Below, piece after piece: positions 1 through 64,000 of a DNA stretch of 64,000 bases. Source of the DNA: Escherichia phage SelmaRatti. The position numbers and the translations under genes were made by a program. Within the stretch, counting starts at the first letter, position 1, and each line of letters opens with the position of its first letter. Below the pieces are notes generated by a model, which was not told the origin of the DNA, ran no database searches, and worked only from the letters and a program-made list of their open reading frames with translations. The stretch lies in the sequence record MZ501103; one strand, given 5' to 3'.

Positions 1-655
1 ATAGCCCAATCTTATAGCGAGCACATGATATTTCTAGGAAGTTAGTGAAAGTTGTAGCCACACAATGGTGAACTTCATCAACTATAACAGTACCGAATAC
101 TTTAGAAAGATTATTCGCATGTTTATTCACTGTTTGAATATTACTGACCACAATTGGTGGATCAATATTGTATTTTCCAGAACCTATGATACCTGGTTCA
201 AACCCAAACCATTTACGAACTTCTGCCGCCCACATTTCACGAATAGATGTGTTGGTACAAATTACCAAAGTTTTCTGGCCAAATTTATACGCAAGTGCAA
301 GGGCTAAGATAGTTTTACCAAATCCAGGCTTACCATTAATAATACAGGTATCATCACACTCTTCATATATTGGAAGCTGGTCTTCTTCACGCAGTTTGAA
401 CTTAGGTTTTGGTATATCTACCGGAGCTAATGTGCGTTTATCTACTAATTCGTATTTTACTCCTTTAGCATCTAATAAATCTAGACGCGTGATAGGAATC
501 CACTTAATCTCTTTGGCAACAACACCACTATTCTTATACATAATAGGGTATTTACTAGTCATTGTCTCAATGTGATAAGTGGTTTGCTTACTACAATAAT
601 CCCAAAGTTCATCATCGGGCTTGAAATAGGCTTTATTAGATATAACAACCTTCAT
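1..655 (-). CDS. DExH-box SF2 helicase, N-terminal part (gene continues beyond window start; T5 D10-like)
   Basis: Reverse-strand translation from ATG (rc of 653-655) gives MKVVISNKAYF...GKPGFGKT (Walker A)...VDEVHH (DExH); open to window edge; ATGA overlap with stop of upstream ORF. Confidence 0.6.
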   Translation of the reverse strand, partial: MKVVISNKAYFKPDDELWDYCSKQTTYHIETMTSKYPIMYKNSGVVAKEIKWIPITRLDLLDAKGVKYELVDKRTLAPVDIPKPKFKLREEDQLPIYEECDDTCIINGKPGFGKTILALALAYKFGQKTLVICTNTSIREMWAAEVRKWFGFEPGIIGSGKYNIDPPIVVSNIQTVNKHANNLSKVFGTVIVDEVHHCVATTFTNFLEISCARYKIGL

Positions 656-1149
656 AATTTTATTCTAAGTCTAGGAATTTCAGGCTCCTCTTGATGGACT
701 TGGTAAATAACCGGGCTATTATTTACTAGAATATAGCTTATATACGCTGGAACATAGGATAATACAAATGGATAAGGTACTTTAGCCACATAGCATTGGT
801 ATTTTCCGTTATAAATTCTAGCCGAATGCAAAACTTTAGAGGTGGCAACATCATAGAACGTAGTTTTCTTCCAGTTAATAAGATTTCCATCAGAATCTAT
901 AAATTGGCTACGCTTTGACCCAACTAATTGAGACAACATTGATATTCTACCTCTAATAGGATAGAGCTTGTACGGTAATTCCTTCCGTTTCTCAAATAGA
1001 ATAAGTCTACGTTGAGAAAAAGTGCCAGGCAACTTCCTGTTATCTAACACATATTTATTATATCTTGTTGTAATTACGGAATAATCACCTTCTTGCTCAA
1101 TTGATACAAACGCCCGTAAAGCATATACGGGCAATTTGAAATCAAGCAC
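652..1149 (-). CDS. hypothetical protein (165 aa)
   Basis: ORF in same orientation as flanking replication genes, start overlaps polymerase stop. Confidence 0.45.
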   Translation of the reverse strand: MLDFKLPVYALRAFVSIEQEGDYSVITTRYNKYVLDNRKLPGTFSQRRLILFEKRKELPYKLYPIRGRISMLSQLVGSKRSQFIDSDGNLINWKKTTFYDVATSKVLHSARIYNGKYQCYVAKVPYPFVLSYVPAYISYILVNNSPVIYQVHQEEPEIPRLRIKL

Positions 1150-4100
1150 CTAAAATCCTTTTCACATTATCCAGATCTTTACATACAGCAATAAACTTAT
1201 CATCCTTGTACTTGCTGTGGTCTGGATGCTCTTTATCCATTGCAGCTAACTTCTTATACTCGAAATCTGCATCGAGTAATACACCCTTAACATAACGAGT
1301 ATACTCATCATCATCAATACAAGCGATTGATGGATGCTGCTTCTTCATCTTACCACAAGAGTAGTCACGAGAACCTCCAGCTTCAGAATCAGAATCAATA
1401 CCAATCGGACAACCAGGAATACTGATACCACGGTCTTTCTGAATATTACGAATCAGGATTTCATTGTATTGGTCGATCAAATCCTCACGAACAATAGCAA
1501 CTACGGAGTCGTGAACTAGCATAACAATCTTCATCTCTTGTTCTAGGCCAAGAGAAATGATCTCATTATCTGCATCTACAGCACCTAAAAGGAGACTATC
1601 AGAAGAAGCAGACTGAATGATTGCGTTAAATCCAGAACGGATTTCTTCACCTTGAACACCACGGTCTTCGGAGTGGATATTATGCAGACGACGTTTACGA
1701 CCAAAGTGACTGTAGATAAATCCATGATTCTTGATCTGATCATGGCACTTATCAATCCAACGCTTAAGCTGCGAGAACTGACCGAAGTAAGTTTCAATGT
1801 ACTCTTTAGCATCTGCAACAGTACACTCTACAAACGGTTCGCCTGTCTTAGCAGCCTGCTCCAGAAGAGCTTCGTTAACAGAATGAGCTACTTTAGATGG
1901 GCCAGAACCATACAAAATACCAAAGGTAATTGCTTTAGCTGCTTGACGCAGAGCTGGGAATAGCTTTTTAACATCACGAGGTTCGCATTGGAGCTTAAAT
2001 ACCATGTGTGCGATGTTAGAGTGGAAGTCAGGGTATTTATCAGGTTCATTTCTCATGTTGATAAATACTTGTTGCATATTTCTATCACCAGATAGAACAG
2101 CAGCATAATAAACTTCCGCAGTTGTTAAGTCCCATGCAATTACACGGTATCCAGGTGGTGCAACTACACAACCCTTGATAATAGATTCATCACGAGGTAA
2201 CTGTTGAAGGTTCAGTTTACCAGAAGAACTCAGACGACCAGAGGTAGTCATGTGTTCATGGAAGCCAGTACGAATGCAACCATCAGCATCAATACTCAGT
2301 AGAATCTTCTCAACATAAGTAGAGATCAGCTTAGTCAGCTTACGAATCTCTAGCAGAGTTTTAGCAATTGGATGCTGCGTAGCCAGTTCATTTAGAGCTT
2401 CTGCATCTGTAGAGTCTGCTCCAGTATCCGTCAATTTACCTGTTGGAGTTAAGCCAACATAATCAAACAGAAGAACACGTAGCTGCTTAACAGAGTTAGG
2501 ATTAAACGCTTCATTCTGGTCTTTCTCTAGCTGAACGACTTCTGGATAAGTATACAGTTTCTCACGAGCCTTATTCAGGTTATGGGTTAACTGGTACTGT
2601 GCTTCTTTCAAGCGATCAATAGAAATTGGTACACCACGATCCTCAACACGCTGGAGAAATACACAACCAGGCATTAGAACATCATAATACAGACTACAAA
2701 GTTTTTCATTCTTCTCAATTTTTGGTAAGAAGAAATTGTGCAAACGTATGGTGGCATCTGTATCTTTACAGTTGTGAACTACACCAACTTTAGTTACAAA
2801 GTTATGATTATCTTTTACATCTATGCACCAACTGGTAGAGTAACCTCTTCTAGAAGCTGGAACTATCCAATCCTCAATCCCATACACTTCTGCGTAGTAG
2901 TACTTAGATGTTGAAAAATCCCAAGTTCCTATTCCTACTAAATGCTTGAATCTTTCTGGCACCTTGTAAGCCATAGAGCTATGCATATATGGAGCAATCA
3001 AAGGGAATAGTTCTTCATTATCTAATACAAAGAACTGATTATTTTCTCCATCGTTATGGTAGTGTGCTGTAACGCCTAGATTTTTACACCATTCTATGAA
3101 ATTTTGCTGCTCTTCTCTACAATCAGCAACTGTTCTAGACCAAATGCGTGCATTTCCTTGTGGCAGGGTACCAGCATCTTGATACCAAATAGCTAGTGCT
3201 TTTTCATCTAACCCTTCTAGATTTTTCTTAGTAATTTTTAACTTATACTTTGTAGTATTATCTCGCACCTCTAAGGTAGAGAATAAGTCAGAATACTCAG
3301 AGGTATATGGGAAACTATACGTATATGCTTTTTTATCTCCCTTTGTAGAAACACTAAGAGTTGGTGTTTCTACTTGAGAAGCTGCCTTAAAATCTAGATA
3401 CTCTTTATGCGCTTCTGACTGTGTCAGTTGTAGACCAGCGCCCCATTTATTTCTAGATACCAGAGCACCATCCCCAAATAGGGATGCCATTAATACTTGC
3501 TTACTATCAGATGGTAAAGCAATTTCTTCAGTTTGGATTTTATCCTGTCCTGGAATAATATCTTGTACTTCTATGTATCCATTCTGAGTTAATACCCTAT
3601 GGTCTGGTGTAAATACTGGACCATTAATAGTACCACTAGAGTTTCTTTTCTGAGATTTAACTACTAACTTCTTCCATTTTTTGGATTTATGTTCATTTTT
3701 ATACCATCCAGTAATAGGTTTGTTCTCAAATTGCCCAGTTGATTCGTTGAATGATACTACAGCTTCTGTAGATTTGGTACGAACAAGTTCCCCAATAGTC
3801 TTCCAATTCCCTGAAGCCATCTTAACTTGGGAATCGTGAGTAAGACATGCATAAGGCCACATAATATCAAACGGAATTAAATCATAGGTGAAATCTTCTT
3901 TCTTGATTTTATGTGCTTTGCAGTAATCATCTTTGAACTTATCTAGTTCGAAGTCATAGTCACCCATATCTGTATACTTCATTGCTAGAGATTTCAAGCC
4001 ATGAGTACCACGACGTTCATCTAGAACATAGTGCTGCAACATGGTATCATGGAGCCTGCGTTCTTTATGTGCTTTATCAAAGGTAAGTCCCAGATGGTAC

Positions 4101-4786
4101 TTATAAAAGTGCATATCAAACTTCAAGTTGTGAAAAACAATAGTGTGGTTTTCACTATCCAGAATTTTCTGGAGGTAATATACTGCAACCTCTGTGAGAC
4201 AATCAGAATCTATATATACACCCTGATACTCTTGGTGAGAAATAGAAACACCAAGCAAATAACCATCTCGACAGTATAGTGCTGAGGTTTCGGAGTCGAA
4301 TGCGATAGGTCCGATAACCATATTATACACCATCTTGATATATTCTTCCGCCTCGTCAGGGTCAGTAATAGGACGGTAATCACCAGCTTTTGCAATCTTC
4401 TCACGACCATTGATAATATCGTGGATATTCTCTACTGTTGCATCAAAAACTGGTTTCATTTCAGGCTTAAAGTGTAACTGGGCTGGGCTGATACTCGCAA
4501 TCCAGTTAGCATATCCATTATACTCTACACGTTTACCAGTATAGTCACCAATGCCTTTCTTACCTGCGAAGTACAGGAAAGGTTCAGCACCTACTAGTAT
4601 AACAAAATCATAATCATTCGGATCAAATGGGTTTTCCGGAGTCCCGATAGTAATATGCTTTTTGAGCAAACGACCGGATAACTTCTCGTTACACATATGG
4701 AATACATCAACTTCCTCGCCGTATAGCTGGAAATGTTTATCATAACGAGTGTTATTTAGAGCTTTATCAACTACTGCGATTTTCAA
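1142..4786 (-). CDS. family A DNA polymerase (T5-type) containing an in-frame intein
   Basis: Exo motif FDSETSAL, pol motif B RQAAKAITFGILYG, motif C VHDSV; 1214 aa, of which 359 aa are an intein, leaving 855 aa. Confidence 0.9.
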   Translation of the reverse strand: MKIAVVDKALNNTRYDKHFQLYGEEVDVFHMCNEKLSGRLLKKHITIGTPENPFDPNDYDFVILVGAEPFLYFAGKKGIGDYTGKRVEYNGYANWIASISPAQLHFKPEMKPVFDATVENIHDIINGREKIAKAGDYRPITDPDEAEEYIKMVYNMVIGPIAFDSETSALYCRDGYLLGVSISHQEYQGVYIDSDCLTEVAVYYLQKILDSENHTIVFHNLKFDMHFYKYHLGLTFDKAHKERRLHDTMLQHYVLDERRGTHGLKSLAMKYTDMGDYDFELDKFKDDYCKAHKIKKEDFTYDLIPFDIMWPYACLTHDSQVKMASGNWKTIGELVRTKSTEAVVSFNESTGQFENKPITGWYKNEHKSKKWKKLVVKSQKRNSSGTINGPVFTPDHRVLTQNGYIEVQDIIPGQDKIQTEEIALPSDSKQVLMASLFGDGALVSRNKWGAGLQLTQSEAHKEYLDFKAASQVETPTLSVSTKGDKKAYTYSFPYTSEYSDLFSTLEVRDNTTKYKLKITKKNLEGLDEKALAIWYQDAGTLPQGNARIWSRTVADCREEQQNFIEWCKNLGVTAHYHNDGENNQFFVLDNEELFPLIAPYMHSSMAYKVPERFKHLVGIGTWDFSTSKYYYAEVYGIEDWIVPASRRGYSTSWCIDVKDNHNFVTKVGVVHNCKDTDATIRLHNFFLPKIEKNEKLCSLYYDVLMPGCVFLQRVEDRGVPISIDRLKEAQYQLTHNLNKAREKLYTYPEVVQLEKDQNEAFNPNSVKQLRVLLFDYVGLTPTGKLTDTGADSTDAEALNELATQHPIAKTLLEIRKLTKLISTYVEKILLSIDADGCIRTGFHEHMTTSGRLSSSGKLNLQQLPRDESIIKGCVVAPPGYRVIAWDLTTAEVYYAAVLSGDRNMQQVFINMRNEPDKYPDFHSNIAHMVFKLQCEPRDVKKLFPALRQAAKAITFGILYGSGPSKVAHSVNEALLEQAAKTGEPFVECTVADAKEYIETYFGQFSQLKRWIDKCHDQIKNHGFIYSHFGRKRRLHNIHSEDRGVQGEEIRSGFNAIIQSASSDSLLLGAVDADNEIISLGLEQEMKIVMLVHDSVVAIVREDLIDQYNEILIRNIQKDRGISIPGCPIGIDSDSEAGGSRDYSCGKMKKQHPSIACIDDDEYTRYVKGVLLDADFEYKKLAAMDKEHPDHSKYKDDKFIAVCKDLDNVKRILGA
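2771..3847 (-). mobile_element. intein inside DNA polymerase (aa 314-672), with endonuclease-like insert
   Basis: Begins with Cys (…IMWPYA|CLTHDSQ), ends VVHN followed by Cys (HN|CKDTD); internal LFGDGAL motif; codons checked at both junctions. Confidence 0.75.
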
Positions 4787-4848
4787 ATTTAATCTCCTCT
4801 TGGTAAGTAAGTATAACTTCAGTGTTTCTTCTCTAACTTACCAATATA

Positions 4849-5739
4849 TTATACCAAATCTTTAAGCGATTCAGCAACTAAAATTTCAATACGTTTTGCT
4901 AACATATCAATCTCTTCTTTATTTAAGTCACCAGGGTCTTTACCTTCAGGCAGAAGAAAGTTAGCAATTACAGGTGTTAAACGCGTTTTTGTACGAATTA
5001 GCTTGGCCAATGCTTGTGCAGCTTTAGTACCAGAAGCATCATTATCTAGTAAGATAACAACAACTTTAACACCAGCAATAATATACGGACTGAACTTATC
5101 TGCAATGTTATCCGAAGTAAACTGATGTGTACCAAAGCAGCAAGAAGCATAGTCTATACCATTATCCTCTAGGTTCAGCATATCAAAGATACCTTCAACT
5201 AAAATAAGAACTGGAGTATTATATCGTACAGGAAAAATTGGCGGTGAAACTTGTTTTGGTTTTACTAAGTATTTAGGAGGGGCAGAACTGTTTATAGAAC
5301 GACCCAAAAATAGGATATTGCGTCCAACAGCATCTGTGATTGGGAATACAATTCTGCCTTCCCAGTTCTCTTGATGTTGGAAAGCAAAATACTTCTTCAA
5401 GGTCTTAGAACTGATACCTCGGAAATCACCTTCAAAAAGAAAGGCAGATTCTGGGATTGCAAGATTCGTAGATCCATTTCTAATCTCTGAAATCTTTTTA
5501 CGTACCTGCGATAGTCTTGGAGACTGTCGGTACTGAGTCTCATTAAAATAATGGTAAATGCTCGGTATACCTTTACCGAAGCCACAACTCAAGCAGTGCA
5601 TGACCCCTGACTCGGGGTCAATACGTAGACTTGGGTGTTTATCGTCATGATCTGGATTGAGGCAGCATATAAGAATATCCCCGCCTGTATCCTTATACTC
5701 AATTCCTTTTAGATCAAGTAACTCTGTTATTCTACTCAT
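4849..5739 (-). CDS. DNA primase (DnaG-like, zinc-binding + TOPRIM)
   Basis: CLNPDHDDKHPSLRIDPESGVMHCLSCGFGKG zinc motif; TOPRIM-like LVEGIFDMLNLED and VILLDNDASG. Confidence 0.8.
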   Translation of the reverse strand: MSRITELLDLKGIEYKDTGGDILICCLNPDHDDKHPSLRIDPESGVMHCLSCGFGKGIPSIYHYFNETQYRQSPRLSQVRKKISEIRNGSTNLAIPESAFLFEGDFRGISSKTLKKYFAFQHQENWEGRIVFPITDAVGRNILFLGRSINSSAPPKYLVKPKQVSPPIFPVRYNTPVLILVEGIFDMLNLEDNGIDYASCCFGTHQFTSDNIADKFSPYIIAGVKVVVILLDNDASGTKAAQALAKLIRTKTRLTPVIANFLLPEGKDPGDLNKEEIDMLAKRIEILVAESLKDLV

Positions 5740-7259
5740 ATATCACTGGCCTGTTCACCTGTTGAATTTTCAGCTTTGTCTTTCTTAGCACGTTTAGGTT
5801 GAGCCGACTTATCCTTCTCAATAGGGATAACGAACTCAGCTTCCATTTGAGATATATCTTCCATTGCTAGGTTGGTAGTGTTATCCATCCGCAAGGTTTC
5901 CCAGTTCATTTTAGGCATAAACTTCACGCTATCAGAAGAACGAGTCTTAACGAAGTCAAACATAATAGCACCTTGACCATTATCAGCTTTTGCAGCATTA
6001 AGATTAGCAGCCATGTCTGCGGAATCAAGAATCCCCTTTGACATACGTGTTCTACCGTCTTGATCGATCTGGTAAGGAGCTACACCAGCCACGTTATGTT
6101 TCTGGCAAATAGATTTGAAAGACGAGCTAACAACCATCTGTTCTTTCCAGTCATACATATCAATGGTTTTAGAATCTGGAAGTCGGGTTTGGTTAATATA
6201 GTCCAGTAAAGCTACTGTAACTTTATCCCCATATCTAGCAACTAATTTATTTAATTCTACGTCAACTGTTGTAATAGACAGCTCAGGATCATAAACAATA
6301 ATCATAGGAGTATGTAGCTCATACCCTTCTATTAGCTTACTTTCCATATCGTAGAAATCACTCATCTTAGCCATTGTGTACTGTTTAACGAAGTTATCGA
6401 AAAGCTCTTCACCACCGTTAAACATCCTGGCTCTAGTTCTGGCTAATCTCAACAGAGCTGCACCTTCTAGAGTATTATTACGCATTGCTAGTGCTGATAC
6501 ACCAGCTAACATGGCTAGATTACGTCTAAATACTTCATGTTCTTTCATCTCAATTGAGAAGTATGGAGCAATATCTCCATTCAAATATTGCTGAACCTGT
6601 ATGTTTGAACAGATAATGGATTTACCGGTACCACGCCAACCACCAAGCAGTAACGTTTCTGTGCGAGCTAAACCAATTTGAGCGTCGAACTCATTACAAA
6701 TACCAAGAGCGATTAAGTTCAGTTTGGTATCTTCTTCTCTCTGGAAAATACGCATGTTATCTGCGTTGAATACTTTTCCAGTATTCGTTACTTTCTCTTC
6801 TAATTTTAAGTGAAGGGAGGCAACTCGGTTAAGAATTTCTCCCTGATCCAGCATTGTTAAATCTTGAAGCACGTCTGTTTCTAGAAGCTTCAGGAATAAA
6901 TCCTGTGTATACTCGGCTTCTAGGACTTCAAGTGCCTGTTCCATGCTAACTTCTGGAATTTGAGTGTTAGCTAAGACGACTAGAGCTTGAGAAAGGCGGG
7001 CGTTCCTATTAGCCTCAAGCATCAGTGCGTCAATGGACGGCATTGTGTTATATTTTTTATAATAATTCTGGACGGCTTGGTAAATTGAGGAGAAAGCGTC
7101 ATTAAAATGATCTTTATGCAGTTTTGAGAATGTTTCCAATGCTATTTGCTTCTGTTCGGAAGCTAGAAGCATCTTCAACACTACAGCTTGCACGTTAAAC
7201 AAGGTCATTCTCCTTTGCACGCTTTCGTGCCTTCTAAATGCAAAAAGGGGAAGGAGCAT
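5736..7259 (-). CDS. replicative helicase (DnaB-like)
   Basis: Walker A GGWRGTGKS; length 507 aa; adjacent to primase; C-terminal tail ...NSTGEQASDI. Confidence 0.8.
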   Translation of the reverse strand: MLLPLFAFRRHESVQRRMTLFNVQAVVLKMLLASEQKQIALETFSKLHKDHFNDAFSSIYQAVQNYYKKYNTMPSIDALMLEANRNARLSQALVVLANTQIPEVSMEQALEVLEAEYTQDLFLKLLETDVLQDLTMLDQGEILNRVASLHLKLEEKVTNTGKVFNADNMRIFQREEDTKLNLIALGICNEFDAQIGLARTETLLLGGWRGTGKSIICSNIQVQQYLNGDIAPYFSIEMKEHEVFRRNLAMLAGVSALAMRNNTLEGAALLRLARTRARMFNGGEELFDNFVKQYTMAKMSDFYDMESKLIEGYELHTPMIIVYDPELSITTVDVELNKLVARYGDKVTVALLDYINQTRLPDSKTIDMYDWKEQMVVSSSFKSICQKHNVAGVAPYQIDQDGRTRMSKGILDSADMAANLNAAKADNGQGAIMFDFVKTRSSDSVKFMPKMNWETLRMDNTTNLAMEDISQMEAEFVIPIEKDKSAQPKRAKKDKAENSTGEQASDI

Positions 7260-7290
7260 AGCCCCCTCCCCTTAGGTTTAATTTACCAGA

Positions 7291-8058
7291 TTATTCAGCA
7301 GCCGCAGCTTTTGCATCCAGTTTAGCACGCTTAGCGGCACCATCATAGTCCTTAGCAACCAGACCACGACGAGACAGCATAGATTTAACACCGCGCTCAG
7401 ACTTACCAGTTTTCTCAGCGATCTCAGCAACAGTCATGTTAACCAGATCCAGACCTTCTAACAGATCTTCACGAGTTTTAGCACTTGAAGTTTCCTGTAC
7501 CGGCATAGCAGCGATACGACCTTCACGAAGCAAGCTCAGAGCTTTACCACGGATCTGCTTGATATTACGACCGAAGTGAGCAGCGATAGCTTCAATAGTA
7601 GCACCAGCAACAACCTGATTAACAAAATCAGTTTCTTCATCCGGAGTGAAGGAACGAACTGCAGCAGCTTTTTCGGTTGGCTTAACAGAAGCGGTCATTT
7701 CCAGACTCAGGATCTTACCCTGTACCTGCTTAGCACCGAACTGACCACCAGCTACAGCAGCAGCGATTTCAGCATAGGTATACTGACCATCATGAGCGTT
7801 CAGGAAATCAACCAGTTCAGCTTCCTGCTCAGGAGTCCACGGGGATTTCTGTACTTCGTTAGCTTTCTGTACTTCGAAACCTTCTTTACGCAGCTTAGAG
7901 CCAACAGAGCGAGCGGTAACGTCTTTGCCAGTTTCAGTAGCCAGTTCAGCAGCGATAGCGGCTACTTGTTCTTGAGAGATTACAGAAACACCCAGAGCAG
8001 TGGCTTTTGCTTTCAGAGACTCGGTTACACCTTCTACGTTCCAGTTCAGTTTAGACAT
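7291..8058 (-). CDS. putative abundant DNA-binding protein (D5-like), internal repeats
   Basis: Ala/Lys-rich with repeated helix-like segments, GC-rich codon choice unlike neighbours; function inferred only. Confidence 0.4.
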   Translation of the reverse strand: MSKLNWNVEGVTESLKAKATALGVSVISQEQVAAIAAELATETGKDVTARSVGSKLRKEGFEVQKANEVQKSPWTPEQEAELVDFLNAHDGQYTYAEIAAAVAGGQFGAKQVQGKILSLEMTASVKPTEKAAAVRSFTPDEETDFVNQVVAGATIEAIAAHFGRNIKQIRGKALSLLREGRIAAMPVQETSSAKTREDLLEGLDLVNMTVAEIAEKTGKSERGVKSMLSRRGLVAKDYDGAAKRAKLDAKAAAAE

Positions 8059-8833
8059 TATTATTTTTCTCCAATAGTTCTTTAATCGACAGGATTTCTA
8101 TCCCATTCGTTTCGGCTTTCTTATAAGATGAGGAAGAACGCTTAGATTCATCCTCACAGATTAGGTATTTAACGTCTTTGGTAACTGATTTTTTAACAGT
8201 ATACCCTAGACTTTCTAAATAGTTTGTTGCATCCGTTCTATTTGCAAAATCTTGCAAAGATCCGGTAATACATACCGCGATTCCATTTGGCTGGGCAACT
8301 AATTCATCTGTAGTGATAATATTAGCTTTAGTGCCCTTAATACCAGTTGAAAATTTCCACGGTAGTTCAATAACATCCTTGCCTTGTGGGGAATTTAGCC
8401 AGGCTCTATAGTTTTCTCCAGCCTTGCCGTCAGCCTTCACATCGTGGAAGCTAGTGCAATTTTGGGATAATTTCTTTGCTGCAACCTCTCCAATTAGAGG
8501 GATTCCTAAAGAACCGAGAACTGAACCAAAGTCAATGTCTCCGCGAACTTTAGTATTTAATTCGCTAATTAACTTAGCGGCAACCTTGCTACCCACGGCT
8601 CTAACCAAATCTTCTTCGGTTAGGTAAAATAGTTCTGAAATCTTCGTCAGCTCCAGCTTCTCAATAGTTTTTGGGCCAAAGCCCTTTAACTTCATTTTTG
8701 AACAGAAGTTCTCAATTAACTTACTTGATTGCGCTGGACAGTTGGACTTATTCCGACAGAATAATTGTCCGTTGACAAGATCTAGCTTAGAACCACAAGA
8801 GGGACATTGTGTTGGAATTTCGATTTTCATCAA
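8051..8833 (-). CDS. NAD-dependent DNA ligase, C-terminal portion (Zn finger-HhH-BRCT; subunit B)
   Basis: CPSCGSKL...CRNKSNCPAQ zinc finger, HhH GFGPKTIEKL, BRCT-like C-terminus. Confidence 0.8.
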   Translation of the reverse strand: MMKIEIPTQCPSCGSKLDLVNGQLFCRNKSNCPAQSSKLIENFCSKMKLKGFGPKTIEKLELTKISELFYLTEEDLVRAVGSKVAAKLISELNTKVRGDIDFGSVLGSLGIPLIGEVAAKKLSQNCTSFHDVKADGKAGENYRAWLNSPQGKDVIELPWKFSTGIKGTKANIITTDELVAQPNGIAVCITGSLQDFANRTDATNYLESLGYTVKKSVTKDVKYLICEDESKRSSSSYKKAETNGIEILSIKELLEKNNNV

Positions 8834-8860
8834 ATTTCTTCCTTATCAATTTATATAAAT

Positions 8861-8889
8861 ATTATAGCAAGTATTTAAGCATTTAGCAA
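8861..8889 (-). promoter_or_regulatory. sigma70-type early promoter for ligase subunit B operon
   Basis: rc reads TTGCTA-17-TATAAT then ataaattga box. Confidence 0.55.
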
Positions 8890-9032
8890 CTACAATTTTA
8901 ACTAACTTTGCTTACCCTCGCCATAACTTTCTATCCCTCAACTGAATGATAATAGTATATACCTAAGCGGCGAAAATGTCAATAACCACTTTATAATTCC
9001 GATATGGTAGATGGGTAGCAAAGGGTTATGTA

Positions 9033-10004
9033 TTAATCGTATACTCGCTCTACTATACACGGGATTACACCACCAGCACGAATCACTCGAATTTGGCAAC
9101 CGATCTCTAGATCAAGAGAGTTAATATAATCAACGTTATTAAGAGTCGCTTTAACAATTGTAGCATCATCAATAATTACCGGTTCGAAATAACCAACTGG
9201 AGTTACTTTACCAGAAGCCCCTACCTGCCATTCAACTTTAGTAAGAGTTGTAATCTCGCCTTCTTCATCCTCTTTAATAGCGAATGCTCCGCGAGGGAAT
9301 TTATTAGTCCAGCCTTCTCGGAAGAATTTGTTGTTGTCATTAATACGAACAACTTTACCATCTGTCGGAATCCATTTAAAGAAGGAACGCACATTAACAA
9401 CTGTTAAGAAGTTCTCATTCTCTAGCCAAAGCATATCTTTTAAATACGTTTCTGTAATACCTACAGATTCAGCAGAACACTGGATACCATATGCAACGAA
9501 GATTAAACCACCTTCTCCGATACGTTGTACGAAATCATCACTATCTTTTAGGTTAATAGCACCAGAGGCAAAGTTACGTTTATTTTCTACTTCTTTTGTA
9601 ATTAGAACTTCACCAGTGATTTGAGTAGGTACTTTTTGGGAAATCTTTTTAGGGATGTTCAGCAATCTTACGTTGCTTGTGACATCATTCCCTAGAATAC
9701 CATTACCACGAGTTAGTGCTTGAACAAATTCGCCATTAATATATAACAAAGAAATCGCACAACCATCTAACTTATCAGTTTCTACCTGACCTAATGGGTT
9801 AAACGGAGGTTTATCCCCACGATTATAATAAACTTTCTGTAAAGAATACATACGATACAGATGTGGGATATCACCCTTAGGCCCGATCTCTTCTTCTAAC
9901 GGGAATCTTTTAATAAGACGATCATATTCTTCGTCAGAGATTAAAGACATTCCCTGGTAATACGCTTCTTGACAACGTTTAATAAAGTCTTTTATATTAG
10001 TCAT
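9033..10004 (-). CDS. NAD-dependent DNA ligase, N-terminal adenylation/OB portion (subunit A)
   Basis: Adenylation motif TDKLDGCAISL (KxDG) and LigA-like flanking sequence; separate ORF from the C-terminal part. Confidence 0.8.
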   Translation of the reverse strand: MTNIKDFIKRCQEAYYQGMSLISDEEYDRLIKRFPLEEEIGPKGDIPHLYRMYSLQKVYYNRGDKPPFNPLGQVETDKLDGCAISLLYINGEFVQALTRGNGILGNDVTSNVRLLNIPKKISQKVPTQITGEVLITKEVENKRNFASGAINLKDSDDFVQRIGEGGLIFVAYGIQCSAESVGITETYLKDMLWLENENFLTVVNVRSFFKWIPTDGKVVRINDNNKFFREGWTNKFPRGAFAIKEDEEGEITTLTKVEWQVGASGKVTPVGYFEPVIIDDATIVKATLNNVDYINSLDLEIGCQIRVIRAGGVIPCIVERVYD

Positions 10005-10277
10005 TTATTCTGCCTCATAGTACGTGGGTTGTCTAGTGGATCCGTGCCATGTAAAATTTTTGCAGAGATGCAAATACGTGGTTTTTACTAGCCTACCTGA
10101 CAATGGAGAGTATATTTCAGCTATTAATACTTCTTTTTCGTAATGAAGTGAAATCAGCTTATACCCACTTCTAGTTTTAGTATACTTTTCTCCATTAATC
10201 TTCTCCTCCCACATAAGTATAAGAGGCTGTCCGATATATGGGAAAGGTTTAAGTGTACTTATATTTATCTTTTTCAC
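10005..10277 (-). CDS. hypothetical protein (90 aa)
   Basis: ORF abutting ligase subunit A start; own upstream promoter. Confidence 0.4.
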   Translation of the reverse strand: MKKINISTLKPFPYIGQPLILMWEEKINGEKYTKTRSGYKLISLHYEKEVLIAEIYSPLSGRLVKTTYLHLCKNFTWHGSTRQPTYYEAE

Positions 10278-10307
10278 TTTGCAACCCTCTCATTAATTTA
10301 TATAAAT

Positions 10308-10336
10308 ATTATATAACAAAACTGAGTTGAAAGCAA
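10308..10336 (-). promoter_or_regulatory. sigma70-type early promoter
   Basis: rc reads TTGCTT-17-TATAAT then ataaattaatgag. Confidence 0.55.
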
Positions 10337-10342
10337 ATACAT

Positions 10343-10654
10343 TTATTCTTTTTCCGCCAGGCGTTTAGCTTCTTTTTCTACTTCTAATAAAACCTCACTA
10401 TTAGATAATATTTTAGTAAATGCCTTAAATAAATGAGATGTTGTTTCTAGAGTGTATGGCATACTGAATCCACTTTTTGTTGGAAACCATTCACCTTCTA
10501 TATCTTGGAGCCAGTACCTAATTCCTAAGTATAGATTCCCCCTAAACTCAGATACAGTTAGCCTAACCTGTTGGCCATCTTCTCTCTCCCAGATAACTAT
10601 GGACTGATCATCTACATGTCCAACATAATCCTGATTTACATTATCTCCTGACAT
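10343..10654 (-). CDS. hypothetical protein (103 aa)
   Basis: ORF in operon context. Confidence 0.4.
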   Translation of the reverse strand: MSGDNVNQDYVGHVDDQSIVIWEREDGQQVRLTVSEFRGNLYLGIRYWLQDIEGEWFPTKSGFSMPYTLETTSHLFKAFTKILSNSEVLLEVEKEAKRLAEKE

Positions 10655-11301
10655 TTTATTGCTCCCTGACTTAGGAGATATTCCTCTGCCTCCTCTGGTT
10701 GAATACTGAAAAACTCAGTAGAACCGTCAAATATTGACTCTGTAAATATCTGCATACTAGAAAAGAATTGATGGGCTTTATTTTCTAGGGTATATGCAGA
10801 GCCTTCATAAGAGTATACCCCATGTATACTCAGATCCACCAAATTAGAATCTTTTTTGATCTCTTGAAGTCTTCTATCTGGGTTTTTAGATGTTCCTATT
10901 TTTGTTCCTAGCTGCGGGCTATAAAATAGATACAAATAGCTTGTAGCCGCACAGATAGGGCAAGATCTTCTAGCATTTTTAATCTTATCCACGCTGCTAG
11001 CCCATCTATGCCCTTCTACACACTCGAACTCTGCTTGACTACGGGAATTAATATAGGGAGATACAAGTTTTATACCCCTACTAGCTAGCTGTTGGTTTAT
11101 TTGCTCTACAGTAAGCTTAGCTTTATTACTACAATGTGGGCAACCACTACCCTTTCTTATATTATTTAGGTAAGCTTTCCATTGGTGGCCATTTAAGCAT
11201 TTAAACATGGCTGGTGTTCTTATGTTAACCCATTCACTTACTATACTAAAGCCTCGTGACTCTAACTCTTTATTTATTTGTTTTGCTGTTAACTTTTTCA
11301 C
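10636..11301 (-). CDS. zinc-ribbon repeat + T5orf172/GIY-YIG-like domain protein (homing-endonuclease-like)
   Basis: Two repeats C..GH.W...CP.C (FKCLNGHQW...CPHC; FECVEGHRW...CPIC) and C-terminal YLYLFYSPQLGTKIGTSKNPDRRL. Confidence 0.6.
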   Translation of the reverse strand: MKKLTAKQINKELESRGFSIVSEWVNIRTPAMFKCLNGHQWKAYLNNIRKGSGCPHCSNKAKLTVEQINQQLASRGIKLVSPYINSRSQAEFECVEGHRWASSVDKIKNARRSCPICAATSYLYLFYSPQLGTKIGTSKNPDRRLQEIKKDSNLVDLSIHGVYSYEGSAYTLENKAHQFFSSMQIFTESIFDGSTEFFSIQPEEAEEYLLSQGAIKCQEIM

Positions 11302-11348
11302 TATACTTTATATACAACAAAGGAGAGCCGAAGCTCTCCTTTTCTTTA

Positions 11349-11639
11349 TTATTTTTTACCTACTGGCGTAGCTCTATCAAGTTCACTAGACAATGAAGTG
11401 ATACGTTTTACCTTATTTACCGGGATGAATCGGAAGCTATCATTAGTACGGCTAAATACTAGAATCTCGTCGTCTTTTGGTTGGCGAATACGCTCCTGGG
11501 CGAATCGTTTACTGAGATACTTATCAGAAAAGTCCATAGTACCTTGAAGATACGTAGTACCTTTTTGACGTAATTTCTCATAATGAAGGTAGAACTCGTT
11601 ATGAGCTTCACATGCGGAGATGATTTCTTGTTTATTCAT
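11349..11639 (-). CDS. hypothetical protein (96 aa)
   Basis: ORF, operon context. Confidence 0.4.
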   Translation of the reverse strand: MNKQEIISACEAHNEFYLHYEKLRQKGTTYLQGTMDFSDKYLSKRFAQERIRQPKDDEILVFSRTNDSFRFIPVNKVKRITSLSSELDRATPVGKK

Positions 11640-11654
11640 GCAAAAATCCCCTTA

Positions 11655-12065
11655 TTACTTAGTGATAGCTCGGATTGCTTCTGCCAGATGAGCAGCCGCT
11701 TTACCAGTCAGTTTGTCGATAATTGCATCATCCAGAAAATCTGGTGCTAGGCCAGCATCAGAGAATGCTGAACGAAGATCGGCATGAGCTTGGGCTTTAG
11801 AAGTGCGAGAACCACCAGAAGCTTTTTCTCCAGTAGATGCGCTAGATTTAGAAGCAGAGCCAGCAGCTTTCTTGATGTACAAACCTGCTTTAGTCAGCTT
11901 CATACGAAAACCGTTCGGAGTTACACCATTTTCCTGGGCAATTTCGCTAACAATTTCCATGCTAACACCCGGACGTTCATCCTCTGGGAATTGCTCCATA
12001 CGAGCAACGTATTCGGAAGACATTTTTTCGAACAGTTCATCAGTCCACTGAGTTGGAGTAGTCAT
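11655..12065 (-). CDS. hypothetical protein (136 aa)
   Basis: ORF, Ser/Ala-rich linker; upstream promoter. Confidence 0.45.
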   Translation of the reverse strand: MTTPTQWTDELFEKMSSEYVARMEQFPEDERPGVSMEIVSEIAQENGVTPNGFRMKLTKAGLYIKKAAGSASKSSASTGEKASGGSRTSKAQAHADLRSAFSDAGLAPDFLDDAIIDKLTGKAAAHLAEAIRAITK

Positions 12066-12122
12066 ATTTTATATTTCCTTAATTAAGAATTAAACAGAAT
12101 AGTTCTTTCAAACTATGAGAAT

Positions 12123-12151
12123 ATTATATCAAGAATTATAGGATTAAGCAA
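12123..12151 (-). promoter_or_regulatory. sigma70-type early promoter
   Basis: rc reads TTGCTT-17-TATAAT. Confidence 0.55.
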
Positions 12152-12171
12152 CTGAAATTTTTCGGTAATTG

Positions 12172-12426
12172 CTACACATCTAGTTCAACAATCTCCCAAT
12201 CGTCGGCCAGAGCCTCGTCTAGGGTAAGGTTTACTTGACGGATAAGTGGGGATTCCATACCGTTCTCCCACACATGTTCAGTCACTGTACCCTGCTCTAC
12301 GTTAAATTCTAAAACCACTGTAAAGTGTTTATTATTTTCCCAGCTATCCCGCTGGAGATATTTTACATCCCCATCTTTCAGTAAATCTGTTAGCTTACTC
12401 ACGGCGTTTTCCTTTTTCTTTATCAA
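12172..12426 (-). CDS. hypothetical protein (84 aa)
   Basis: ORF, overlaps upstream gene stop. Confidence 0.4.
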   Translation of the reverse strand: MIKKKENAVSKLTDLLKDGDVKYLQRDSWENNKHFTVVLEFNVEQGTVTEHVWENGMESPLIRQVNLTLDEALADDWEIVELDV

Positions 12427-13099
12427 GTTTCAGGGCAGCCTTGACAGCTTCGTTAATCAACGTAATAATTTCTTCACGAGTCCATTTATATCCTAGAGAT
12501 TTTACGTCAACCCCTAGCTTTTCCAGATGTTTAACAGAGGCCAACTCGTAATTCATATAGTGGACGTTCTGTTGTTTGCCTTCCGATAGAAGCCATACAC
12601 GGTAACAACCAACAGGATTATCCATTGCTTTTTTGATTTCACCGATACACTGGTATCCAGGAACCCAAACAAGCTCACCAACTGCAAATTCTTCTGCTAC
12701 AGCATCATCAGGAATAATTGGAGGATTCAATGGATCTACAATATCGTTCAAACGAAGTAGAGCACCGTATCGTTCCAGAACAGATTTAACCATTGCTACA
12801 GAGCGATAATTACGATCGGCAATTTCTTCGAAAGAATCACCAGATAAATACTGCTCAATAACGTTAGCTAACTCGATGCCTTCAATGAGTGTGCCACGTT
12901 TCTTTTTCTTCATTTCGGCAACTTGAATCTGGCGATCTTGCCACTCCTCAATCATCCTTTCCATAGTTGGATTGGACGATACGCCGAGCATTTCACATGC
13001 TGCTTTCTTAGTACCACCGTTCTCCAGATGCTCTATAACCTTTTTAAAGACTTCATCTGGGATTTCATGGATATGTTTCTTTCTACGAGAACCAGCCAT
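12395..13099 (-). CDS. putative HTH DNA-binding protein (234 aa)
   Basis: N-terminal KKAACEMLGVSSNPTMERMI helix-turn-helix-like segment. Confidence 0.45.
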   Translation of the reverse strand: MAGSRRKKHIHEIPDEVFKKVIEHLENGGTKKAACEMLGVSSNPTMERMIEEWQDRQIQVAEMKKKKRGTLIEGIELANVIEQYLSGDSFEEIADRNYRSVAMVKSVLERYGALLRLNDIVDPLNPPIIPDDAVAEEFAVGELVWVPGYQCIGEIKKAMDNPVGCYRVWLLSEGKQQNVHYMNYELASVKHLEKLGVDVKSLGYKWTREEIITLINEAVKAALKLDKEKGKRRE

Positions 13100-13130
13100 A
13101 TTTAAACTCCTCTCTCAAATTTATGAATCT

Positions 13131-13159
13131 ATTATACAGAAATTTTTTGAACTATGCAA
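13131..13159 (-). promoter_or_regulatory. sigma70-type early promoter
   Basis: rc reads TTGCAT-17-TATAAT then cataaatttgag. Confidence 0.55.
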
Positions 13160-13167
13160 ATAAATTT

Positions 13168-13410
13168 TTATGATTCCTTGAGCAAAGAAGCAAGTTCAGC
13201 ATAGACTTTATCTAATTCAAAGCCGATGCGAAGAGACACGTTTGTTTTCCGTTGTTTAAGTAACCACTCGGATATGTTAGGGATGCCAGCTAGTCTAGCA
13301 GGAACCACCCTACATAGCTTTTCCGAAGTGTCGTAAACAGGAAATTTATGTTCTTTTACTGGAAACTTCCTTGTTTCCCATTTTTTATTCTTCACTGTCA
13401 TTTCTAGCAC
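13168..13410 (-). CDS. hypothetical protein (80 aa)
   Basis: ORF. Confidence 0.35.
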   Translation of the reverse strand: MLEMTVKNKKWETRKFPVKEHKFPVYDTSEKLCRVVPARLAGIPNISEWLLKQRKTNVSLRIGFELDKVYAELASLLKES

Positions 13411-16174
13411 CTAGCTCCGCCATTGCTTCATCATGCATATGTTTCTCCTCATCAGTCATAAACTTATACGGGATTGGCATACACTCGATTTTACAATAAG
13501 TCCTGTACCAGTCTACAATATTCTCCGTGTTCATATCCTTGCCAATACCCATCATACCAAGATACATTCTTGCATATTTTGGGTTAGCACTCTGACCTGT
13601 TTTAAGGAAGAAATCTTTCTTCTTACCTTTCAGAGCTTCTATGAATGGTTTGATAGTGACATTTGAACACTTCTTAATATCTTCCCAGAACATCTCGTGC
13701 ATCTTATGGAAGAATGCAGCTCGATCATTAGGTTTATCCTTGATATATTGTTCAACATGCTCAACTGTTACATCTTTAATAGACTCAAGATGATAGTAGC
13801 GAACAAGAAGTAGTTTAGCTTCATACGCATCTGCATGGCGTGGAGCACAATAATCAGGAGTTGAATACAAAATAGCTTTGATTCGCTCTTCCGTATATTC
13901 CTTCCCAGCACCTTCGATAGTTCCCCAGCTTTCACTGAAAATATCAATAGTTGCACCCTGATCAAGCAAGTAATAGCGTAGAGTACTAGTATAGTTTCTA
14001 GATTCCAGCTCCCTGCGACGTGCATATAGTTGCTGTGCTAACTCCAGCCAACCCTCATCAATGTTATATTGCTCAGAACCTGCGGAGAATCCACTCGTAG
14101 ATTTATCAATAAAATAATAGATATTCTGAGCACCACGGTCGCGCCTGATTGCTTGAAAACGCATGTTTGGCGCTTGGTTACTGGTTCTAGTGATAACGAA
14201 TACGTTATCAAAATAGTTGAAGTCAACACCACTAGTTACGGATGGACTACATAATAAGCAATCAATTTGTTGATCAATCAGCTCATTAGTTGTGTAATCC
14301 AGAATACGTCTAATATCCACATCAGACGTAGAATTTGAGTGGATTTCCTTAACTAACGCACCCGTATTACGACGTAATGCCATACCCTTCTCATTCAGCT
14401 CATCAGGGCCACAATCAGATACCAGAATAGATTTCTCACCCATCTCTAGAGAAGTCTGAAGTGCAACCCAAATACTGGATTCATCAGGAAACTCATAAGC
14501 ATGAGCTTTTGACAGCATTTTACGGTGATGATTATAAAATGCAACCGGTTTATCAAACTCGATCAAAGAACCATATGCTTCAATTGTTTCTGCACTAATA
14601 TCACCATCTGATAATATAATGATTTTTGCAGTTGCAAGAATATCCCGAAGAACCTGAATACATTCACGACGTTGTTTAACAACCGGGGCGAATAATAGGT
14701 CGTTCATTACTGCATCACATTCATCGATAAAGATTGCATCAATTTGACCAATAAAACTCTTGAACTTATGCAAAGAGTGAATAGTTGTGGACATACGGTC
14801 AATAGCACCACGCTTAAAATTAAGCATATCTACAGACTTATCATATTGTCCTGCACTAAATTTCTTAGCATTGGAAGATACTAGCGCTCTAGTATTTGTA
14901 ACTGCTAAAAAGTTGCCAGGAAGAACACCTGCGTCCAGCCATTTAGTTACTGCCGTAGTTTTACCAGTACCAAGACTTGCCTTAACAAAGGTTATGTGGC
15001 CTTTTGGAGGCACAATGTTAATCTTCAGGTATGGAACTTCTGGTGGAGAATCCACTTCTAATTTCTTGAGTGGAACACCCTTCAGATTTAATGGAATCTC
15101 ACGTTTAGAATTATTAACAAACGCTTTGAGAGCCTGCTTACGACCGTTATTAAAGTAATCTTGAATATTACGACTGTTATCTTTAGTTGCAATATATTCA
15201 GATAAAGCGGGTTTAATCTCACGTTCTAGCCATGCGAAATCAACACCATCCTCTAATGCTCTATGGTATAGTTTAGGGATAATACGCAAGTACACCCCAT
15301 CCTCAGCTTCTTCCAATTCGCTGATAGTTTCTTCTACTTTATCAGACGCGATCTTTTTGCCTTTAATTTGGTCAAGTAAGGAATAGAATTCCTCTTTGAA
15401 CTCCCCTCTAGTTGTTTCATAGTCAACCAGATTATTAGGCAAATTTACCTTCGAACCTTTAACATACACCAGACGTGGCTTACTATCCGCTTTAAACGGA
15501 TCAACAATACCATCACTAAATAAAGGATCGGCAAAATAATGGAGCTGGACAGATGAATAATAAGCTAAGTCGGCAATGTCAAAACCGAATTTTTGCTTAC
15601 TACTATCATTGATAGACGTAAATAAGAACTTTAACTGACCTTGAGTTACCTTGACGTTAGATTCTAGCATTAAGTGCATTCGGATACCTGGTTTTAGGCC
15701 AGCCGAAGACGATGCATGAGCAATAAACCCTGCATCAAGAGGAAACATGTCCTCACTAATACTATTCAACATCTTAATAATGTGACGGGCCATGCCTACA
15801 AGATTAAACTTGTCGTACCCACCGGTATCTAGGATACCATCCACGTCCATAGCAATAATATTGCTAGGGTTAGACACATTAAAGTTACCTTTCTTACGTC
15901 GCACATTATTTTTAGGTGCAAGACATCGACCTCGTACCGCAACGATATGAGGGTCAGACGTTAAACGTCTCATAAGTGGTAACATTTCGGCAAGGCTTTG
16001 CGGGTCGTGCTCTTCTATTACATCAAATTTGAAGGGCATAGAGGCTGGTTTACCTTCTGGATGCTCTTTCGAGAATCGCTTGGCAAAGGTATAATCTTCC
16101 GCTTTGATTTCTCGCCAAATACCTGTTGCTAAATCACGAGAAAATCCGGCGTGACCTTGAAGAATAGAAAACAC
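13385..16174 (-). CDS. large SF2 helicase-like ATPase (putative replication-origin binding protein)
   Basis: Walker A SLGTGKTT, Walker B FIDECD; 929 aa; RBS aggag before start. Confidence 0.65.
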   Translation of the reverse strand: MFSILQGHAGFSRDLATGIWREIKAEDYTFAKRFSKEHPEGKPASMPFKFDVIEEHDPQSLAEMLPLMRRLTSDPHIVAVRGRCLAPKNNVRRKKGNFNVSNPSNIIAMDVDGILDTGGYDKFNLVGMARHIIKMLNSISEDMFPLDAGFIAHASSSAGLKPGIRMHLMLESNVKVTQGQLKFLFTSINDSSKQKFGFDIADLAYYSSVQLHYFADPLFSDGIVDPFKADSKPRLVYVKGSKVNLPNNLVDYETTRGEFKEEFYSLLDQIKGKKIASDKVEETISELEEAEDGVYLRIIPKLYHRALEDGVDFAWLEREIKPALSEYIATKDNSRNIQDYFNNGRKQALKAFVNNSKREIPLNLKGVPLKKLEVDSPPEVPYLKINIVPPKGHITFVKASLGTGKTTAVTKWLDAGVLPGNFLAVTNTRALVSSNAKKFSAGQYDKSVDMLNFKRGAIDRMSTTIHSLHKFKSFIGQIDAIFIDECDAVMNDLLFAPVVKQRRECIQVLRDILATAKIIILSDGDISAETIEAYGSLIEFDKPVAFYNHHRKMLSKAHAYEFPDESSIWVALQTSLEMGEKSILVSDCGPDELNEKGMALRRNTGALVKEIHSNSTSDVDIRRILDYTTNELIDQQIDCLLCSPSVTSGVDFNYFDNVFVITRTSNQAPNMRFQAIRRDRGAQNIYYFIDKSTSGFSAGSEQYNIDEGWLELAQQLYARRRELESRNYTSTLRYYLLDQGATIDIFSESWGTIEGAGKEYTEERIKAILYSTPDYCAPRHADAYEAKLLLVRYYHLESIKDVTVEHVEQYIKDKPNDRAAFFHKMHEMFWEDIKKCSNVTIKPFIEALKGKKKDFFLKTGQSANPKYARMYLGMMGIGKDMNTENIVDWYRTYCKIECMPIPYKFMTDEEKHMHDEAMAELGARNDSEE

Positions 16175-16672
16175 AACAATACTCCTGTGTTGGTTAATCG
16201 AAAATCTTTTCTTTAGGACTATTCAGAAAGAATAGAACAACTATTACTACTATTTACGTAAACATCAATTATCATCAAGCAATATGAATAAGTTATCATA
16301 TCTCAGTGCTGTGCTCTCTTCGCTCATATACAGAATAGAACCTAGGTCATTGGCCGCTAAGCCGATTCTATTTGTCCTCACTATCCTATTGGTAGGTGAC
16401 TACTGTACGTGCCGCCATTCGCTGCTCTTTTCGTTCGCACCCCCATATAAAGCTCTGCCTATATAACGAGCTAAATATGCACGGTTTGGATTTACCTTTC
16501 CGAATTCAGGGTACACAGATCACTTAATTGAAGATTAACTAATGCAATATAAACACTAGTAACAGTTAAAACAACCCTTAATGGGGCAGCCTAACTGTTC
16601 CGTATCGCGGATTGTAAACAAGAAAAATTAGCAAAATCAATTTTTACTAATGTCTCTCAATTCAATATAAAT

Positions 16673-16701
16673 ATTATATCAAGATTTTGAGCACCGTGCA
16701 A
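16673..16701 (-). promoter_or_regulatory. sigma70-type promoter upstream of long leader of the 929-aa helicase gene
   Basis: rc reads TTGCAC-17-TATAAT. Confidence 0.45.
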
Positions 16702-16792
16702 GTAAATTTTTCCCAAAGGTGCTATCAGTGTCTTTGAGTACAGAGAAAACCGAGCCAAAATGACTCGGTAATCAGAGTTCAGCTAGTAAAAA

Positions 16793-17185
16793 TCATTCAT
16801 CATTTAGGCCTGGAACATAAATCCCAATACGGTTTAATTGTTCTTTAGCTTCTTTGAGAATATCTGGAGTGTACTCCCAAATATCATCTTTCACCTGTAA
16901 AAGATGGGGCGAACAACCGTCATCAGGCACACGACATATGGCAAAACCACGTGGATGGAACAAAGAGAAATTTAGGGAAACAATTAAACCCATAGAGGAC
17001 AATTCATTCCAGTCCATCTCCCATTCCCCGGCATATCCAGACAGGAAAACGCCAGTGCAGGGATCATCTATTTGCTGCTCTGGAAAAGTGAAGGAGGCTT
17101 GCTTTACCCCCAACCAACGTTGTAGCAGCTTCTCAGCACGCTTCACCAAACTAGGATCAATCTGGCGCCAATATACTTGTTCCAT
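16793..17185 (-). CDS. hypothetical protein, paralog of adjacent ORF
   Basis: Shares ...W.EL..MGL...LN..LF.P......Y.PGL with the 17195-17623 product. Confidence 0.45.
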   Translation of the reverse strand: MEQVYWRQIDPSLVKRAEKLLQRWLGVKQASFTFPEQQIDDPCTGVFLSGYAGEWEMDWNELSSMGLIVSLNFSLFHPRGFAICRVPDDGCSPHLLQVKDDIWEYTPDILKEAKEQLNRIGIYVPGLNDE

Positions 17186-17194
17186 TCTGCCTCC

Positions 17195-17623
17195 TTAAGC
17201 AGTTAAACCTGGGATCATATACCCGAAACGGCGAAGTTTCTGAATCCCCTCATTCACTTCTTCCGGTGAGTAAGACCAACCATAACGTTCATTAACCTGA
17301 AAACCAGGAGATTCACTAGTTTTATAGTTAACAACTAGGCGATGCTTAGCAGGCATAAACAGCTTATAGTTTAACGCAAAAACTAAGCCCATTTCGTCTA
17401 ACTCTTTCCAGCCCACAATCTCTTCAAGACCATCCTCTACCTGCACAATTAAACCAATACAGGGGGCCTCATCAATATCATCCTTAAAAGCAAAGGAGAT
17501 TTCGTTATTCTCACACCATATTTTCAAAGAGTTAATAGCCTCATTATACAGGCTAGCTGGGAGAGTACGCCAAAAGTTAACCAAAATTGGGTTAGCTTCT
17601 TTAGAGAATACATTATTGAACAT
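17195..17623 (-). CDS. hypothetical protein, paralog of adjacent ORF
   Basis: Tandem paralog, see previous. Confidence 0.45.
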   Translation of the reverse strand: MFNNVFSKEANPILVNFWRTLPASLYNEAINSLKIWCENNEISFAFKDDIDEAPCIGLIVQVEDGLEEIVGWKELDEMGLVFALNYKLFMPAKHRLVVNYKTSESPGFQVNERYGWSYSPEEVNEGIQKLRRFGYMIPGLTA

Positions 17624-17625
17624 AT

Positions 17626-18075
17626 TTACACCTTAAATTGTTGTAAGGATTTACACATTTCAATATCTGGGCTAAATTCTAGCATATAGCTAACAGCTTT
17701 TAAATCTTGAAGATTTATCCCAGTCCTACCGTTGACTATAACCGTTGGATACTGATACATCATAGCACCAGCACGCTCAATAAGGTCATCAACGTTAGTA
17801 GTCAAATTTACTACTTGACCAGGATATTTCTTATACCATTCCCCAATACGCAAGTGTGCAAGGTTAGGTTCAACAGTTTCTAGCTCTTCACGTCGCTTGT
17901 TGTAAAACATATGGGTTTTATGATAAAAGTTACCACGAAAGGCATGAATATTACATACCTCTTCTAAGTCATAATCATCCCACAATGCTTTACCACTAGC
18001 AGTATCAGTACGGAAGGCTCGTACACCACTTTCAACACTCAAACCTACACCACTGATAATAATTAATCTACGCAT
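17626..18075 (-). CDS. Sir2-like NAD-binding N-terminal domain protein (truncated, 149 aa)
   Basis: ISGVGLSVESGVRAFR...NVDDLIERAG resembles CobB/Sir2 GAGIS.ESGI..FR...QNID.LHERAG; no zinc ribbon, no catalytic His. Confidence 0.5.
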   Translation of the reverse strand: MRRLIIISGVGLSVESGVRAFRTDTASGKALWDDYDLEEVCNIHAFRGNFYHKTHMFYNKRREELETVEPNLAHLRIGEWYKKYPGQVVNLTTNVDDLIERAGAMMYQYPTVIVNGRTGINLQDLKAVSYMLEFSPDIEMCKSLQQFKV

Positions 18076-18289
18076 TTTTCACCTGTTCTCTAAAGTTTTG
18101 CCCAATACTGTCTAACAGCTCAGCTAATTCTTTATTGCCTTTCTCCATTAAGGTATTAGCAATAACTTCTAGCATAGTAGCGCAGGATTCAACACCATCC
18201 TTATAGCCAGTTTCCCAGTGCTGCATTAATGCGTTTTCCAAAGCGGTGTTTAAATCACTGCCTGGTAGCATCGGCTTCGAGAATGCCAT
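18068..18289 (-). CDS. hypothetical protein (73 aa)
   Basis: ORF. Confidence 0.35.
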   Translation of the reverse strand: MAFSKPMLPGSDLNTALENALMQHWETGYKDGVESCATMLEVIANTLMEKGNKELAELLDSIGQNFREQVKNA

Positions 18290-18461
18290 AAAGTTTCTCC
18301 TCTAGTTCCATAACACGATTTTCATAAGAGGCACGCAACTTTTCAATTGCCAGTGCACGCACTGTAACCTCATTAGAATTAATAGCTAATTGGGCCAGAT
18401 CTTCTGTTTCCATACGTCCGTTGTAAATTAAGCGATATTTAAGATGTTTTACGTTTTTCAT
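18255..18461 (-). CDS. hypothetical protein (68 aa)
   Basis: ORF. Confidence 0.35.
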   Translation of the reverse strand: MKNVKHLKYRLIYNGRMETEDLAQLAINSNEVTVRALAIEKLRASYENRVMELEEKLYGILEADATRQ

Positions 18462-18853
18462 ACTTTTAGCTCCGCCCCAATATCCTCATAGAAGTAATCG
18501 TAGTAAACTTGCTTAATATGATGCTTAATAACAGAGGAGAAATCCTCTGTGCCATTAGAGGTAACATTAAATACTTGTAAGTGGTTCCAATACACAAATT
18601 CTAGAGTCTCTTTTAAGTCTTCAGGTTCTTCGTATATAGGATTATAGACAGTAATATCTAATTCTTGCTCTACAAAGTCGCCTAGTAATGTAGGATACCC
18701 AATACCTTCTAGTAATGAGTAATCACCCGTAGCAGCAAAAATAGCTTCCTGAATAGTATCTACCCCTAAGTGATAATGTCCTAACTTAGATACAACAATA
18801 AATGGTTTTAGTTCCATATACCCTCCTCTCAAATTTATAAATCTATTATACAT
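18458..18853 (-). CDS. hypothetical protein (131 aa)
   Basis: ORF with upstream promoter. Confidence 0.4.
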   Translation of the reverse strand: MYNRFINLRGGYMELKPFIVVSKLGHYHLGVDTIQEAIFAATGDYSLLEGIGYPTLLGDFVEQELDITVYNPIYEEPEDLKETLEFVYWNHLQVFNVTSNGTEDFSSVIKHHIKQVYYDYFYEDIGAELKV

Positions 18854-18873
18854 ATATTTTTAGCTGAAAGCAA
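18845..18873 (-). promoter_or_regulatory. sigma70-type early promoter
   Basis: rc reads TTGCTT-17-TATAAT then tttataaatttgag. Confidence 0.55.
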
Positions 18874-18908
18874 ATAAAATAAAAGCCAGGTCGACTAGCA
18901 ACCTGGCT
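18871..18908 (-). terminator. rho-independent terminator after nrdD
   Basis: Stem gccaggt/acctggc followed on the minus strand by a U-run. Confidence 0.5.
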
Positions 18909-18915
18909 GATTAGC

Positions 18916-20742
18916 TTATTTAAGATTTAAGTGTTTTACTCTACCAAGCACTTCTTTTTGTTTCCCAGAATTGAAAGGCCTACTGCCCGGGGATCCCAGG
19001 TACCCGCAAACCCTACGTGTAACCTCTATTTCTTCAGATCCACAACCCGGACATACAAACCCACGTTCAGAAGCAACAGATTCACCCATATATCCGCAGT
19101 TGAAACACTCATCAATTGGTATATTAACACCAATATAATGGCTACATTCTAGCCCCTTATCCACCACATACTCAAGAGCTTTGTGGAACTTTTTCATTTG
19201 AGGTAGTTCCACAAATGATATATTACCACCATTAGCTATTTTGGTAAAATGAGCTTCGTACTCAAATTTAGTATCTGGGGCTACTTTCTCTCTTACGTCC
19301 AAATGGTGACTATTAGTAAGATAGCCTTTATCTGTTAACCAAGAATACTCTGGGAACCTACGTTCTAGTAATTTATTAAAACGATTACATAGAGACTCAC
19401 TAGGAGTAGCATACAAGCTAAACCCAAGATTAGTCTCATTAGCTTTAACTTCGCAACGATTTTTTAGGTGAGTGAGAACTTCCTCTGTAAATTCAATACA
19501 ATCCCTATGGGTTTGTGGTAGACCAAACATTATTTGGCACATCTCATAGACCCCAATGTATCCAAGAGATACAGAAGATCTACCCTCAAAAATAGGCCAT
19601 ACATACTCTTCCCCATCTAAACGCACACCAAAACCCCCGTGCATATAAAGAATAGGGGCTTGTTTAGCCTTCACTTTCTTAAGTCTATTTAAGAAAAAAT
19701 CATGAGCTTCAAAAGCCTCATCCACATATTTGTCCAGAATATCCCAGAAATCTTCAAAAACCCCATCTGCCTCAGCAGCAACCATAGGTAGATTAATAGA
19801 CACTACACCTAAATTATTGCGCCCTGCAATTTCTCCGGAGGGGATAGCAGATAAAAAGCTACGACAACCCATAGGTGCTTTAAAATCACCAGTAACAGCT
19901 ACAACTTTCTCGTAACTTAAATAGTCCGGGTACATACGGGTAGCAGAACACTCAAGTGCTAGCTGTTTTATATCGTAGTTAGGGTCGCCTGGATTTTTAT
20001 TTAACCCTTCTTTAACTGAGAATACTAGTTTAGGGAAGATAGGGGTTGACTCAGCAGCACCTAAACCTTTAATACGGTTTTGGAGGATGGCTTTCTGAAT
20101 CATCCTTTCCTCCCACCCCTGTCCTAGCCCAAAGCCAAGCGTAACAAAAGGAGTCTGTCCATTAGAGTTAAATAATGAATTAGTTTCATACTCTAGGGCT
20201 TGGAATGCGTCATAACACTCTTTTTCAGTAAGTTCAGTAGCATATACAGCAGCTTTCCTTTCATCCTTGAGCCAACGTAGACCACGACCCAGATGTTTAT
20301 TGTAAGACTTTCTGACATACGGGGCTAGAACCTCATCGATACGATCAATAGAGGTGCCACCATACTGAGCACCAGATACTTGGGCAATAATCTGAGCAGT
20401 GATTGCACATGCAGTAGTTATGGATTTAGGAGTTTCAATATTTGCATTACCAATTTTAGTACCATTCTTCAGCATGCTACCAAGGTCTACTAAGCAACAG
20501 TTAGTGTACCCCTGTGCTCTGTAATCCATATCATGAATGTGTATCTTACCTAGATTATGGGCGTCTAACAGGTGTTTAGGTAACTCTTGCGATACTAAAT
20601 ACTTGTTAACTTCCCCAGCTAATAAGTCTCTTTGAGTATGGAACATCTCACTAGGTTTATTAGCATTATTATGCTGTAAATCCTTATCCGCAGTTAGAGT
20701 GAGCAGACCTTTGCAATTCTCAATTAATTCATTCTCTGTCAT
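18916..20742 (-). CDS. nrdD: anaerobic ribonucleoside-triphosphate reductase
   Basis: C-terminal Cys cluster CFNCGY...CPGCG and glycyl-radical motif RRVCGYLG; 608 aa. Confidence 0.85.
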   Translation of the reverse strand: MTENELIENCKGLLTLTADKDLQHNNANKPSEMFHTQRDLLAGEVNKYLVSQELPKHLLDAHNLGKIHIHDMDYRAQGYTNCCLVDLGSMLKNGTKIGNANIETPKSITTACAITAQIIAQVSGAQYGGTSIDRIDEVLAPYVRKSYNKHLGRGLRWLKDERKAAVYATELTEKECYDAFQALEYETNSLFNSNGQTPFVTLGFGLGQGWEERMIQKAILQNRIKGLGAAESTPIFPKLVFSVKEGLNKNPGDPNYDIKQLALECSATRMYPDYLSYEKVVAVTGDFKAPMGCRSFLSAIPSGEIAGRNNLGVVSINLPMVAAEADGVFEDFWDILDKYVDEAFEAHDFFLNRLKKVKAKQAPILYMHGGFGVRLDGEEYVWPIFEGRSSVSLGYIGVYEMCQIMFGLPQTHRDCIEFTEEVLTHLKNRCEVKANETNLGFSLYATPSESLCNRFNKLLERRFPEYSWLTDKGYLTNSHHLDVREKVAPDTKFEYEAHFTKIANGGNISFVELPQMKKFHKALEYVVDKGLECSHYIGVNIPIDECFNCGYMGESVASERGFVCPGCGSEEIEVTRRVCGYLGSPGSRPFNSGKQKEVLGRVKHLNLK

Positions 20743-21634
20743 TGATTATTTCCTCGATAAACTTTATAGCTACTTTTGGTTCAATATTGAAGAATTCCGT
20801 AGCACCGTCAAAATCTTTGTACTGGCAATTCTGCTCTTTAAAGTAGTTATGGGCTAATTTTTCTATTAGAACTGCACCACTATATTCTCCAATTTCAAAT
20901 ACTTTAATTATTTCCAAATCAGTAAGGTGGCTACTAGACCTAATATGTAGAAGTCTACGCTCTGGATTGTTAGATCTACCTATTTTAACTCCGTGTGATG
21001 GGCTATGCATAACATATATCTTAGTACTTTCTAAATCTCTATAACTACAGTAAGGACAACCATTCCCTCTTAATACAGATCCTGGAGTAGCTTCCCACCT
21101 ATGCCCTGCACCACAAAGAAAGGCGGTCTTAGTATTCGCATTACTATACTCACCCACTATTCTGATATTTCTGGCAGCAAGACGATCATTTATAGTATTA
21201 ACACTAAGTTTCTGTTTATTAGCAGCACAAGATGGGCAGCCACTACCTCTATTAATTATACTATTAAGTGTAGTAGCCCACTCATGACCACAAACACACC
21301 TAAATTTAGTATTTATATCAGCACTATTTTTATAGCCGTTCAACAATGTAATACCTCTGTCCTGTAATATAGTATTAATTTTATCAATATCTAGTTTACG
21401 GCTACTAATAGAGCAAGTATGACACTTGGTCTTTCCATTCCTAATGGCGTCAAATTTAGCTGTCCATTGATGACCGTATTCGCACTGATACGTATGCCTA
21501 TACCTAGAATTTTGATATGGCTTATCCACCATAGTAAAACCACGCTCGGCTAGGCATTTATCTACTTCTTCTTGAGTTAATTTTTTCGGCATTCCACTTC
21601 TCCACAGAATTTTTACACCTATTATACTAAACAT
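20729..21634 (-). CDS. zinc-ribbon repeat + T5orf172/GIY-YIG-like domain protein (homing-endonuclease-like)
   Basis: Three C..GH.W...C..C repeats and C-terminal IYVMHSPSHGVKIGRSNNPERRL. Confidence 0.6.
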   Translation of the reverse strand: MFSIIGVKILWRSGMPKKLTQEEVDKCLAERGFTMVDKPYQNSRYRHTYQCEYGHQWTAKFDAIRNGKTKCHTCSISSRKLDIDKINTILQDRGITLLNGYKNSADINTKFRCVCGHEWATTLNSIINRGSGCPSCAANKQKLSVNTINDRLAARNIRIVGEYSNANTKTAFLCGAGHRWEATPGSVLRGNGCPYCSYRDLESTKIYVMHSPSHGVKIGRSNNPERRLLHIRSSSHLTDLEIIKVFEIGEYSGAVLIEKLAHNYFKEQNCQYKDFDGATEFFNIEPKVAIKFIEEIINDRE

Positions 21635-21649
21635 TATCCACTATGTCAA
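21621..21649 (-). promoter_or_regulatory. sigma70-type promoter of divergent pair (minus arm)
   Basis: rc reads TTGACA-17-TATAAT. Confidence 0.55.
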
Positions 21650-21786
21650 TTAAAATTTTCTTTCGCCATCTAATACTGTAATATTTCGCGTATAAATAAA
21701 TGATTATCTAGTATCATATTTCTACCTTTATAAGCAAGTAAATTTTTTATTTAAAAGCAATATCATAGGTTTATTTAAAATTATAC

Positions 21787-21815
21787 TTGCTTTTTGCTGT
21801 AAACCTTGTTATAAT
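21787..21815 (+). promoter_or_regulatory. sigma70-type promoter of divergent pair (plus arm, phoH)
   Basis: TTGCTT-17-TATAAT. Confidence 0.55.
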
Positions 21816-21891
21816 ATATTTGTAAGTTGATAAACAAGATCTCTTTGTTGATCCTCTGTTAGAAGCGAAGTACACTATAGGAGTGTTATTT

Positions 21892-22644
21892 ATGGGAAAA
21901 GCACGTCAAAAAAGAGAGAACCGCAATGGTTCAAGAAAGCGTGGCAACAAATATGAGAATAACGTAATTCAGGCTGATTTTTCTAATGATTACGCTAACC
22001 CAGTTGCTAAATCCCTAGTAGGTAAAAACCGAGAGCAAAAATCATATATCAATATGATCAAGAACAACACAGTGACTGTGGGTATTGGTGAGCCAGGTAC
22101 TGGTAAAACCTTTATCCCGTCTGTTCTTGCAGCTCAGGAACTCGTAGACATTCACTCAGATATTGAGCAAGTGATTCTAGTCCGTCCTAATGAACCTCTA
22201 GGTAAGTCTCTTGGTATGCTTCCTGGTGATCTAGCAGAAAAGCTAGAGCCTTGGTTAGAGCCAATAGCTGATGGTATGAAATGGGCCATCGGTGATCATG
22301 CCTATAATGGGTATGTCGAACGTCAGAAAATTAAATTTTTGGCTGTAGAACATGCTCGTGGCAGAACTTTCAACAACTCCTATGTAATTGTCGATGAAGC
22401 TCAGAATATTTCCGTTGAGGCAATGATTTGTCTCCTAACTCGTGTAGGACAAGACTGCCGTTTAATTATCTGTGGAGATATAGCTCAGAAAGACATTAAA
22501 GGTGACTCAGGTCTAGCACTCCTTATGGAAGTCTATGAAAAATACGAAAATGCCCCATTCTCAATGATCGAATTGATTGATAACGTTCGTTCTGTTGAGT
22601 CTAAAGCATTCTATGATATTTTTAAAGACATGGGGAAGGTGTAA
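21892..22644 (+). CDS. phoH: PhoH-like ATPase
   Basis: Walker A GEPGTGKTF, Walker B VIVDEAQN; ATG 21892 chosen for RBS spacing. Confidence 0.8.
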   Translation: MGKARQKRENRNGSRKRGNKYENNVIQADFSNDYANPVAKSLVGKNREQKSYINMIKNNTVTVGIGEPGTGKTFIPSVLAAQELVDIHSDIEQVILVRPNEPLGKSLGMLPGDLAEKLEPWLEPIADGMKWAIGDHAYNGYVERQKIKFLAVEHARGRTFNNSYVIVDEAQNISVEAMICLLTRVGQDCRLIICGDIAQKDIKGDSGLALLMEVYEKYENAPFSMIELIDNVRSVESKAFYDIFKDMGKV

Positions 22645-22645
22645 T

Positions 22646-22843
22646 ATGGGAGACGTTGTACATCTACACCGAAAAACTAAAATACATCGTACTTCACTGA
22701 GTGCTGCTAATATGATTACACGTAAGGAAGGGGAAGAAAGTCCTAAGACTACCCTAGCGTGGAAAATTGTAACCTCAAATCCAAATCGGCCCTTCAATTA
22801 TAATGAACTAAGTACCTCAATAGATATTCTGCTGAGAACTTAA
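22646..22843 (+). CDS. hypothetical small protein (65 aa)
   Basis: RBS gggaagg then ATG; the longer 22577 ORF overlaps phoH. Confidence 0.35.
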   Translation: MGDVVHLHRKTKIHRTSLSAANMITRKEGEESPKTTLAWKIVTSNPNRPFNYNELSTSIDILLRT

Positions 22844-22872
22844 GTGGCCAAAAACTAGACTGACAACACAGA

Positions 22873-22906
22873 AGGCCTGGGTATGAAAATGCTCGGGCCT
22901 TTTCTA
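22873..22906 (+). terminator. hairpin terminator upstream of nrdA
   Basis: GC-rich imperfect stem then ttttct; shares cgggccttttctat with the 44216 terminator. Confidence 0.4.
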
Positions 22907-22987
22907 TCAGAAAATTTTATTTGCCAAATGACTGAGAATAAAGTAAACTATTTCCTAAATCCTGATAACTATAAAAAGGAAAGCCAA

Positions 22988-25900
22988 ATGAGCCATCGCA
23001 TTGAAAAAGTAATTAAACGTGACGGTACTGTAGAAGACTTTGCTCCTGAAAAACTCAATGGTTGGGCAGAGTATGGTTGCAAAACAGTTGATGTAAGTTG
23101 GTCAGCCATTACTATGGCTGCTCAAAAAACCCTACCTAAAGGGGTTGTAGATTCCGACACTCTTATGGACGCATTAATTAAAGCTGCTGAAAGTCTTATC
23201 AAAGATAACCCAGCATACGATGTGCCAGCAAAGGAATTACGTCTTGCGCAAATGCGTAAGCGCCTTTATGACTCTTTCGAACCACCTTCTCTACGCTTCT
23301 TCCATGACCACATGGTTAGCGTAGGTACATGGGAAGACATGAGTGCATGGATTACCGATGAGCAATTTGAAGCTCTGAATCAGGTTATCGACCATGATCG
23401 TGACCGTCTTTTTACTAGTGGTGGGCTGAAGCAGTTCTTTGATAAGTATTCACGTCGTAACATAGCCACTGGTGAAATTTACGAAACCCCTCAATTCGCC
23501 TATATGGGTATGGCAATGGCGATGTTATCTCAACCTAACTGGACAATTCTAGATGCAATCGATCTCTACAATGCAATGTCGCTCCACAAGATCAACGTTC
23601 CTACGCCGCCATTGGTTGGCTTGCGCTCTAGTGACCGTGGATTTGCTAGTTGCTGCCTCGTGGATTCCACTGACACATTGGATTCAATCGACACAGCAGA
23701 GCACATCGTCTTCAAAATGGTCGCAGCCAGAGCGGGAATCGGGTATCATCTTGAAAGCAGATCAATTGCTGATCCGGTGCGAAATGGGGCATTCCCGCAT
23801 TCCGGAAAACTGCCATATTATCGACACATTGACCGCTCAGTAAAGGCCAATACTCAGCAAACTCGTGGTGGTTCTGCTACAGTGTCTTATCCATACTTCG
23901 ACCCTGAAATCATTCAATTGATGCAGGTTAAGCAACAACGTGCTACAGATGAGAATAAAATCGATAAGATGGATTATTCTCTGAGCTTTAACAATCTTTT
24001 GTTAAAACGTTATCTTAAAAACGAAGATATTACGCTAATGTCATACTTCTATGCTCCAGAAGTTCATGAAGCGTTTTATAGTGATGACGAGGCTAAATTT
24101 GAAGAAATCTACGTGGCAGCGGAGAAACGTGTGGCATCTCTTACAAAAATCGACCACGAAGGAAAAACAGTTCCAGCAGCTCCTAAAGTCTCTGCAAAAG
24201 AAATCCTAGATACTTGGCTACGTATCCGAATGGAAACAGGACGTATGTACGCTCACCACATCGGGGAATCTAATCGTCACGGTAACTTTCTTGATCCAAT
24301 CCGTATGACTAACCTTTGTGTAGCTCCAGAAACAAAAATTTTAACCAAAAATGGTAACATAGAGATTATTGATTTAGTTGGTAAAGAAGTAGAGATTTGG
24401 AACGGGCAAGAATGGTCAACAGTTATCCCTGCTAAAACTGGGGAAGCTCAGGAGTTGATGAAAATCACATTCTCTGATGGATCTACTATTGAATCTACTC
24501 TTTATCATAAGTTCTACCACCAGCCCAAATATGTAAGAGAGGATCGTAGTACCTCCTTCAAACAGGGTCTAGAAGAGGTACGAGCAGTAGACTTGCAAGT
24601 AGGTATGAAAATGCCTAAATTTAGTAATCCTATTGTAGATCATGGAAATATGGTACTAAAATCTCCTTATACTAACGGTTTCTTCACTGGAGATGGAACT
24701 TATGGAAGACATGGAGAACCTAAGCTGTACTTCTATGAAAAAGGAGGCAAACTACCATTAGTGGATAAAATTGACGCAAAGATTCAGGGAAGTGGATTAC
24801 TGGACAGCACAGGTAGACTGAGTTATATTGTTAAGTCTGATTTAATGCCGAAGTATTTTGTACCTGGCCCAGAATACACTATTGATAGCCGTATCAAATG
24901 GTTAGAGGGATATTTAGATGCAGATGGCTGCATACAGAAAAATGGCACAACCCCTAGTATTGTGGTTGCTTCGGCAGAGCCTGATTTTCTAAGTAAAGTG
25001 AAGGATTTGTTACTAGAATTGGGGATTACTAGCAAGATTATTTTAGGACGCCAAGAAGGTGACTACGAGTTACCAGATGGTACTGGTAGTAGTAGTAAAC
25101 TATACCACTGCAAGGAGACTAGTAGGCTTATTGTGGGGAGTAGTGGCTTCTGGAAACTTAAAGATTTAGGACTCTCTTTGGATAAAGAGAAACTCTTAAA
25201 CCTAACACGCCCCAATAGAGACGCAACCCGTTTTGTAACTGTAACTAACGTTGAGTTTACTGGTCGTATTAGTGATACCTATTGCTTTACAGAACCTAAA
25301 TTAAACTTGGGTGTATTTAATGGCATTTTAGCTGGTAACTGTGTAGAGATTACTCAGCCTACACGCCCGTTCCACCACATCACAGAGCTGTATAAGACAA
25401 AAGAGCAGCTTGATCAAATGAAGCCGGAGGATATTGGTGAAGTATCTCTGTGTAACTTAGGTGGTGTTGTACTTGGACGCATGGAATCTCTGGCTGAGTG
25501 GGAAAAAACTTGCTACATCCTTCTGAAATTCGTTGATACAATTATTGAAATTCAGGATTATCCGTTCCCAACTATGGAATATACGGCTAAGAAACGTCGT
25601 AATGTTGGTATTGGCCTGATGAACGCAGCAGGTGCAATGGCAGCAGAAGGTCTGGCTTATGAAGGTATTGAAGCCCGTAACTGGATTCACCGTGAGGCTG
25701 AAAAACTGTCTTACTTCCTGCATAAAGCCTCTGTACGCCTAGCTAAAGAACAGGGCGCATGTGAGTGGTTTGATCGTACTAAACCATCTAAAGGAATTCT
25801 GGTAATCGACACTTACAAGAAAACTGTTGATGAACTGGTATCCGTAGGTCTAGAAATGGATTGGGAATCTCTGCGTGCAGATATTCTGAAATACGGTATG

Positions 25901-26344
25901 CGTAACTCTGTTCTGACTGCGCAGATGCCTGGAGAAAGCTCTTCTGTACTATTGGGTGTTACCAACTCAATTGAGCCACCTCGTAAGATTGTATCTATCA
26001 AGGGTAGTGCAGTGAATAAAGTAATTGCAATTGCTCCAGGTGCAACCGATTGGGATACTCTCATGAGCTATAAACTGGCCTATGATATTGATCGCACTGA
26101 GTGGATCAAGTGGAACGCCGTTTACCAAAAATTCTTGAGTCAGTCATCAAGTTTCCAGATGTATTATGATTACTCTAAATTCGAGAATGAAATCATCCCT
26201 GGCCCAGTAGTAGTTCGTGACTTTATGACTGCGGTTAAGTATGGTATAAAAACCTGGTATTATGCTAACTTTAACACTGCGAATGGTGGAGGAGCTGGTG
26301 AAGAGGCGGCAACAGGTTGTGCATCAGGCGGTTGTCAGTTATAA
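22988..26344 (+). CDS. nrdA: ribonucleotide reductase large subunit (class Ia) with in-frame intein
   Basis: MSHRIEKVIKRDG matches NrdA N-terminus; C-terminal CxxC tail; RBS aaaaggaaag; upstream part of the 22883 ORF is a terminator/leader. Confidence 0.9.
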   Translation: MSHRIEKVIKRDGTVEDFAPEKLNGWAEYGCKTVDVSWSAITMAAQKTLPKGVVDSDTLMDALIKAAESLIKDNPAYDVPAKELRLAQMRKRLYDSFEPPSLRFFHDHMVSVGTWEDMSAWITDEQFEALNQVIDHDRDRLFTSGGLKQFFDKYSRRNIATGEIYETPQFAYMGMAMAMLSQPNWTILDAIDLYNAMSLHKINVPTPPLVGLRSSDRGFASCCLVDSTDTLDSIDTAEHIVFKMVAARAGIGYHLESRSIADPVRNGAFPHSGKLPYYRHIDRSVKANTQQTRGGSATVSYPYFDPEIIQLMQVKQQRATDENKIDKMDYSLSFNNLLLKRYLKNEDITLMSYFYAPEVHEAFYSDDEAKFEEIYVAAEKRVASLTKIDHEGKTVPAAPKVSAKEILDTWLRIRMETGRMYAHHIGESNRHGNFLDPIRMTNLCVAPETKILTKNGNIEIIDLVGKEVEIWNGQEWSTVIPAKTGEAQELMKITFSDGSTIESTLYHKFYHQPKYVREDRSTSFKQGLEEVRAVDLQVGMKMPKFSNPIVDHGNMVLKSPYTNGFFTGDGTYGRHGEPKLYFYEKGGKLPLVDKIDAKIQGSGLLDSTGRLSYIVKSDLMPKYFVPGPEYTIDSRIKWLEGYLDADGCIQKNGTTPSIVVASAEPDFLSKVKDLLLELGITSKIILGRQEGDYELPDGTGSSSKLYHCKETSRLIVGSSGFWKLKDLGLSLDKEKLLNLTRPNRDATRFVTVTNVEFTGRISDTYCFTEPKLNLGVFNGILAGNCVEITQPTRPFHHITELYKTKEQLDQMKPEDIGEVSLCNLGGVVLGRMESLAEWEKTCYILLKFVDTIIEIQDYPFPTMEYTAKKRRNVGIGLMNAAGAMAAEGLAYEGIEARNWIHREAEKLSYFLHKASVRLAKEQGACEWFDRTKPSKGILVIDTYKKTVDELVSVGLEMDWESLRADILKYGMRNSVLTAQMPGESSSVLLGVTNSIEPPRKIVSIKGSAVNKVIAIAPGATDWDTLMSYKLAYDIDRTEWIKWNAVYQKFLSQSSSFQMYYDYSKFENEIIPGPVVVRDFMTAVKYGIKTWYYANFNTANGGGAGEEAATGCASGGCQL
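24317..25339 (+). mobile_element. LAGLIDADG intein in NrdA (341 aa) at the catalytic Cys
   Basis: Exteins join to MTNL|CVEITQP (conserved NLCxEI); intein starts CVAPETKIL, ends ...GILAGN|C; LEGYLDADGCIQ motif. Confidence 0.8.
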
Positions 26345-26352
26345 TAAAAACA

Positions 26353-26380
26353 AGGAGATCTTCGGGTCTCCTTTTTCTTT
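26353..26380 (+). terminator. rho-independent terminator after nrdA
   Basis: aggagatc-ttcg-ggtctcct then tttttcttt. Confidence 0.6.
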
Positions 26381-26390
26381 GAAATTTTAC

Positions 26391-26419
26391 TTGCTAATCG
26401 CTACCAGATTTGCTATAAT
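26391..26419 (+). promoter_or_regulatory. sigma70-type early promoter (nrdB)
   Basis: TTGCTA-17-TATAAT. Confidence 0.55.
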
Positions 26420-26450
26420 ATTCCTGAAATAGTGAGAAAGAGGAAAATCA

Positions 26451-27596
26451 ATGACTACTTTACTAAACCTGAATTGGGATCATACTAATGCTGACCTTTT
26501 CCTGGGAGATTCTCTCGGTATCGCAGATTATGTACGTGTAGCACATCCAGAACTAGAACGTCTGGCGTTATTAGCTCGCTCTCAATTTTGGACTGAAACT
26601 GAAATCAGTCTGGAAGCAGATAAGAAACAATGGCCTAATCTCCCACGAGAAATTCAGGAAATTACCCTCCTGAACTTAGCATGGCAGACTCAAACAGATT
26701 CTTTCATTAGTCGCGCGCCTGAAGCAGCTATTATGCCGCTTGTAAGTCGTCCAGAATTGGAAGGCATGCTCAAACAGTGGAGCTATTTTGAAGACCTGCA
26801 TAGTCGTGCTTATAGCAATATTATTCGTAATGTTCTGACTGATCCAGCAGAATTTATTGATTCTGTAACCAAAAACCAAGAAGCATTCGCACGCATCGCT
26901 GATTCTGTTGAACTATTCGATGAACTGTACCAGTTAGGTCAGTATTTCATCGCAGTACGCGATCATCGTGGTGACAATACATATCCAGAAACTGAGTTCC
27001 CTGAAGTTAAACGTGAAACTCAGGCTAAGCTATTAGACGCTTACTTTGCGATCTATGGTCTGGAAGCAATGCAGTTTTACGCATCCTTTGCATGTACCTT
27101 TGCATTAGCAGAGAACGATATTCTGCAAGGTATTGCTAAAAATCTGCAATTAATCGCTAAAGATGAAGCTCTGCACACTCAGATGTCCAAAGCAATCATC
27201 CAGATTATGTTCCAGCAGTTTGACAAAGATCTGGTGGATGAAGCAGTGGCTAAAGCACCAGCACAGCTCCTGAAAACTCTGAAAACTGAAATTGAATGGG
27301 GTCACTTCATTTTCAAAGGTCGTAGTCTTATTGGCTTGAATGCAGAACTTCTAGAAGAATATCTGTACTTTGTGGGGCGTAATGCATTTATGCACATCGG
27401 TGTAGAATGGCCTAGTCATTTACCAGCAATCACTAAGAACCCCATTCCGTGGATCATGAACTGGCTGGATACCACTTCTTTACAGCCTGCTCCACAAGAA
27501 ATCCAGATCGGTGCAGCATATCGTGTAGGTCAAGTCACCGAAACCTCTACTGATACTCTGAAAGATCTGGGTAATGAATTTGGAGATTTCTTATGA
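26451..27596 (+). CDS. nrdB: ribonucleotide reductase small subunit
   Basis: 381 aa directly after nrdA with own promoter; di-iron ligand-like E/H pattern. Confidence 0.85.
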   Translation: MTTLLNLNWDHTNADLFLGDSLGIADYVRVAHPELERLALLARSQFWTETEISLEADKKQWPNLPREIQEITLLNLAWQTQTDSFISRAPEAAIMPLVSRPELEGMLKQWSYFEDLHSRAYSNIIRNVLTDPAEFIDSVTKNQEAFARIADSVELFDELYQLGQYFIAVRDHRGDNTYPETEFPEVKRETQAKLLDAYFAIYGLEAMQFYASFACTFALAENDILQGIAKNLQLIAKDEALHTQMSKAIIQIMFQQFDKDLVDEAVAKAPAQLLKTLKTEIEWGHFIFKGRSLIGLNAELLEEYLYFVGRNAFMHIGVEWPSHLPAITKNPIPWIMNWLDTTSLQPAPQEIQIGAAYRVGQVTETSTDTLKDLGNEFGDFL

Positions 27597-28126
27597 TTAC
27601 AGCAATGTATGCAGTTGGGCCGAATGGAGAGTTCGGCCTCCGAGGTAAACTTCCCTGGGGTTCCTTCAAAGAAGAACTAGATGCTTTCTATTCTCAACTG
27701 GACGTGTTGAATCCAGATAACATCATCATTGGTGCGGGTACTTATTTAGCACTTCCAGAAGTTGTTCGGCAACGTATGATTGGAGAATCTGACCTCTTTA
27801 TTCGTGCGGATCGTCCTCTGCCTGATGATATTAAACATGGTATTTACACTCCAATTTCTAAGATTGGGGATACATTACCTACATTCTTAAAAGATCAACA
27901 GACAGTGGTTTTAGGTGGCGCAACATTACTGTACGAAATGTATATTCATGGACATATTGAAAGTGCTTTTGTATCAACAATCTTTAGTAATCAAAAACTA
28001 GAGGCAGATGTACATCTGGATAATATGATTCTAGATTACAACTATGAATCTACTCGTTTAGTTTACGCAACCGGCGCAAACAGTGATAACAGCCTGCGAT
28101 TTGTACAGGAATTGGTTACTTATTAA
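27593..28126 (+). CDS. dihydrofolate reductase
   Basis: 177 aa, overlapping start with nrdB stop, directly upstream of thyA. Confidence 0.65.
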   Translation: MITAMYAVGPNGEFGLRGKLPWGSFKEELDAFYSQLDVLNPDNIIIGAGTYLALPEVVRQRMIGESDLFIRADRPLPDDIKHGIYTPISKIGDTLPTFLKDQQTVVLGGATLLYEMYIHGHIESAFVSTIFSNQKLEADVHLDNMILDYNYESTRLVYATGANSDNSLRFVQELVTY

Positions 28127-28959
28127 TGAAACAGTATATTGATTTAATTAATAAAGTTTTATCTGAGGGAACTCACGTGTCTGACCGGACAGGTGTAGGT
28201 ACTATCTCTTCCCTAAATAATATTGTCTCTTTTGACCTTACTAAAGGGTTTCCAGCAGTAACAACAAAAGCACTAGCGTGGAAATCCGTGGTAGGGGAGT
28301 TGTTGTGGTTCCTCTCAGGATCCACTAACTTGTATGATCTAGAAGAGTATACTCATGGGACTAGAGGAGAGAAGCGTACTATCTGGCATCCTAATTATGA
28401 AAAACAAGGGGTCGAAAAAGGCTACACTGAAGGTTATCTGGGATATATTTATGGGAAAACCTGGAGAGACTTCTTCGGCACAGACCAGATTATGAAACTA
28501 ATCGAGGATATCAAATCCGATACTTTTCATAATAGAAAAATGGTAGTCTCAGCATGGAATCCTGCAAAACTTGACGACGTTGTGCTTTCCCCCTGCCACG
28601 TAATGTTCTCCGTAAACCAAAGAGATGGACACCTACACTTAACATGGTACCAGGTTAGTTGTGATGTATTTCTGGGATTACCATTTAATATAGCTAGCTA
28701 TGCCTTACTCTGTCATATTTTAGCTGCACTCACAGGAAAGAAACCTGGGTCAGTAACGGGACATCTTGTGGACACTCATATTTACTTAAATCACCTAGAC
28801 CAAGTAAAGGAGCAAGTAACTAGAGAACCCCTGGAGCTACCTAGACTAGTGCTACCAAACTTCTCTTCCTTAGAAGATCTTCTGGCCCTAACACCCAAAG
28901 ACTTTATCCTGGAAGAATATAAACATCACCCTAAATTAACTGGTAAAATGGCAGCATGA
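28126..28959 (+). CDS. thyA: thymidylate synthase
   Basis: Active-site VLSPCHVMF (PCH motif); 277 aa. Confidence 0.85.
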   Translation: MKQYIDLINKVLSEGTHVSDRTGVGTISSLNNIVSFDLTKGFPAVTTKALAWKSVVGELLWFLSGSTNLYDLEEYTHGTRGEKRTIWHPNYEKQGVEKGYTEGYLGYIYGKTWRDFFGTDQIMKLIEDIKSDTFHNRKMVVSAWNPAKLDDVVLSPCHVMFSVNQRDGHLHLTWYQVSCDVFLGLPFNIASYALLCHILAALTGKKPGSVTGHLVDTHIYLNHLDQVKEQVTREPLELPRLVLPNFSSLEDLLALTPKDFILEEYKHHPKLTGKMAA

Positions 28960-29729
28960 TTTACATCTATAGTATAACTCAGTTATCTACTGGAAGACAG
29001 TACGTTGGATCGACTAAGGATATTGAGGCTAGAAAGCGTAAACATTTTTACTCACTAAGTAAGGGGAACCACCATAACGCTTTTCTACAGAGAGCTTATG
29101 ATAAAACCGGAAAGCAAGACTTTGTATTTGACATCTTAGATACTACTGAAGAAGTAGATCAGCAGTTCCTACTAGAAGAAGAGTGGGCTAAGGAGCTGGG
29201 AGCAGAGTTCAACATAGGTAGTTACGGTGGTGGGGATAATCTCACAAATAATCCTCGAAGAGAGGAGATTATTAAGAGAATTGGTGAGAGTGTTAGAAAG
29301 CATATAGCGTCCTTATCTGAAGAAGAAAGAAAAGCCCGGTGGAGTAGACCAGGTGAGCTAAACTATAACTGGAAGGGAGGAGTATCTACTCGCTCAAAAA
29401 CATGTATTGATTGTGGTTCCCTACTAGCCCTTAATAACACTAATGGGGAGTACTGTAATAGTTGCAGGGATCGAACAGGTGAGAATAACCCCTTTTATGG
29501 GAAGAAGCATACTGAAGAGGCTCTGAGCAAGATGTCTCAGGCTTCTAAGCAGTACCAAGAAAGTATTAGAGAGGGAAAGACACCCCTTCCTACCCACTTT
29601 AAGGCAGTACGTGTGGATGGTGTGGAATACGTTAGTATGAGTGCAGCAGCTATAGCATTGGGGTGTTCCACAGCGACTATAGGTAATAGAGTTCGTTCAC
29701 CTAAGTTCCCGACGTATGAGTTTGTATAA
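28956..29729 (+). CDS. GIY-YIG homing endonuclease
   Basis: N-terminal IYIYSITQLSTGRQYVGSTKDIEARKRKH; C-terminal zinc-finger-like CIDCGS...CNSCRD. Confidence 0.75.
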   Translation: MIYIYSITQLSTGRQYVGSTKDIEARKRKHFYSLSKGNHHNAFLQRAYDKTGKQDFVFDILDTTEEVDQQFLLEEEWAKELGAEFNIGSYGGGDNLTNNPRREEIIKRIGESVRKHIASLSEEERKARWSRPGELNYNWKGGVSTRSKTCIDCGSLLALNNTNGEYCNSCRDRTGENNPFYGKKHTEEALSKMSQASKQYQESIREGKTPLPTHFKAVRVDGVEYVSMSAAAIALGCSTATIGNRVRSPKFPTYEFV

Positions 29730-29734
29730 TTTAA

Positions 29735-29760
29735 ATAGCCCTTCGGGGCTATTATATTTA
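29735..29760 (+). terminator. hairpin terminator after GIY-YIG gene
   Basis: atagccc-ttcg-gggctat then AT-rich tail. Confidence 0.45.
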
Positions 29761-29831
29761 AATTTCATTTGCTTATTTAGTGAAATTTAAATATAATATA
29801 CTCAATTAATAAACAAAGGATAAATACGAAT

Positions 29832-30341
29832 ATGATTAATCCAAAAGTAGCTAATGCCTATATTAAGTACAAAGAAGGGACAGCTTCAAAAGAGCAGCTA
29901 AAGTTGCTGCTAGATGTAATAGCCCAAACGTTCCATTATATGGAACTACATGCACTAAATAGTGATGAGGACTGCCAGCTAGTCATTCGTTATGATGGAG
30001 TAGGTCAGGAAGAGGAATGGCCGGACTATCTAGCAGAGGAGATAGATAGTATAGAGTGTGATGAATCTTTAACTGCTGAGGAAACAGCACAGAAGGTTCA
30101 AAGAGTACTAGATGAATATTATAAAACCAAACCTAAGAGGGGTGCAACCTGTTCCATAGAAACTCTCACACCTTGTGAAGATGATATTCAAGAGGTAACT
30201 GAGTGGTTCTCAGAGTTTAAAGAATATACCCACTACTTTAGTGAGCCAGCTTTTCTCTCACTATTAGCACTACCTAGAATGTATAAACCAGCAGATAGTG
30301 AACCATCACATTGGCCTGAAGATACCTACGAAGGGGAATAA
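29832..30341 (+). CDS. hypothetical acidic protein (169 aa)
   Basis: ORF with RBS. Confidence 0.45.
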   Translation: MINPKVANAYIKYKEGTASKEQLKLLLDVIAQTFHYMELHALNSDEDCQLVIRYDGVGQEEEWPDYLAEEIDSIECDESLTAEETAQKVQRVLDEYYKTKPKRGATCSIETLTPCEDDIQEVTEWFSEFKEYTHYFSEPAFLSLLALPRMYKPADSEPSHWPEDTYEGE

Positions 30342-30343
30342 TA

Positions 30344-30820
30344 ATGTCGGTTTTCCACGTTTACACAGATGGGGCTTGTAAGGGTAATCCGGGTTTAGGT
30401 GCTTGGGGTTTCGTAGTTTATGATCCTAATGACGAACGTTTAGGTTCTAAGTCGGGTTTCAGCCCAAAAACTACAAATAATGAAATGGAACTCACAGCTA
30501 TTGTTGAAGTTCTGCGCTGGGCCACTAAGAATGATAAACGCCCAGTTATAATTTACACTGACTCTGCATACTGTAAAAATGGTATGGAGAGTTGGGTATT
30601 TGCCTGGCAAAAGAAAGGATGGAAAAAAGCAGATGGTGAGGCCCCTCTTAATCTAGAACTATGGAAAGAGGCATTTTCTTTACTACAGAAATATATAAAC
30701 TTCCATGACACTACGCCTACTTTTATAAAAGTCAAAGGTCACTCAGGGGACCCTAGAAATGATGAAGTAGATGCTCTATGTAACACAGTTATTACTGAGC
30801 AAGAACTTGCTGAGATGTAA
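30344..30820 (+). CDS. ribonuclease H
   Basis: VYTDGACKGNPG start typical of RNase HI; 158 aa. Confidence 0.8.
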   Translation: MSVFHVYTDGACKGNPGLGAWGFVVYDPNDERLGSKSGFSPKTTNNEMELTAIVEVLRWATKNDKRPVIIYTDSAYCKNGMESWVFAWQKKGWKKADGEAPLNLELWKEAFSLLQKYINFHDTTPTFIKVKGHSGDPRNDEVDALCNTVITEQELAEM

Positions 30821-30896
30821 TAAATAAATTAAAAATCTTCTTGCTTAAAGCCCTCTAATTTAGTATAATATTCGTATTGAAAGTGAGGAGGGCTTT

Positions 30897-31175
30897 ATGC
30901 GAATTTATAACTCAAATTCATTAGGATTTAAACCGTTGAGAAAACGTGCACAATCACCTCGTCAAATAAGAAAGGCTAATATTGGTGAGCCAGAAACACG
31001 TCTCCCACCTCCTCCAGAACAACGTTTAGTTTATCTGGATGAAGAATTAGCTGAACGCGAAAGAAAAGCTCAAGAAGAGATTGAGCGTAAGAAAATGTGT
31101 ACTGCTCCAGCGTATAATAAAGGAGCGTATCAATATGTTTCCGATGCAGAACAAGCCAAGATGGTTGGTAGATAA
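30897..31175 (+). CDS. hypothetical protein (92 aa)
   Basis: ORF. Confidence 0.4.
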   Translation: MRIYNSNSLGFKPLRKRAQSPRQIRKANIGEPETRLPPPPEQRLVYLDEELAERERKAQEEIERKKMCTAPAYNKGAYQYVSDAEQAKMVGR

Positions 31176-31191
31176 TTTTTAAAAAATTCAG

Positions 31192-31220
31192 TTGCTAAAC
31201 GCTTCAAATTCTCGTATAGT
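31192..31220 (+). promoter_or_regulatory. sigma70-type early promoter
   Basis: TTGCTA-17-TATAGT then cataaattga. Confidence 0.5.
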
Positions 31221-31258
31221 ATACTTCATAAATTGATAAACAAAAAGGAAAACAAATA

Positions 31259-31774
31259 ATGGCTAAGCAGAAAAACGCAAAAACTCAAGCAGCTACTACA
31301 GTTAAAACTTTCCCGCAGACTGAGGCTAACCGCAAAGCTCGTCTGGAACGCCACCTGCGCAAGCACCCTACTGATGCTCAAGCTGCACAGGCACTGAATC
31401 GTCCGGCTCCTATTCGTCAAAAGCCGAAGGCTAAGAATGCTACTCGTTCTGTAGCCCGCCTTGTGACCTATGTACAGGGTTATGGTCACAAATCTGTTCC
31501 AGTAACACTGAGTTTCAATGCTGGAGCTGAATTGTTCTCTCGTAATGGCATGGCCATGAAAGATTATGAGAAAGCAGTTAACCAGAAGCGTAAACCAACG
31601 GCAGATGTACTGCGTGATGCTCGTGGACAGTTTGGTTCTGTTAAGCCAAATATCTTCGGTGTAGAGTATAGCAAAGATAACGTTCGTGCTCTGTGCTACG
31701 GTGTAGGGATTAAATTCACGGGCGATTCTGCTCGTAAATCTGCTAAACCAGCTCGTAAACGTAAAGCGAAGTAA
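31259..31774 (+). CDS. hypothetical basic protein (171 aa)
   Basis: Strong promoter and RBS, Lys/Arg-rich, followed by hairpin terminator. Confidence 0.5.
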   Translation: MAKQKNAKTQAATTVKTFPQTEANRKARLERHLRKHPTDAQAAQALNRPAPIRQKPKAKNATRSVARLVTYVQGYGHKSVPVTLSFNAGAELFSRNGMAMKDYEKAVNQKRKPTADVLRDARGQFGSVKPNIFGVEYSKDNVRALCYGVGIKFTGDSARKSAKPARKRKAK

Positions 31775-31779
31775 TAGAT

Positions 31780-31806
31780 AAGAGGGGCTTTCGCCCCTCT
31801 TAGTTT
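31780..31806 (+). terminator. rho-independent terminator
   Basis: agaggggc-tttc-gcccctct then tagttt. Confidence 0.55.
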
Positions 31807-31815
31807 GGAGAAACT

Positions 31816-32037
31816 ATGCGTAATTTTGTAGTAAAGAATGATTTTAACCGTGCTAGCACTCATAAGTCTGCTAGAGATTACACACGACTTTCTAGTCATG
31901 AGATAATGGATTTAGCAGTGGATGAGTTAGACTTAGATGACCTCTCTATGGAAGAGAACTGGGATGTCAGTGAAGATATGCTTCCTGGTTTTAAAGACCC
32001 CAAGAAGTGGGAGTCTATTAAAGAGACAACTCTTTAA
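31816..32037 (+). CDS. hypothetical protein (73 aa)
   Basis: ORF. Confidence 0.4.
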   Translation: MRNFVVKNDFNRASTHKSARDYTRLSSHEIMDLAVDELDLDDLSMEENWDVSEDMLPGFKDPKKWESIKETTL

Positions 32038-32065
32038 TAGTTTTCTACACAATAAAGGATAAGTT

Positions 32066-32767
32066 ATGAAAGTAAAACCATTTGGTATGCTAGATATTGA
32101 ATCTCTAGGAACTCCAGGAGATTGTGGTACTACTCATATTGTAATGCCTTCTTTCGCTTTTGTGGCTATGCACGGAATTGATAAAGATCCTGGTCTAGTG
32201 TTTGTTACTTTAGATGTACAAGATCAGCTTAATTCTGGAGCTAAAGTTACGGCATCTACTCTAGCATTCTGGATGGATCAAGCTAAACATAGCCCGTCTG
32301 CTGTCCACATTATGGAAGCTATGAAGGAACGTAATCCAAAACTGATTGCCTTCCAAAATGGTAAACATTATTGCACTAATAAATTAGGCTCAAACTATGC
32401 TGCCTTCTCTATGGCTAAAAACATTATGGAATCGGCTCTAGGAGAGAATGCTCTATACTACGGCAATGGCCCGGAGTTTGATATGACTATCTACTCTGCA
32501 AATACGTTCCACGCGGGAACTCACGAAGAGGTAGTTCCGTGGAAATTCTGGAACTTAGGTAATGTTCGATCTATACGCAATCTTTGGATGCAGGCTGGCT
32601 ATAGTTATAAAGATCTAGAAGCCGAAGGTATTAGCTGGGCAATAGCTAAAATGGAGAAGATGGACACCATTCGTTATGGGATCTATCCGGTTAAGCATGA
32701 TCCAGCATTCGATGCCTTAGTTGAGAGCTATTGTATTGCAGCTATGATCGAAAAAATGAAAATTTGA
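32066..32767 (+). CDS. DEDDh-type 3'-5' exonuclease-like protein
   Basis: N-terminal MLDIESLG (Exo I D-x-E) and C-terminal HDPAFDAL (Exo III H-x4-D). Confidence 0.45.
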   Translation: MKVKPFGMLDIESLGTPGDCGTTHIVMPSFAFVAMHGIDKDPGLVFVTLDVQDQLNSGAKVTASTLAFWMDQAKHSPSAVHIMEAMKERNPKLIAFQNGKHYCTNKLGSNYAAFSMAKNIMESALGENALYYGNGPEFDMTIYSANTFHAGTHEEVVPWKFWNLGNVRSIRNLWMQAGYSYKDLEAEGISWAIAKMEKMDTIRYGIYPVKHDPAFDALVESYCIAAMIEKMKI

Positions 32768-32768
32768 T

Positions 32769-32797
32769 TTGCTTCCGGCTCCAAAATTCTGTATAAT
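32769..32797 (+). promoter_or_regulatory. sigma70-type early promoter
   Basis: TTGCTT-17-TATAAT then cataaatttgag. Confidence 0.55.
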
Positions 32798-32854
32798 ATA
32801 TTCATAAATTTGAGAAAACAATAAAAAAAAGAAAACAATAAAAGGAAAACAAAT

Positions 32855-33037
32855 ATGCCAGTATCTAAAAATGTTCGTAAAAATGGTAAGAAAGCTACTC
32901 GTAACCTGGGTATCCGTCGTATGGCTGAACGTCAATCAGGTGTCCAGAAAATCTTTGATCTGCTAAATCGTGCTAATCCTAAAATTGATAACAGTAACGA
33001 TACTGTTCTGCGCACTCTGCTGGCAATTGGTCTGTAA
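32855..33037 (+). CDS. hypothetical protein (60 aa)
   Basis: ORF behind promoter 32769-32797. Confidence 0.4.
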   Translation: MPVSKNVRKNGKKATRNLGIRRMAERQSGVQKIFDLLNRANPKIDNSNDTVLRTLLAIGL

Positions 33038-33090
33038 TAAACCAAGTTTAAACAAATTCAAATCTCAAATTTCATATAAGGAAGCAAATA

Positions 33091-33729
33091 ATGACTACTA
33101 GTATTTCTAAAACTCGCGCTCTGGCAACTATCAAATCTCTGGAAGCTAAAATCCGTAAAGCTACTGAACAACAGCTTCTGATCGCTGTTGGTGAAGGTAA
33201 GGATAAAAATAAGGTTGTAGTTGGCGCTGCAATCGAAGTAGACGATCTGTCTGCTCGTATTAAGACTGATTTCCAGTCTCTGCTGGATATGATGTCCCAG
33301 CGTGATCGTATCAAAGCTGCTCTGATTAAAAGCAATGCTGAAACAATCGTTGAGATTGGCTCTCGTAAGATGACTGTTGCGGAAGCAATTGAAGCTAAGC
33401 GTTCTATGGAACTTAAAGCCCAACTGCTGGATAACATGCGTAAGCAGTTCCATGCCGCTACGGTTAAGTTTAATACGCAGAAAGCACAGTTTGATGCTAA
33501 ATATGAGCGTTTGCAGGATAGCATGGCTACCCGCGATAAGAAAACTTCCGAAGATGAAGTTAAAATGCAGCTCAACCTGCTGGAACTCAAGAATACTCCA
33601 TTCTTGATTGACCCGCTGGAACTGGAAAAGCTGATTAAGCAGCACGACGAGGAATACCAGGACTTTGCAACAAATGTTGACTTTGTTCTGTCCGAGTCTA
33701 ACGCCTCTACCTTTATTGAAGTAGAGTAA
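33091..33729 (+). CDS. hypothetical coiled-coil protein (212 aa)
   Basis: RBS aaggaag; overlapping minus-strand ORFs have implausible composition. Confidence 0.5.
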   Translation: MTTSISKTRALATIKSLEAKIRKATEQQLLIAVGEGKDKNKVVVGAAIEVDDLSARIKTDFQSLLDMMSQRDRIKAALIKSNAETIVEIGSRKMTVAEAIEAKRSMELKAQLLDNMRKQFHAATVKFNTQKAQFDAKYERLQDSMATRDKKTSEDEVKMQLNLLELKNTPFLIDPLELEKLIKQHDEEYQDFATNVDFVLSESNASTFIEVE

Positions 33730-34112
33730 TAATTTAAAAGCTAGTAAATCGGTAGACGAAAGCCCAAGCATCTTACCTCGCAGCAGCGGTTGAAATACGA
33801 GGTTAAATAAGACCGCTGACCATACTATAAAGTATAATCTATTGGAGATTATGTTTATTACATCAGACACTTAATCTGACACGTAAAAACAAAGCGTCGT
33901 TGATATTACCGACACAACTTCAAAGATCAACATTTAAGTATGAAAGCTGAAAAGTTTAAAGAACTCAAACTTCTAAACTTCTAAAGCTAAAAGATGCAAA
34001 GTATTCGTTGATGATTCAAACCCTAGATCAAAGGTACATGGCTCGTAAGATATGGCCTGTGGCGCCTCTAGGCTGTTTATCGGTTTACTAGTTTCACAAT
34101 TTAAAAATGTAT

Positions 34113-34141
34113 TTGCTAATCTACTAAATTATATGTATAAT
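34113..34141 (+). promoter_or_regulatory. sigma70-type early promoter (HNH gene)
   Basis: TTGCTA-17-TATAAT. Confidence 0.55.
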
Positions 34142-34171
34142 ATATTTTTAAATTGATGAAACGAGGCTATT

Positions 34172-34993
34172 ATGGGTAAATTACAAAAACAAATACTACC
34201 ATATATAGATTATATTCGAGAAATTATAAAATATAATCCTTATACCGGTAAATTATTTTATAAGCCTAATAAATACAAGAATAAAACTTGGCACACCCTA
34301 TATGCTGGGAGAGAAATATGTAGTAAGAACTCTAATGGGTACATCAGAGTTAGCTTGCTCTTAGGTAATAAACCCACAATTATTTATGGGCACCGAATAG
34401 CGTGGTTGCTCCATTATGGTGAAGAGCCACCTGATATGATCGACCATATAAATACCATACCGTGGGATAACAGAATTCTTAATCTAAGAGAGACAAATTT
34501 TAAGTTAAATAGGATTAATACTGATAAAACCGTAGGTGTAGAACTCCTCTCCGAGGGTTTTGTGTATAGCATTACATTAGGTGGAAAGTTTTTCGTATCT
34601 CCTGGCTTCACCACTTTCGAACAAGCTAAAGGGGAAAGAGAAAAACTAGTAAATGGTTTATGTAATGCAGAAATTGGGAAGCAGACCAATATTCTAATAG
34701 ACGATGTTAGAGATCTACCTGAAATGTCCATTATTTGTCGTACAGTTATAGGTGCGCTGGAACTATCAGATATGTTTAGTTTCACAGGATCCTATTTATT
34801 TATGGACTCAGATTTAGGGGATCCAGAGGTACAAGGAAAAGATTTATTAGATCATATACTATTTTTAGGTCAAAGACCACTAAAAGTGGTTCTAGTAACA
34901 TCTAATCCTGTTGACGCAGAGTACATGAGAGGAACCCTTACGTCTTATGGATACCGAGAAAATCCCAATAGATTAGAATATGATCTATTTTAA
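34172..34993 (+). CDS. HNH homing endonuclease (AP2/HNH_3-like)
   Basis: GYIRVSL...HRIAWLLHYGEEPPDMIDHINTIPWDNRILNLRETN. Confidence 0.7.
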   Translation: MGKLQKQILPYIDYIREIIKYNPYTGKLFYKPNKYKNKTWHTLYAGREICSKNSNGYIRVSLLLGNKPTIIYGHRIAWLLHYGEEPPDMIDHINTIPWDNRILNLRETNFKLNRINTDKTVGVELLSEGFVYSITLGGKFFVSPGFTTFEQAKGEREKLVNGLCNAEIGKQTNILIDDVRDLPEMSIICRTVIGALELSDMFSFTGSYLFMDSDLGDPEVQGKDLLDHILFLGQRPLKVVLVTSNPVDAEYMRGTLTSYGYRENPNRLEYDLF

Positions 34994-35005
34994 GGAGTAA
35001 AAAGA

Positions 35006-35455
35006 ATGAAGGCAGCTTTGCTTTTAGTAGCTGCCCTTACCTTCAGCTTTAGTAGTCAGGCATCGCACGATGCAAAAGAAATAGATTGCATTGCTAAAAA
35101 TATCTATTTCGAAAGTCGTGGTGAGGGCATAAAGGGAATGACGGCGATTGCACATGTTACTAAAAACCGTGTAAACTCCGGTAAATTCCCAGATTCCTAC
35201 TGTAAAGTATTATATCAGTCTAACCAGTTCTCTTGGGTATCTAAGAGACCAAAAGTTGATAAAACTGATGAGGCTTGGCAAACCGCCAAGAATTTAGCTA
35301 GAGTGATATACTACGTTGATTTACCACAAGATCCTACACATGGAGCACTATACTTCCATAGTGGTAAAGATAAACCTTACTGGACAAAGAAGTTTAAGAA
35401 AACAACTAAGATTAAGGGACATACGTTTTATAAACCTGTTGTCACTAAAACTTAA
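35006..35455 (+). CDS. SleB-like cell wall hydrolase with signal peptide
   Basis: Signal peptide then CIAKNIYFESRGEG...AIAHVTKNR...GALYFH. Confidence 0.55.
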   Translation: MKAALLLVAALTFSFSSQASHDAKEIDCIAKNIYFESRGEGIKGMTAIAHVTKNRVNSGKFPDSYCKVLYQSNQFSWVSKRPKVDKTDEAWQTAKNLARVIYYVDLPQDPTHGALYFHSGKDKPYWTKKFKKTTKIKGHTFYKPVVTKT

Positions 35456-35466
35456 AAATTTATTAA

Positions 35467-36156
35467 ATGAAAAAATTAACACAGGAAGAAGTAGAGAGTT
35501 ACCTAGTTAGTAGAGGCTTATTCACTAATGATAAGTATACTAATACTAGGACTAAAATGCAGTTCTGTTGCACCTATGGACATGTTTTTAATGCTACCCT
35601 AAATAATATTAGGAACGGAAGAGGTTGTCCCTACTGCTATGGAAATGTTAGGTACACTCAAGAACAAGTATCTGAATATTTGCGTAGTTTAGGATATTAC
35701 ACCATTACCAAATATATAAATAATAACTCTAAGCTACAACTTACTTGTAGTAAGGGGCATGTATGGATTACCACTTTTAGTGCCATAAAAAATATGGGTA
35801 ATAGATGCCCTGAGTGCTCCAATATATGGAGCGATGGTGGGATACTTTATATAATAACTAGTTCATTAGGTACAAAAATAGGAATTACTAATTCTCCTGC
35901 TCGTAGGTTAAGGGATTTGATTACTGCATCCGGGGATCCCACAGCTAAGTATTATGGTCATTATACATATGGTAGCTCTTCTAAATCAGAAACCCTTGCT
36001 TTAGAGAAGAAGGCACATATGTATTTTAAAAGTCATAATTGTGGTTATAGTGGATTTGCTGGATCTACTGAATACTTTAATATTTCCACCGAAGAGGCAG
36101 AAGAATTCCTCTTGAAAGAGGGGGCCACAATAGTACAGAAAGAGGGTGGTTTATGA
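35467..36156 (+). CDS. zinc-ribbon repeat + T5orf172/GIY-YIG-like domain protein (homing-endonuclease-like)
   Basis: FCCTYGHVF...CPYC, LTCSKGHVW...CPEC, then LYIITSSLGTKIGITNSPARRL. Confidence 0.6.
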   Translation: MKKLTQEEVESYLVSRGLFTNDKYTNTRTKMQFCCTYGHVFNATLNNIRNGRGCPYCYGNVRYTQEQVSEYLRSLGYYTITKYINNNSKLQLTCSKGHVWITTFSAIKNMGNRCPECSNIWSDGGILYIITSSLGTKIGITNSPARRLRDLITASGDPTAKYYGHYTYGSSSKSETLALEKKAHMYFKSHNCGYSGFAGSTEYFNISTEEAEEFLLKEGATIVQKEGGL

Positions 36157-36323
36157 AGAACTTGATCGTCATTGGTGTTAATACTCGCGGTATTCGTACT
36201 ACGAAAACTGTTAAAACTTCCAACGTTGCTGAGATCACTACGAACCCTAAGAAGTTTGATTTCGCTAAAGTCTCGGCAGTTATGACAGAACAATCTTTTA
36301 ACCAAGCACTGGGAATTAAATAA
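36153..36323 (+). CDS. small hypothetical protein (56 aa)
   Basis: ATG overlaps previous stop; stop overlaps next start (TAATG). Confidence 0.3.
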   Translation: MKNLIVIGVNTRGIRTTKTVKTSNVAEITTNPKKFDFAKVSAVMTEQSFNQALGIK

Positions 36324-36766
36324 TGGAAGAGAATATTCTAGATGTTTTGCGTAGGGCTTTGCAGGGATCTAAGGTTGATGGTTCTGATAAAGAAGTAGCT
36401 AAAAGCTACCAGACCATAATCGGAGATCTTCAGCGTGTTGATAAAGACTTCATTACTTCTGAACAGTTTGTATCTTATCTAAAAGCTCAACTGAAAAGCA
36501 TTAATCAGACGAAAGCTAAACTTCACGGTCAAGACCTTGATAATTATAGCTTGCAGTCTGCTCAGTATGAATATATACTGAACAAATGGTTACAGCAGTA
36601 TTTGCCACCTCAGTTATCTGATTCTGAGATTCGCAAATACTTTGCAGAATTAGTTAAGTTGAACCCTGGGATTACAAAAGGTATGCTGATGAAAGCGATT
36701 AAGGAAGAATTTCCTGGGCGTTATGATGGTGGTACTGCTGCTCAGATTGCTGGCGAATTTAATTAA
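36323..36766 (+). CDS. GatB/YqeY-domain protein
   Basis: QQYLPPQLSDSEI and C-terminal G..DGG.A.QIA match the YqeY pattern. Confidence 0.55.
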   Translation: MEENILDVLRRALQGSKVDGSDKEVAKSYQTIIGDLQRVDKDFITSEQFVSYLKAQLKSINQTKAKLHGQDLDNYSLQSAQYEYILNKWLQQYLPPQLSDSEIRKYFAELVKLNPGITKGMLMKAIKEEFPGRYDGGTAAQIAGEFN

Positions 36767-36789
36767 AAATTTACTTGCTAAATGCTTAT

Positions 36790-36818
36790 AAATTCTGTAT
36801 AATATATTCATAAATTAG
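36790..36818 (+). promoter_or_regulatory. sigma70-type early promoter driving the tRNA/ncRNA region
   Basis: TTGCTA-17-TATAAT then cataaattagag. Confidence 0.55.
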
Positions 36819-37455
36819 AGAGTAATTCTTCTCTAATTTATTAAATAGTGGGGTGTGGAAATCACTTATGTAGTAACACTGCCGTCCTAGTATAATTGGT
36901 ATTATCAAGCCGTAACTGGTGGAAGATGTAGGTTCGAATCCTACGGTCGGTAAGAACTGGATAACTGATGCTTTTAACGTAAAAGCTTCCGAGGTTAGTT
37001 GCGCACTGCCTAAACCACGCGGTAGTTGGTTCCAGACTAACCAACCAGTCTGCTGAATAGTTTTATTACGATTTAACTATGTCCAGGCTAAAGAAGAACT
37101 TTAGAAGGTATTTCTAGGGTAGTGAAGTTCTTTCTCCATATCGGAGTAGTTTTTCAGGCTATCCACAAAGTGGGAAATGCTGACATGAGAGATGTCACTA
37201 ATGGTGCACAATAGCACAGGTAATTCGCGATAACTCCTGTTGAGTAGCAGCAAAAGGCGGGAAGTCATGACCCCAAGCCTAACCGAGTCCTCAATATACC
37301 GCAGGACATAACCACTAAGTCACCCTGACTTAAACTGGAAAATAATAGACGTTACCGTATTTTGTCTTGAAATACTTAATGAGTGAGACTTATGACTCTC
37401 CCGGTATCGTCTGTATTTTTAAGAGTTTTTACGAGAGTTCTTAAAAATACTTAAA

Positions 37456-37530
37456 CGGGGTGTAGTCTAAGGGAGAGGCAGGAGTCTTCTAAATTCCTTT
37501 ATGCAGGTTCGAATCCTGTCACCTCGGCCA
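37456..37530 (+). tRNA. tRNA-Arg (anticodon TCT)
   Basis: Hand-folded cloverleaf: acceptor cggggtg/cacctcg, anticodon loop cttctaa, T-arm gcagg-ttcgaat-cctgt, encoded CCA. Confidence 0.7.
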
Positions 37531-37564
37531 ATTTTATTAACTGTAACTAAAACAAAGGAAATAT

Positions 37565-38512
37565 ATGTTTAATACTAAAAATATGAAAGAACTAACTTCT
37601 GAGCAGAAAGTAATTCGTACTATTAAACGTTGGGGGATTGGTGCTGTAGTTGGTTTAGCAGGTTTAATCCTAGCTTTTAATTCATATACTATTGTTTCTG
37701 ATGGTACGGTTAAAACTCAAACATTCCTGGGTAAAGTAGACCCTAATCCAGTATTACCTGGTTTCCATATTGTAAACCCGTTTGCATCTTTCGATACTTT
37801 CAGTACAAAAGATATTGCTGTAAAATTAGATAAACTTCAGGTTCCTAGTCAGGATAAGTTTAAATCCACTGTTGACCTGACTGTTATGTTACAATTTGAT
37901 GGTTCTAAGGCACCGATCAACCGTATTAATGCAGGTACTCAGGATCAGGCTCTAGATAAGTACGTAACTGAAAAATTACTGTCCACTATTCGTGAGTTCG
38001 GTAAGTCTGTACCTAAAGCACAAGATTTATTTGATGCTAAAATTCAGGCTCAATTGCAAACTGCAATTCAACAGGAAGTTGAAGAGTATGCACGCCCATA
38101 TGGTTACACAGTTAAGCAGGTATTCCTTCAGGATATTACTTTGCCACCGGTAATCATGGAACAGGTACAGAATACCAAAGTTCGTGAAGAACAGGTTAAT
38201 GCTGCTAAAGCTGAATTAGCTCGTGTTGAACAGGAAGCACAGCAAAAAGTTAAACAAGCAGAAGCAGATCGTGAAGCTCGCAACAACCAAGCTATCGCTA
38301 ATGAACGTGACGCAGATGCTAAACTGTACGCAGCTAAGAAAGAAGCTGAAGCTAACGCCGCACTGCAACGTACCATTACTCCTGAGATGATTCGTTGGAA
38401 ACAACTGGAAGTTGAGATGATTCGTGCTCAGAAATATCAAGGTGGTGTGCCGCAGACTGTGGTTGGCACTGGTTACGATGGCCAGATGATTATGGATATG
38501 CGTAATAAGTAA
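37565..38512 (+). CDS. SPFH/band-7 membrane protein
   Basis: N-terminal TM helix, band-7-like core, C-terminal coiled coil. Confidence 0.55.
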   Translation: MFNTKNMKELTSEQKVIRTIKRWGIGAVVGLAGLILAFNSYTIVSDGTVKTQTFLGKVDPNPVLPGFHIVNPFASFDTFSTKDIAVKLDKLQVPSQDKFKSTVDLTVMLQFDGSKAPINRINAGTQDQALDKYVTEKLLSTIREFGKSVPKAQDLFDAKIQAQLQTAIQQEVEEYARPYGYTVKQVFLQDITLPPVIMEQVQNTKVREEQVNAAKAELARVEQEAQQKVKQAEADREARNNQAIANERDADAKLYAAKKEAEANAALQRTITPEMIRWKQLEVEMIRAQKYQGGVPQTVVGTGYDGQMIMDMRNK

Positions 38513-38588
38513 TATCCACGCGTAATATTCGAAGTAAGCCCTGTGTTTCCTGGAGAGCGCAGGCAATTAAATGAATTTATATAAAATT

Positions 38589-38621
38589 TTGCTTGTTTTT
38601 GCGCGTAAAATTTTATATAAT
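38589..38621 (+). promoter_or_regulatory. sigma70-type early promoter
   Basis: TTGCTT then TATATAAT; exact -10 register ambiguous. Confidence 0.45.
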
Positions 38622-38651
38622 ATTTACTCAAATTTGGAAGAATACGTTAAC

Positions 38652-39023
38652 ATGAATACTAATAAGAAAGGAAATATAGGGCTAGGAAGTGCGATTGCTC
38701 ACTTTACTAGTAAAGGTTTGATTGTTTCACTACCTTTAAATGACAGTCAAGATTACGATCTAATCGTAGATATGGGGGGTACTCTAAATAAAGTTCAGGT
38801 GAAATATACCTCCCAAAAGGCACCCTCTGGTAGTTATATTCTAGCTATGAGAAGTACAAGTGGCACTTCTAGAGTAGCGTATAAGACTCTTAATGAAACT
38901 AATATTGATTTAGTGTTTGTGTATACTGATCAGTATCAGTTGTTAATTCCAATTAAGAAATTAACTAATAAAAATCAAACTACCCTTACTAAAGAATTAG
39001 TACAAGAATTCCGAGTTATATAA
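38652..39023 (+). CDS. hypothetical protein, possible PD-(D/E)xK nuclease fold
   Basis: ATG 38652 chosen because the longer ORF starts inside the promoter; DYDLIVD...KVQVK motif. Confidence 0.4.
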   Translation: MNTNKKGNIGLGSAIAHFTSKGLIVSLPLNDSQDYDLIVDMGGTLNKVQVKYTSQKAPSGSYILAMRSTSGTSRVAYKTLNETNIDLVFVYTDQYQLLIPIKKLTNKNQTTLTKELVQEFRVI

Positions 39024-39025
39024 AA

Positions 39026-39115
39026 GGAAGAATACGTTAAAAGGTAAACGAGCTGATTGCTAATCAGTAGCTCTGAAATATAGCCTTGTGGGTTCGATTC
39101 CCACTTCTTCCGCCA
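39026..39115 (+). tRNA. tRNA-Ser (anticodon GCT), type II
   Basis: Acceptor ggaagaa/ttcttcc, anticodon loop ttgctaa, long variable arm, T-arm gtggg-ttcgatt-cccac, encoded CCA. Confidence 0.7.
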
Positions 39116-39121
39116 AACATA

Positions 39122-39196
39122 GGGTCGGTAGCTTAAAGTTAAAGCGGTGGCCTCATAAGCTAACGAGTAGGAGTTAGATTCTCCTCCGACCCACCA
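39122..39196 (+). tRNA. tRNA with anticodon CAT (Met or Ile2)
   Basis: Acceptor gggtcgg/ccgaccc perfect, anticodon loop ctcataa, T-arm aggag-ttagatt-ctcct, encoded CCA. Confidence 0.6.
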
Positions 39197-39211
39197 AATT
39201 AAGGAAATAAG

Positions 39212-39379
39212 ATGTATAGACATCCACCTCCGCCAACACGTCGTTCTAGAGAAGTTATCCTCATGGAATTGACTAAAAACTTCAAGGCAACTCTTGAAGA
39301 TAGAGATTTAGGCACAGATGAAGATGTTGATTTCATCTGTAAACTATTAAAAATGAAACTGGAGAAACAACATGGCTAA
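39212..39379 (+). CDS. small hypothetical protein (55 aa)
   Basis: RBS aagga; stop overlaps next ORF start. Confidence 0.3.
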   Translation: MYRHPPPPTRRSREVILMELTKNFKATLEDRDLGTDEDVDFICKLLKMKLEKQHG

Positions 39380-39578
39380 TCCTGAAATTACCGCACAACG
39401 TTTCATGCTTAAAGGCATGATTGCTGAGGCAGGTATGACTCAAGAAGTTGTAGATTTTCAAAAGCAATTCCTCAATATTCTCACTCAAGCCAAAGAGCTA
39501 GGAGAGAAAGAACATGGAGCAGCAATTATGGCTATATCTCTTATTAGTCTAGACTTGGCTGAAGAATCAGGAGTTTAA
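39372..39578 (+). CDS. hypothetical protein (68 aa)
   Basis: ORF. Confidence 0.4.
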   Translation: MANPEITAQRFMLKGMIAEAGMTQEVVDFQKQFLNILTQAKELGEKEHGAAIMAISLISLDLAEESGV

Positions 39579-39608
39579 CTCCTCCAAGCAGAAATTTTAA
39601 AAATGTAC

Positions 39609-39638
39609 TTGCCTTTTGCTTTAAATTTCTGATATAAT
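39609..39638 (+). promoter_or_regulatory. sigma70-type early promoter
   Basis: TTGCCT-18-TATAAT. Confidence 0.5.
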
Positions 39639-39649
39639 AGTTATATAAA

Positions 39650-39943
39650 TTGATGAGAGGAATCAGAATGTCAAAACGTGTTACAGCAACTGGTATTGAA
39701 AGTGTAATCTGCAAATCCTGGGAAGACAGGGAAGGTGAGATTGAATGGCTTTATTTCTATGATGTAGAACTTCTACCGGAAGTTAAAGCTAAATGTATTG
39801 AAGCTGGTATGGCTCCTGATGCTACTGCTGATGTTGAGATTATCATGAATAAGCTAGAGGGTCTGGTAATCACTGTTAGTGATGAGGGCGAAGAAGTCTT
39901 CGAACTTCCGTTCTCCTTAACTGTCACTCCTAAGTTCGACTAA
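39650..39943 (+). CDS. hypothetical protein (97 aa)
   Basis: Promoter 39609-39638, RBS gagagg. Confidence 0.45.
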   Translation: MMRGIRMSKRVTATGIESVICKSWEDREGEIEWLYFYDVELLPEVKAKCIEAGMAPDATADVEIIMNKLEGLVITVSDEGEEVFELPFSLTVTPKFD

Positions 39944-39979
39944 CTAATACAGCACTGAGCAAGTTCTTCAAAATTTTAC

Positions 39980-40008
39980 TTGCTCAGTGCCATAAAACTT
40001 GATATAAT
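39980..40008 (+). promoter_or_regulatory. sigma70-type early promoter upstream of tRNA-Tyr
   Basis: TTGCTC-17-TATAAT; -35 lies inside an 11-bp inverted repeat. Confidence 0.5.
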
Positions 40009-40071
40009 AGTTATCTAATTTGGAAACATATTTAAAAGTGTTTAAACTAGTATTTGAATACTTTTAAATGT

Positions 40072-40155
40072 GCATCGTTGGCAGAATGGCTATTGCAGCG
40101 GTCTGTAAATCCGTGCCCTTCGGGGTTGGTGGTTCAAATCCATCACGATGCACCA
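40072..40155 (+). tRNA. tRNA-Tyr (anticodon GTA), long variable arm
   Basis: Acceptor gcatcgt/acgatgc perfect, anticodon loop ctgtaaa, variable hairpin gccc-ttcg-gggt, encoded CCA. Confidence 0.7.
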
Positions 40156-40172
40156 AATTAAAGGAGCTGCTG

Positions 40173-40445
40173 ATGCATCCTGAAAACTTCTTTATTTACT
40201 GCGAGGATAAGTAGCTGAAACGTAGAATTAACAAAGTCTATCATTATCGTGCTAGTCAACAGCCTTATATATACGCTTTTGACGGTGATCACATTCCACT
40301 AGAACAATTATCCTGTGATTACATGATATTGAAGAACTTTGACGAGACAAAGATCTCAAGCGTTCATAATCGACAGAATCCATTAACGTGGAAATATAAG
40401 AAGAAAAAGAAAGGCATCAAATTCTTAAAAAATGTAGTTGCTTAG
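40173..40445 (+). pseudogene. ORF with strong RBS interrupted by in-frame TAG at codon 14 (40212-40214); pseudogene or amber read-through
   Basis: aaggag then ATG 40173; 13 codons, TAG, then 76 further sense codons in frame. Confidence 0.3.
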
Positions 40446-40466
40446 TTTCCAAAAGTTCTGTATAAT
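40438..40466 (+). promoter_or_regulatory. sigma70-type early promoter upstream of tRNA-Cys
   Basis: TTGCTT-17-TATAAT then cataaattgaa. Confidence 0.55.
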
Positions 40467-40514
40467 AATTACATAAATTGAACTGGAGAAGCAACATGAC
40501 AGAACAAGGTAAAT

Positions 40515-40587
40515 CGACCGTTGGCTGAATTGCTTAGGTGAAGGATTGCAAATCCTTTTTATGTGAGTTCAAATCTCATGCGGTCGT
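40515..40587 (+). tRNA. tRNA-Cys (anticodon GCA)
   Basis: Acceptor cgaccgt/gcggtcg (one G-U), anticodon arm aagga-ttgcaaa-tcctt perfect, T-arm gtgag-ttcaaat-ctcat. Confidence 0.65.
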
Positions 40588-40596
40588 CTAAATTTT

Positions 40597-40680
40597 AGGG
40601 TCGTTAGCCAAGTGGTTTGGCGGCGGATTGTTAATCCGTGTCGAAAGACAACGTAGGTTCGATTCCTGCACCCGCTGCCA
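40597..40680 (+). tRNA. tRNA-like gene, candidate Asn (GTT); acceptor stem imperfect
   Basis: D-arm, anticodon arm gcgga-ttgttaa-tccgt, T-arm and CCA fold well, but acceptor pairs only 4/7 and an extra gtc-gaaa-gac hairpin sits in the variable region. Confidence 0.35.
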
Positions 40681-40700
40681 TCTTAATAGAGGATTTCGAA

Positions 40701-40865
40701 ATGAAAGTATTTCGATTAGTAGTAAGTGATCGACGTTCTAGCAAAGATCGTTCGAAGTATACCTTAGCCCACTATGGTAAAGATGAAAAAGAAGTAATGG
40801 TGGAGTTTGGGATTAATCATCGCTACTTAGAAGTTTACTCTATTAAGGAAGTTTATCCGTATTAA
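40701..40865 (+). CDS. small hypothetical protein (54 aa)
   Basis: RBS agagga then ATG 40701; the longer ORF would start inside the preceding tRNA. Confidence 0.35.
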   Translation: MKVFRLVVSDRRSSKDRSKYTLAHYGKDEKEVMVEFGINHRYLEVYSIKEVYPY

Positions 40866-40943
40866 GGGTCGTTAGCTCAATTGGTTAGTAGCACTTGCCT
40901 TTTAAGCAATAGGTTGAAGGTTCGAGTCCTTCACTACCCACCA
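40866..40943 (+). tRNA. tRNA-Lys (anticodon TTT)
   Basis: Acceptor gggtcgt/actaccc (one mismatch), anticodon loop cttttaa, T-arm gaagg-ttcgagt-ccttc, encoded CCA. Confidence 0.6.
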
Positions 40944-40950
40944 AATTTTT

Positions 40951-41024
40951 GCTCGGTTAGTTTAATGGGAGAACCCCGTCTTTACACGGCGGTTGCGATA
41001 GTTCGATTCTATCACCGAGTACCA
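40951..41024 (+). tRNA. tRNA-Val (anticodon TAC)
   Basis: Acceptor gctcggt/accgagt, D-arm gttt/gaac, anticodon arm ccgtc-tttacac-ggcgg, T-arm gatag-ttcgatt-ctatc, encoded CCA. Confidence 0.75.
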
Positions 41025-41043
41025 ATTAACTCAAAATAAGGAA

Positions 41044-41409
41044 TTGCAAATGCAATTATCAAGCAAGATTCAAGGTTATTTCGGTCATGTGACAATGGAG
41101 TTCGCTATCTCTAAAGGTTGGGATTTCGAGCAAGATCTAGCTGAGTTCTACAAAGATATTGATCTGAACGTACCGTATATGGGACTTTCTACTGGTCAGG
41201 AGATCACAGAAGCCGATGTATTCAAGGCAAGTCAAGGTGAGATAACACCTAGTTTTGCCACTTTTTGGAGTGGCTTCACAATTAAAGAAGAAGCTCCAGA
41301 TGATGATGTATTTATGCAAAGCATGCACTCTGGGAGTTCTGATATGTTATTTGTTAAAGATGTACGACATATCCAAGAAGTGGTAAAAACGTATTTGCAA
41401 AATGCTTAA
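41044..41409 (+). CDS. hypothetical protein (121 aa)
   Basis: ORF with RBS aaggaa. Confidence 0.45.
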   Translation: MQMQLSSKIQGYFGHVTMEFAISKGWDFEQDLAEFYKDIDLNVPYMGLSTGQEITEADVFKASQGEITPSFATFWSGFTIKEEAPDDDVFMQSMHSGSSDMLFVKDVRHIQEVVKTYLQNA

Positions 41410-41423
41410 TTTCTTGTTATAAT
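41395..41423 (+). promoter_or_regulatory. sigma70-type early promoter driving unannotated RNA region
   Basis: TTGCAA-17-TATAAT then tataaattgatg. Confidence 0.5.
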
Positions 41424-41756
41424 ATTTATATAAATTGATGCGAAAATAGCTGCCTAGATACCAGGTGTATGACGTCTACACTAGCAGAGCTACCGAAAAA
41501 GAGATCCTCAGGATAAACGTCGTAGCAAAATTAGTCTGGTATCCATCAATTTAGTTCACTAAGGTATTAGCTCGACCTAGGACTGGCTGCCAAAAAGCAC
41601 GACCCCTACGACTCGGGAGAAGTTCTAGATTAGTCCACTAGATTCAGCGGCAACTGAATAGTGTATCGGGTTTGTGAAGAGCGGCTATCCTCTACTGGCT
41701 AATGTATGAGGTTAGTACGCACACCGAGCTAATAGCCTTAGTAAACTAAAGAATTT

Positions 41757-41831
41757 GGGCGAATAGTGTCAGCGGGAGCACACCAGACTTGCAATCTGGG
41801 AGGGAGGGTTCGAGCCACTCTTTGTCCACCA
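41757..41831 (+). tRNA. tRNA-Ala (anticodon TGC)
   Basis: Acceptor gggcgaa/tttgtcc (G-U pairs incl. G3-U70), anticodon arm ccaga-cttgcaa-tctgg perfect, T-loop ttcgagc, encoded CCA. Confidence 0.6.
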
Positions 41832-41955
41832 AATTAAAAAGAATGCGCGCGATTGACGGAATAGGTATACGTGTAAGCCTTAGAAGTTGAATTTTGAGGG
41901 TTCGAATCCCATCGAGGCGTAACTGCCTGGTGTGATAGAGGCATCATCTTATTAT

Positions 41956-42046
41956 TGGAAGAGCAAATCGAATTGGCGACGAAAACCGCTGGGAAAGTGG
42001 CTGACTGGTAAAACGGCTTGAGAGTTCAAATCTCTCCTCTTCCGCC
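41956..42046 (+). tRNA. type II tRNA-like gene (Leu/Ser class?), anticodon arm not resolved
   Basis: Perfect acceptor ggaagag/ctcttcc, T-arm gagag-ttcaaat-ctctc, CCA, D-loop gaattggcgac; no canonical anticodon stem found by hand. Confidence 0.35.
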
Positions 42047-42059
42047 AAACAATTTATAA

Positions 42060-42154
42060 GGTAGGTCAATCCAACGGCTGGCGATGGACTCCGACTTGAA
42101 ATCGGTTGATCGTAGTGATACGGTGTAAGGGTTCGATCCCCTTACCTACCTCCA
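42060..42154 (+). tRNA. tRNA-Ser (anticodon TGA), type II
   Basis: Acceptor ggtaggt/acctacc perfect, anticodon loop cttgaaa, variable hairpin cgta-gtga-tacg, T-arm aaggg-ttcgatc-ccctt, CCA. Confidence 0.65.
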
Positions 42155-42628
42155 AATCTTGAAGTATGCCGGAATCGGTAGACGGGGCTTCCTAAAGGGC
42201 GTAAGGGGAACATCCACTCCTCATAAGATACCCGAAAACGAGGCTGAGATAAATGGTCTATCTCGTGAAGGTTCAAGTCCTTCTGCTTCTTGATACCTCT
42301 ATGGCTCAAAGTGTAACGGTGCTATTTGATGCTCTTAGTAAGACTTTCCCGACATGCGTTCGGGGGTAAGCTGCTAAGACTAGAGTAGAAGAGTTTCGGA
42401 GAGCCGCCACAATTGAAAATTCGTACTCGTCTTGAGCTGCGTGCAATAGGAGATAACTTGATTAGTATTCTAGAACATGCTAATTGAGGAAGGTTTCTCT
42501 AACCCTGCGAGTTTTCAATTGTGGCTATATCATAATTGGTTAATGATCCTGATTGTGAATCAGGCCTTCCAAGCCTCGCTGAGTAGGGTTCGATTCCCTC
42601 TAGCAGCTCCAACTTTAAGGAAACATTT

Positions 42629-42850
42629 ATGCACGTTTTTGAGTTTAGTGATAAAAGTAACAATAAACGAGTTATTGTTATTGGAGAAACATACCGAGCT
42701 TATGAACAAACTGACGGCTCTGTTATCTTGAATGATGAGAAAGCTGGTTTCAGTTTCTATCCTGACGAACCTTATGAAGAGTTTCGTACTAAGTTTCTTT
42801 TACCAGACTGGCTAGCAGTAGCCGAGCAACGAGAATCCAAAGATGGCTGA
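42629..42850 (+). CDS. hypothetical protein (73 aa)
   Basis: RBS aaggaaa; first ORF after tRNA cluster. Confidence 0.45.
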   Translation: MHVFEFSDKSNNKRVIVIGETYRAYEQTDGSVILNDEKAGFSFYPDEPYEEFRTKFLLPDWLAVAEQRESKDG

Positions 42851-43365
42851 TAATCTAAAATTAAGGTTGACAAACAAAAGAAATACGTTGAGGTTGAATT
42901 AGGCGAATAACGCTTAAAGCTAACTTTCGAGTTTCTTCAGCAGTTGGCTATGACAGTTATGACTGATAAGTCTCCTGTTATTGAAAAAGAAATCCCGTTG
43001 AAATAATGGGATCATCGCTCTTAAAGCATTGCCGGAGATGCAACGGTCTTGTAAACCGTGGAACGGGCGTGACAGCAGGAAGTAGACTGCAACTCCATGC
43101 TATCCAGGAGTATAAATGTAGAAGCTAAGACTTTAGATAGCCATTGTCTTAGCGTGAGCAATCACGTAGTTGCAACAGACCAGGGGGATCGCAACGTTAA
43201 AATCAAAGCTCCTGTACTTATTAAACTTAATGGGACTATCAATCCACAAGCCGGACTACGAGCGATTATCGGGTATTCACTTAATAAGCAAGCCTGCCTT
43301 CCAGTTTTTATCTTGCTTCTGGGTTAACAAAAAGCTGAGCCAAATTCTAACATCAGGGAGATCTA

Positions 43366-43734
43366 ATGAAAGCGTATCAAAACCTTAAATCTGGCGTAAT
43401 TAACATTGTTCATAACAATCAGATCATTCAACTATGTTCTAAAGATGGTGAACTTAAACAGAAAGTTCTAGTCGAAGATCTAGAAGGTATCACACCTCAC
43501 TTTGACCCTGAGGCCTTTCGCATTGTAGATGTGGAAGTGATTCCTCAAATCGAGGGAGGTCAGCACCTAAATGTCAATGTGTTAAGTCGTGATCAGCTTT
43601 TGGATGCACAGAAACATCCTGAAAAATACCCTCAATTAACTATCCGTGTTTCAGGGTATGCTGTACGTTTTAACTCACTGACGCGTGAACAGCAGAACGA
43701 CGTTATTAGTCGTACATTTACTCAGGCGATGTAA
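43366..43734 (+). CDS. autonomous glycyl-radical cofactor (GrcA/YfiD-like)
   Basis: [11 protein letters not shown]...[24 protein letters not shown]...RTF matches the GrcA/PFL glycyl-radical signature. Confidence 0.8.
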
Positions 43735-43815
43735 TGGGGCTTGGATACGGTTTCTACGAACTACGTAAGGTAGTCGAGCAAACTCCATTTATCTCCCAAG
43801 TTTTAGGAGAAATGT

Positions 43816-44061
43816 GTGGATCGAGCATTAAGACGTCATCACCGGCAACGTGTAAAGAACAACCGCAAGAAGTATTGGACAGTCTTCCCACATGAAGAAA
43901 GCCCTAAGCGGTTAGGTATTATCACTACTACTCCTTGCATCTGTTCTTGTTGGATGTGCGGGAATCCTCGCAAACACTTTAAGAATAGTAAAGCAGGGAT
44001 GAAAACCTCGGAGATTAGGAAAATGGTGGATGGTAAGCTTTGGCGTGATCATGTGAAATAG
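43816..44061 (+). CDS. hypothetical Cys-rich small protein (GTG start)
   Basis: RBS aggag 6 nt before GTG; CICSCWMCGNPRKHF. Confidence 0.35.
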   Translation: MDRALRRHHRQRVKNNRKKYWTVFPHEESPKRLGIITTTPCICSCWMCGNPRKHFKNSKAGMKTSEIRKMVDGKLWRDHVK

Positions 44062-44215
44062 TTTGCTCTTTTTCCTGATGATGATGTATCATGTATGGCA
44101 GTGAAGCCTTGAGCCTTGAGCTTTCGCTTTAATGCATTGTGAAATTTTTATAGATTCACAATGACATTAAGGCCACGCTCCACCGAAAGGTGATAATGGC
44201 AAGAGATTTGGATGA

Positions 44216-44246
44216 GGCTCGACAGGAAACTGTCGGGCCTTTTCTA
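44216..44246 (+). terminator. rho-independent terminator
   Basis: cgacag-gaaa-ctgtcg extended stem then ttttct. Confidence 0.5.
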
Positions 44247-44320
44247 TATACAGGTAAATAATTTATGTATAACAAAATTCATCCACATTAGGTTAATTTA
44301 AAAGACTTAATGGAGGTAAT

Positions 44321-44668
44321 ATGAGCCGTACTTATCGTAGACAATCTGGTGATCAGTGGTGGAAGTCTAAAGCTAATTACACCCAGGGATATACTTTCCT
44401 CAAAGCAAGTGGCTACTACATTCGTGTTATTTATGCTAAATCCTGGGATGAGGTAGAACAGGAAATGGAAGAAGCAACCATTAGTAATGAGAAAAAGGAT
44501 GGTTATAACTGGAATTCTGTTAGTAAGAATGTTAAGTGGCATTCTAATAAAATGGTTCGTCAAGGAAATCGTCAAGAACTCCACCGCGTGATGAAAGATC
44601 CAGAAAATTATGACTATAATCGCGATCATGACATGCGTAAGCGTGGATTATGGTGGTGCTATGATTGA
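44321..44668 (+). CDS. hypothetical protein (115 aa)
   Basis: RBS ggaggtaat; follows terminator. Confidence 0.4.
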   Translation: MSRTYRRQSGDQWWKSKANYTQGYTFLKASGYYIRVIYAKSWDEVEQEMEEATISNEKKDGYNWNSVSKNVKWHSNKMVRQGNRQELHRVMKDPENYDYNRDHDMRKRGLWWCYD

Positions 44669-45182
44669 GAACAAAATGGAAGAATGGAAAATCATCGAGA
44701 ATTTTCCATCTTATGAGGTTTCTAGCTTAGGTAGGGTTAGAAACTTAAAAACAGGAAAAATCCGAAAACCCGTAGTACATCACAGTGGATACTTACAACT
44801 AAACCTAGTAAAGAAAGATGGGTCTAAAAAGACTGTGTATATCCATAGGGTAGTGGCCTTTGCTTTCTGCAATCCTCCTAAAAACTGGAAAGAATTAACT
44901 GTCAATCATAAAGATGGAAATAAGGAAAATGTAGAGGCTACTAACCTAGAGTGGATTAGTATGTCAGATAATTTAAAACACACAAGACTTACTGGTTTAA
45001 ATCATATAGATGGTGAAATGAACGGTAGGGCTTTATTAACAGCAGAACAGGTTCTTTGGATACGGAATGTTTATATACCCAGGGACAAGGAATTTGGGCA
45101 GAAAGCCCTTGCAGAAAAATTCAATGTTAGCAAAGCCACTATAAGCCATATAATAACACGTAGGACTTGGACAGAAATTTAA
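44661..45182 (+). CDS. HNH homing endonuclease with NUMOD4-like N-terminus
   Basis: WKIIENFPSYEVSSLGRVRN then HRVVAFAF...VNHKDGNKENV.NLEW; start placed at ATGA overlap. Confidence 0.65.
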   Translation: MIENKMEEWKIIENFPSYEVSSLGRVRNLKTGKIRKPVVHHSGYLQLNLVKKDGSKKTVYIHRVVAFAFCNPPKNWKELTVNHKDGNKENVEATNLEWISMSDNLKHTRLTGLNHIDGEMNGRALLTAEQVLWIRNVYIPRDKEFGQKALAEKFNVSKATISHIITRRTWTEI

Positions 45183-45191
45183 ATAATTCAT

Positions 45192-45220
45192 TTGCTAAAC
45201 CTCTCTTTTCTTGCTATAAT
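45192..45220 (+). promoter_or_regulatory. sigma70-type early promoter
   Basis: TTGCTA-17-TATAAT. Confidence 0.55.
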
Positions 45221-45250
45221 ATGTTTATAAATTGATGAGAGAGGTTTGAA

Positions 45251-45532
45251 ATGAAAACTCGTCTAGATTGTGCTGTTCATGTTCTTGAACATGATGTTGT
45301 GGGAACCTGTATGTCTTACCACGAAGCAGGTCGCTTAATTAAAGAACGTGTGGCAGATGTGTGCGGATTGAAGATTACTGTTAAGGAAGCTGATGATCTT
45401 TTAGGTCAAGCACTAGAGAAAACCGAAATGTTTCTCTGCGATTCTTGTTCTTGGTGGTGTGAAGCTCACGAACGTTCTTTCAACGATTATGATGTATGTC
45501 GTGATTGTAGTGGGGAGGATGAAGATGAATAA
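45251..45532 (+). CDS. hypothetical Cys-rich protein ending ...CSGEDEDE
   Basis: Promoter 45192-45220, RBS gagagg. Confidence 0.45.
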   Translation: MKTRLDCAVHVLEHDVVGTCMSYHEAGRLIKERVADVCGLKITVKEADDLLGQALEKTEMFLCDSCSWWCEAHERSFNDYDVCRDCSGEDEDE

Positions 45533-45824
45533 GTTTATTATTGCACTGATGATCTCCGCAGTTAGTTTCGGTTCTCTGGCATCTACCAAAGTTTCTATGA
45601 AAAACGGGAATGTTAGGATACAACAGAACGGCATTATTACCGAGTATGGTAAAGTTCGTGATGTTAAAGAACGTAATGGTAAAGTAGAAATCTATACTAA
45701 TAAAAACTTCTCTACTCCAGCCGTTACTATTAGCAAACACGGTGAAATAACCACTCAACGTACTAATAGCTCCGGTTCTTTTACTTGTCGTTATGATTGC
45801 GACTTTGAAGGTGAAGATGAATAA
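45525..45824 (+). CDS. small secreted protein (signal peptide) ending ...CDFEGEDE
   Basis: RBS ggggagg; start overlaps previous stop in the motif gaagATGaaTAA. Confidence 0.45.
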   Translation: MNKFIIALMISAVSFGSLASTKVSMKNGNVRIQQNGIITEYGKVRDVKERNGKVEIYTNKNFSTPAVTISKHGEITTQRTNSSGSFTCRYDCDFEGEDE

Positions 45825-46212
45825 TTTAGACCCTAGAATTAAATTTGCTATTACAGAAATCCAAGATCAAATTGATGAGGACTTCACTGTTTGGTCAAGG
45901 TCTGGTAATGGAGAATATTGCCAGCTTTATAGCATGAAAATGGGTATCTCAATTGAGCTTAATATCAACTCTGAAGGTAGAGTAGAAGCCCAACCTATGT
46001 TTAGTATTCCAGGCTTCTCTGGATTTGTTGCAGGTATGAAATTGTGTCTACCAAATAACCATCTTCATCGAGTTATTTGTCAACTAGAGACTATTAAACA
46101 CTTCTTACCAGAAGATAACATTAATGACCACTACCATGAAGTAGTAGCAGCTCATATGATGAAAGAATGCAAACGTCGGAGAGAAGAACGTGAAAAAGCT
46201 AAACATCAATAG
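45817..46212 (+). CDS. hypothetical protein (131 aa)
   Basis: Same gaagATGaaTAA start/stop junction as previous gene. Confidence 0.45.
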   Translation: MNNLDPRIKFAITEIQDQIDEDFTVWSRSGNGEYCQLYSMKMGISIELNINSEGRVEAQPMFSIPGFSGFVAGMKLCLPNNHLHRVICQLETIKHFLPEDNINDHYHEVVAAHMMKECKRRREEREKAKHQ

Positions 46213-46486
46213 CACAGTGCAGATTCCAGCAACTAAGGATATTTTAACATTCCTACGTAGTGAAAACACTCAGTTTTGGCACGACTATATTCAGGAAAAT
46301 AAAAATAATCCAGATATAGTGGCTTTTGCCAAAAAACGTATTGGTGAATATAAAGATCCAGAGATTAAAGATGGGATGATTACCATGCAATTATGGATAG
46401 CTATGAAAACCTTTGGACCCACTATGAGTCTAGGATTTACTCCACTGTTTACTAATATTCTAATTAATGAAAAGGATCTGAAATGA
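46190..46486 (+). CDS. hypothetical protein (98 aa)
   Basis: ORF. Confidence 0.4.
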   Translation: MKKLNINSTVQIPATKDILTFLRSENTQFWHDYIQENKNNPDIVAFAKKRIGEYKDPEIKDGMITMQLWIAMKTFGPTMSLGFTPLFTNILINEKDLK

Positions 46487-46767
46487 TTATCTCTCCGTTT
46501 GCTCTTTGGTTCGTCATTGGCTCTGTGGTTGCTATTTACAGCTGTGTTGACGATGTGTTCTTCTCGAAAAACAAGGCTGTATTATTAGAGCATCTGTGGC
46601 GAACTTCCCCAGATACTTTAATCTTCTTTGGTGCGGAAAAGGGATACAAGATCGCCCTAGTGATATTTATTATAATTGACACATTATTAGGGCCAGTAGC
46701 TCTCTACGGATTCTATCGTAAAACCCGCAAGATGAAACAACTCAAAGCTAAATACTTTGGGAAGTAA
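46483..46767 (+). CDS. small membrane protein
   Basis: Two hydrophobic helices. Confidence 0.4.
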   Translation: MIISPFALWFVIGSVVAIYSCVDDVFFSKNKAVLLEHLWRTSPDTLIFFGAEKGYKIALVIFIIIDTLLGPVALYGFYRKTRKMKQLKAKYFGK

Positions 46768-46877
46768 AGAATTCGCGTAGGACCGAGTTGCGTCACCTGC
46801 AACTGTTACGGATAAGGGAGTCGTGCCCCTTAGTGCGGTAAGTGGTGAGTTGGTCGCTGACCTTAACTGGAGATGAT

Positions 46878-47222
46878 ATGACTATAGTATTAATTCTTGT
46901 TACCACTTGGTTTTTAATTGGTGCTGGGTATGCAGTAGATGTACTTAGACATTTGGACGAATATTCTGCTGAATGGTTCATCAAATACCTTCGTATCGAC
47001 AACAAGGAACATGAATTTAAAGATGAAAAGCAGAAAAAGGCAGTAGAGAAAATGACAGCCAAAGAATGTTTATTCTACATGCGTATTATAGGATTCTTTG
47101 GGTTATTAATTGCTGGCCCAATTGGTTCTACTATTGCTCCGTACAAAGAAACAGTTGCTGACATCAAATTATGGAGAAATGCAGGGGTACTACGCAAAGC
47201 TAGAGAAACTAATATTACATAA
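46878..47222 (+). CDS. small membrane protein
   Basis: RBS ggag then ATG 46878; hydrophobic N- and C-terminal helices. Confidence 0.4.
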   Translation: MTIVLILVTTWFLIGAGYAVDVLRHLDEYSAEWFIKYLRIDNKEHEFKDEKQKKAVEKMTAKECLFYMRIIGFFGLLIAGPIGSTIAPYKETVADIKLWRNAGVLRKARETNIT

Positions 47223-47316
47223 GATTGACACTAAGTCAACTTACTAGCAAAAGCAAATAATGACAAAGCCCAGCCTGCACTTTTGCGACTGGGCTATTTT
47301 TGTAATAAAATTTTAG

Positions 47317-47345
47317 TTGCATAGATGCCCAAACTTTTGTATAAT
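47317..47345 (+). promoter_or_regulatory. sigma70-type early promoter
   Basis: TTGCAT-17-TATAAT. Confidence 0.55.
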
Positions 47346-47376
47346 ATACTCATAGATTGAGGCAATAGGATTAAAT

Positions 47377-48075
47377 ATGAGAATCATTTCTAAATTCGCA
47401 GATGTGTATGATTTGCAGAACAGTTTGTTTGATCCCGATCGTGTTTGGGAGCGTAAAACTGAAGAGTTACTAGTTAAGGTAACTGATGATGCAGAAAAGA
47501 ACATTGTGCATACTCGCCAAGTATTTCGTGAGGGTTCACTATCTTTCCGTGGTGACTTCGAATACTTCGTAAACCCACTGTTTATTGCAGGTGAAGTTTA
47601 CTGGCTACACGAGCTGTACTGCTGGCACCCAGCATTTAGTTTCAAAACGTTCAACCTCGACACTATGTTCGATAAAATGGAAGAGATGGGATTGCATGCT
47701 CGCTCCTACTTAATGGATAAGAGTCGTGGAGATGTTCGTGAAACAATGCGTGATTTGCTCGTTGAAGCAAAACCTAAAGCAGAACGTATCTTGTCCGAAC
47801 TGCGTGTACCGATTGCATATGTGAAAGGTATTAAGAAGAACGATAACGATGATGTTCGTAACTTCGTGATTCAGACTAACATTCGTTTCCATCAGTCAGG
47901 TATTCCGTGGCAGGAAATTGAAAGTAACTTATACCGTTTACACCAGATGATCGAGCAATATATCTGGGGCGTGTTAGGAACCGGTGAACCAAATACTATT
48001 ACGATTTCCGATAAGGATCGCTTAGCTGCACATGGATTTGATACGATTACATCATTCAGGAATATGAAAAGATGA
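47377..48075 (+). CDS. hypothetical protein (232 aa)
   Basis: Promoter 47317-47345; RBS. Confidence 0.5.
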   Translation: MRIISKFADVYDLQNSLFDPDRVWERKTEELLVKVTDDAEKNIVHTRQVFREGSLSFRGDFEYFVNPLFIAGEVYWLHELYCWHPAFSFKTFNLDTMFDKMEEMGLHARSYLMDKSRGDVRETMRDLLVEAKPKAERILSELRVPIAYVKGIKKNDNDDVRNFVIQTNIRFHQSGIPWQEIESNLYRLHQMIEQYIWGVLGTGEPNTITISDKDRLAAHGFDTITSFRNMKR

Positions 48076-48515
48076 TAAAAAACTTTATTAGTTCCCTATG
48101 GCAAGGTAAGTGGTATATCCTGGGAGCAGGTCTAGCGATAGGCATCGGGTTCGGTGCTTATCACTTAGTAGATAAAGTGGAGACTCTAGCAGGAGATCTT
48201 GCGGTAGCTACTAAAAAGATTACGTCCCTAGAGACTTCCCTTAATAATATGAAAGCTGAGAGTAAACTTCGTGAAACTCGTATGAATCAGTATTTCACAA
48301 TGAATAATGTTTCCCAAGCAGATCTAGACAAGAAGATTAATCAGCTTGATAAGGCACTTAGTCGTCAAGATATTATAGCTGCAAAGCCTGGATTGGTTAC
48401 ATTAATTGCTAAAAAGCAGAGTAAAGAATTTGAGGAGAGATTAGCATGTCTTTCTGGAAGTGTGGAATACTGCTCGCAGCCGCAATCACAATCACAGGCT
48501 GTGCACAAGAAATAA
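48072..48515 (+). CDS. possible i-spanin-like protein (N-terminal TM + coiled coil)
   Basis: N-terminal TM helix then helical region; 3' end overlaps the lipoprotein ORF out of frame. Confidence 0.35.
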   Translation: MIKNFISSLWQGKWYILGAGLAIGIGFGAYHLVDKVETLAGDLAVATKKITSLETSLNNMKAESKLRETRMNQYFTMNNVSQADLDKKINQLDKALSRQDIIAAKPGLVTLIAKKQSKEFEERLACLSGSVEYCSQPQSQSQAVHKK

Positions 48516-48799
48516 AGCCAGAACCTACACATGAGCTACCAACAGCTCACGTAGATTGGCCTAAAGGACTTCAACCTTGTAGCTTTGACTTTAAGTTTGA
48601 AAAGAAATTAGCTACAAATGGGGAAGATGGCGTAGTAGTAGTCGTACCATATAAAGATTGGAATATGTTGGCAAAATGCCGTGAGGCAGAATATTCATAT
48701 ATTTCACGGCTGACAAGTATGGTTTGCTTCTATCGCCAAGATTTACAAGAAAAACGTTGCTTAGTTTACTATCCACCAATTAACAATAGGAAAGATTAA
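48446..48799 (+). CDS. possible o-spanin-like lipoprotein
   Basis: Lipobox LAAAITITG|C after signal peptide; overlaps upstream gene by 70 nt in another frame. Confidence 0.35.
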   Translation: MSFWKCGILLAAAITITGCAQEIKPEPTHELPTAHVDWPKGLQPCSFDFKFEKKLATNGEDGVVVVVPYKDWNMLAKCREAEYSYISRLTSMVCFYRQDLQEKRCLVYYPPINNRKD

Positions 48800-49551
48800 T
48801 GTCAGTATTAGTCGGTTTACATGGCGAGGCAGGTGCGGGAAAAGATACCGTTGCAAAATTAATTATCGATTGGTGTAATAACACGTATCCAACGTGTTTA
48901 TCCAGTCGTTACAGTTTTGCTAAGCCCGTTTATGAACTTGCATCCGTAATTCTCGGTGTAACTCCAGAGTTTCTAGGAGAGCGCAGGGGAAAAGAGGTTG
49001 ACCAATGGTTTACGGTCACACAATCTCAATTGGAGCGAGCCAGAGATGTGTGGTTTAAGTACGGTATCGATAAGTTTGAAGACTTCTCGTACGTTTGGCC
49101 TATTTTTGAGGAAAAATATCTTAATCCTCAACAACTTATCTCAGAGAATAAAGAAGACGGACTTTATAGTTTATTTATTTCTCCGAGAAAAATGTTACAG
49201 CTCGTAGGAACAGAGCTAGGAAGGCAGCTGGTGCATGAACGCATTTGGCTCATAATTCTGGAGCAATCCATCGCTAAAGACGACCCAGATGTCGCCGTAA
49301 TAACAGATGTGAGATTCCCCAATGAAGGAGAGTTACTAAGAGAAACAAACCATTTAGATATGGATTCTTTGATATTAAATGTAGTACCCGCTGAGCAGAA
49401 GTTCACTATTAAATCAGATCATCCATCTGAAAGTGGTATTCCTGCAAAATATATTACTCACGAATTAGTTAATAAATTCGATGGTATCAATAACCTTAAA
49501 CTAGAAGTTTATAACTTCTGTGACTTAGAGCTAAAACCACTAGTTGGATAA
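48799..49551 (+). CDS. deoxynucleoside monophosphate kinase
   Basis: P-loop GLHGEAGAGKDT at N-terminus; 250 aa. Confidence 0.65.
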   Translation: MSVLVGLHGEAGAGKDTVAKLIIDWCNNTYPTCLSSRYSFAKPVYELASVILGVTPEFLGERRGKEVDQWFTVTQSQLERARDVWFKYGIDKFEDFSYVWPIFEEKYLNPQQLISENKEDGLYSLFISPRKMLQLVGTELGRQLVHERIWLIILEQSIAKDDPDVAVITDVRFPNEGELLRETNHLDMDSLILNVVPAEQKFTIKSDHPSESGIPAKYITHELVNKFDGINNLKLEVYNFCDLELKPLVG

Positions 49552-49563
49552 TCAAGGATCGCT

Positions 49564-50160
49564 ATGACTAATAAAAAAGAAGAAAAGACTAACCTGTTTC
49601 ACTCCATTCGCCAATCTAATGAGTATACCTTTTTCTTTGATGAAGAATTAGGTCCGCCGGATGAATACCGTGATTTATCAATGGTACTTATGCAAGCAAA
49701 TGAGAACGACGAAATTAATCTGATGATTAATGGTCCAGGTGGTTATGTTGATACTGCTGCACAGTTATCTAACTTAATTGCTAATTGCCGTGGAACAGTT
49801 ATAGGGCATCTGGTTGGTCCTAGTGCTTCTGCTTACTGCACAATCTTCCTATCTTGCCACGGTTGGGTAGTACATCCGCATGCTACGCTAATGGGACACA
49901 CGTTCTCTGGGGGGTTCTGCGAGAAAGGTCAAGAAATCAAGAAAGCCTATGAATCTTACAACAAGTTCGTAGAAGATATGATGCTAGATGTCTACTATCC
50001 ATTCTTCTCAATAGATGAAATCGACGAGATGGTAAAAGACAACAAAAATATCTATCTAGATAGCAAGGAAATCCATAAGCGTATTGAAATCTTGGCAAAA
50101 TATCGATCTGAGCAATATAATAAAGCCCAGTTACCTCAATTCGAGGAGCATAAAGAATAG
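49564..50160 (+). CDS. ClpP-like serine protease family protein
   Basis: INGPGGYVDTAAQ...GHLVGPSASAYCTIF resembles the ClpP core. Confidence 0.45.
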   Translation: MTNKKEEKTNLFHSIRQSNEYTFFFDEELGPPDEYRDLSMVLMQANENDEINLMINGPGGYVDTAAQLSNLIANCRGTVIGHLVGPSASAYCTIFLSCHGWVVHPHATLMGHTFSGGFCEKGQEIKKAYESYNKFVEDMMLDVYYPFFSIDEIDEMVKDNKNIYLDSKEIHKRIEILAKYRSEQYNKAQLPQFEEHKE

Positions 50161-50225
50161 TAAGTAGTTTTAAGCCAGGGTTTAACGACCCTGGCTTTTC
50201 TTTTAAGAAAAATAAGGAAAAATAA

Positions 50226-50762
50226 ATGTTAACACAGAAGGAATTAAAAAGAAAGATAGAGTACAACCCAGAAACAGGAGAGTTCTTTAGGAAGCTGAAA
50301 AGTGGTAAAAAGTTAATAAATAATAGACCTAACAAAGATGGGTATATTTTAATAGGAGTTGCAGGGGGTGGAGTGCCACAACAACTAGCCCATCGATTAG
50401 CTTTCCTTTACATGACTGGAAAAATACCAAAAATCGTTGACCATATTAATAGAAATACAGGAGATAATCGTTGGTGTAATCTTAGAGACGCTACTCCACA
50501 ACAAAACAGCAGAAATAGAAAGTCTAATAATAAGTCAGGATACTTAGGTGTATTTTGGAGTAAGGTTGCACAAAAATGGCAAGTACAAGTAACTGGATCA
50601 AACGAAGAGCTAGTATACGGAGGGTTATTCGAATACTTGGAACTGGATAAAGCAGTCGAAAAAGCAAATGAGCTAAGATTACAGTACCATGGTTCTAGGG
50701 CAATGGTAGAGGTTTTCGATAATACACGACCGTTACCGCCTATTAAGGGATTAAATATGTGA
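50226..50762 (+). CDS. HNH homing endonuclease (AP2/HNH_3-like)
   Basis: GYILIGV...HRLAFLYMTGKIPKIVDHINRNTGDNRWCNLRDATPQQN. Confidence 0.7.
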   Translation: MLTQKELKRKIEYNPETGEFFRKLKSGKKLINNRPNKDGYILIGVAGGGVPQQLAHRLAFLYMTGKIPKIVDHINRNTGDNRWCNLRDATPQQNSRNRKSNNKSGYLGVFWSKVAQKWQVQVTGSNEELVYGGLFEYLELDKAVEKANELRLQYHGSRAMVEVFDNTRPLPPIKGLNM

Positions 50763-50838
50763 TCCAACCCCCGGATATAAAGTATACTTGACATTACGCA
50801 AAAAATTTTGTGCTCCAGAAGTGATCTTTAAAAACACA

Positions 50839-50867
50839 TTGTAATTTTCCTCCAAAATTAGTATAAT
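50839..50867 (+). promoter_or_regulatory. sigma70-type promoter of holin/endolysin operon
   Basis: TTGTAA-17-TATAAT. Confidence 0.5.
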
Positions 50868-50891
50868 GGTATTGGTTAGAGGAGGTTACAA

Positions 50892-51548
50892 TTGGAAAAG
50901 TTCTTACAATTATTAACGGTACTGCTCCAAGAAGCGAAAGATCCAGCATCGCTTCTTAAACGTCTGCTAACTATCTTAGTTGCTGTCATTATTTTCTTGT
51001 TTGTAAGTAACACTAGCGAGGTGATGTCATTTTTAAAGACTTTCTCCACGTCTTCGGTTTTACAGGATGTTCAAACCCAAAGGATAGATAACTTTCCTAA
51101 TGTAGCACGAGAAAAGAGCATGGTACTCTTTTCTCAAACGGGTGCGGATGCTGTTTTTGTCGTCAAGTATAAACCCGATGCCATTAATGATTATTCTAAC
51201 ATTATTGCATGGGAAAGCAATGCGCAATTAGATAGGGCTGACTTGGCCGATAAAGCGGTAAATAAAACGTCTGAGCTATATAGACGTCACTTGGAAGGCT
51301 TTAACTACGCATCGGATTTAAGTGTAAAAGTAAATAAATACATGGGGTTAAATATACCTGCGTTTAAGAACGTTACTTTTAATTACATATACACTTGTCC
51401 GTATTTCAATCTAAACAATATCTATGCTGGATATATTGGTATTGCTTGGAAAGATAATCCTGTAGATGCAGCCGATTCTGAACAGTTCAAGGAATATTTA
51501 GCAAAGCTCTGTTCCCCACAACAGAGATCTTTAGGTAGGTCAATATGA
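50892..51548 (+). CDS. putative holin (TTG start)
   Basis: N-terminal TM helix; stop overlaps endolysin start; RBS ggagg 6 nt before TTG. Confidence 0.45.
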   Translation: MEKFLQLLTVLLQEAKDPASLLKRLLTILVAVIIFLFVSNTSEVMSFLKTFSTSSVLQDVQTQRIDNFPNVAREKSMVLFSQTGADAVFVVKYKPDAINDYSNIIAWESNAQLDRADLADKAVNKTSELYRRHLEGFNYASDLSVKVNKYMGLNIPAFKNVTFNYIYTCPYFNLNNIYAGYIGIAWKDNPVDAADSEQFKEYLAKLCSPQQRSLGRSI

Positions 51549-51958
51549 GTTTTAAATTTGGTAAAAATAGCGAAAAACAATTAGCTACTGTTAAGCCAGA
51601 GCTACAAAAAGTAGCTCGTAGGGCTTTAGAATTATCTCCATATGATTTCACGATCGTACAGGGTATTCGTACAGTAGCACAAAGTGCCCAGAATATTGCT
51701 AATGGTACTTCATTTTTAAAAGATCCTAGTAAAAGCAAGCATATTACTGGGGATGCTCTTGATTTTGCTCCATATATTAATGGCAAAATTGATTGGAATG
51801 ACTTAGAAGCATTTTGGGCAGTTAAAAAGGCTTTTGAACAAGCTGGTAAAGAGCTAGGCATTAAACTTCGTTTTGGTGCTGATTGGAATGCTTCGGGAGA
51901 CTATCACGATGAAATAAAACGTGGTACCTATGATGGCGGTCATGTAGAACTAGTTTAA
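51545..51958 (+). CDS. endolysin, L-alanyl-D-glutamate peptidase (M15/VanY-like)
   Basis: SKHITGDALD...DGGHVEL zinc-peptidase pattern; 137 aa. Confidence 0.7.
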   Translation: MSFKFGKNSEKQLATVKPELQKVARRALELSPYDFTIVQGIRTVAQSAQNIANGTSFLKDPSKSKHITGDALDFAPYINGKIDWNDLEAFWAVKKAFEQAGKELGIKLRFGADWNASGDYHDEIKRGTYDGGHVELV

Positions 51959-52035
51959 TTAATAACTTAGGCGGGAATATTCCCGCCTTTTTAGGCAAAG
52001 GGGGCTTTAATAATTTTTGAAGATAGGAGAAAGCC

Positions 52036-52452
52036 ATGTTTGCAGAACTATTCACTATGATGCTGCTAGGTATCTGGAAAATAAGTCTAGTAGTATTCGT
52101 TTTAATGATAGTCTTTACTATCCTTGCATTAACTACCCGAAATAGCTTATTAATAAAGGTTATTCACGGACTAGAGTATATAATTATGGGTTCATTCGGC
52201 GTTTGTAAATGCAATTGCCATAGAGATACGAAATATTGTTGGTTATGGATGGAACTAGAGAATCCTATATCCATAGCTTTGGCTGTTTCATTCGGTATGA
52301 TTCTTATGGCCCTTACTCTAGCATTAATACCTTTGATGTTAGCTGGAGGAGTTACAGCGTATTTCACCCTTTTCTCCCCAATAACTATGTACTCAATTTA
52401 CCCAATAACTATGTATCTAGTTAGGAAAAGATTTATACATGTAGTAGATTAA
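52036..52452 (+). CDS. multi-pass membrane protein
   Basis: Three or more hydrophobic helices. Confidence 0.4.
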   Translation: MFAELFTMMLLGIWKISLVVFVLMIVFTILALTTRNSLLIKVIHGLEYIIMGSFGVCKCNCHRDTKYCWLWMELENPISIALAVSFGMILMALTLALIPLMLAGGVTAYFTLFSPITMYSIYPITMYLVRKRFIHVVD

Positions 52453-52465
52453 GATAAAAAAGTAG

Positions 52466-52494
52466 TTGACTTTTAGCCCTAGTTATTATATAAT
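52466..52494 (+). promoter_or_regulatory. sigma70-type early promoter
   Basis: TTGACT-17-TATAAT. Confidence 0.55.
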
Positions 52495-52527
52495 ATATAC
52501 ATAAATTAGTTAAGAGAGGTATATATT

Positions 52528-52956
52528 ATGTCTGATCGTTTCTACACTCAAATGGCTGAACATTTTCGTATACCACATTACGAGCTAAACATTGCACTCC
52601 GTGATCATGACTCTCCTGAGTACAAAAAGCTCGAAAAGAAAGCGGAAAAATCTATTGATACAAAGGTAGGTGCATCTATGTCTAAGGGCAAAAAGTTAAC
52701 TCGTCTTGATCTTAATAAAATTTTAACTGAACTTTTGGGTACTGATATTGAAGGTGCTAAATTACCGCTTCTTGTACTAGAGACTATGATTAAAAAGGTC
52801 AAAAATAAAGAGTATAAAAAGGTAGAAGTCCCAGAAGGAAGATTGAAGGCTCCTTATCAGGAAGCATTAACCGAGTGTTTGGGTGTAAATCTTGATCTGA
52901 GCACCGCAACCGTAAAAACTATGAAAAACTTCTTAGAGGCCATTAATAAATTGTGA
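52528..52956 (+). CDS. hypothetical protein (142 aa)
   Basis: Promoter 52466-52494, RBS agagagg. Confidence 0.45.
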   Translation: MSDRFYTQMAEHFRIPHYELNIALRDHDSPEYKKLEKKAEKSIDTKVGASMSKGKKLTRLDLNKILTELLGTDIEGAKLPLLVLETMIKKVKNKEYKKVEVPEGRLKAPYQEALTECLGVNLDLSTATVKTMKNFLEAINKL

Positions 52957-53459
52957 TTACTATGGAAAGATTATTAGAGGTACTAGAATATCATGAAGAT
53001 GGTACTCTAACCTGGAAACCTAGACCGGAAGGTACAAGAGGTTGGAATACTAGCCTTAACAATATGCCTGCTGGGTCTATTAATGCTGATGGCTATCTAA
53101 TGCTCTCTATTGATGGAGAACGAATACTTGCGCATAGAGCAATCTTCTTTATGCACAAAGGCTATTTACCTGATATAGTAGATCATGATGATACCAATAC
53201 GCTAAACAATCGTATTGGTAACTTAATAGAAGCTACAAAAGCTCAAAATGCTTTTAATAGGAAATCGGCTAATAAAAATAACCTATTGGGATTAAAAAAC
53301 ATATCTCAAAGAGGGAAGTCTTTTAGAGTAAAAATCTCTAGGGCAGGAATCAATTATATGAAAACGTGCAGTTCTTTGGAAGAAGCAATTGCATGGAGAG
53401 ATAAAAAACTAGAAGAACTCCACGGTGAGTTTGCCAGCAAAGGAAATAAAAATGTCTAA
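52953..53459 (+). CDS. HNH homing endonuclease (AP2/HNH_3-like)
   Basis: GYLMLSI...HRAIFFMHKGYLPDIVDHDDTNTLNNRIGNL. Confidence 0.7.
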   Translation: MITMERLLEVLEYHEDGTLTWKPRPEGTRGWNTSLNNMPAGSINADGYLMLSIDGERILAHRAIFFMHKGYLPDIVDHDDTNTLNNRIGNLIEATKAQNAFNRKSANKNNLLGLKNISQRGKSFRVKISRAGINYMKTCSSLEEAIAWRDKKLEELHGEFASKGNKNV

Positions 53460-53742
53460 ATTAGTCTATCTATTAAAAGGTTCCACTTGTAACCCATGTA
53501 AACTTTTCGAACCAGTATTTGATAAAGTAGTCAGCGACTATAATTTGGAAATCCATAAAGAGACTGATAATACAGAATTAATGCAGAAATTTGGTGTGCG
53601 CCAAGTTCCTGTAGTAGTTCTGGCAGATCGCTTACCTAATGGTCGAGTAGAAGCTAACCATATTTTGATTGGACGTCAGCTTCGTAAAGAAACTATGCAC
53701 GAAGCTATTAAAAATTTCCTGGATGATAACCCAGAGGATTAA
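53452..53742 (+). CDS. thioredoxin/glutaredoxin-like protein
   Basis: CNPC redox motif near N-terminus; ATG 53452 with RBS aaggaaa. Confidence 0.5.
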   Translation: MSKLVYLLKGSTCNPCKLFEPVFDKVVSDYNLEIHKETDNTELMQKFGVRQVPVVVLADRLPNGRVEANHILIGRQLRKETMHEAIKNFLDDNPED

Positions 53743-53747
53743 TAAAC

Positions 53748-53780
53748 AAAGCCTGATCAGCTAAGATCAGGCTTTTATTT
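53748..53780 (+). terminator. rho-independent terminator
   Basis: agcctgatc...gatcaggct then tttatttt. Confidence 0.6.
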
Positions 53781-53783
53781 TAC

Positions 53784-53812
53784 TTGCTTTTTACTAAAAA
53801 TTTTGGTATAAT
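53784..53812 (+). promoter_or_regulatory. sigma70-type early promoter
   Basis: TTGCTT-17-TATAAT. Confidence 0.55.
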
Positions 53813-53839
53813 ACTTATATAAATTGATAGGAGGATTAA

Positions 53840-54085
53840 ATGTTAGCAGAGCAAGCAAAACGTTTAGCTAGGATAAATAGAGTTGCACTCTTTAAGAGCC
53901 GAAAGAAAACGTATAGATGGGTTGAGCGGAGGATAGTATCTTCTGTAGAGGCTGGGGGTTCTTTTATACAATTTAATCGTGATGAAATTAGTTATGAAGC
54001 TATAAAAGCCCTCTATAAAGATGGTTATACTCTCCAATTATCTAATGAGTATGGCACAACTATTTTAACTGTTATTTGGGAATAA
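53840..54085 (+). CDS. hypothetical protein (81 aa)
   Basis: Promoter 53784-53812, RBS taggagg. Confidence 0.4.
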   Translation: MLAEQAKRLARINRVALFKSRKKTYRWVERRIVSSVEAGGSFIQFNRDEISYEAIKALYKDGYTLQLSNEYGTTILTVIWE

Positions 54086-54951
54086 TTATGAAAAAAGAAT
54101 TTAATGTGCATAAAACACTAGTAGTACCTGATGATGTTAATTTATTCTTTGTTGGTGATATTCATGGATGCAACGATTTACTAGAAGATGCACTACAATT
54201 AGCTGGCTATAACGGCAAGAAAGACTGCGTTGTATGCGTGGGGGATTTAATTGATCGAGGCACGCAGAACCTACAAGTTTTAGCCAAATTCCTGTATAAT
54301 CCACGCTTTATCAGTGTCCGTGGAAACCACGACCAGTTTATGATTGTGGGAGATTGGGCTAACTGGATGTATAATGGTGGTATGTGGGCTATGAATGAAC
54401 TAGATGCAGATACCATTAAAAATATTGCCGAAGATATGGCTGAAAAACTTCCAGTATTTCTGACTGTGCTGCATCGTGGCAAGAAATTTGGTGTTGTTCA
54501 TGGTGGTGTACCTTTTACATACAAAGAATGTGGTAACGAAGTAGAAACCCAAGTATGGGATAATCTTATTGCGCAAGTAGAAGCAGCTAAGGAAGACCCA
54601 CATGACCATCCGGGATACCATGTTGAACCATATTTATGGGATCGAGATGTAATCCAAGAAATAGGCTTCTACTTGTCCAAAAATGGTGAGGAACACCCAT
54701 ATTTCCAGCGTTATGCAGGATTTAAAGAAAAATACATGGTAGAAGTGCCAGAAGTTAAGGGGGTAGATTTTGTGTTCCACGGACACACTGGGGTTCCTTA
54801 CCCACTTCTTTATAAAAACCGTGTTTATCTTGATACTGGCGGTGTTTTCAACGGGCAGTTGACGGTTGCGCAAGTTAATGATGAAACTGGCAAAATCACA
54901 ACATTTACCACGCTTCGCGAAGATAGCTGTGGCATACAGAGGATTCTTTAA
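54076..54951 (+). CDS. Ser/Thr protein phosphatase (calcineurin-like metallophosphoesterase)
   Basis: GDIHG, GDLIDRG, GNHD motifs. Confidence 0.75.
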   Translation: MGIIMKKEFNVHKTLVVPDDVNLFFVGDIHGCNDLLEDALQLAGYNGKKDCVVCVGDLIDRGTQNLQVLAKFLYNPRFISVRGNHDQFMIVGDWANWMYNGGMWAMNELDADTIKNIAEDMAEKLPVFLTVLHRGKKFGVVHGGVPFTYKECGNEVETQVWDNLIAQVEAAKEDPHDHPGYHVEPYLWDRDVIQEIGFYLSKNGEEHPYFQRYAGFKEKYMVEVPEVKGVDFVFHGHTGVPYPLLYKNRVYLDTGGVFNGQLTVAQVNDETGKITTFTTLREDSCGIQRIL

Positions 54952-55472
54952 TGAAAGTCTGCTTTTGGAGCGATCTACACTTAGGACATGAAAATATTAC
55001 TAAATTCAGACCAATCTTCTCTACTATGGAAGAGCATGATGAATTTATTATGGATACTATTACATCCATGAAAGATAAGCGTACAGTATTTTATATTTTA
55101 GGGGATGCATTTGTATCTAGAAATGGTTTGGAGAAATTCGAAAAACTCTTTAGTAATGTTAGAACTACATTAGTTTTGGGGAACCACGACTTAGAACGAG
55201 AAGGGTTATCTTTCAAAGACTTAGTGGGAGTTGTAGATAACGTACAATCCCTAGTTAAGTATAAAAACTTTTGGCTTTCCCATGCTCCAGTACATCCAGA
55301 AGAGTTAAGGGGCAAGAAGAACTTACATGGGCATACTCACTTTGAGTTAATGGGGGACCACCGTTATATTAACGTTTGTGTAGAGTATGCAAAATCACCA
55401 GTACGCCTGGAAGACATCATGAATGGTAAGTACACTTCTCATGATAAAACTAGCTGGATGTTAAATGTCTAA
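54951..55472 (+). CDS. metallophosphoesterase family protein
   Basis: SDLHLGH...GDAFVSRNG...GNHD...GHTH motifs. Confidence 0.6.
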   Translation: MKVCFWSDLHLGHENITKFRPIFSTMEEHDEFIMDTITSMKDKRTVFYILGDAFVSRNGLEKFEKLFSNVRTTLVLGNHDLEREGLSFKDLVGVVDNVQSLVKYKNFWLSHAPVHPEELRGKKNLHGHTHFELMGDHRYINVCVEYAKSPVRLEDIMNGKYTSHDKTSWMLNV

Positions 55473-55580
55473 GTATATAGCTGAGGTTATTATTAAACGA
55501 ATTATACAGGCGATAGCAATACTTATAATCATTTGTATTGCTATTGGCACAGGATTAGGCATTTTAATTGAAAGTTTTAT

Positions 55581-55609
55581 TTGCTAAAATGCCTAAGTTT
55601 CTGTATAAT
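55581..55609 (+). promoter_or_regulatory. sigma70-type early promoter
   Basis: TTGCTA-17-TATAAT. Confidence 0.55.
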
Positions 55610-55639
55610 TACTTTATAAATTGATGAGAAGGAATCAAA

Positions 55640-56071
55640 ATGAACAAAGTTGATAAAGCTCTAGTTTTCGCAGCAGCAGATAAGTTTGAACAAGTTAAGG
55701 CAACTTTCCGAACCTTGTTCCAGTCTTACGTTCAGGATAAGTCTAATCCTATCTCTGAACGTTTGATGGTCTGGGAATGTCATGCATGCAATGCCTTATT
55801 AATTGCTGATTATCGTAGCGATATAGATAAAGATCTGTGCGAAATTCTTATCGCTGAGGAGGCAGAACGTTATCAGTTAATCTCTTTCCAAGATTTGGCA
55901 GAGCATATCATTCCCGATGATCTTTGGGATAAATACTATGGTGATCCTGAAGATGAAGGAATGACTCCAGAAGCATGCATTGAGCTGATCTGCAAAGATC
56001 ATCCTGAAATTGCAGAGAAATTTGAAAAAGTTTTTGCTTCTGAGTTCTCCGGCGTTGTTAACGATTGGTAA
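55640..56071 (+). CDS. hypothetical acidic protein (143 aa)
   Basis: Promoter 55581-55609. Confidence 0.45.
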   Translation: MNKVDKALVFAAADKFEQVKATFRTLFQSYVQDKSNPISERLMVWECHACNALLIADYRSDIDKDLCEILIAEEAERYQLISFQDLAEHIIPDDLWDKYYGDPEDEGMTPEACIELICKDHPEIAEKFEKVFASEFSGVVNDW

Positions 56072-56089
56072 GTAATTAAAAAATTCAGT

Positions 56090-56118
56090 TGCTTTAAGCC
56101 TTAAAATTCTGTATAATA
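56090..56118 (+). promoter_or_regulatory. sigma70-type early promoter
   Basis: TTGCTT-17-TATAAT. Confidence 0.55.
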
Positions 56119-56131
56119 AGTTCATAAATTA

Positions 56132-56425
56132 ATGAGAGAGGAAATTCTAATGGAAAACATGACTAAAGACTTCGACGCCTCTAACCTTACCAAGACTGAA
56201 ATGGCCAATGTATTAGCAATTCTTCTCGACATGCAAGGATTTGAGGGGCAACTGATGAAAATGTCCATCCCAGCAATGAAAAAGATGTATGATTCTCTTA
56301 ATAAGAACGCTATGGCCTTTAACTTAGCGAAACAAGAGGCACGATTTGCTAAAGAGCATCAAGCAGTGGCAGAACGCCGAGCAGCTAGCTTTGAGCGTGA
56401 AGTCAAGCAATTAAAGAAAAAATGA
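56132..56425 (+). CDS. hypothetical protein (97 aa)
   Basis: Promoter 56090-56118. Confidence 0.45.
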   Translation: MREEILMENMTKDFDASNLTKTEMANVLAILLDMQGFEGQLMKMSIPAMKKMYDSLNKNAMAFNLAKQEARFAKEHQAVAERRAASFEREVKQLKKK

Positions 56426-56958
56426 TAACACAAGAAAGATTAAAAGAGCTATTTGAATACCGCCAGGAAACGGGCGAGTTTATAAGGAAAGTCAGTAGAG
56501 GGCGAGGTAAAGCAGGTAGTATTGCTGGTAGTCCTGATAAGGATGGTTATATATTTATTGGAATAAATAGAAAAAGATATGCAGCCCATAGATTAGCCTT
56601 TTTGTATATGGAGGGGTATATTCCAAATCTAGTACACCACTTAAATAATATAAGAAAAGATAATAGATGGTGTAATTTAAAAGATTGTACGTCCCAAGAG
56701 AATAATCGTAGCAAAATCGCTCAATCTAATTCGGGGTACTTAGGAATTACTTGGAAAAAAGATAGACAACAATGGAGAGTCCAGGTCAGAAGCGCCGAAA
56801 GTATTACAGTACACGGAGGCTACTTTAGGTATCTAGATTTAGAGTTGGCAGTTCAAAGAGCTAATGAACTACGTTTAGAACTACATGGGGCTAACGCTGT
56901 TATAGAAACTTTTGATCATACAAAACCCTTACCTACTTTAGAGGAATTAAATAAATGA
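56422..56958 (+). CDS. HNH homing endonuclease (AP2/HNH_3-like), paralog of 50226-50762
   Basis: GYIFIGI...HRLAFLYMEGYIPNLVHHLNNIRKDNRWCNL; both ends align with the 50226 product. Confidence 0.7.
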   Translation: MITQERLKELFEYRQETGEFIRKVSRGRGKAGSIAGSPDKDGYIFIGINRKRYAAHRLAFLYMEGYIPNLVHHLNNIRKDNRWCNLKDCTSQENNRSKIAQSNSGYLGITWKKDRQQWRVQVRSAESITVHGGYFRYLDLELAVQRANELRLELHGANAVIETFDHTKPLPTLEELNK

Positions 56959-57236
56959 TTACAGAAATTTTAATTGGGTTACTAATTCTTACTACGCTAG
57001 TAGCGATTGGTGGAGTTATTGGGGTTGTAAACGCACGAAAAAACATGGAAAGTATGCTCATTACTAATGATGGATTACACCACCGTTTGCTAGAGCAAGA
57101 GCAAGATATTGAATTAGCACAAAGACGCTCAGATATTCTTAAAGAAAAATTAAATAATATAGAAGCAATAATTGGGAATAATAAATTACCCGCTAAAGTA
57201 ATGCGTACACAGATAATCACGGAGATTAAAAAATGA
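56955..57236 (+). CDS. small membrane protein
   Basis: N-terminal hydrophobic helix. Confidence 0.4.
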   Translation: MITEILIGLLILTTLVAIGGVIGVVNARKNMESMLITNDGLHHRLLEQEQDIELAQRRSDILKEKLNNIEAIIGNNKLPAKVMRTQIITEIKK

Positions 57237-57475
57237 TGTTTATTCTAGCATTTTATATAATCGTGGTAGGGGTTCTAGTTACTAAGTACCATACATGGGC
57301 ACCAAAGAATGTAGCTAAGGTAGCATTATTTGTTATTCCAGTTCCCCTTGTTATATTTTCTATGCTACTAGTGATGTTAATCGGTAAAGTGACGAAGACC
57401 GATGTTAAGCGCATTGCTGACGAATTGCAACAGTCCTGTGATATGATTGAGGATATTATTAAAGATGAAACTTAA
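57233..57475 (+). CDS. small membrane protein
   Basis: Two hydrophobic helices. Confidence 0.4.
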   Translation: MMFILAFYIIVVGVLVTKYHTWAPKNVAKVALFVIPVPLVIFSMLLVMLIGKVTKTDVKRIADELQQSCDMIEDIIKDET

Positions 57476-57791
57476 TTTCAATGAGTTAAATACTTTGCAT
57501 GAGCTGTTACAGTTTGTAAATAATAATATTAGTATTCCAGATGATACACTAGAAGTTCTCATGTTAATAGAGAAAAAGGTAGGGGTTGAAATTGAGGATT
57601 CTTGGAAACCACTTTCTACATTAACACCTCTCAAAATGAAGGTGGTTGTTAAAAATATTGAAACTGGAGAAGAACGTGAGATGGTTCGTACAGAACTAGC
57701 GAATAGTTACTCTCCAACGTCTGTAGTGATGCAACATGATGGTGTTTCCGAAGTTCTACAGACAGCTAATTACGTATGGCGTCTCCCATGA
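57465..57791 (+). CDS. hypothetical protein
   Basis: ATG 57465 overlaps previous stop. Confidence 0.4.
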   Translation: MKLNFNELNTLHELLQFVNNNISIPDDTLEVLMLIEKKVGVEIEDSWKPLSTLTPLKMKVVVKNIETGEEREMVRTELANSYSPTSVVMQHDGVSEVLQTANYVWRLP

Positions 57792-57890
57792 TTGATTTAG
57801 TACCAATTACTGCTGGGCTAATAGCATTATTAGTGCTAGCAGTTTTCATTATTGTGGAGCAGGCCAAAGTAATAAGGAGACTTAAAAACA

Positions 57891-58091
57891 ATGATAAAAC
57901 GTATTGTTTATCAGACACCAAAGATTGTAACTGAGTATTTTGTATTACTGCCTCAGATTGTATTTCTAACAGCATTATTTAATATACTTTTTCGACATCT
58001 AGGAATAACGGAAAATATATTCTATACTTCTGGGTTACTTCCTTTTATGTACGAAGGCATCATTATGGCAATTAACGGGGTTCGTAAATGA
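57891..58091 (+). CDS. small membrane protein
   Basis: ORF with hydrophobic core. Confidence 0.35.
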   Translation: MIKRIVYQTPKIVTEYFVLLPQIVFLTALFNILFRHLGITENIFYTSGLLPFMYEGIIMAINGVRK

Positions 58092-58549
58092 CAGCACTAC
58101 AACAACTACAGAATTACTGGTTTGATAACCAATTTAACGATCTCTTCATCCAGTTGTTTGTCGAAACGAACGGACGCTTCAACTACCGATTCTTTAATAA
58201 GTTTCACGAAACAAAATTCTCACATACAGAAATTAATGCAGCAATCCAAGACCTAACTGGTTCTAAAGTAATTCAGTATCGTGAAGTAGACTTCACACCA
58301 GATTGTTTTGGGTTTGAATTGTTTAAGAAAGCGTATAAATTTGGTAAGTTTGAGGATGCTCGTCAATGGGTTCATGATTTCTGGTACAACACCGATATTG
58401 TCCCTAGTCGCGTGCTGATTCTTAACTGGATTGCTAAGCAACATCCACCTAAAACGCAATCATCCTTCTTACCGACTGACACAGGAAACCTCTACCATGA
58501 CAGAAAAGAAAAATCCATTATTGGAGCAGATGAAGGAGTGGGAGAGTAA
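58088..58549 (+). CDS. hypothetical protein (153 aa)
   Basis: ORF, overlapping start. Confidence 0.45.
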   Translation: MTALQQLQNYWFDNQFNDLFIQLFVETNGRFNYRFFNKFHETKFSHTEINAAIQDLTGSKVIQYREVDFTPDCFGFELFKKAYKFGKFEDARQWVHDFWYNTDIVPSRVLILNWIAKQHPPKTQSSFLPTDTGNLYHDRKEKSIIGADEGVGE

Positions 58550-58868
58550 TATTGAAACTGGTCTAATAGACGGTGAAGATATTGTCAACTCCATGCTAGA
58601 AGTAACAGTAGATAATATTAATCCTATTTTGGCTGGAGAAACCTCAGATCTTATAGGACTCTCTAGCACATTTGATTCTTTGGCTAAATTAGCTTTAGAC
58701 GATGAAGAGATAACTAAAGAAGATCTCGCTACAGCTATGAATATGGCTATTAATGCTTACATCGGTAAACGTACTGATGAACTTGGTAAACAGATCAATA
58801 AGCGTGATGCTACGCTAGGTCTTATGGAAACGGCCACTATGTTAAGAAGTGGTAAACAACTTCATTAA
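58497..58868 (+). CDS. hypothetical protein
   Basis: Internal ATG 58497 preferred over the longer overlapping start. Confidence 0.4.
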   Translation: MTEKKNPLLEQMKEWESNIETGLIDGEDIVNSMLEVTVDNINPILAGETSDLIGLSSTFDSLAKLALDDEEITKEDLATAMNMAINAYIGKRTDELGKQINKRDATLGLMETATMLRSGKQLH

Positions 58869-58924
58869 TTTTAGGAGGCCAGAACAACTAAGTCCTGGCC
58901 TTTTATGTTTTCAAGGAACTTCAA

Positions 58925-59128
58925 ATGCAAGTATATGTCCTTACTAGAGATATAAATGAGTATAATCAGGATGGTGAGTATTTTGTAAAAGTATTCGCTG
59001 AAAAGCCAAGTAAACAACAATTATTAGATGCGGGGGTACCCGAAGACCAGGCTAAGTGTATACTACAAGATAAAGAGTTTACCGGGGATGCTTACGAATG
59101 TTTCTACCTTAACTGTGAGACTATTTAA
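58925..59128 (+). CDS. hypothetical protein (67 aa)
   Basis: ORF after a hairpin. Confidence 0.4.
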   Translation: MQVYVLTRDINEYNQDGEYFVKVFAEKPSKQQLLDAGVPEDQAKCILQDKEFTGDAYECFYLNCETI

Positions 59129-59129
59129 T

Positions 59130-59570
59130 ATGAGAGAGAAAGTAAATGAATTATTAATCGAGGAAGCTAACAACTTTCCAATAAATAGATTCATTAAATC
59201 GGATGGATCTATTAATAGAACTAAGATTAAGCAGCTACATCCCGACTTTCAACAAGAAGCACTAAACCTTATATTTATCAAGAAAGCTGTTGCAGTTCAT
59301 GGAGCTTTCTTTGGGTATGAACGTGTAAATTATAAGACAATGCAACAGCAAGTCGAGATCTACTGCCCGGACCATGATGGTTATTACTGGCAAACTGCTA
59401 GATCTCATTTAGAAGGGCACGGTTGTCGACTGTGTGCACACAAGGTTGTGCAGCGTGTCACGGATTATGGAACTTATACCGTGCCATCATGTTACCATAA
59501 ATTTGTAATTGACGATAATCATATAGTTTGGTATAATAAGTTTTCAAAGTTAAGAATGGAGATAAAATAA
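59130..59570 (+). CDS. hypothetical protein with Cys/His cluster
   Basis: ATG directly after previous stop; CPDHDGYYWQ...GHGCRLCAHK. Confidence 0.4.
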   Translation: MREKVNELLIEEANNFPINRFIKSDGSINRTKIKQLHPDFQQEALNLIFIKKAVAVHGAFFGYERVNYKTMQQQVEIYCPDHDGYYWQTARSHLEGHGCRLCAHKVVQRVTDYGTYTVPSCYHKFVIDDNHIVWYNKFSKLRMEIK

Positions 59571-59586
59571 TGGAAACACTTTTTTA

Positions 59587-59751
59587 ATGCTCGTAGGTTC
59601 GTTAGTAGTTATATTAGCACTTCTACTAATCTGCAATATTCTTAATAATAAGAATTTAGAGTTAAAGTGTGAGAACCAAATCCTTAATCGTGAACTTACA
59701 CAATATAATGTAGCAGCTCGCAAGCTGTTAGACAAACTGGAGAATAAATAA
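59587..59751 (+). CDS. small membrane-anchored protein (54 aa)
   Basis: Below the ORF-track cutoff; TAATG overlaps at both ends. Confidence 0.3.
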   Translation: MLVGSLVVILALLLICNILNNKNLELKCENQILNRELTQYNVAARKLLDKLENK

Positions 59752-60362
59752 TGTTTACACAACAAACCATTAAAGTAGTAGCAGATCATGAACTCGACAC
59801 ATGGGATTACAGCTTTAAAGATCTGACTGCTACAGTACAGTTTAAATCTATGCAACTGTCGTTTTTGCACACTGATCTTCAAGGTTGTAAAGAGTTTCAG
59901 GCTAAGCTCATCGATGCTCGTAAGATTTTTGGTACGGCTCGCATCCCGGCTGATAACCTGATTAATGCACTAATCGATGCAGGGTACAAACTCGTGAAGA
60001 CCGAGGTGAACCGCCCTAGTACTCCAGTGACTATTAGAGATCCGTGGCAGTCAGGGACAATCTCAATGCTGAATAACTCCGATAAAAGATTAATGTCGGA
60101 TATGCACAATGTTCATTGTGGTGGTGTGGTAAGCAATACGCAATCATATAAGTTTGGTGAAGATTGCGGCCCTTCTGTACAGCTGCAACATACCCAAGAG
60201 GCTTTTGAATCTGATATGCGAAGCGTAGCACCTGAGGATGCTGGAGTTTCTAGGAGTTCTGTTTGTACTATTCATTTTAATAATCTTAGGCCTGGGAATA
60301 TAAATGATACTATCCTTGAAGCGTTGGGGGCTGCTCTTAATGAAGATAAGAGAGGTAGTTAA
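59751..60362 (+). CDS. hypothetical protein (203 aa)
   Basis: ORF, coupled start. Confidence 0.45.
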   Translation: MFTQQTIKVVADHELDTWDYSFKDLTATVQFKSMQLSFLHTDLQGCKEFQAKLIDARKIFGTARIPADNLINALIDAGYKLVKTEVNRPSTPVTIRDPWQSGTISMLNNSDKRLMSDMHNVHCGGVVSNTQSYKFGEDCGPSVQLQHTQEAFESDMRSVAPEDAGVSRSSVCTIHFNNLRPGNINDTILEALGAALNEDKRGS

Positions 60363-60709
60363 TGATATTTGGTAAAACAAAAATAACTTCTGCTGGTGAC
60401 GATTTAATTACTCTTAGTCTCTACTATAAAGATGAAAATGTAGAATTAGAAACATTAGAGTATATTCTAATAACTACTAATAAGCCAAAAATAGGAGAGT
60501 TATTTGATATAATATCTATAGTCTCTGCTAGGGAAGATATTCCAAGTATAACACCAAAGAATATAGCTCACTTAGCACAACAATTAGGAATCCTATGGTA
60601 TAAAGTAGATCTTCCAGCTAAAGAAAGAACCAAAGGAACCTTTGCAGAAGTTGCAAGAAAACCTAAGCCAGAAAAGAAAGAAACAGGGGAGCAAGCGTCT
60701 GATATATGA
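60362..60709 (+). CDS. hypothetical protein with C-terminal tail ...TGEQASDI
   Basis: Last 8 residues identical to the helicase (5736-7259) C-terminus, encoded with different codons. Confidence 0.45.
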   Translation: MIFGKTKITSAGDDLITLSLYYKDENVELETLEYILITTNKPKIGELFDIISIVSAREDIPSITPKNIAHLAQQLGILWYKVDLPAKERTKGTFAEVARKPKPEKKETGEQASDI

Positions 60710-61419
60710 TTAAAGAAGCTGAAAAATTAAAACGTCTCATCCAGTTAGCGCGTGGTGCTACACAAAAGAGTCTTTCACAGCTAACTGATGAAGAAAAATA
60801 TGCAGTAATGTTTTTAGGAGATCATTATCCTGCTAAGTGGGATAAGGGTAAGATCAAATATGATCGTGATGCAAAACAAGTAGTTTGGTCAGGCTCATAT
60901 GTAGAGGTGAATAAAGCATTAAAGGCTTTAGATCCTGCAGCAAAAGGTTTCTCTTCTAATGCTATTCATATTCTAATTGATGAAGATCTCCCAAGATTTA
61001 AGGAAGCATCATTTAAAGAAGCATTAGCTAGCGAAGATCTTATTCCTTTCAAACATGGCAAATATGCACATCTTCCTCCACTAGAAAAAGAGAAACCAAC
61101 TCTAGTTAAAGATGAAGTTTATCGTGGGATTGGCACAATGCTAGCGAGTTTGACTGTAGCTCTCCATAAAGATCTAGAGTTAACGCCCTTAGAAAATGCT
61201 GTGCATTTCATGTGCCATAAATATGAGGATACATTTAAAGAACTATGTAAGTCGCTAGGAATGCCAAGTTACACGATATTAAACTACGCTCCTGAGTATA
61301 CTAGAGCAGCTCGCGGAACTATGGATTACGATGATACAGGATCAACTGCTTCCTATTTAGCAACTTATATCTACTTCGCATCCTTAGGTATCAAACTCAA
61401 ATCCAAGAAGGAGGAATAA
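60706..61419 (+). CDS. hypothetical protein (237 aa)
   Basis: Last plus-strand gene before the non-coding repeat locus. Confidence 0.45.
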   Translation: MIKEAEKLKRLIQLARGATQKSLSQLTDEEKYAVMFLGDHYPAKWDKGKIKYDRDAKQVVWSGSYVEVNKALKALDPAAKGFSSNAIHILIDEDLPRFKEASFKEALASEDLIPFKHGKYAHLPPLEKEKPTLVKDEVYRGIGTMLASLTVALHKDLELTPLENAVHFMCHKYEDTFKELCKSLGMPSYTILNYAPEYTRAARGTMDYDDTGSTASYLATYIYFASLGIKLKSKKEE

Positions 61420-61437
61420 AAGTTAACAAAATTTTCT

Positions 61438-61466
61438 TGACAACTCATTGCGGCACATGTTATAAT
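61438..61466 (+). promoter_or_regulatory. near-consensus sigma70 promoter with no ORF downstream
   Basis: TTGACA-17/18-TATAAT; terminator about 165 nt downstream. Confidence 0.5.
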
Positions 61467-61603
61467 AATCTCATAGATTAACAACTACTCTAGTTGATTA
61501 ACTCTAGGGGCGATGATTATTACACGAATGTCTCGTATAGCTTGCGGCTGAGCAACAGCGGTATGACGGCATGAGTACTCACGTAATTAATCACGCGCCC
61601 CCA

Positions 61604-61640
61604 GGAGAGACTCTCATGAAATTGGGGGTCTCTTTTTCTT
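61604..61640 (+). terminator. rho-independent terminator closing the ORF-less transcription unit
   Basis: agagac...gtctct stem then tttttcttt. Confidence 0.5.
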
Positions 61641-61893
61641 TATATTATTTAAATATTTAAATATTTTTAATGGCAATATCTGTGTTCAAGATGATACACC
61701 GGTTGCCGCTCATCTGCTAGGATGGCACAACACTTTCTAGTAGACTCCTAAGTTTCTAGGAAAACTCTCACTTTCTAGGGCAGTTTCTCTCCAACGTTAC
61801 ATATCCTAGGCCGGTTTTCCTATACAGGGCGGTTATGGGGAGGGCGGTTATTTCTAGAAGACATTTTTTGAAAACATTTTTCCAGAAATTACT

Positions 61894-62495
61894 GTCGGAT
61901 TTGCACCTTGTGTTTCTAGAAATTTATGGTCGGATTTGCACAATCGCCTAAGTTTTTAGGAACATATAATCTCCTGAAAATGGCAGCATTATTTCGGGCC
62001 GAAGGCCCATGATTGCCTGAGTTTTTAGGGCCACAGAAATTTTCACTTGTCAAGCTATTTTGCCCCATTTTGCTAATAAAATTTTACTTTTTCTGCACCT
62101 ATCTCAAATTAACCCAAATTATCTCAACTCTTCCCCAAAATCCCCGCAAATCGGGTGCCCCGCACCAAACATGCGCCCCTCTCACAGTTCCCTCAAATTT
62201 CTCTCGCTATCTCACCTTCACTACAAACCTATACAATCACACACCATCTCATCGAAGTCACAAAAATTTCATCGGATTCGCACAGCTCAACACATGTCGG
62301 ATTTGCACATACTCTAGCTAATTCCACAGGATTCGAACGCAGTTCGTGATTGCTGGAGTTTTTAGGGAGACAGATTCGTCACTCTCACGAATTTATAAAT
62401 TTTTTTCGGGTCGGATTTGCACACTACCAAAAATTGTCGGATTTGCACATACATGCCCGCACGTAACACCCGTGGAGCATTGTCGGATTTGCACA
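61894..62495. repeat. seven direct copies of a 13-bp iteron-like repeat GTCGGATTTGCACA
   Basis: Copies at 61894, 61929, 62272 (variant), 62296, 62410, 62436, 62483, all same orientation; interspersed with repeated TTTCTAG(G/A) and GTTTTTAGGG motifs. Confidence 0.7.
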
Positions 62496-62520
62496 AAAGC
62501 GCAGGGCAATTGCCCTGCTC

Positions 62521-62700
62521 GCCTGAATGCGAATGATAATGAGAATCAATCTCGTTTAAAAAGCTGAATGCGAATGATAATGATTCGCATTTAAGAAAGG
62601 GAATGAGAACTATTCAAGAAGTGAAATGATTCTCATTTAAAAAGTGGAGTGATTATCGGTTAGCTAGTGAAATGCGAATGATAATGATTCGCATTTAAAA
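62521..62700. repeat. three copies of GAATGCGAATGATAATGA, two extended to perfect palindromes
   Basis: Copies at 62525, 62566, 62671; AATGCGAATGATAATGATTCGCATT is an inverted repeat; related palindrome aatgagaa...ttctcatt at 62611-62637. Confidence 0.7.
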
Positions 62701-62728
62701 ATGGAAGTGAGAAACACTATTATTTAAG

Positions 62729-62810
62729 TTATCCACAGACTTATCAACAGCACGATTTGACTTGACAGAATCCTAGCCATTTTGAGGCGTTATTAACAGA
62801 CTTATCCACA
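62729..62810 (+). promoter_or_regulatory. two consensus DnaA boxes (TTATCCACA) plus degenerate copies
   Basis: TTATCCACA at 62729-62737 and 62802-62810; variants ttatcaaca and ttatcctac adjacent. Confidence 0.5.
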
Positions 62811-63078
62811 GCTTATCCTACTGTATAAATATACAGTATTCCTATGTAGTGAATAATTCTAATATAGGCCTAAAACGTCCTGAATCGCATTCTAACGCGT
62901 TTAATTTTGGTGGAGGTATTTTAATATGGGGAAATTTGAGGAAGGCCATAAAAGGTGGGGCCAGTAGTTGCGCCCCGTGATTATTAGTGGTAGATATATT
63001 TTTGCCAATAGCGGCGGATACTGTCGCCACCAGCGGAATCATTCACAGCCTCAACATTACCCGCGAAAATATATAATC

Positions 63079-63423
63079 TCATTGTGCCACCTTTCGAAAC
63101 GCTATTTCAATACTATCCGCAGTGGATTGAATATATGCGCCTTTCATTATCAGGCGCTCGGTGCATATCTTGCGAAAAATGTTGATAAAATCATCTTCAT
63201 TTTCTGCAATTAATGCCTCACCCATAACCTGAACGTCACAAGACCCAAAAGTTAAAAATTGAAACGCTAGTTCACGGGCGACAACGGCAGAAATTTTATA
63301 ATGCGCCTTACCCTCATAAATATTAACCACGCCTTTATAAACTGGTGAAAGCTGATTTAAATAGTTTGCTAATAATGCCGGACGGCAATTAGCAACAAAA
63401 CGATTGCCCTCATAAATAACCAT
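63079..63423 (-). CDS. hypothetical protein (114 aa), higher-GC block
   Basis: ORF with GC content and codon choice distinct from the rest of the window. Confidence 0.35.
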   Translation of the reverse strand: MVIYEGNRFVANCRPALLANYLNQLSPVYKGVVNIYEGKAHYKISAVVARELAFQFLTFGSCDVQVMGEALIAENEDDFINIFRKICTERLIMKGAYIQSTADSIEIAFRKVAQ

Positions 63424-63546
63424 TTTATAACCTCCCGATCAGATAGCCTGATAAAAGCATAAAGATACCCAACGAAAGAGGGTCATTCTTAAATAAGGTG
63501 GCGATAAAACCGCCAGCCATTGCAAGGAGAACAACAATAACGCTTT

Positions 63547-63759
63547 TCATAGTACCCCACGAAACGCAGCGTAAAAGGTGGCAAAATGTTTAACCGTTTC
63601 AGCGATCACGTTGCCGCGCTTATCAAATTTTTTCTCGGTAACACGAAAGGCATTTTTGTTACGTGCTACATATTCGATTTTACAATCTGGACGCTCGAAC
63701 GTGTTAACATCCACCAGCTTAAAGCCTTTCGAACGTGCAAGAGAAACGTTGCGTATCAT
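63547..63759 (-). CDS. hypothetical protein (70 aa)
   Basis: ORF, same higher-GC block. Confidence 0.3.
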   Translation of the reverse strand: MIRNVSLARSKGFKLVDVNTFERPDCKIEYVARNKNAFRVTEKKFDKRGNVIAETVKHFATFYAAFRGVL

Positions 63760-63761
63760 TT

Positions 63762-63944
63762 TTATTCTCCTTTACTAATCATGCAGCCCAGCAGATAAGA
63801 AAATACAGCAATGCCAGCGCCAATAGTAACCATTGGTTTTGTATTTACTAAACCGCAATAAGAATCTTGAATACCATAAGCGGTGGCGAAAAGAGTCAGA
63901 ATAGCGCCCAAGATACCCGCCAGAATAGCTCGAAAAATAACCAT
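63762..63944 (-). CDS. small hydrophobic protein (60 aa)
   Basis: Two predicted TM helices. Confidence 0.3.
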   Translation of the reverse strand: MVIFRAILAGILGAILTLFATAYGIQDSYCGLVNTKPMVTIGAGIAVFSYLLGCMISKGE

Positions 63945-64000
63945 TTTTATTTCCCCTAGTTAGTGGGTGATACTGTATATCCCCCGTTATTACTTACATT

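What the first reader, a model, noticed from the sequence alone, without database searches (positions are those of the whole stretch)
2771..3847. Intein with endonuclease-like insert inside the DNA polymerase
A 359-aa in-frame insertion starts with Cys and ends His-Asn followed by Cys, splitting ...DIMWPYA from CKDTDATIRL. Removing it leaves a polymerase of the expected T5 size. Polymerase inteins in T5-like phages are uncommon and can serve as markers or engineering parts.
Basis: partly seen in the sequence, partly recalled or inferred. Interest (0 to 1): 0.6.

Follow-up and report, generated by a model that had tools for sequence, protein, structure and literature searches.

The report
Intein inside T5-type DNA polymerase
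The 359-codon insert is a genuine self-splicing intein with a built-in homing endonuclease, sitting in the proofreading active site of a T5-like phage DNA polymerase; it is an ordinary kind of selfish element, rare in this phage group, and this copy carries a mutation that probably kills its endonuclease.

Summary
Window 2771..3847 (minus strand) is an in-frame 359-aa insert, Cys1...His-Asn then Cys+1, in a 1214-aa family A DNA polymerase. Removing it leaves 855 aa, 99.1% identical to T5 polymerase with no gaps.

It is a class-1-type intein: a Hint splicing domain carrying an I-SceI-like LAGLIDADG endonuclease. The AF2 model has pLDDT 92, and its fold matches the TliVMA, PI-PfuI and PI-SceI inteins, I-SceI and the Mtu RecA mini-intein. 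It splits the Exo III motif (Y-A|C-K-D) of the 3'-5' exonuclease.

About half of its nearest full-length homologues sit at the same site in very diverse family A polymerases, so it belongs to a large allelic intein family.

Among T5-like phages it is rare: 5 phages, in 7 of 505 records. It has moved horizontally: the intein is 97.5% identical between genera whose exteins are 88-90% identical.

Empty sites always encode Ala at +1. Intein-bearing alleles have Cys, so invasion co-converts A314C.

This copy alone has D225A at the residue equivalent to I-SceI D145, and I-SceI D145A is cleavage-dead. It is therefore predicted to splice but not to home.

It is a new member of a known kind, of modest interest. 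A second intein lies in NrdA at 24317..25339.

The parts
1142..4786 (-). Polymerase precursor ORF (1214 aa, TTG start, 138.4 kDa): N-extein + intein + C-extein
   Evidence: ORF. (Pfam DNA_pol_A_exo1 at 137-313, DNA_pol_A at 728-1119). (masses).
3848..4786 (-). N-extein, polymerase residues 1-313, ending ...DIMWPYA. Contains the 3'-5' exonuclease motifs up to Tyr312-Ala313 of Exo III.
   Evidence: The alignment to Klenow places 'wpyackdtdatirlh' on 'gryaaedadvtlqlh'.
2771..3847 (-). Intein, 359 aa (40.8 kDa), Cys1 ... His358-Asn359
3533..3847 (-). N-terminal lobe of the Hint splicing domain (about intein aa 1-105; boundary approximate). Block A is Cys1 (3845-3847). Block B is Thr80 (3608-3610) and His83 (3599-3601).
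   Evidence: TIGR01445 intein_Nterm scores 28.7 bits against a cut-off of 24.5. The family profile matches the Mtu RecA mini-intein over positions 1-110 at 6.8e-12. Conservation.
2918..3532 (-). I-SceI-like LAGLIDADG homing endonuclease domain (about intein aa 106-310; boundaries approximate). Motif 1 is LMASLFGDG with Asp126 (3470-3472). Motif 2 is LAIWYQDAG with Asp224 (3176-3178) and Ala225.
   Evidence: PF03161 scores 33.8 bits against a cut-off of 25. The profile matches I-SceI at E=2e-27 over positions 94-309. Foldseek against I-SceI gives TM 0.67.
3173..3175 (-). Codon GCT = Ala225, where all other copies have GAT = Asp. This is the position equivalent to the I-SceI catalytic residue Asp145.
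   Evidence: Gostya9, smaug, K36 and metagenome L040 all have Asp. (99 D, 5 N, 1 V, 1 A in 106 family members; the A is this window). (alignment to I-SceI FMDDG). (I-SceI D145A is cleavage-dead).
2771..2917 (-). C-terminal lobe of the Hint domain (about intein aa 311-359). Block F is W-C341-I-D-V-K-D-N-H348-N-F. Block G is V-G-V-V-H358-N359.
   Evidence: conservation. (the PF14890 match runs to residue 359). (strands 316-358 modelled with high confidence).
2768..2770 (-). +1 extein codon TGT = Cys, the splice-junction nucleophile. It is Ala (GCN) in every intein-less allele examined.
   Evidence: In IMG/VR there are 0 intein-less sites with Cys and 34 with Ala.
1142..2770 (-). C-extein (mature polymerase residues 314-855, plus stop), starting CKDTDATIRL. 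Contains Asp316 of Exo III and the whole polymerase domain.

Best explanation
The insert is a mobile class-1-type intein translated as part of the T5-type DNA polymerase.

Inferred splicing pathway (from residues, not assayed):
1. The Hint domain folds.
2. Cys1 makes an N-S acyl shift, assisted by Thr80 and His83.
3. The N-extein is passed to Cys+1.
4. Asn359 cyclises, helped by His358, and releases the 40.8-kDa intein.
5. An S-N shift leaves a normal peptide bond.

The product is a 97.6-kDa, 855-aa polymerase whose Exo III motif reads Y-A-C-K-D instead of the intein-less Y-A-A-K-D.

The intein sits inside the Exo III motif, so the unspliced precursor should lack a correctly assembled proofreading site. 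Splicing is therefore effectively obligatory for the phage.

The central I-SceI-like LAGLIDADG domain is the mobility engine of the element. In mixed infections it would cut the conserved intein-less sequence around ...TGGCCNTAYGCT|GCNAAAGAYAC.... Repair from the intein-bearing genome would then copy in the intein plus a very short flank, from position -1 to +3, which includes the obligatory Ala-to-Cys codon change.

This spread is visible in the data. The same intein (97-98% identical) lies in Tequintavirus and Epseptimavirus polymerases that are only 88-90% identical.

The copy in this window has a unique Asp225-to-Ala change at the metal-binding residue of the second LAGLIDADG motif. It is most likely still a splicing intein but no longer an active homing endonuclease, which is an early decay stage of the homing cycle.
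For: Shown by computation:
- Exact in-frame boundaries and an extein-only protein of 855 aa, 99.1% identical to T5 polymerase.
- Clean absence from relatives (36 empty sites).
- Domain hits: TIGR01445 above its cut-off and PF03161 above its cut-off.
- 1771 homologues at E<=1e-3. Nearly all of the best 150 listed match the whole insert inside a larger protein, and 106 of them have Cys or Ser at position 1 and Asn at the end. 47 of 105 lie at the Y-x|C-x-D site.
- Hosts are confirmed as family A polymerases, with the intein between the exonuclease and polymerase domains.
- Conservation across 106 members: C1 106/106, T80 105/106, H83 106/106, N359 106/106.
- AF2 model pLDDT 92.2, pTM 0.87.
- Foldseek: TliVMA intein 3.6e-13, PI-PfuI, PI-SceI, I-SceI TM 0.67, Mtu RecA mini-intein TM 0.61.
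- Exo III placement from the Klenow alignment.
- Horizontal transfer: the intein is 97.5% identical between this window and smaug, against 88.0% and 89.6% for the exteins. Beyond position +11, smaug's flank is native Epseptimavirus sequence.
- The +1 codon is TGT in 4/4 intein-bearing alleles and GCN in 36/36 empty alleles.
- D225A is unique to this window: the four other T5-type sequences compared residue by residue (Gostya9, smaug, K36, L040) have Asp.
- The position is equivalent to I-SceI D145, and I-SceI D145A is reported as completely defective in cleavage (PMC3928301).

Inferred: the four chemical steps of splicing, the cleavage site, and the loss of endonuclease activity.
Against: - No experiment shows splicing or cleavage.
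- Two curated splicing-domain models fall below their cut-offs for this sequence: PF14890 scores 23.5 against 35.8, and TIGR01443 scores 13.2 against 15.6.
- Block F position 4 is Cys341, not the Asp usual in class-1 inteins. Block A has Ser12 where 86 of 106 relatives have Asp.
- Differences between intein copies are about half non-synonymous, against about one in ten for the exteins. The element is therefore under relaxed constraint and could be decaying more broadly.
- D225A rests on a single nucleotide (GAT to GCT) and could be a sequencing error.
- The neighbouring Asp224 might retain some activity.
Confidence: 0.7

Rival explanations
1. The element is a fully active mobile intein. The Ala225 copy still cleaves or nicks DNA, because Asp224 or the first active site compensates, or because the A is a sequencing error. 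On this view it is not a decaying copy.
For: Asp224 is adjacent and conserved in 105/106 family members. Motif 1 Asp126 is intact. Six family members lack Asp at this position yet persist: 5 have Asn and 1 has Val. The difference is a single nucleotide.
Against: The equivalent I-SceI D145A substitution abolishes cleavage even after 12 h. All four other T5-type sequences compared and 99 of 106 family members keep Asp. This copy also carries about six other private amino-acid changes, consistent with relaxed selection.
Confidence: 0.15
2. The insert is a fixed, non-splicing domain insertion: a degenerate intein or intein-like module that stays in the mature polymerase.
For: PF14890 and TIGR01443 score below their curated cut-offs. 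Block F:4 is unusual (Cys) and block A has Ser12. The non-synonymous to synonymous ratio is relaxed.
Against: All residues needed for the four splicing steps are intact and invariant or nearly so in the family: C1, T80, H83, H358, N359, C+1. The +1 codon is Cys only when the insert is present, which is what a splicing requirement predicts. A 41-kDa insert between Ala313 and residue 314 would split the Y-x-x-x-D Exo III motif of an essential replicase. The insert is mobile between genera.
Confidence: 0.04
3. The insert spread among T5-like phages by ordinary homologous recombination in co-infections, not by endonuclease-driven homing. On this view the endonuclease has long been irrelevant in this clade.
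For: T5-like genomes are mosaic and recombine readily (PMC10644984). The intein is rare, at 5 of about 500 genomes, which is not what an efficient drive would leave. One copy already has a dead-looking active site.
Against: The co-converted flank is extremely short, from position -1 to +3 and at most +11 in smaug. That fits break repair at the insertion point better than random crossovers. The other four copies compared residue by residue keep both catalytic Asp residues. The intein is far more similar across genera than its flanks.
Confidence: 0.1

Closest known systems
Endonuclease-bearing inteins with solved structures: PI-SceI (yeast VMA1), PI-PfuI, and the TliVMA and PhoVMA inteins
   Same: They share the bipartite architecture: a Hint splicing domain interrupted by a two-motif LAGLIDADG endonuclease. 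The whole-chain Foldseek matches are the best hits, at 3.6e-13 to 6.6e-09. Like this insert, they are inserted in a conserved catalytic motif of an essential enzyme.
   Different: Sequence identity is only 10-14%. The host proteins differ (V-ATPase, RNR). The endonuclease here belongs to the I-SceI branch (PF03161) rather than the PI-SceI type, and the whole-chain TM scores are low (0.3) because the two domains are oriented differently.
I-SceI (yeast mitochondrial group I intron endonuclease; Pfam LAGLIDADG_2)
   Same: The endonuclease domain is clearly homologous. The family profile matches I-SceI at E=2e-27 with both motifs aligned: LGDG to LGDA, and WY-DDG to WFMDDG. The structural TM is 0.67.
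   Different: I-SceI is free-standing and encoded in an intron, whereas this domain is embedded in a Hint domain. The window copy has Ala at the I-SceI Asp145 position, mimicking the engineered dead mutant D145A.
Allelic inteins at the Exo III motif of other family A DNA polymerases (unnamed metagenomic proteins P0003, P0004, P0006-P0008, P0016 and others)
   Same: They share the insertion point Y-[A/G/S] | C-x-D, the same domain order and the same length. Identity to this intein is 30-50%. 47 of the 105 nearest full-length homologues are at this site.
   Different: The host polymerases are very diverse, and many carry an N-terminal uracil-DNA-glycosylase-like domain. 37 of 106 family members (not only the polymerase-hosted ones) end in Ser-Asn rather than His-Asn. 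These proteins have no published description that I could find.
The same intein in Escherichia phage Gostya9, Salmonella phages smaug, Kenya-K36, -K42 and -K44, and metagenome contig ERZ507075 NODE-2206
   Same: The intein is 95-98% identical at the same site with the same +1 Cys.
   Different: The copies compared residue by residue (Gostya9, smaug, K36, the metagenome contig) have Asp225, whereas the window has Ala225. The Gostya9, smaug and K36 records I opened annotate the gene only as 'DNA polymerase', with no intein feature.

Membership tests
Intein (Hint-domain protein-splicing element, class 1) | In-frame insertion in a host protein, precisely absent from orthologues, with the flanks rejoining into the conserved host sequence | tested here: met
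   The extein-only protein is 855 aa, 99.1% identical to T5 polymerase with no gaps. About 498 of 505 records lack the insert. 36 empty sites were aligned.
Intein (Hint-domain protein-splicing element, class 1) | Block A nucleophile Cys or Ser at position 1 | tested here: met
   Cys1. It is invariant in 106/106 family members.
Intein (Hint-domain protein-splicing element, class 1) | Block B T-x-x-H | tested here: met
   Thr80-Pro-Asp-His83. T is present in 105/106 and H in 106/106.
Intein (Hint-domain protein-splicing element, class 1) | Block G penultimate His and terminal Asn, followed by Cys, Ser or Thr at +1 | tested here: met
   His358-Asn359, then Cys+1. Asn is present in 106/106. The +1 Cys occurs only in intein-bearing alleles.
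Intein (Hint-domain protein-splicing element, class 1) | Block F position 4 Asp (usual in class 1) | tested here: not met
   Cys341 occupies this position. The family has 94 Cys and 12 Asp here. The class-3 W-C-T triplet is also absent: B:12 is Val85, G:5 is Val357, and Cys1 is present. I therefore file it as class-1-like with an atypical F:4. The block numbering is from my own knowledge of intein nomenclature.
Intein (Hint-domain protein-splicing element, class 1) | Curated profile thresholds for the splicing domain | tested here: inconclusive
   TIGR01445 N-terminal region scores 28.7 against 24.5 (passes). PF14890 scores 23.5 against 35.8 and TIGR01443 scores 13.2 against 15.6 (both below). 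The relatives P0008 and P0047 pass PF14890 (36.5 and 41.2 bits), and P0004 at 35.6 bits is just under the 35.8 cut-off.
Intein (Hint-domain protein-splicing element, class 1) | Hint fold | tested here: met
   The model has pLDDT 92.2. Foldseek matches the Mtu RecA and Ssp DnaB mini-inteins and whole endonuclease-bearing inteins. The profile matches PI-MtuI at 6.8e-12.
Intein (Hint-domain protein-splicing element, class 1) | Actual protein splicing (ligated exteins plus free intein) | not testable with these tools
   This needs protein analysis. Predicted sizes are 138.4 kDa going to 97.6 + 40.8 kDa.
LAGLIDADG homing endonuclease, I-SceI branch (Pfam PF03161) | Profile match above the curated cut-off, and the fold | tested here: met
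   PF03161 scores 33.8 against 25. The family profile matches I-SceI at 2e-27. TM is 0.67 to 1r7m_A.
LAGLIDADG homing endonuclease, I-SceI branch (Pfam PF03161) | Two LAGLIDADG motifs in one chain, each ending in a catalytic acidic residue | tested here: not met
   Motif 1 Asp126 is present. Motif 2 has Ala225 where I-SceI has Asp145 and 99 of 106 relatives have Asp. It is a member by descent, but predicted catalytically defective.
LAGLIDADG homing endonuclease, I-SceI branch (Pfam PF03161) | Site-specific cleavage of the intein-less allele, and homing | not testable with these tools
   There is only indirect support for past mobility: the intein is 97.5% identical across genera against 88-90% for the exteins, and the co-conversion tract is very short.
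Family A DNA polymerase of the T5 type (host protein) | 3'-5' exonuclease and polymerase domains, and collinearity with T5 gp D9 | tested here: met
   PF01612 at 8.4e-33 and PF00476 at 2.1e-65. 847 of 855 residues are identical to T5 polymerase. Gene order helicase-primase-polymerase-helicase is as in T5.

The most novel reading that the evidence does not exclude
The intein may be more than a parasite. With three cysteines at the splice centre (Cys1, Cys+1 and the family-conserved block-F Cys341), splicing could be redox- or condition-gated. The phage would then delay assembly of the polymerase's proofreading site until a particular stage of infection. A weaker version: the Ala225 copy is a domesticated, non-cutting DNA-binding module. 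Nothing here excludes either reading, and nothing here supports them beyond the unusual Cys at block F:4.
Probability: 0.05. Interest if true: 0.6.

Novelty: new member of a known kind. Interest (0 to 1): 0.3.

Why it matters
- Annotation: six T5-like sequences (this window plus five GenBank phages) carry a 1214-aa 'DNA polymerase', and the three records I opened have no intein feature. Length-based or phylogenetic comparisons of polA in Demerecviridae will be distorted unless the 1077 nt are removed.
- Biology: the set of near-identical copies, four with Asp225 compared here and one with Ala225, is a natural matched pair for testing the homing cycle in a tractable virulent coliphage system.
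- Invasion cost: invasion forces an Ala-to-Cys change inside the Exo III motif, so the cost of invasion to proofreading can be measured.
- Wider family: the Exo III site of family A polymerases appears to be a heavily used intein landing site across uncultured phages.
- None of this changes how inteins are understood.

Tried and rejected
- Single-sequence phmmer of the insert against PDB sequences gave no hit at E<=1. Only the family profile reached I-SceI and the mini-inteins.
- The word-indexed protein search returned only 2 relatives. The exhaustive representative search was needed.
- IMG/VR holds no copy of this intein and no intein-less site with Cys at +1.
- The exact precursor sequence is not in the 15-billion-protein collection, so I could not name the source phage. 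The nearest records are Salmonella phages SP01 and Kenya-K36, at about 94-96% identity.
- Seven literature searches found no paper describing an intein in a T5-like polymerase. The Gostya9 genome paper is not held.
- PolA inteins in general are mentioned for bacteria in PMC4760082.
- The phiCbK and crAss-like papers turned out to concern other host genes.
- I rejected a group I intron with an in-frame ORF, because one frame is continuous, Hint blocks lie at both ends, and the residue at +1 tracks the insert.
- I rejected an assembly artefact, because five independent isolates and one metagenome contig have the insert at the same site.
- I rejected a class 3 intein, because Cys1 is present and there is no W-C-T triplet.
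- I could not measure distances between Cys1, Cys341 and Asn359, because model coordinates are not exposed.
Full report
**Observation.** The window's first large gene is ORF 1142..4786 on the minus strand. It has a TTG start and encodes 1214 aa. Pfam places a family A 3'-5' exonuclease domain at residues 137-313 and a family A polymerase domain at 728-1119. A LAGLIDADG_2 match and a sub-threshold Intein_splicing match lie between them. The stretch 2771..3847 translates without a stop into 359 aa, CLTHDSQV...VGVVHN. I checked the boundary codons on the raw sequence: Cys1 is 3845-3847, His358 is 2774-2776, Asn359 is 2771-2773 and Cys+1 is 2768-2770. Removing the 359 residues leaves 855 aa. These align to T5 DNA polymerase (NC_005859, 71097-73664) with 847/855 identities and no gap. 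An open frame of that length has a chance probability of about 6e-13 at this composition.

**Is it an insertion?** A megablast of the gene against 50,697 phage records finds 505 T5-like records. Only 7 of them cover the whole query. They represent five phages: Salmonella phages Kenya-K36, -K42 and -K44, Escherichia phage Gostya9, and Salmonella phage smaug. The others match in two pieces and span 2566-2568 nt, so they lack exactly this stretch. The Gostya9, smaug and K36 records call the 1214-aa product simply 'DNA polymerase'. A metagenome contig (L040) adds a sixth copy.

**What it is.**
- NCBIfam's intein N-terminal model passes its cut-off, at 28.7 against 24.5 bits. The C-terminal model is just below, at 13.2 against 15.6.
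- PF03161 passes at 33.8 against 25. PF14890 spans residues 10-359 but scores 23.5 against 35.8.
- An exhaustive HMMER search of 1.84 billion representative proteins gives 1771 hits at E<=1e-3. Nearly all of the best 150 listed match the whole 1-359 span embedded in a larger protein.
- In a 106-sequence alignment of these inserts, Cys1, His83 and Asn359 are invariant and Thr80 is present in 105/106. Position 358 is His in 57 and Ser in 37. The two LAGLIDADG motifs are G-D126-G and W-Y-x-D224-D225-G.
- An AlphaFold2 model built on 21 of these sequences has mean pLDDT 92.2 and pTM 0.87.
- Foldseek against the PDB returns endonuclease-bearing inteins first: TliVMA at 3.6e-13, then PI-PfuI, PI-SceI and PhoVMA. 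I-SceI matches the middle domain (TM 0.67, rmsd 3.4 Å). The Mtu RecA and Ssp DnaB mini-inteins match the splicing domain.
- A profile of the family hits I-SceI at E=2e-27 and PI-MtuI at 6.8e-12.
- The insert is therefore a Hint splicing domain interrupted by an I-SceI-type LAGLIDADG endonuclease.

**Where it sits.** The alignment of the extein-only protein to Klenow fragment puts 'WPYA-C-KDTDATIRLH' on 'GRYA-A-EDADVTLQLH'. That is the Exo III motif Y-x-x-x-D; in Klenow these are Tyr497 and Asp501, which I state from established knowledge of this enzyme. The intein lies between Ala313 and residue 314, inside the proofreading active site. The same landing site dominates the family. 47 of the 105 closest full-length homologues are flanked by Y-[A/G/S] | C-x-D. 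Pfam confirms that six sampled hosts are family A polymerases with the intein between the exonuclease and polymerase domains, several with an N-terminal UDG-like domain. The nearest relatives (P0003 at 50%, P0004 at 43%, P0001, P0005 and L041 at about 41-45%) are diverged T5-like polymerases with the intein at the identical position. Other family members sit in UDG-family-4-like, dCMP-deaminase and cytidylyltransferase proteins.

**Mobility.** At the DNA level the intein of this window is 97.5% identical to that of smaug (genus Epseptimavirus). The N- and C-exteins are 88.0% and 89.6% identical. The same pattern holds for every pair that includes smaug. I aligned 36 empty sites: 34 IMG/VR loci, T5 and Baret.
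- The +1 codon is GCN (Ala) in 36/36 empty sites and TGT (Cys) in 4/4 intein-bearing alleles.
- Position -1 is T in 34/36 empty sites and A in 4/4 intein-bearing alleles.
- From +12 onward, smaug's flank is the native Epseptimavirus sequence.
- IMG/VR holds 34 sites reading WPYA-A-KDTDA and none reading WPYA-C-KDTDA.

The element has therefore crossed genus boundaries, carrying only a few flanking nucleotides. These include the Cys codon it needs for splicing, as expected for break repair at the insertion point. One consequence is that the mature polymerase of intein-bearing phages carries A314C inside Exo III.

**State of this copy.** Gostya9, smaug, K36 and the metagenome copy all read W-Y-Q-D-D-G. 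This window reads W-Y-Q-D-A-G, with GCT against GAT at 3173-3175. In the 106-member family the position is Asp in 99, Asn in 5, Val in 1 and Ala only here. The profile alignment puts it on the second Asp of I-SceI 'WFMDDG', which counts to Asp145 in chain 1r7m_A. [quoted passage not shown] D44N/D145A is used as a catalytically inactive binding module (PMC3258161). Changes private to this window are K67, I109, K134, A225, R244 and I328, plus V259 among the isolates. Codon differences among intein copies are roughly half non-synonymous (for example 11 synonymous to 13 non-synonymous). In the exteins the ratio is about 6:1 to 16:1 synonymous to non-synonymous (for example 222:35 and 106:8). All splicing residues are intact. 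The most likely reading is a splicing-competent intein whose endonuclease has just been inactivated.

**Mechanism, marked by status.**
- Shown: the architecture, the boundaries, residue conservation, the insertion site, the distribution, horizontal transfer, and the D225A change.
- Inferred from the established chemistry of class 1 inteins: the N-S shift at Cys1, transesterification to Cys+1, Asn359 cyclisation and the S-N shift.
- Inferred: the unspliced precursor lacks proofreading function, the endonuclease targets the empty Exo III-coding sequence, and Ala225 abolishes cutting.
- An oddity: block F position 4 is Cys341 (Cys in 94/106) rather than the usual Asp. The class-3 hallmarks are absent, so I treat it as class-1-like with an atypical F:4.

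**Comparison and novelty.** The element is the same kind of thing as PI-SceI, PI-PfuI and the VMA inteins, with an I-SceI-branch endonuclease. Inteins in replication proteins at catalytic motifs are the rule (PMC4760082). I found no publication describing an intein in a T5-like polymerase, and the three records I opened do not annotate it. It is a new, unannotated member of a known kind, and not a new mechanism. Predicted products are a 138.4-kDa precursor, 97.6-kDa polymerase and a 40.8-kDa intein.

**Seen in passing.** The same window carries a second intein. The class Ia ribonucleotide reductase large subunit (22883..26344, plus strand) is 1153 aa. It has a 341-aa in-frame insert at 24317..25339...IRMTNL | CVAPETKILT...GILAGN | CVEITQ. 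The insert has a LAGLIDADG_3 domain and passes TIGR01445 at 34.0 bits. It is present in only 4 of 445 related records: Kenya-K36, Kenya-K42 and SP3 (GenBank and RefSeq copies).

Noticed in passing
window 24317..25339 (+), inside ORF 22883..26344: There is a second intein in the class Ia ribonucleotide reductase large subunit (NrdA, 1153 aa). It is a 341-aa in-frame insert...DPIRMTNL | CVAPETKILT ... GVFNGILAGN | CVEITQPTRP, at the N-L|C-x-E catalytic-cysteine motif. It ends Gly-Asn rather than His-Asn. It carries a LAGLIDADG_3 domain, and TIGR01445 scores 34.0 bits against a cut-off of 24.5. Only 4 of 445 related phage records carry it: Kenya-K36, Kenya-K42 and SP3 (GenBank and RefSeq copies).
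   Followed up: partly
window 2825..2827 (-), intein residue Cys341: Block F position 4 of the polymerase intein is Cys, and it is Cys in 94 of 106 family members and Asp in 12. Cys at F:4 is otherwise the hallmark of class 3 inteins, but this family keeps Cys1 and lacks the Trp and Thr partners. With Cys1 and Cys+1, this puts three cysteines at the splice centre. Its significance is unknown.
   Followed up: partly
window 4787..5739 / 5736..7259 (-): The primase (4849..5739) and the DnaB-like helicase (5736..7259) overlap directly. The HNH homing endonuclease gene that T5 (hegJ), Gostya9 (F-TflVIII) and Baret carry between these two genes is absent here, as it is in smaug and Kenya-K36.
   Followed up: no
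representative proteins P0006, P0007, P0008, P0016 (not in the window): Many metagenomic family A polymerases that carry the allelic Exo III-site intein also have an N-terminal uracil-DNA-glycosylase-superfamily domain. Related inteins sit in free-standing UDG-like and dCMP-deaminase proteins, always just before a Cys of a conserved motif: N-x-V-K|C-R-P, and |C-x-H-A-E.
   Followed up: partly
phage database records: Records labelled Campylobacter phage C13 (MG065692) and Listeria phage LM 4-14-1 (OR848434, 6.5 kb) match T5-like polymerase or nrdA sequence at 95-98% identity. This suggests mislabelled hosts or contaminating T5-like phage sequence in those entries.
   Followed up: no
L003 (Kenya-K36) compared with the window: Kenya-K36 shares both inteins (polymerase and NrdA) with this window, but it is only about 94-96% identical overall. 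The window comes from an undeposited or held-out relative. The exact precursor protein is not in the 15-billion-protein collection.
   Followed up: partly

Follow-up and report, generated by a model that had tools for sequence, protein, structure and literature searches.

The window analyzed here is a 64,000-nucleotide stretch of DNA from Escherichia phage SelmaRatti (record MZ501103). Its features relevant to this study are listed in Table 1. A DnaB-like replicative helicase, D6, lies next to a DnaG-type primase whose ATG overlaps the helicase stop codon (ATGA). The matched domains of the primase finish by residue 272, and Pfam detected no additional domain in this protein. An intein-interrupted family A DNA polymerase, the flanks of which are 96–98% identical to the BF23 polymerase, is also encoded in the window. 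At the other end, outside the replication module, a gene for a 115-aa protein sits among the small early genes beside the terminal repeat; its start is overlapped by the stop codon of the upstream 203-aa gene, and its arrangement with the downstream 237-aa gene is repeated in the relatives inspected.

Table 1. Features of the window, with positions counted from its first nucleotide.
Feature	Position	Strand	Evidence or remark
Family A DNA polymerase, intein-interrupted	1142..4786	-	Pfam DNA_pol_A
DnaG-type primase, 296 aa, Zn ribbon and Toprim	4849..5739	-	Pfam Zn_ribbon_DnaG, DNAG_N, Toprim
Replicative DnaB-like (SF4) helicase D6, 507 aa as longest ORF	5736..7259	-	Pfam DnaB_C, PHROG 19
Tail codons of helicase D6	5739..5762	-	TGEQASDI; stop codon 5736-5738
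Lysine-rich, poorly conserved linker before D6 tail (EKDKSAQPKRAKKDKAENS)	5763..5819	-	Helicase homologue sequences
PC4-like ssDNA-binding protein	10343..10654	-	PDB 4BG7 homologue, E 3.6e-46 to 4bg7_A
203-aa protein, upstream of 115-aa gene	59751..60362	+	PHROG 5271; T5.019 homologue by size and position
115-aa early accessory protein, BF23_00020 orthologue	60362..60709	+	PHROG 13456
Basic variable linker of 115-aa protein, residues 91-107 (KGTFAEVARKPKPEKKE)	60632..60682	+	pLDDT <50
Tail codons of 115-aa protein	60683..60706	+	TGEQASDI; stop codon 60707-60709
237-aa protein	60706..61419	+	PHROG 8993; ATGA overlap with 115-aa gene, translationally coupled

Helicase D6 ends in KAENSTGEQASDI and the 115-aa protein in EKKETGEQASDI, each including the terminal octapeptide TGEQASDI, as the original prediction had read from the two open reading frames. 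The tail is written as ACA GGT GAA CAG GCC AGT GAT ATA TGA in the helicase gene and as ACA GGG GAG CAA GCG TCT GAT ATA TGA in the small gene. Six of the 24 nucleotides, in five of the eight codons, differ between them, every change being synonymous, which bears out the earlier claim that the likeness is conserved at the level of protein; between the serine codons AGT (D6) and TCT (115-aa protein) there is no single-step path. By chance, about 5e-6 pairs with eight identical terminal residues would be expected among 247 ORFs. No further ORF with a TGEQASDI tail was present in any of the six frames of the window, and on a position-specific score derived from helicase tails the D6 and 115-aa ORFs reached 23.4 bits, with the runner-up in the window at −0.6. 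Outside the tail, BLASTP aligned the two proteins only over a 28-residue local similarity (14 of 28 identities) that spans the lysine-rich linker and the tail itself. Because the similarity is confined to linker and tail, we consider the folded parts of the two proteins unrelated, in agreement with what had been proposed.

The assignment of D6 to the DnaB-like SF4 class is based on matches to Pfam DnaB_C (E 7.4e-9, better than the curated cut-off) and to PHROG 19, DnaB-like replicative helicase (E 1.5e-62), on 99% identity to annotated D6/DnaB helicases of T5-like phages, and on a Walker A motif, GxxGxGKS, that is invariant across the helicase alignment. In its homologues a basic, variable stretch separates a conserved AEFVIP block from the tail, which in at least 30 helicase clusters of 47–78% identity stands as an island of conservation after this linker. 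The tail is conserved across Demerecviridae and is also kept in Providencia, Pectobacterium, and Klebsiella phages. The motif [G]E-x-[AS]-x-D-[IL] is retained down to 27% identity, the level of a metagenomic helicase ending GEEAQDI. Conservation in orthologues, the check that the original prediction had set for itself, thus holds for the helicase. Judged by these homologous sequences, TGEQASDI is a conserved C-terminal linear motif and no curiosity of the SelmaRatti genome.

The 115-aa early protein is accessory, being found in only some T5-like phages. Its family is polymorphic, with four alleles of 115, 113, 116, and 102 aa occupying one genomic slot; the 115- and 113-aa alleles occur in 53 of about 440 T5-like records and the two further alleles in about 120 more, and in T5 itself a different gene occupies the slot. 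Three of the four alleles keep [ST]-[GS]-[EDQ]-Q-A-[SW]-D-I with folded domains only ~34% identical, so the orthologue check extends to most of this family as well. The tail of the 115-aa allele is identical in the relatives examined except for SDV in BF23, that of the 113-aa allele is TSQQA[SW]DI, and that of the 116-aa allele is STGDQAWDI despite 34% overall identity. The 102-aa allele ends ...KPDDYI, without the motif, and phages with this allele still keep the helicase tail. The linker sequence differs among alleles while the tail persists; within the 115-aa allele, the DNA of the tail does not vary at all and therefore offers no synonymous variation from which selection could be gauged. 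In the AlphaFold2 model of the 115-aa protein, a beta-beta-beta-alpha-alpha-beta core (residues 5–81) precedes a disordered segment of residues 91–115 with pLDDT <50. No fold relatives were found beyond its own family, and neither a PDB sequence search nor Pfam gave a match; a PC4-like identity was considered and rejected, as there was no match to PDB 4BG7 or the PC4 fold.

A third protein with a related end, D11, is encoded just outside the window. D11 is named a ssDNA-binding protein in the sources and matches PHROG 1607 (single strand DNA binding protein), and its tail reads EAASDLD(D). Pfam gp32 was matched by 2 of 23 members of the D11 family (best E 5.9e-6), and hhalign aligned the family to T4 gp32 over 144 columns (28% identity), though the E-value was 0.03 and the probability low. 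Neither Foldseek nor profile-versus-PDB sequence searches of D11 returned a match in the PDB. We therefore treat D11 as a putative single-stranded DNA-binding protein (SSB) on the strength of its annotation, the PHROG match and the weak gp32 links. Its ending, EA[AV][SN][DE]L[DE](D), is found in 37 protein clusters down to 47% identity, the 20–30 residues preceding it being hypervariable; linker and tail are acidic, and AlphaFold2 gave residues 229–257 pLDDT <50. The helicase and D11 tails are similar, not identical, and we saw no strict covariation between them across lineages.

All three protein families therefore conserve the tail at the protein level, and in the helicase, D11 and three of the four small-protein alleles it forms a conservation island beside a fast-evolving linker. 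AlphaFold2 placed the tails of the small protein and D11 in low-confidence, extended regions outside the folded domain. A motif pattern was built on a core from helicase tails and then widened to take in variants like that of D11 and no more than two extra residues at the end. In a whole T5-like genome (637 ORFs) it matched three proteins only, namely the helicase, D11 and the small protein, against a mean of 0.12 matches for shuffled tails; as D11 informed the widening, the test is independent for the small protein alone. The PC4-like protein of the window, used as a negative control, lacks the motif and ends ...EKEAKRLAEKE. A scan of 2.9 million viral contigs for ORFs of 100 aa or more that end GExAxDI with an ATATGA junction returned only T5-type helicases and the small protein. 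A search for descriptions of a TGEQASDI-type motif in the searchable literature found none.

The likeness might reflect no shared function, if recombination had brought part of the 3′ end of the helicase gene into the small gene, or if a nucleotide-level constraint from the ATGA junction and the downstream ribosome-binding region kept the two ends alike. Both genes end GAT ATA TGA, with the stop codon overlapping the ATG of the next gene (ATATGA), a feature that the original prediction had passed over; xTA TGA is kept in all four small-gene alleles and nearly all helicases examined, and a purine-rich GGTGAA or GGGGAG precedes both junctions. However, the overlap leaves the tail free apart from its very last base and the stop codon, and the terminal position admits only Ile, Leu, or Val, though many amino acids have A-ending codons. 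The purine-rich stretch, 14–15 nt from the ATG, is too distant for a Shine-Dalgarno site, and six synonymous differences in 24 nt show that selection acts on the peptide rather than on RNA. The tail persists, moreover, at ~34% overall identity between small-protein alleles, and the D11 gene has its stop codon clear of its downstream neighbour, so gene overlap cannot explain conservation of the motif there. Given the synonymous differences and the D11 case, these sequence comparisons largely refute a likeness without shared function, which we now regard as scarcely credible.

Phage T7 provides the nearest point of reference. The C-terminal tails of T7 gp4 and gp2.5 bind basic patches of T7 polymerase, sharing the same polymerase surfaces and raising processivity (PMC8472574, PMC12339929). 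The resemblance is that a single phage has a similar extreme C-terminal tail on both its helicase and its SSB (GEQASDI in D6, EAASDLDD in D11) in the same layout of folded domain, flexible linker, and short conserved end. The differences are several. T7 tails are strongly acidic with an essential aromatic Phe end (…DTDF), whereas the T5-family tail G-E-x-A-S-D-I/L is mildly acidic, with two acidic residues, and has an aliphatic end in Ile or Leu (Asp in D11). The tail of T5-type helicases follows a basic linker, helicase and primase are separate proteins in SelmaRatti, and D11 appears gp32-like rather than gp2.5-like. The third carrier of the tail is also a non-replicative accessory protein, and we know of no T7 counterpart to it. 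The T7 analogy made in the original prediction therefore stands as regards the pairing of helicase and SSB, reinforced by the closely related D11 tail, and falls short in the chemistry of the tail, which is only mildly acidic and lacks the terminal Phe.

We think it probable that TGEQASDI serves the replication apparatus of the T5 family as a short linear docking motif, and that the accessory protein uses it either to reach the docking site or to compete for that site. The D6 hexamer would carry the motif at the end of a flexible linker and D11 the related EAASDLD(D) at the end of an acidic one, both tails presumably contacting one and the same surface of some replisome component. The T7 analogy makes the DNA polymerase a candidate for this component; alternatives would be the primase, likewise a candidate partner, an unrecognised helicase loader (no gp59 homologue was detected among neighbouring T5 proteins), or the DNA-binding groove of D11. 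The 115-aa protein resembles the helicase in its basic linker and has the helicase form of the tail, so that its orphan folded domain may be delivered to the docking site or may compete there with helicase and SSB. Docking to a common partner is well motivated; we infer it rather than assert it in view of the modest acidity of the tail, its Ile or Leu end, and the 102-aa allele, which lacks the motif.

How the small protein would use its tail leaves room for a narrower reading, in which the tail is a mimic and the protein is not recruited but occupies the helicase/SSB docking site in competition, thereby slowing or timing replication, interfering with a co-infecting relative, or acting as a decoy for a tail-recognising host factor. 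The accessory distribution of the gene and the different occupant of the slot in T5 are consistent with this, as are its location away from the replication module, among early genes by the terminal repeat, a linker-plus-tail like that of the helicase and unlike that of D11, and a folded domain without relatives among replication proteins. Against it stands the tailless 102-aa allele, and competition and recruitment look the same in sequence; we consider pure mimicry unlikely. The tails might instead act within their own proteins, folding back as SSB tails do on the DNA-binding groove, with no common partner. This would fit the acidic linker and tail of D11 and the finding that acidic gp2.5 tails compete with ssDNA for gp2.5's own binding groove (PMC12339929). 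It would, however, require three unrelated folded domains each to have a pocket for the same peptide, and the linkers of the helicase and the small protein are basic rather than acidic, so that we rate fold-back as very unlikely.

An exposed, disordered C-terminal peptide with a hydrophobic last residue is also what a degradation or turnover tag might look like, and in relatives the early genes of this region include one annotated as a Clp protease subunit; the tail could then time the removal of early proteins by a phage ClpP-like protease or by host ClpXP or Lon. Known C-terminal degrons (ssrA, ClpX C-motifs) are of the LAA-COOH or RRKKAI-COOH types, unlike tails that end in SDI, WDI, or DLDD. 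Tagging would make little sense for replication proteins that have to last through infection, and the nearest precedents for tails on both helicase and SSB are docking motifs. A role in turnover accordingly strikes us as most improbable.

Returning to a shared docking motif, its interest lies in the T5 replisome, which is far less understood than those of T7 and T4 and is composed of a separate helicase and primase, a highly processive polymerase, and an SSB. A peptide common to helicase and SSB would define a short, concrete and testable contact, and the small protein, whose tail is identical to that of the helicase, would offer a natural probe, possibly a natural regulator or inhibitor, of that contact. 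More speculatively, and at present with the odds against it, the T5-like replisome may be organised by a family-specific C-terminal peptide code, G-E-x-A-S-D-I/L, common to helicase and SSB, with polymorphic small early accessory proteins mimicking the helicase tail. If so, such mimics could plug into or block a hub, with possible consequences such as control of the timing of replication, the exclusion of related co-infecting phages, or the decoying of a tail-sensing host defence.

T4 suggests that matching tails on helicase and SSB may be a general design of phage replisomes. The ends of gp32 (...DLDDLLNDL) and of the gp41 helicase (...QLDALANELKF) are themselves alike, and D11 is weakly linked by sequence to the gp32 family. 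Polymerase, the gp59 loader and further helicases are all brought in by the gp32 tail, and gp59 in turn depends on the gp41 C-terminus for its action. The T4 and T5-family motif sequences differ, however, and homology between D11 and gp32 is insecure in view of the low hhalign probability and the negative Foldseek result. The bacterial SSB tip (…DDDIPF) is likewise a conserved C-terminal peptide, tethered by a disordered linker, on which many genome-maintenance proteins dock. In contrast, the Tequintavirus motif (EAASDLDD or GEQASDI) has no Pro-Phe tip, and the T5-family tail lacks the terminal aromatic residue of E. coli SSB; to our knowledge, the SSB tip is absent from bacterial DnaB. A distant D11-like protein (L039/L040) ends ...DSDDIPFD, near the bacterial SSB tip.

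The phage of the window is T5-like and belongs to the Tequintavirus/Epseptimavirus group of the Demerecviridae. Oriented opposite to the usual T5 map, the window begins with the gene that follows the DNA polymerase and stops where the terminal repeat has its inner end. Its 40–64 kb portion matches the early region that lies beside the left terminal repeat in phages such as HdH2, SP15, and vB_Sen_I1. The 507-aa ORF matched Pfam DnaB_C and PHROG 19, identifying it as the D6 replicative helicase, and its gene shares 99% identity with counterparts in numerous T5-like phages of Salmonella and Escherichia. The helicase ends in ...KAENSTGEQASDI and the 115-aa early protein (hereafter the small protein) in ...EKKETGEQASDI. 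The original prediction that these proteins share their last eight residues (TGEQASDI) was confirmed, and the match is far beyond chance, given that only ∼5e-6 ORF pairs with eight identical terminal residues are expected in the window; a scan of all frames of the window found the tail in no further ORF. The underlying DNA differs at 6 of 24 nt in five codons, all synonymously (e.g., Ser is AGT in the helicase vs. TCT in the small protein), in agreement with the proposed protein-level conservation through different codons. The two carriers also proved to be unrelated, as had been stated, with similarity confined to 28 residues spanning a lysine-rich linker and the tail.

Positions of the window features discussed in the text.
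Feature	Window position	Strand	Product or remark
DNA polymerase	1142-4786	minus	1214 aa
Polymerase insertion	2771-3847	minus	359 aa, in frame
Primase	4849-5739	minus
Helicase D6	5736-7259	minus	507 aa
D5 protein	7291-8058	minus
PC4-like protein	10343-10654	minus
PHROG 1725 DNA binding protein	11655-12065	minus	136 aa
Region with polymorphic slot	59751-61419		slot lies after the 203-aa gene (T5.019 homologue)
Small protein	60362-60709	plus	115 aa, BF23_00020 orthologue

In at least 30 helicase clusters (47–78% identity), a conserved AEFVIP block is followed by a variable basic stretch and then by a [G]E-x-[AS]-x-D-[IL] end (e.g., GEEAADI, GESSRDL, ESASDL, and GEGAADI), whose penultimate residue is Asp in every aligned sequence. 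Helicase tails from Klebsiella, Pectobacterium, and Providencia phage loci agree with this family motif. Searching 2.9 million viral contigs for ORFs of ≥100 aa with a GExAxDI-stop and an ATATGA junction yielded T5-type helicases and the small protein; the only other kind of ORF was a single helicase from a metagenome, just 27% identical to D6, with the end ...GEEAQDI. The helicase tail peptide, used as a tblastn query, recovered only helicases. Helicases of the T5 family thus carry the tail as a motif conserved at the level of the protein. In about one quarter of related genomes (L004–L035), an HNH homing endonuclease gene lies between helicase and primase; its start codon overlaps the helicase stop in the same ATGA, so that the junction is exactly preserved.

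A profile built from helicase tails, run over the remainder of the related BF23 genome (locus L003), picked out D11, a protein encoded just outside the window and ending in ...GIDHEAASDLDD. D11 matches PHROG 1607 (single strand DNA binding protein) and carries the label ssDNA-binding protein in several records. Members of 37 D11 clusters (down to 47% identity) end in EA[AV][SN][DE]L[DE](D), preceded by 20–30 hypervariable residues, and more distant relatives end in GAGEAAADL (Providencia phage PR1), EQEAMDELE, or ...DSDDIPFD. Across lineages, the helicase and D11 tails have a common core and no residue-for-residue covariation; the D11 end is closely related to the helicase tail. In the AlphaFold2 model of D11, the core is beta-rich and confidently predicted (mean pLDDT 80), and disorder sets in at residue 229, where the tail begins. 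Pfam gp32 was matched by 2 of 23 D11 family members, and hhalign aligned D11 with the T4 gp32 core over 144 columns at 28% identity and low probability; because of this low probability, and because phmmer, profile, and Foldseek searches of the PDB were all negative, we rate the gp32 link as suggestive only and treat D11 as a putative SSB mainly on the strength of its annotation. The ...EALDSDDIPFD end belongs to a distant D11-like SSB on metagenomic viral contigs (L039/L040, ORF ending at 17639) and is nearly the bacterial SSB tip (DDDIPF), which suggests that this lineage uses the host-type SSB interaction code.

A pattern with its core taken from helicase tails, then relaxed to accept variants of the D11 type and as many as two residues after the motif, was applied to the 637 ORFs of a whole T5-like genome. 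Its only matches were the helicase, D11, and the small protein, vs. 0.12 matches on average for shuffled tails; as D11 helped shape the widened pattern, the test is independent for the small protein only. The 136-aa protein contains an internal ...SSASTGEKASGGS... matching 5 of 8 tail positions within a Ser/Ala/Gly-rich linker rather than at its C-terminus, a likeness probably due to chance.

The small-protein gene is the second-to-last in a leftward early operon adjoining the terminal repeat, translationally coupled on its upstream side to a 203-aa gene and on its downstream side to a 237-aa gene, neither with a known function. AlphaFold2 (mean pLDDT 70) predicted a beta-beta-beta-alpha-alpha-beta domain at residues 5–81 and disorder at 91–115. 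Structure and sequence searches found no relatives outside its own family, and an exhaustive HMMER search of 1.84 billion representatives returned nothing beyond its own alleles and some repetitive matches that are probably spurious. Identity with the T5 PC4-like SSB was rejected: the small protein has no Pfam or PDB similarity, and the PC4-like ssDNA-binding protein (a PDB 4BG7 homologue) has its own gene in the window and lacks such a tail.

The gene is accessory and polymorphic, and its slot is highly variable, with four divergent alleles at the same position in other phages, each coupled to a ∼240-aa gene (slot loci besides the window are L043, L143, and, for T5 10936–12510, L046); in T5 itself the slot holds a different, unrelated 295-aa gene, T5.018. 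The 115-aa allele ends in ...KKETGEQASDI (SDV in BF23) and the 113-aa allele in ...VSD[TN]SQQA[SW]DI, the two together occurring in 53 of ∼440 T5-like records. The 116-aa allele (about 73 records by identity bands) is 34% identical to the window protein and ends in ...VKKSTGDQAWDI, matching helicase STGEQASDI at 7 of 9 positions, and the 102-aa allele (about 49 records by identity bands) ends in ...KTKPDDYI, without the motif. The expectation that the tail would be kept in T5-like relatives therefore held for the helicase family and for three of the four small-protein alleles, which retain [ST]-[GS]-[EDQ]-Q-A-[SW]-D-I while linker and folded domain diverge. The helicase retains TGEQASDI where checked among phages with the 113-aa allele (DT57C) and, among carriers of the 102-aa allele, in Salmonella phage 1-19 at least.

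With a conserved extreme end, a disordered and fast-evolving linker, and otherwise unrelated carriers from one functional system, the tail has, at the sequence level, the signature of a C-terminal short linear motif. The further proposal that it docks on a common partner, by analogy with T7, stood in part: evolutionary evidence and T7 and T4 precedent argue for it, and the lower acidity of the motif and the one allele without it argue against. In T7, basic patches of the polymerase serve as docking sites for the tails of gp4 and gp2.5, and processivity falls threefold without the gp4 tail (PMC8472574, PMC12339929); the pairing of a tailed helicase (D6) with a tailed putative SSB (D11) matches this arrangement. 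The T5-family motif differs from the T7 and bacterial SSB tails in being less acidic and in lacking a terminal aromatic residue. The ...DSDDIPFD end of the distant D11 relative resembles the bacterial tip. A parallel is also found in T4 (L064:1613-1762, L060:2949-3098), where the gp41 helicase (...QLDALANELKF) and the gp32 SSB (...DLDDLLNDL) have similar C-termini (LDxLxN[DE]L).

We accordingly interpret the T5-family tail as a probable docking peptide that its carriers would use to reach one common partner. Candidates would be the polymerase, which the T7 analogy suggests, the primase (here a short Zn-ribbon-plus-Toprim protein with no other domain detected), an unrecognised helicase loader, or the DNA-binding groove of D11. 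Three uncharacterised neighbours in the replication module (109, 165, and 94 aa) matched no family that was informative, and no gp59-like loader was found among them. The small protein might either be brought to the docking site or compete for it; its accessory, polymorphic nature, its location within a set of early genes of the takeover type, and a basic linker like that of the helicase make it plausible that it acts as a regulator or mimic.

Other explanations appear less likely. Nucleotide-level constraints at the gene junction could produce some likeness, since GAT ATA TGA closes both genes and each stop codon overlaps the start of the following gene, an overlap that the helicase retains before the primase and before the inserted HNH endonuclease alike. 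It dictates nothing beyond the terminal base of the last codon and the stop, and the use of only Ile, Leu, or Val, when many residues have A-ending codons, points to selection of the terminal aliphatic residue at the protein level. The D11 stop does not overlap the next gene, so gene overlap cannot account for conservation of the D11 motif. That the small-protein tail is a recombination remnant sits less well with retention of the motif among divergent alleles. Within the 115-aa allele the tail DNA is invariant and so offers no variation for gauging selection. Tails acting within their own proteins only would require a matching pocket in each of three unrelated domains and are also less likely, as is a degron, since the tails are unlike the LAA and RRKKAI types of C-terminal degron. 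The docking reading is directly testable, and an accessory tail carrier would be an unusual feature of replisome organisation. A search of the available literature turned up no account of the T5 motif, with an earlier mention possible in Werten 2013 (Bacteriophage 3:e27304) or the JMB 2013 PC4 paper.

Two further observations concern neighbouring genes. The DNA polymerase exceeds its 855-aa BF23/T5 counterpart by an in-frame insertion running from CLTHDS... to ...VVHN, with Cys as the next residue and a LAGLIDADG_2 domain inside; it is an intein with a homing endonuclease, and the extein junction reads MWPYA/intein/CKDTDAT vs. MWPYAAKDTDAT in BF23. Beside the helicase, the D5 protein contains repeated helix-turn-helix or sigma-70 region 4-like segments (Pfam Sigma70_r4_2, with weaker HTH matches), consistent with its annotation as a D5-like transcriptional regulator.

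Follow-up and report, generated by a model that had tools for sequence, protein, structure and literature searches.

Twelve putative homing-endonuclease elements of six structural classes in the early-gene region of SelmaRatti, a T5-like coliphage

T5-like genomes that are otherwise syntenic differ mainly through their homing endonuclease genes (HEGs) (PMC10644984), and an HEG infestation of T5-like phages such as that described herein has been published (PMC10644984, PMC8594841, PMC10448857). A mosaic of HEGs also characterises Tequintavirus and Epseptimavirus genomes. The described systems closest to the elements of the present study are the HNH-type heg genes of T5 (hegA-hegI; F-TflI, II, IV and others), the T5orf172 HEGs of ICP1 and T5-like phages (Barth et al. 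2023), the phage LAGLIDADG inteins, including those reported in NrdA (Barth 2023), I-TevI from the T4 td intron together with the Seg proteins of T4, and I-Ssp6803I from the group I intron of the Synechocystis tRNA-fMet gene. In addition, the T4 endonuclease SegB drives the inheritance or amplification of nearby tRNA genes (PMC2330249, PMC13096335).

The window analysed in the present study, 64,000 nt in length, is the early-gene region of SelmaRatti (= Bas34). Twelve putative selfish nuclease elements of six structural classes were observed (Table 1): four free-standing HNH genes, one HNH gene fused in frame to a host gene, one I-TevI-like GIY-YIG gene, three zinc-finger/T5orf172 genes, one I-Ssp6803I-like PD-(D/E)XK gene and two LAGLIDADG inteins. 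These elements sum to 8,121 nt, or 12.7% of the window, and four of the genes are already labelled putative HEGs in SelmaRatti. An earlier note on this DNA had listed nine genes and two inteins, all of which are present. The nine genes encode the claimed domains at the positions given, with intact catalytic motifs (Pfam, alignments), and both inteins are real, residing in DNA polymerase (Pol) and NrdA, the former outside the range covered by that note. The PD-(D/E)XK gene at 38652-39023, the twelfth element and the sixth structural class, had been overlooked, and the description of the listed genes as free-standing applies to all except 34172, which is an in-frame fusion. The density of elements had been called very high. 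The window contains 9 free-standing HNH/GIY/T5orf172 genes. The syntenic region was compared in 27 relatives, which have a median of 3 such genes (mean 3.85, range 0-14); four of them have at least 9. Thus, the density is above the family median but inside the known T5-like range: high for the family, and no outlier.

Table 1. Positions, insertion junctions and occupancy of the twelve elements in the window (RBS, ribosome-binding site)
Element and site	Position	Strand	Identified by	Insert and junction	Occupancy among relatives
LAGLIDADG intein in DNA polymerase, aa 314-672 of 1214-aa ORF 1142-4786	2771..3847	-	Pfam		7/437 related records; 430/437 without
Zinc-finger (DUF4379/CapR) + T5orf172 gene, free-standing	10636..11301	-	Pfam; PHROG 'endonuclease' 5e-50	10640-11418 in place of 131 nt; empty site 56-59 nt	3/28 IMG/VR genomes
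Zinc-finger x3 + T5orf172 gene, free-standing, nrdD / phoH	20729..21634	-	Pfam		orthologue in 5/27 genomes; 44-48% paralogue in 3; empty in 17
LAGLIDADG intein in NrdA at NLC/VE active-site motif, aa 479-819	24317..25339	+	Pfam		4/440 records; 436/440 without
I-TevI-like GIY-YIG gene, free-standing, thyA / thyA terminator	28956..29729	+	Pfam GIY-YIG	starts at ATGA overlap with thyA stop; TAA at position of T5 thy stop	SP01 and Gostya9 only, among sampled records
HNH-AP2 module fused in frame to cREC_REC gene	34172..34684; whole ORF 34172-34993	+	Pfam HNH_3 (E 5.5e-11), cREC_REC	directly after shared ATG of cREC gene	27/439 records, 96-98% identity
Zinc-finger + T5orf172 gene, free-standing	35467..36156	+	Pfam	35463-36170 in place of 79 nt (promoter, RBS and 6 codons of next gene)	0/27 IMG/VR genomes; 5/440 GenBank records including BF23
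I-Ssp6803I-like PD-(D/E)XK gene in tRNA-Ser(GCU)	38652..39023	+	Pfam PF11645 7e-20	imported module about 38565-39070; 15-nt copies of tRNA-Ser 5' end at 38636-38650 and 39026-39040	0/435 related records; 1 in ~436 T5-like genomes
NUMOD4 + HNH gene, free-standing	44661..45182 (ORF start also given as 44610)	+	Pfam HNH_3, NUMOD4	44665-45174, exactly at ATGA of upstream gene; empty site 79 nt	10/436 related GenBank records
HNH-AP2 gene, free-standing, Clp protease terminator / holin promoter	50226..50762	+	Pfam HNH_3 E 3.5e-14	50214-50778, brings own RBS	0/28 IMG/VR genomes; 3/439 GenBank records
HNH-AP2 gene, free-standing, T5.038 / thioredoxin	52953..53459	+	Pfam HNH_3 E 1.3e-12	52950-53444; stop codon from host sequence overlapping thioredoxin ATG	16/286 records
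HNH-AP2 gene, free-standing, T5.032 / T5.030	56422..56958	+	Pfam HNH_3 E 5.4e-11	56411-56949	orthologue (at least 96%) in 6/28 IMG/VR genomes; 66-72% variants in 4

The HNH genes are similar to the heg genes of T5, a member of the same phage family, in the architectures HNH_3 plus AP2 or NUMOD4 and in their 45-56% identity to hegE/hegF. However, no HNH gene in the window is located at any T5 heg site; in SelmaRatti, the T5 sites of hegA, C, D, E, F, H and I either lack an insert or contain something else. The HNH_3 domain was detected in all five HNH proteins at 29.2-52.6 bits, against a Pfam gathering cut-off of 24.8. In the alignment of these proteins, referenced to I-HmuI (H75 catalytic; N87 and N96 metal-binding or structural), the catalytic His and the Asn-Leu pair are invariant, the position before holds D, D, D, N or H, and an equivalent of N96 is present in all five; the 50226 protein also matches I-HmuI itself. 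Among close relatives, the HNH genes are present sporadically at defined sites, and truncated versions of the 56422 gene occur in other phages. The suggestion that 50226 and 56422 are close paralogs that arose by recent duplication was not upheld. The two proteins belong to the same subfamily, but share 50% identity, and no similarity between the two genes was detected at the DNA level using blastn. In other phages, the orthologues of these genes reach 92-97% identity, and each gene thus arrived independently. The other part of the earlier interpretation, HEG-type genes at insertion sites, is supported by the present results. In the 34172 fusion, a complete HNH-AP2 gene shares the promoter and RBS of the cREC gene, and the fusion frame is intact in four alleles. 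The HNH part differs among alleles by 33 synonymous and 11 non-synonymous changes and is under purifying selection. Some elements, such as this fusion, are stably inherited and could have gained a host function.

Both inteins are similar to the phage LAGLIDADG inteins in their canonical junctions and in their insertion in catalytic motifs, with an N-terminal Cys, a C-terminal Asn, a Cys at +1 and two LAGLIDADG motifs with acidic residues. The Pol intein contains LAGLIDADG_2 and Intein_splicing within DNA_pol_A (Pfam); its boundaries, CLTHDS...VVHN/C, were determined through alignment with the intein-less Pol of SP01 (junction residues C314...HN672/C673; motifs LFGDGAL and WYQDAGTL), and the intein-less allele has Ala, not Cys, at +1. 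The NrdA intein contains LAGLIDADG_3 within Ribonuc_red_lgC, with boundaries CVAPET...LAGN/C, junction residues C479...GN819/C820 and motifs FFTGDGTY and YLDADGCI, and ends in Gly-Asn instead of His-Asn. A hegH-type HNH gene resides between nrdA and nrdB in 13 relatives; this gap is empty in both intein-bearing genomes.

The 28956 protein shows full-length similarity to I-TevI, covering the catalytic domain (8e-9 against PDB) and the DNA-binding domain (PDB 1I3J, E 1.7e-8, aa 126-252); in Pfam, NUMOD3 scored above the threshold, and I-TevI_ZnF and I-TevI_DNA-bd scored below the gathering threshold. Alignment to 1MK0/1LN0 revealed that GIY, YIG and the equivalents of Arg27, His31, His40, Glu75 and Asn90 are all conserved. 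Moreover, the gene adjoins the thymidylate synthase gene, which is the target gene of I-TevI. Unlike I-TevI, it is free-standing and lacks a group I intron: no Rfam intron was detected anywhere in the window, and the ORF is located between thyA and its terminator, and the gene is therefore grouped with the free-standing Seg-like members. The three zinc-finger/T5orf172 genes correspond to the T5orf172 HEGs of Barth et al. 2023 in having two to three zinc-finger repeats and a C-terminal T5orf172 domain, in their location next to nrd genes and in their sporadic distribution; nothing substantive differs, and the combinations of site and allele are new. Their products contain the DUF4379 zinc finger, CapR and T5orf172/MUG113 domains (Pfam), the last of these, a member of the GIY-YIG clan, scoring 29.3-41.6 bits against a gathering cut-off of 20. 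The internal zinc-finger repeats were seen in blastp, and each of the three sequences shows the motifs Y-x-Y, KIG, RR and TE[FY]F. Truncated members of the 20729 gene cluster exist, and only a 23% remnant is present at this site in HildyBeyeler.

The PD-(D/E)XK protein is most similar to I-Ssp6803I, with which it shares PF11645 (71.9 bits against a cut-off of 26.1), 26% identity, the D..QxK site, the fold (TM 0.76) and the association with a tRNA gene. The match to PDB 2OST (1.9e-7) retains the D..QVK motif, and YDLIVD...VQVK aligns with YDLVFD...VQVK of I-Ssp6803I; across 27 homologues, the D, Q and V positions vary little or not at all, and the Lys is evident from the pairwise comparison with I-Ssp6803I only. 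For the AF2 model (pLDDT 87.6), the best four Foldseek matches are all 2OST chains, with TM 0.70-0.78. In contrast to I-Ssp6803I, the gene is phage-encoded, free-standing and unaccompanied by an intron (none was found in the window or in 20 loci of homologues), and its insertion point is not an anticodon-loop intron but the D-arm region, at the 5' end of tRNA-Ser(GCU), where 15 nt are duplicated. It also resembles T4 SegB in being a free-standing HEG within the tRNA cluster of a phage, but has the PD-(D/E)XK fold, whereas SegB is a GIY-YIG enzyme. The interrupted tRNA-Ser is an allele with a partly replaced D-arm and anticodon stem. The duplication and the replaced allele suggest that the protein might cut the element-less tRNA-Ser allele. 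A description of the association of this gene with tRNA clusters was not found in a literature search.

The occupancy of each site was determined in about 440 related GenBank phage records and/or about 28 IMG/VR genomes. Every element is the minority allele at its own site, present in 0-6% of the GenBank records or in 3-6 of the ~28 IMG/VR genomes. Synteny with relatives revealed clean empty sites, and at no site was the gene content shared by all relatives; the elements mark points of insertion that lie between conserved neighbours (thyA/rnh, nrdD/phoH, Clp protease/holin and T5.038/thioredoxin), and alignment showed that the HNH and GIY-YIG residues are conserved. The clean empty sites suggest that the elements are mobile homing endonuclease genes. 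The junctions are base-precise and occur at stop/start overlaps or between terminator and promoter. At several sites, the resident nuclease depends on the phage: nrdD/phoH has two T5orf172 types, T5.038/thioredoxin has two HNH types (a different HNH, with 29-37% identity, in 6 genomes), and another site has hegE or orf45793. The host alleles beside the inserts are divergent (thyA 54% and cREC 52% identical in protein, tRNA-Ser 85% in DNA), and the farther the flanking sequence lies from the insert, the higher its identity to empty alleles (rising from 0.58 to 0.83 on the right side); this trend, descriptive and assessed using a sign test only, was observed at 9 of 10 sites. Switches of the best relative were not enriched at HEG edges (30 observed vs 34.5 expected, P = 0.83), although, at the resolution of this test, mosaicism extends throughout the genome.

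Other explanations were considered for two individual elements. GenBank labels the 34172 product of SelmaRatti and HildyBeyeler as an 'intein-containing hypothetical protein', and the in-frame insertion followed by a Thr at +1 would be compatible with a true intein that leaves the cREC protein by splicing or self-cleavage. However, the label does not withstand the intein tests (Hint domain, Cys/Ser at position 1, C-terminal Asn): no Hint or intein domain was found in Pfam, the insert opens with Gly-Lys instead of Cys/Ser and closes with Lys-Gln without His-Asn, and the N-extein would comprise just 1-2 residues. Moreover, the 170 residues align with free-standing HNH-AP2 endonucleases from end to end, leaving no space for a splicing domain, and an intein at this position is therefore extremely improbable. 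For the PD-(D/E)XK protein, a function that targets tRNA or RNA, whether in processing, in repair or in anti-defence, instead of homing would explain its position: of 72 phage homologue loci, 70 fall within tRNA clusters, in every case on the same strand as the tRNAs, and the fold is also known in tRNA-splicing endonucleases (PMC3424549). Nevertheless, the nearest relative by both sequence and structure is a DNA homing endonuclease with the same active site, and the rarity of the gene among T5-like genomes, the flanking 15-nt target duplication, the partly replaced tRNA allele and the presence of the same promoter-ORF-tRNA module in an otherwise unrelated contig (L147) are signatures of a mobile element, making the RNA role unlikely.

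For the set as a whole, the nucleases might be retained for the benefit of the phage, with homing being secondary; possible benefits include the exclusion of rival phages or satellites and the amplification of anti-defence loci such as tRNA genes. SegB of T4/T6 amplifies tRNA-Tyr and thereby allows escape from Septu (PMC13096335), T5orf172 genes of ICP1 have been co-opted against satellites (PMC10448857), the PD-(D/E)XK gene adjoins tRNA genes, and the selection on the HNH part of the fusion points in the same direction. However, each element is missing in 94-100% of close relatives, all of which are viable phages, and truncated copies are common. Benefit as the primary reason for retention thus appears rather unlikely, although it is compatible with homing and the two are not exclusive. 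Conversely, most of the genes might have lost the ability to cut DNA and persist as inactive remnants of earlier invasions, consistent with the decay after fixation expected from HEG life-cycle theory and with the truncated orthologues in other phages. Such truncated copies are as expected from the HEG decay cycle; in the window, however, all twelve ORFs are full length with intact catalytic motifs, no nuclease gene fragments were detected using tblastn with a 104-protein panel, and synonymous changes exceed non-synonymous changes in the single case tested (the HNH part of 34172), which makes inactivity of most of these genes very unlikely.

Considering the domains, the catalytic motifs, the base-precise presence or absence and the divergent flanking alleles observed, the twelve elements are very probably selfish nucleases spread by homing; cleavage by these proteins, its target sites and the homing process are predictions from these observations. 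Herein, we propose that, during infection of one cell by two related phages, each endonuclease would cut the element-less allele near where its own gene is located, and the break would be repaired by recombination from the element-bearing genome, so that the nuclease gene and neighbouring sequence would be copied. The free-standing genes would spread through intronless homing and the inteins through intein homing, and repeated invasion, decay and loss would leave each phage with its own combination of elements. An HEG mosaic such as that of SelmaRatti is already well known in T5-like phages; the single new aspect is the insertion of a restriction-enzyme-fold endonuclease gene into a tRNA gene.

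The mosaic of homing-endonuclease genes (HEGs) in the window is real, and its first interpretation was largely right, but the phenomenon is already known. HEGs such as the F-Tfl HNH enzymes of T5 have been described as the main source of difference among syntenic T5-like genomes (BF23 paper, PMC10644984), and the BASEL paper refers to "infestation with homing endonucleases" and annotates introns and inteins (PMC8594841). Barth et al. (2023) reported T5orf172 HEGs with CapR-type zinc-finger repeats that are expanded in specific phage lineages and frequently lie beside nrd genes, described NrdA LAGLIDADG inteins, and recovered the T5-like phages as one clade of their tree (PMC10448857). Of the nine free-standing genes, four already bear the name "putative homing endonuclease" in the GenBank record of SelmaRatti, and four of the twelve elements considered herein (these nine genes, two inteins and a PD-(D/E)XK gene) are "hypothetical" or mislabelled.

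The window comes from the early-gene region of a T5-like phage (Demerecviridae, Markadamsvirinae), and nine of ten protein sequences taken from it are exact matches to proteins of SelmaRatti (Bas34 of the BASEL collection; contig of 107,080 bp). A megablast search with nt 22000-46000 returned 589 phage records, mostly Salmonella and Escherichia Tequintavirus and Epseptimavirus, and the top records showed approximately 93% identity with a query coverage of only 72-77%. Genes for replication and nucleotide metabolism (DNA polymerase, primase, helicase, split NAD-ligase, nrdD, phoH, nrdA/B, frd, thyA and rnh) were observed together with a tRNA cluster, spanins, a dNMP kinase, a Clp protease, a holin and an endolysin. 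The NAD-dependent DNA ligase is encoded by two genes, as in T5, separated by a gap of 199 nt; smaug carries a small ORF in the equivalent gap. The Sir2-like gene looks like a deletion fusion lacking approximately 1 kb present in T5, as residues 1-104 of its product match the T5.102-type Sir2 N-terminus and residues 98-149 the T5.105-type C-terminus.

All nine free-standing candidates carry the domains claimed for them, above the Pfam gathering thresholds. The catalytic His and Asn residues of I-HmuI are kept in all five HNH proteins (alignment; PDB 1U3E match), the GIY-YIG protein aligns with I-TevI in both halves and retains all seven residues of the catalytic core, and the three T5orf172 proteins are paralogues at 33-39% identity with two or three zinc-finger repeats. 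The two inteins are likewise canonical, each with two LAGLIDADG motifs, and that in Pol lies outside the range over which the earlier note had described the genes. The start of the 44661 HNH gene is probably the one first proposed, the longer ORF from 44610 falling within the upstream gene. The density, originally called very high, is high without being exceptional: 9 free-standing HNH, GIY-YIG and T5orf172 genes were counted in the window, and the 27 relatives have a median of 3 (mean 3.85, range 0-14; 8 in T5, 0 in chee24 and NBSal003), with at least 9 in 4 of them, the counts for the relatives being lower bounds from a limited protein panel. A tblastn search with 104 HEG proteins from relatives revealed no further HEG copies or fragments in the window, except for a zinc-finger-only ORF at 59028. 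This conserved 180-aa ORF (phrog_4605) has no nuclease domain, and its product matches the T5orf172 "endonuclease" PHROGs weakly, in the zinc-finger DNA-binding part only; this CapR-like protein without a nuclease could have derived from the DNA-binding module of a HEG. No group I introns were found near endonuclease genes, either in the window or in 20 loci with PD-(D/E)XK homologues.

Occupancy of the sites was compared with the annotated genomes of SP01, HildyBeyeler, T5 and smaug, with approximately 28 T5-like genomes from IMG/VR, taken as four anchored 20-kb segments, and with approximately 440 GenBank records, with each HEG and its flanking sequence serving as the query. At its site, every element is a minority allele in these samples, and the whole set is common to no relative compared. 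T5 hegA, C, D, E, F, H and I occupy other sites, which are empty or otherwise occupied in the window. Neither identical gene content at every site nor loss of the catalytic residues, the two observations that the earlier note had considered contrary to its interpretation, was found.

Coordinates of the elements and neighbouring features in the window, with insertion junctions and site occupancy
Feature	Position (nt)	Junction or structure	Occupancy
Pol intein	2771-3847, minus strand	C314...HN672/C	7/437
Ligase, HhH and BRCT domains	8051-8833		
Ligase, adenylation and OB domains	9033-10004		
T5orf172 gene	10636-11301, minus strand		3/28
Sir2-like gene	17626-18075		
nrdD	18916-20742		
T5orf172 gene	20729-21634, minus strand		5/27; 44-48% paralogue at same site in 3 more
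nrd locus	22883-27596		
NrdA intein	24317-25339	C479...GN819/C, in NLC/VE active-site motif	4/440
thyA allele	28126-28959		
GIY-YIG gene	28956 (start)	between last thyA codon and thyA terminator	SP01 and Gostya9 among sampled records
Acidic ORF	29832-30341		
HNH-cREC fusion	34172-34993		27/439
T5orf172 gene	35467 (start)		5/440, BF23 included
tRNA region	36881-43400		
Rfam-only tRNA-like matches	36881-36952; 40598-40674		
PD-(D/E)XK gene	38652-39023		0/435 related records
tRNA-Ser(TGA)	42060-42154		
HNH gene	44661 (start)	510-nt insert exactly at ATGA of upstream gene	10/436
orf45793	45793-46212		
HNH gene	50226 (start)	565-nt insert between Clp terminator and holin promoter; own RBS carried	3/439
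HNH gene	52953 (start)	495-nt insert; stop codon reached by reading into host sequence	16/286; different HNH at same site in 6 genomes
HNH gene	56422 (start)		6/28 at >=96%; 4/28 at 66-72%
Zinc-finger-only ORF	59028-59570		

The insertion junctions are base-precise. The approximately 78 nt 3' of the GIY-YIG gene were considered as a leftover thyA 3' end, and this was rejected, as they are the thyA terminator and the next promoter. The host alleles beside the elements diverge (protein identity of 54% for thyA and 52% for cREC; DNA identity of 85% for tRNA-Ser). On the right side, identity to the empty alleles is 0.58 within 0-50 nt of the insert and 0.83 at 400-800 nt, an increase with distance observed at 9/10 sites. 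Truncated HEG orthologues are present in other phages. Together, minority alleles, precise junctions, divergent flanks and truncated orthologues fit a cycle of HEG invasion, co-conversion and decay, and we infer cleavage and homing for all twelve elements. Switches of the best-matching relative in 200-nt bins, too noisy a measure in a genome that is mosaic everywhere, spoke neither for nor against HEG edges as favoured boundaries of genetic exchange (30 of 118 near edges, 34.5 expected, P = 0.83).

Some elements required a different interpretation. The earlier note treated 34172 as a free-standing gene; it is an in-frame fusion, in which a T5.084-type cREC_REC gene supplies the promoter, RBS and ATG. 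A complete 170-codon HNH-AP2 sequence starts directly after the ATG and reads on in the same frame to enter the cREC domain at Thr172. Upstream, the aligned sequence is nearly the same as in T5 and SP01, and identity is 96-99% within 800 nt. Four distinct alleles all keep the fusion in frame, with 33 synonymous vs 11 non-synonymous differences in the HNH part. GenBank annotates the HNH-cREC protein of SelmaRatti and HildyBeyeler as an intein, a reading rejected herein because the insert lacks a Hint domain, its first residues are Gly-Lys and its last Lys-Gln, and free-standing HNH-AP2 proteins align with it over its whole length; this annotation in the BASEL genomes is therefore probably wrong. 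Similarly, 50226 and 56422 had been proposed as close paralogues of recent duplication or mobility. They are indeed each other's best paralogue, but recent duplication is not consistent with a protein identity of 50% and no blastn match, and the two genes arrived separately, since other phages carry, at the respective site, orthologues of each with 92-97% identity.

Several neighbouring loci have also changed. The thyA allele is 99% identical to that of SP01 and 54% (protein) to those of T5 and HildyBeyeler, and nrdD shares 98-99% identity with SP01 and HildyBeyeler and 57% with T5; beside these HEG sites, alleles have been replaced as whole genes. Between the GIY-YIG gene and rnh lies an acidic 169-aa ORF (37 D+E, 15 K+R), the product of which has no Pfam or PHROG match and, among 5.8 billion proteins, homologues in one cluster only, from a few T5-like phages (Kenya-K38, Gostya9). 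This ORF may travel with the HEG as cargo, or be a candidate for an anti-defence or DNA-mimic role. At the nrd locus, both intein-bearing genomes of the IMG/VR sample (the window and SP3) have no hegH-type HNH gene between nrdA and nrdB; this gene is present in 13 intein-less relatives, and 12 have neither element. The NrdA intein and the hegH-type HNH may thus be mutually exclusive, on small numbers. The conserved 139-aa gene orf45793 (phrog_5486) sits in the slot of hegE in T5, NR01 and an H8-like phage, a slot of only 16 nt in three relatives; a degenerate HEG was considered and rejected, as the gene is conserved in most relatives and alternates with hegE. In SP01 (L005 4959-6697), the helicase ORF is shortened (402 aa vs 507 aa in the window) and is separated from the primase gene by a "homing endonuclease" gene, an arrangement that suggests HEG insertion in, or directly at, the helicase 5' end.

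The element missed by the earlier note encodes a 123-aa PD-(D/E)XK protein matching Pfam PF11645 (7e-20) and PDB 2OST, I-Ssp6803I (1.9e-7), with YDLIVD...VQVK conserved. With the AlphaFold model (pLDDT 87.6) as the query, the best Foldseek matches were the four chains of 2OST (TM 0.70-0.78). Homology to every T5-like relative ends at 38563/4 and restarts exactly at base 1 of tRNA-Ser(GCU), 39026; between these, 38582-38650 comprises a diverged copy of the T5 promoter P15b and, after it, nt 1-15 of the tRNA. This 15-mer, GGAAGAATACGTTAA, occurs in the window only at 38636-38650 and 39026-39040, a repeat with a chance expectation of ~1e-6 within 500 nt. The repeat and the junctions therefore place the ORF within tRNA-Ser, behind nt 15, and the 5' end of the tRNA is duplicated. 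Over the first 9 nt and the 3' half, the tRNA agrees with the T5 allele; it differs, with compensatory changes, in the D-arm (T5 tRNA-Ser3 GCATAACGGTATTGC vs SelmaRatti CGTTAAAAGGTAAACG) and anticodon stem. The 5' half is a foreign allele, and the pattern looks like a co-conversion tract ending inside the tRNA. The T5.076 gene (Toprim-like, annotated "DNA primase"), which relatives carry between the lipoprotein gene and tRNA-Ser (L001 27152-27670, L003 22780-23298), is missing at 38513-38651, and the interval from the lipoprotein gene to T5.074 varies from 939 to 3460 nt among relatives. The tRNA region as a whole is short, with 10 tRNAs called by ARAGORN (11 Rfam matches) vs 23-25 annotated in T5 and HildyBeyeler; two tRNA-like matches were found by Rfam and not ARAGORN, and tRNA-Ser(TGA) by ARAGORN and not Rfam.

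The closest homologue, on the metagenomic contig L147, is 79% identical, and the contig and the window have in common only one 572-nt block (window 38562-39117), a promoter-ORF-tRNA-Ser module that begins where T5-like homology ends. Phage homologues (34-79% identity) lie in tRNA clusters at 70/72 loci, always on the tRNA strand. At 33/57 non-identical loci, a tRNA start is found between -60 and +30 nt relative to the stop codon, compared with 89/478 control ORFs of the same loci (Fisher P = 1.1e-9). At the seven distinct loci with at least 49% identity to the window protein, the directly abutting tRNA is tRNA-Ser(GCU) in five, tRNA-Trp, then tRNA-Ser(GCU), in one (L151-153) and tRNA-Glu in one (L157); in more remote homologues it is mostly tRNA-Tyr. 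The identity of the adjacent tRNA tends to go with the protein clade. No exact 5' tRNA repeat of at least 9 nt was found upstream of the other genes (33 loci), and the only remnant, a degenerate 8-nt one, is in L147. Homologues of I-Ssp6803I have been described as mainly cyanobacterial (PMC3384342), and in the literature searched, the endonucleases linked to phage tRNA clusters were only HNH and GIY-YIG SegB enzymes (PMC2330249, PMC6409571, PMC13096335), with no description of an I-Ssp6803I-family association. We give even chances to the proposal that this gene stands for a group of I-Ssp6803I-family homing endonucleases, hitherto undescribed, that are free-standing and specialise in phage tRNA genes.

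The main finding changes little, as it is a site-by-site record of the known T5-like HEG mosaic in a published and largely annotated genome; what is added is the base-level insertion maps, the occupancy frequencies, and the rejection of a recent duplication and of the GenBank "intein" annotation. HEG sites should be masked in Markadamsvirinae phylogenies. The tRNA-gene-associated family of free-standing PD-(D/E)XK endonucleases is one lead of moderate novelty, and could matter more. Phage tRNA arrays counteract tRNA-cleaving bacterial defences. If the proposal is true, these enzymes would cut tRNA gene alleles that do not carry the element and spread together with tRNA alleles, and such spread would shuffle phage tRNA arrays, now known as anti-defence loci. 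In other words, a restriction-fold family tied to phage tRNA genes would be a second, structurally unrelated driver of tRNA-array turnover, besides GIY-YIG SegB.
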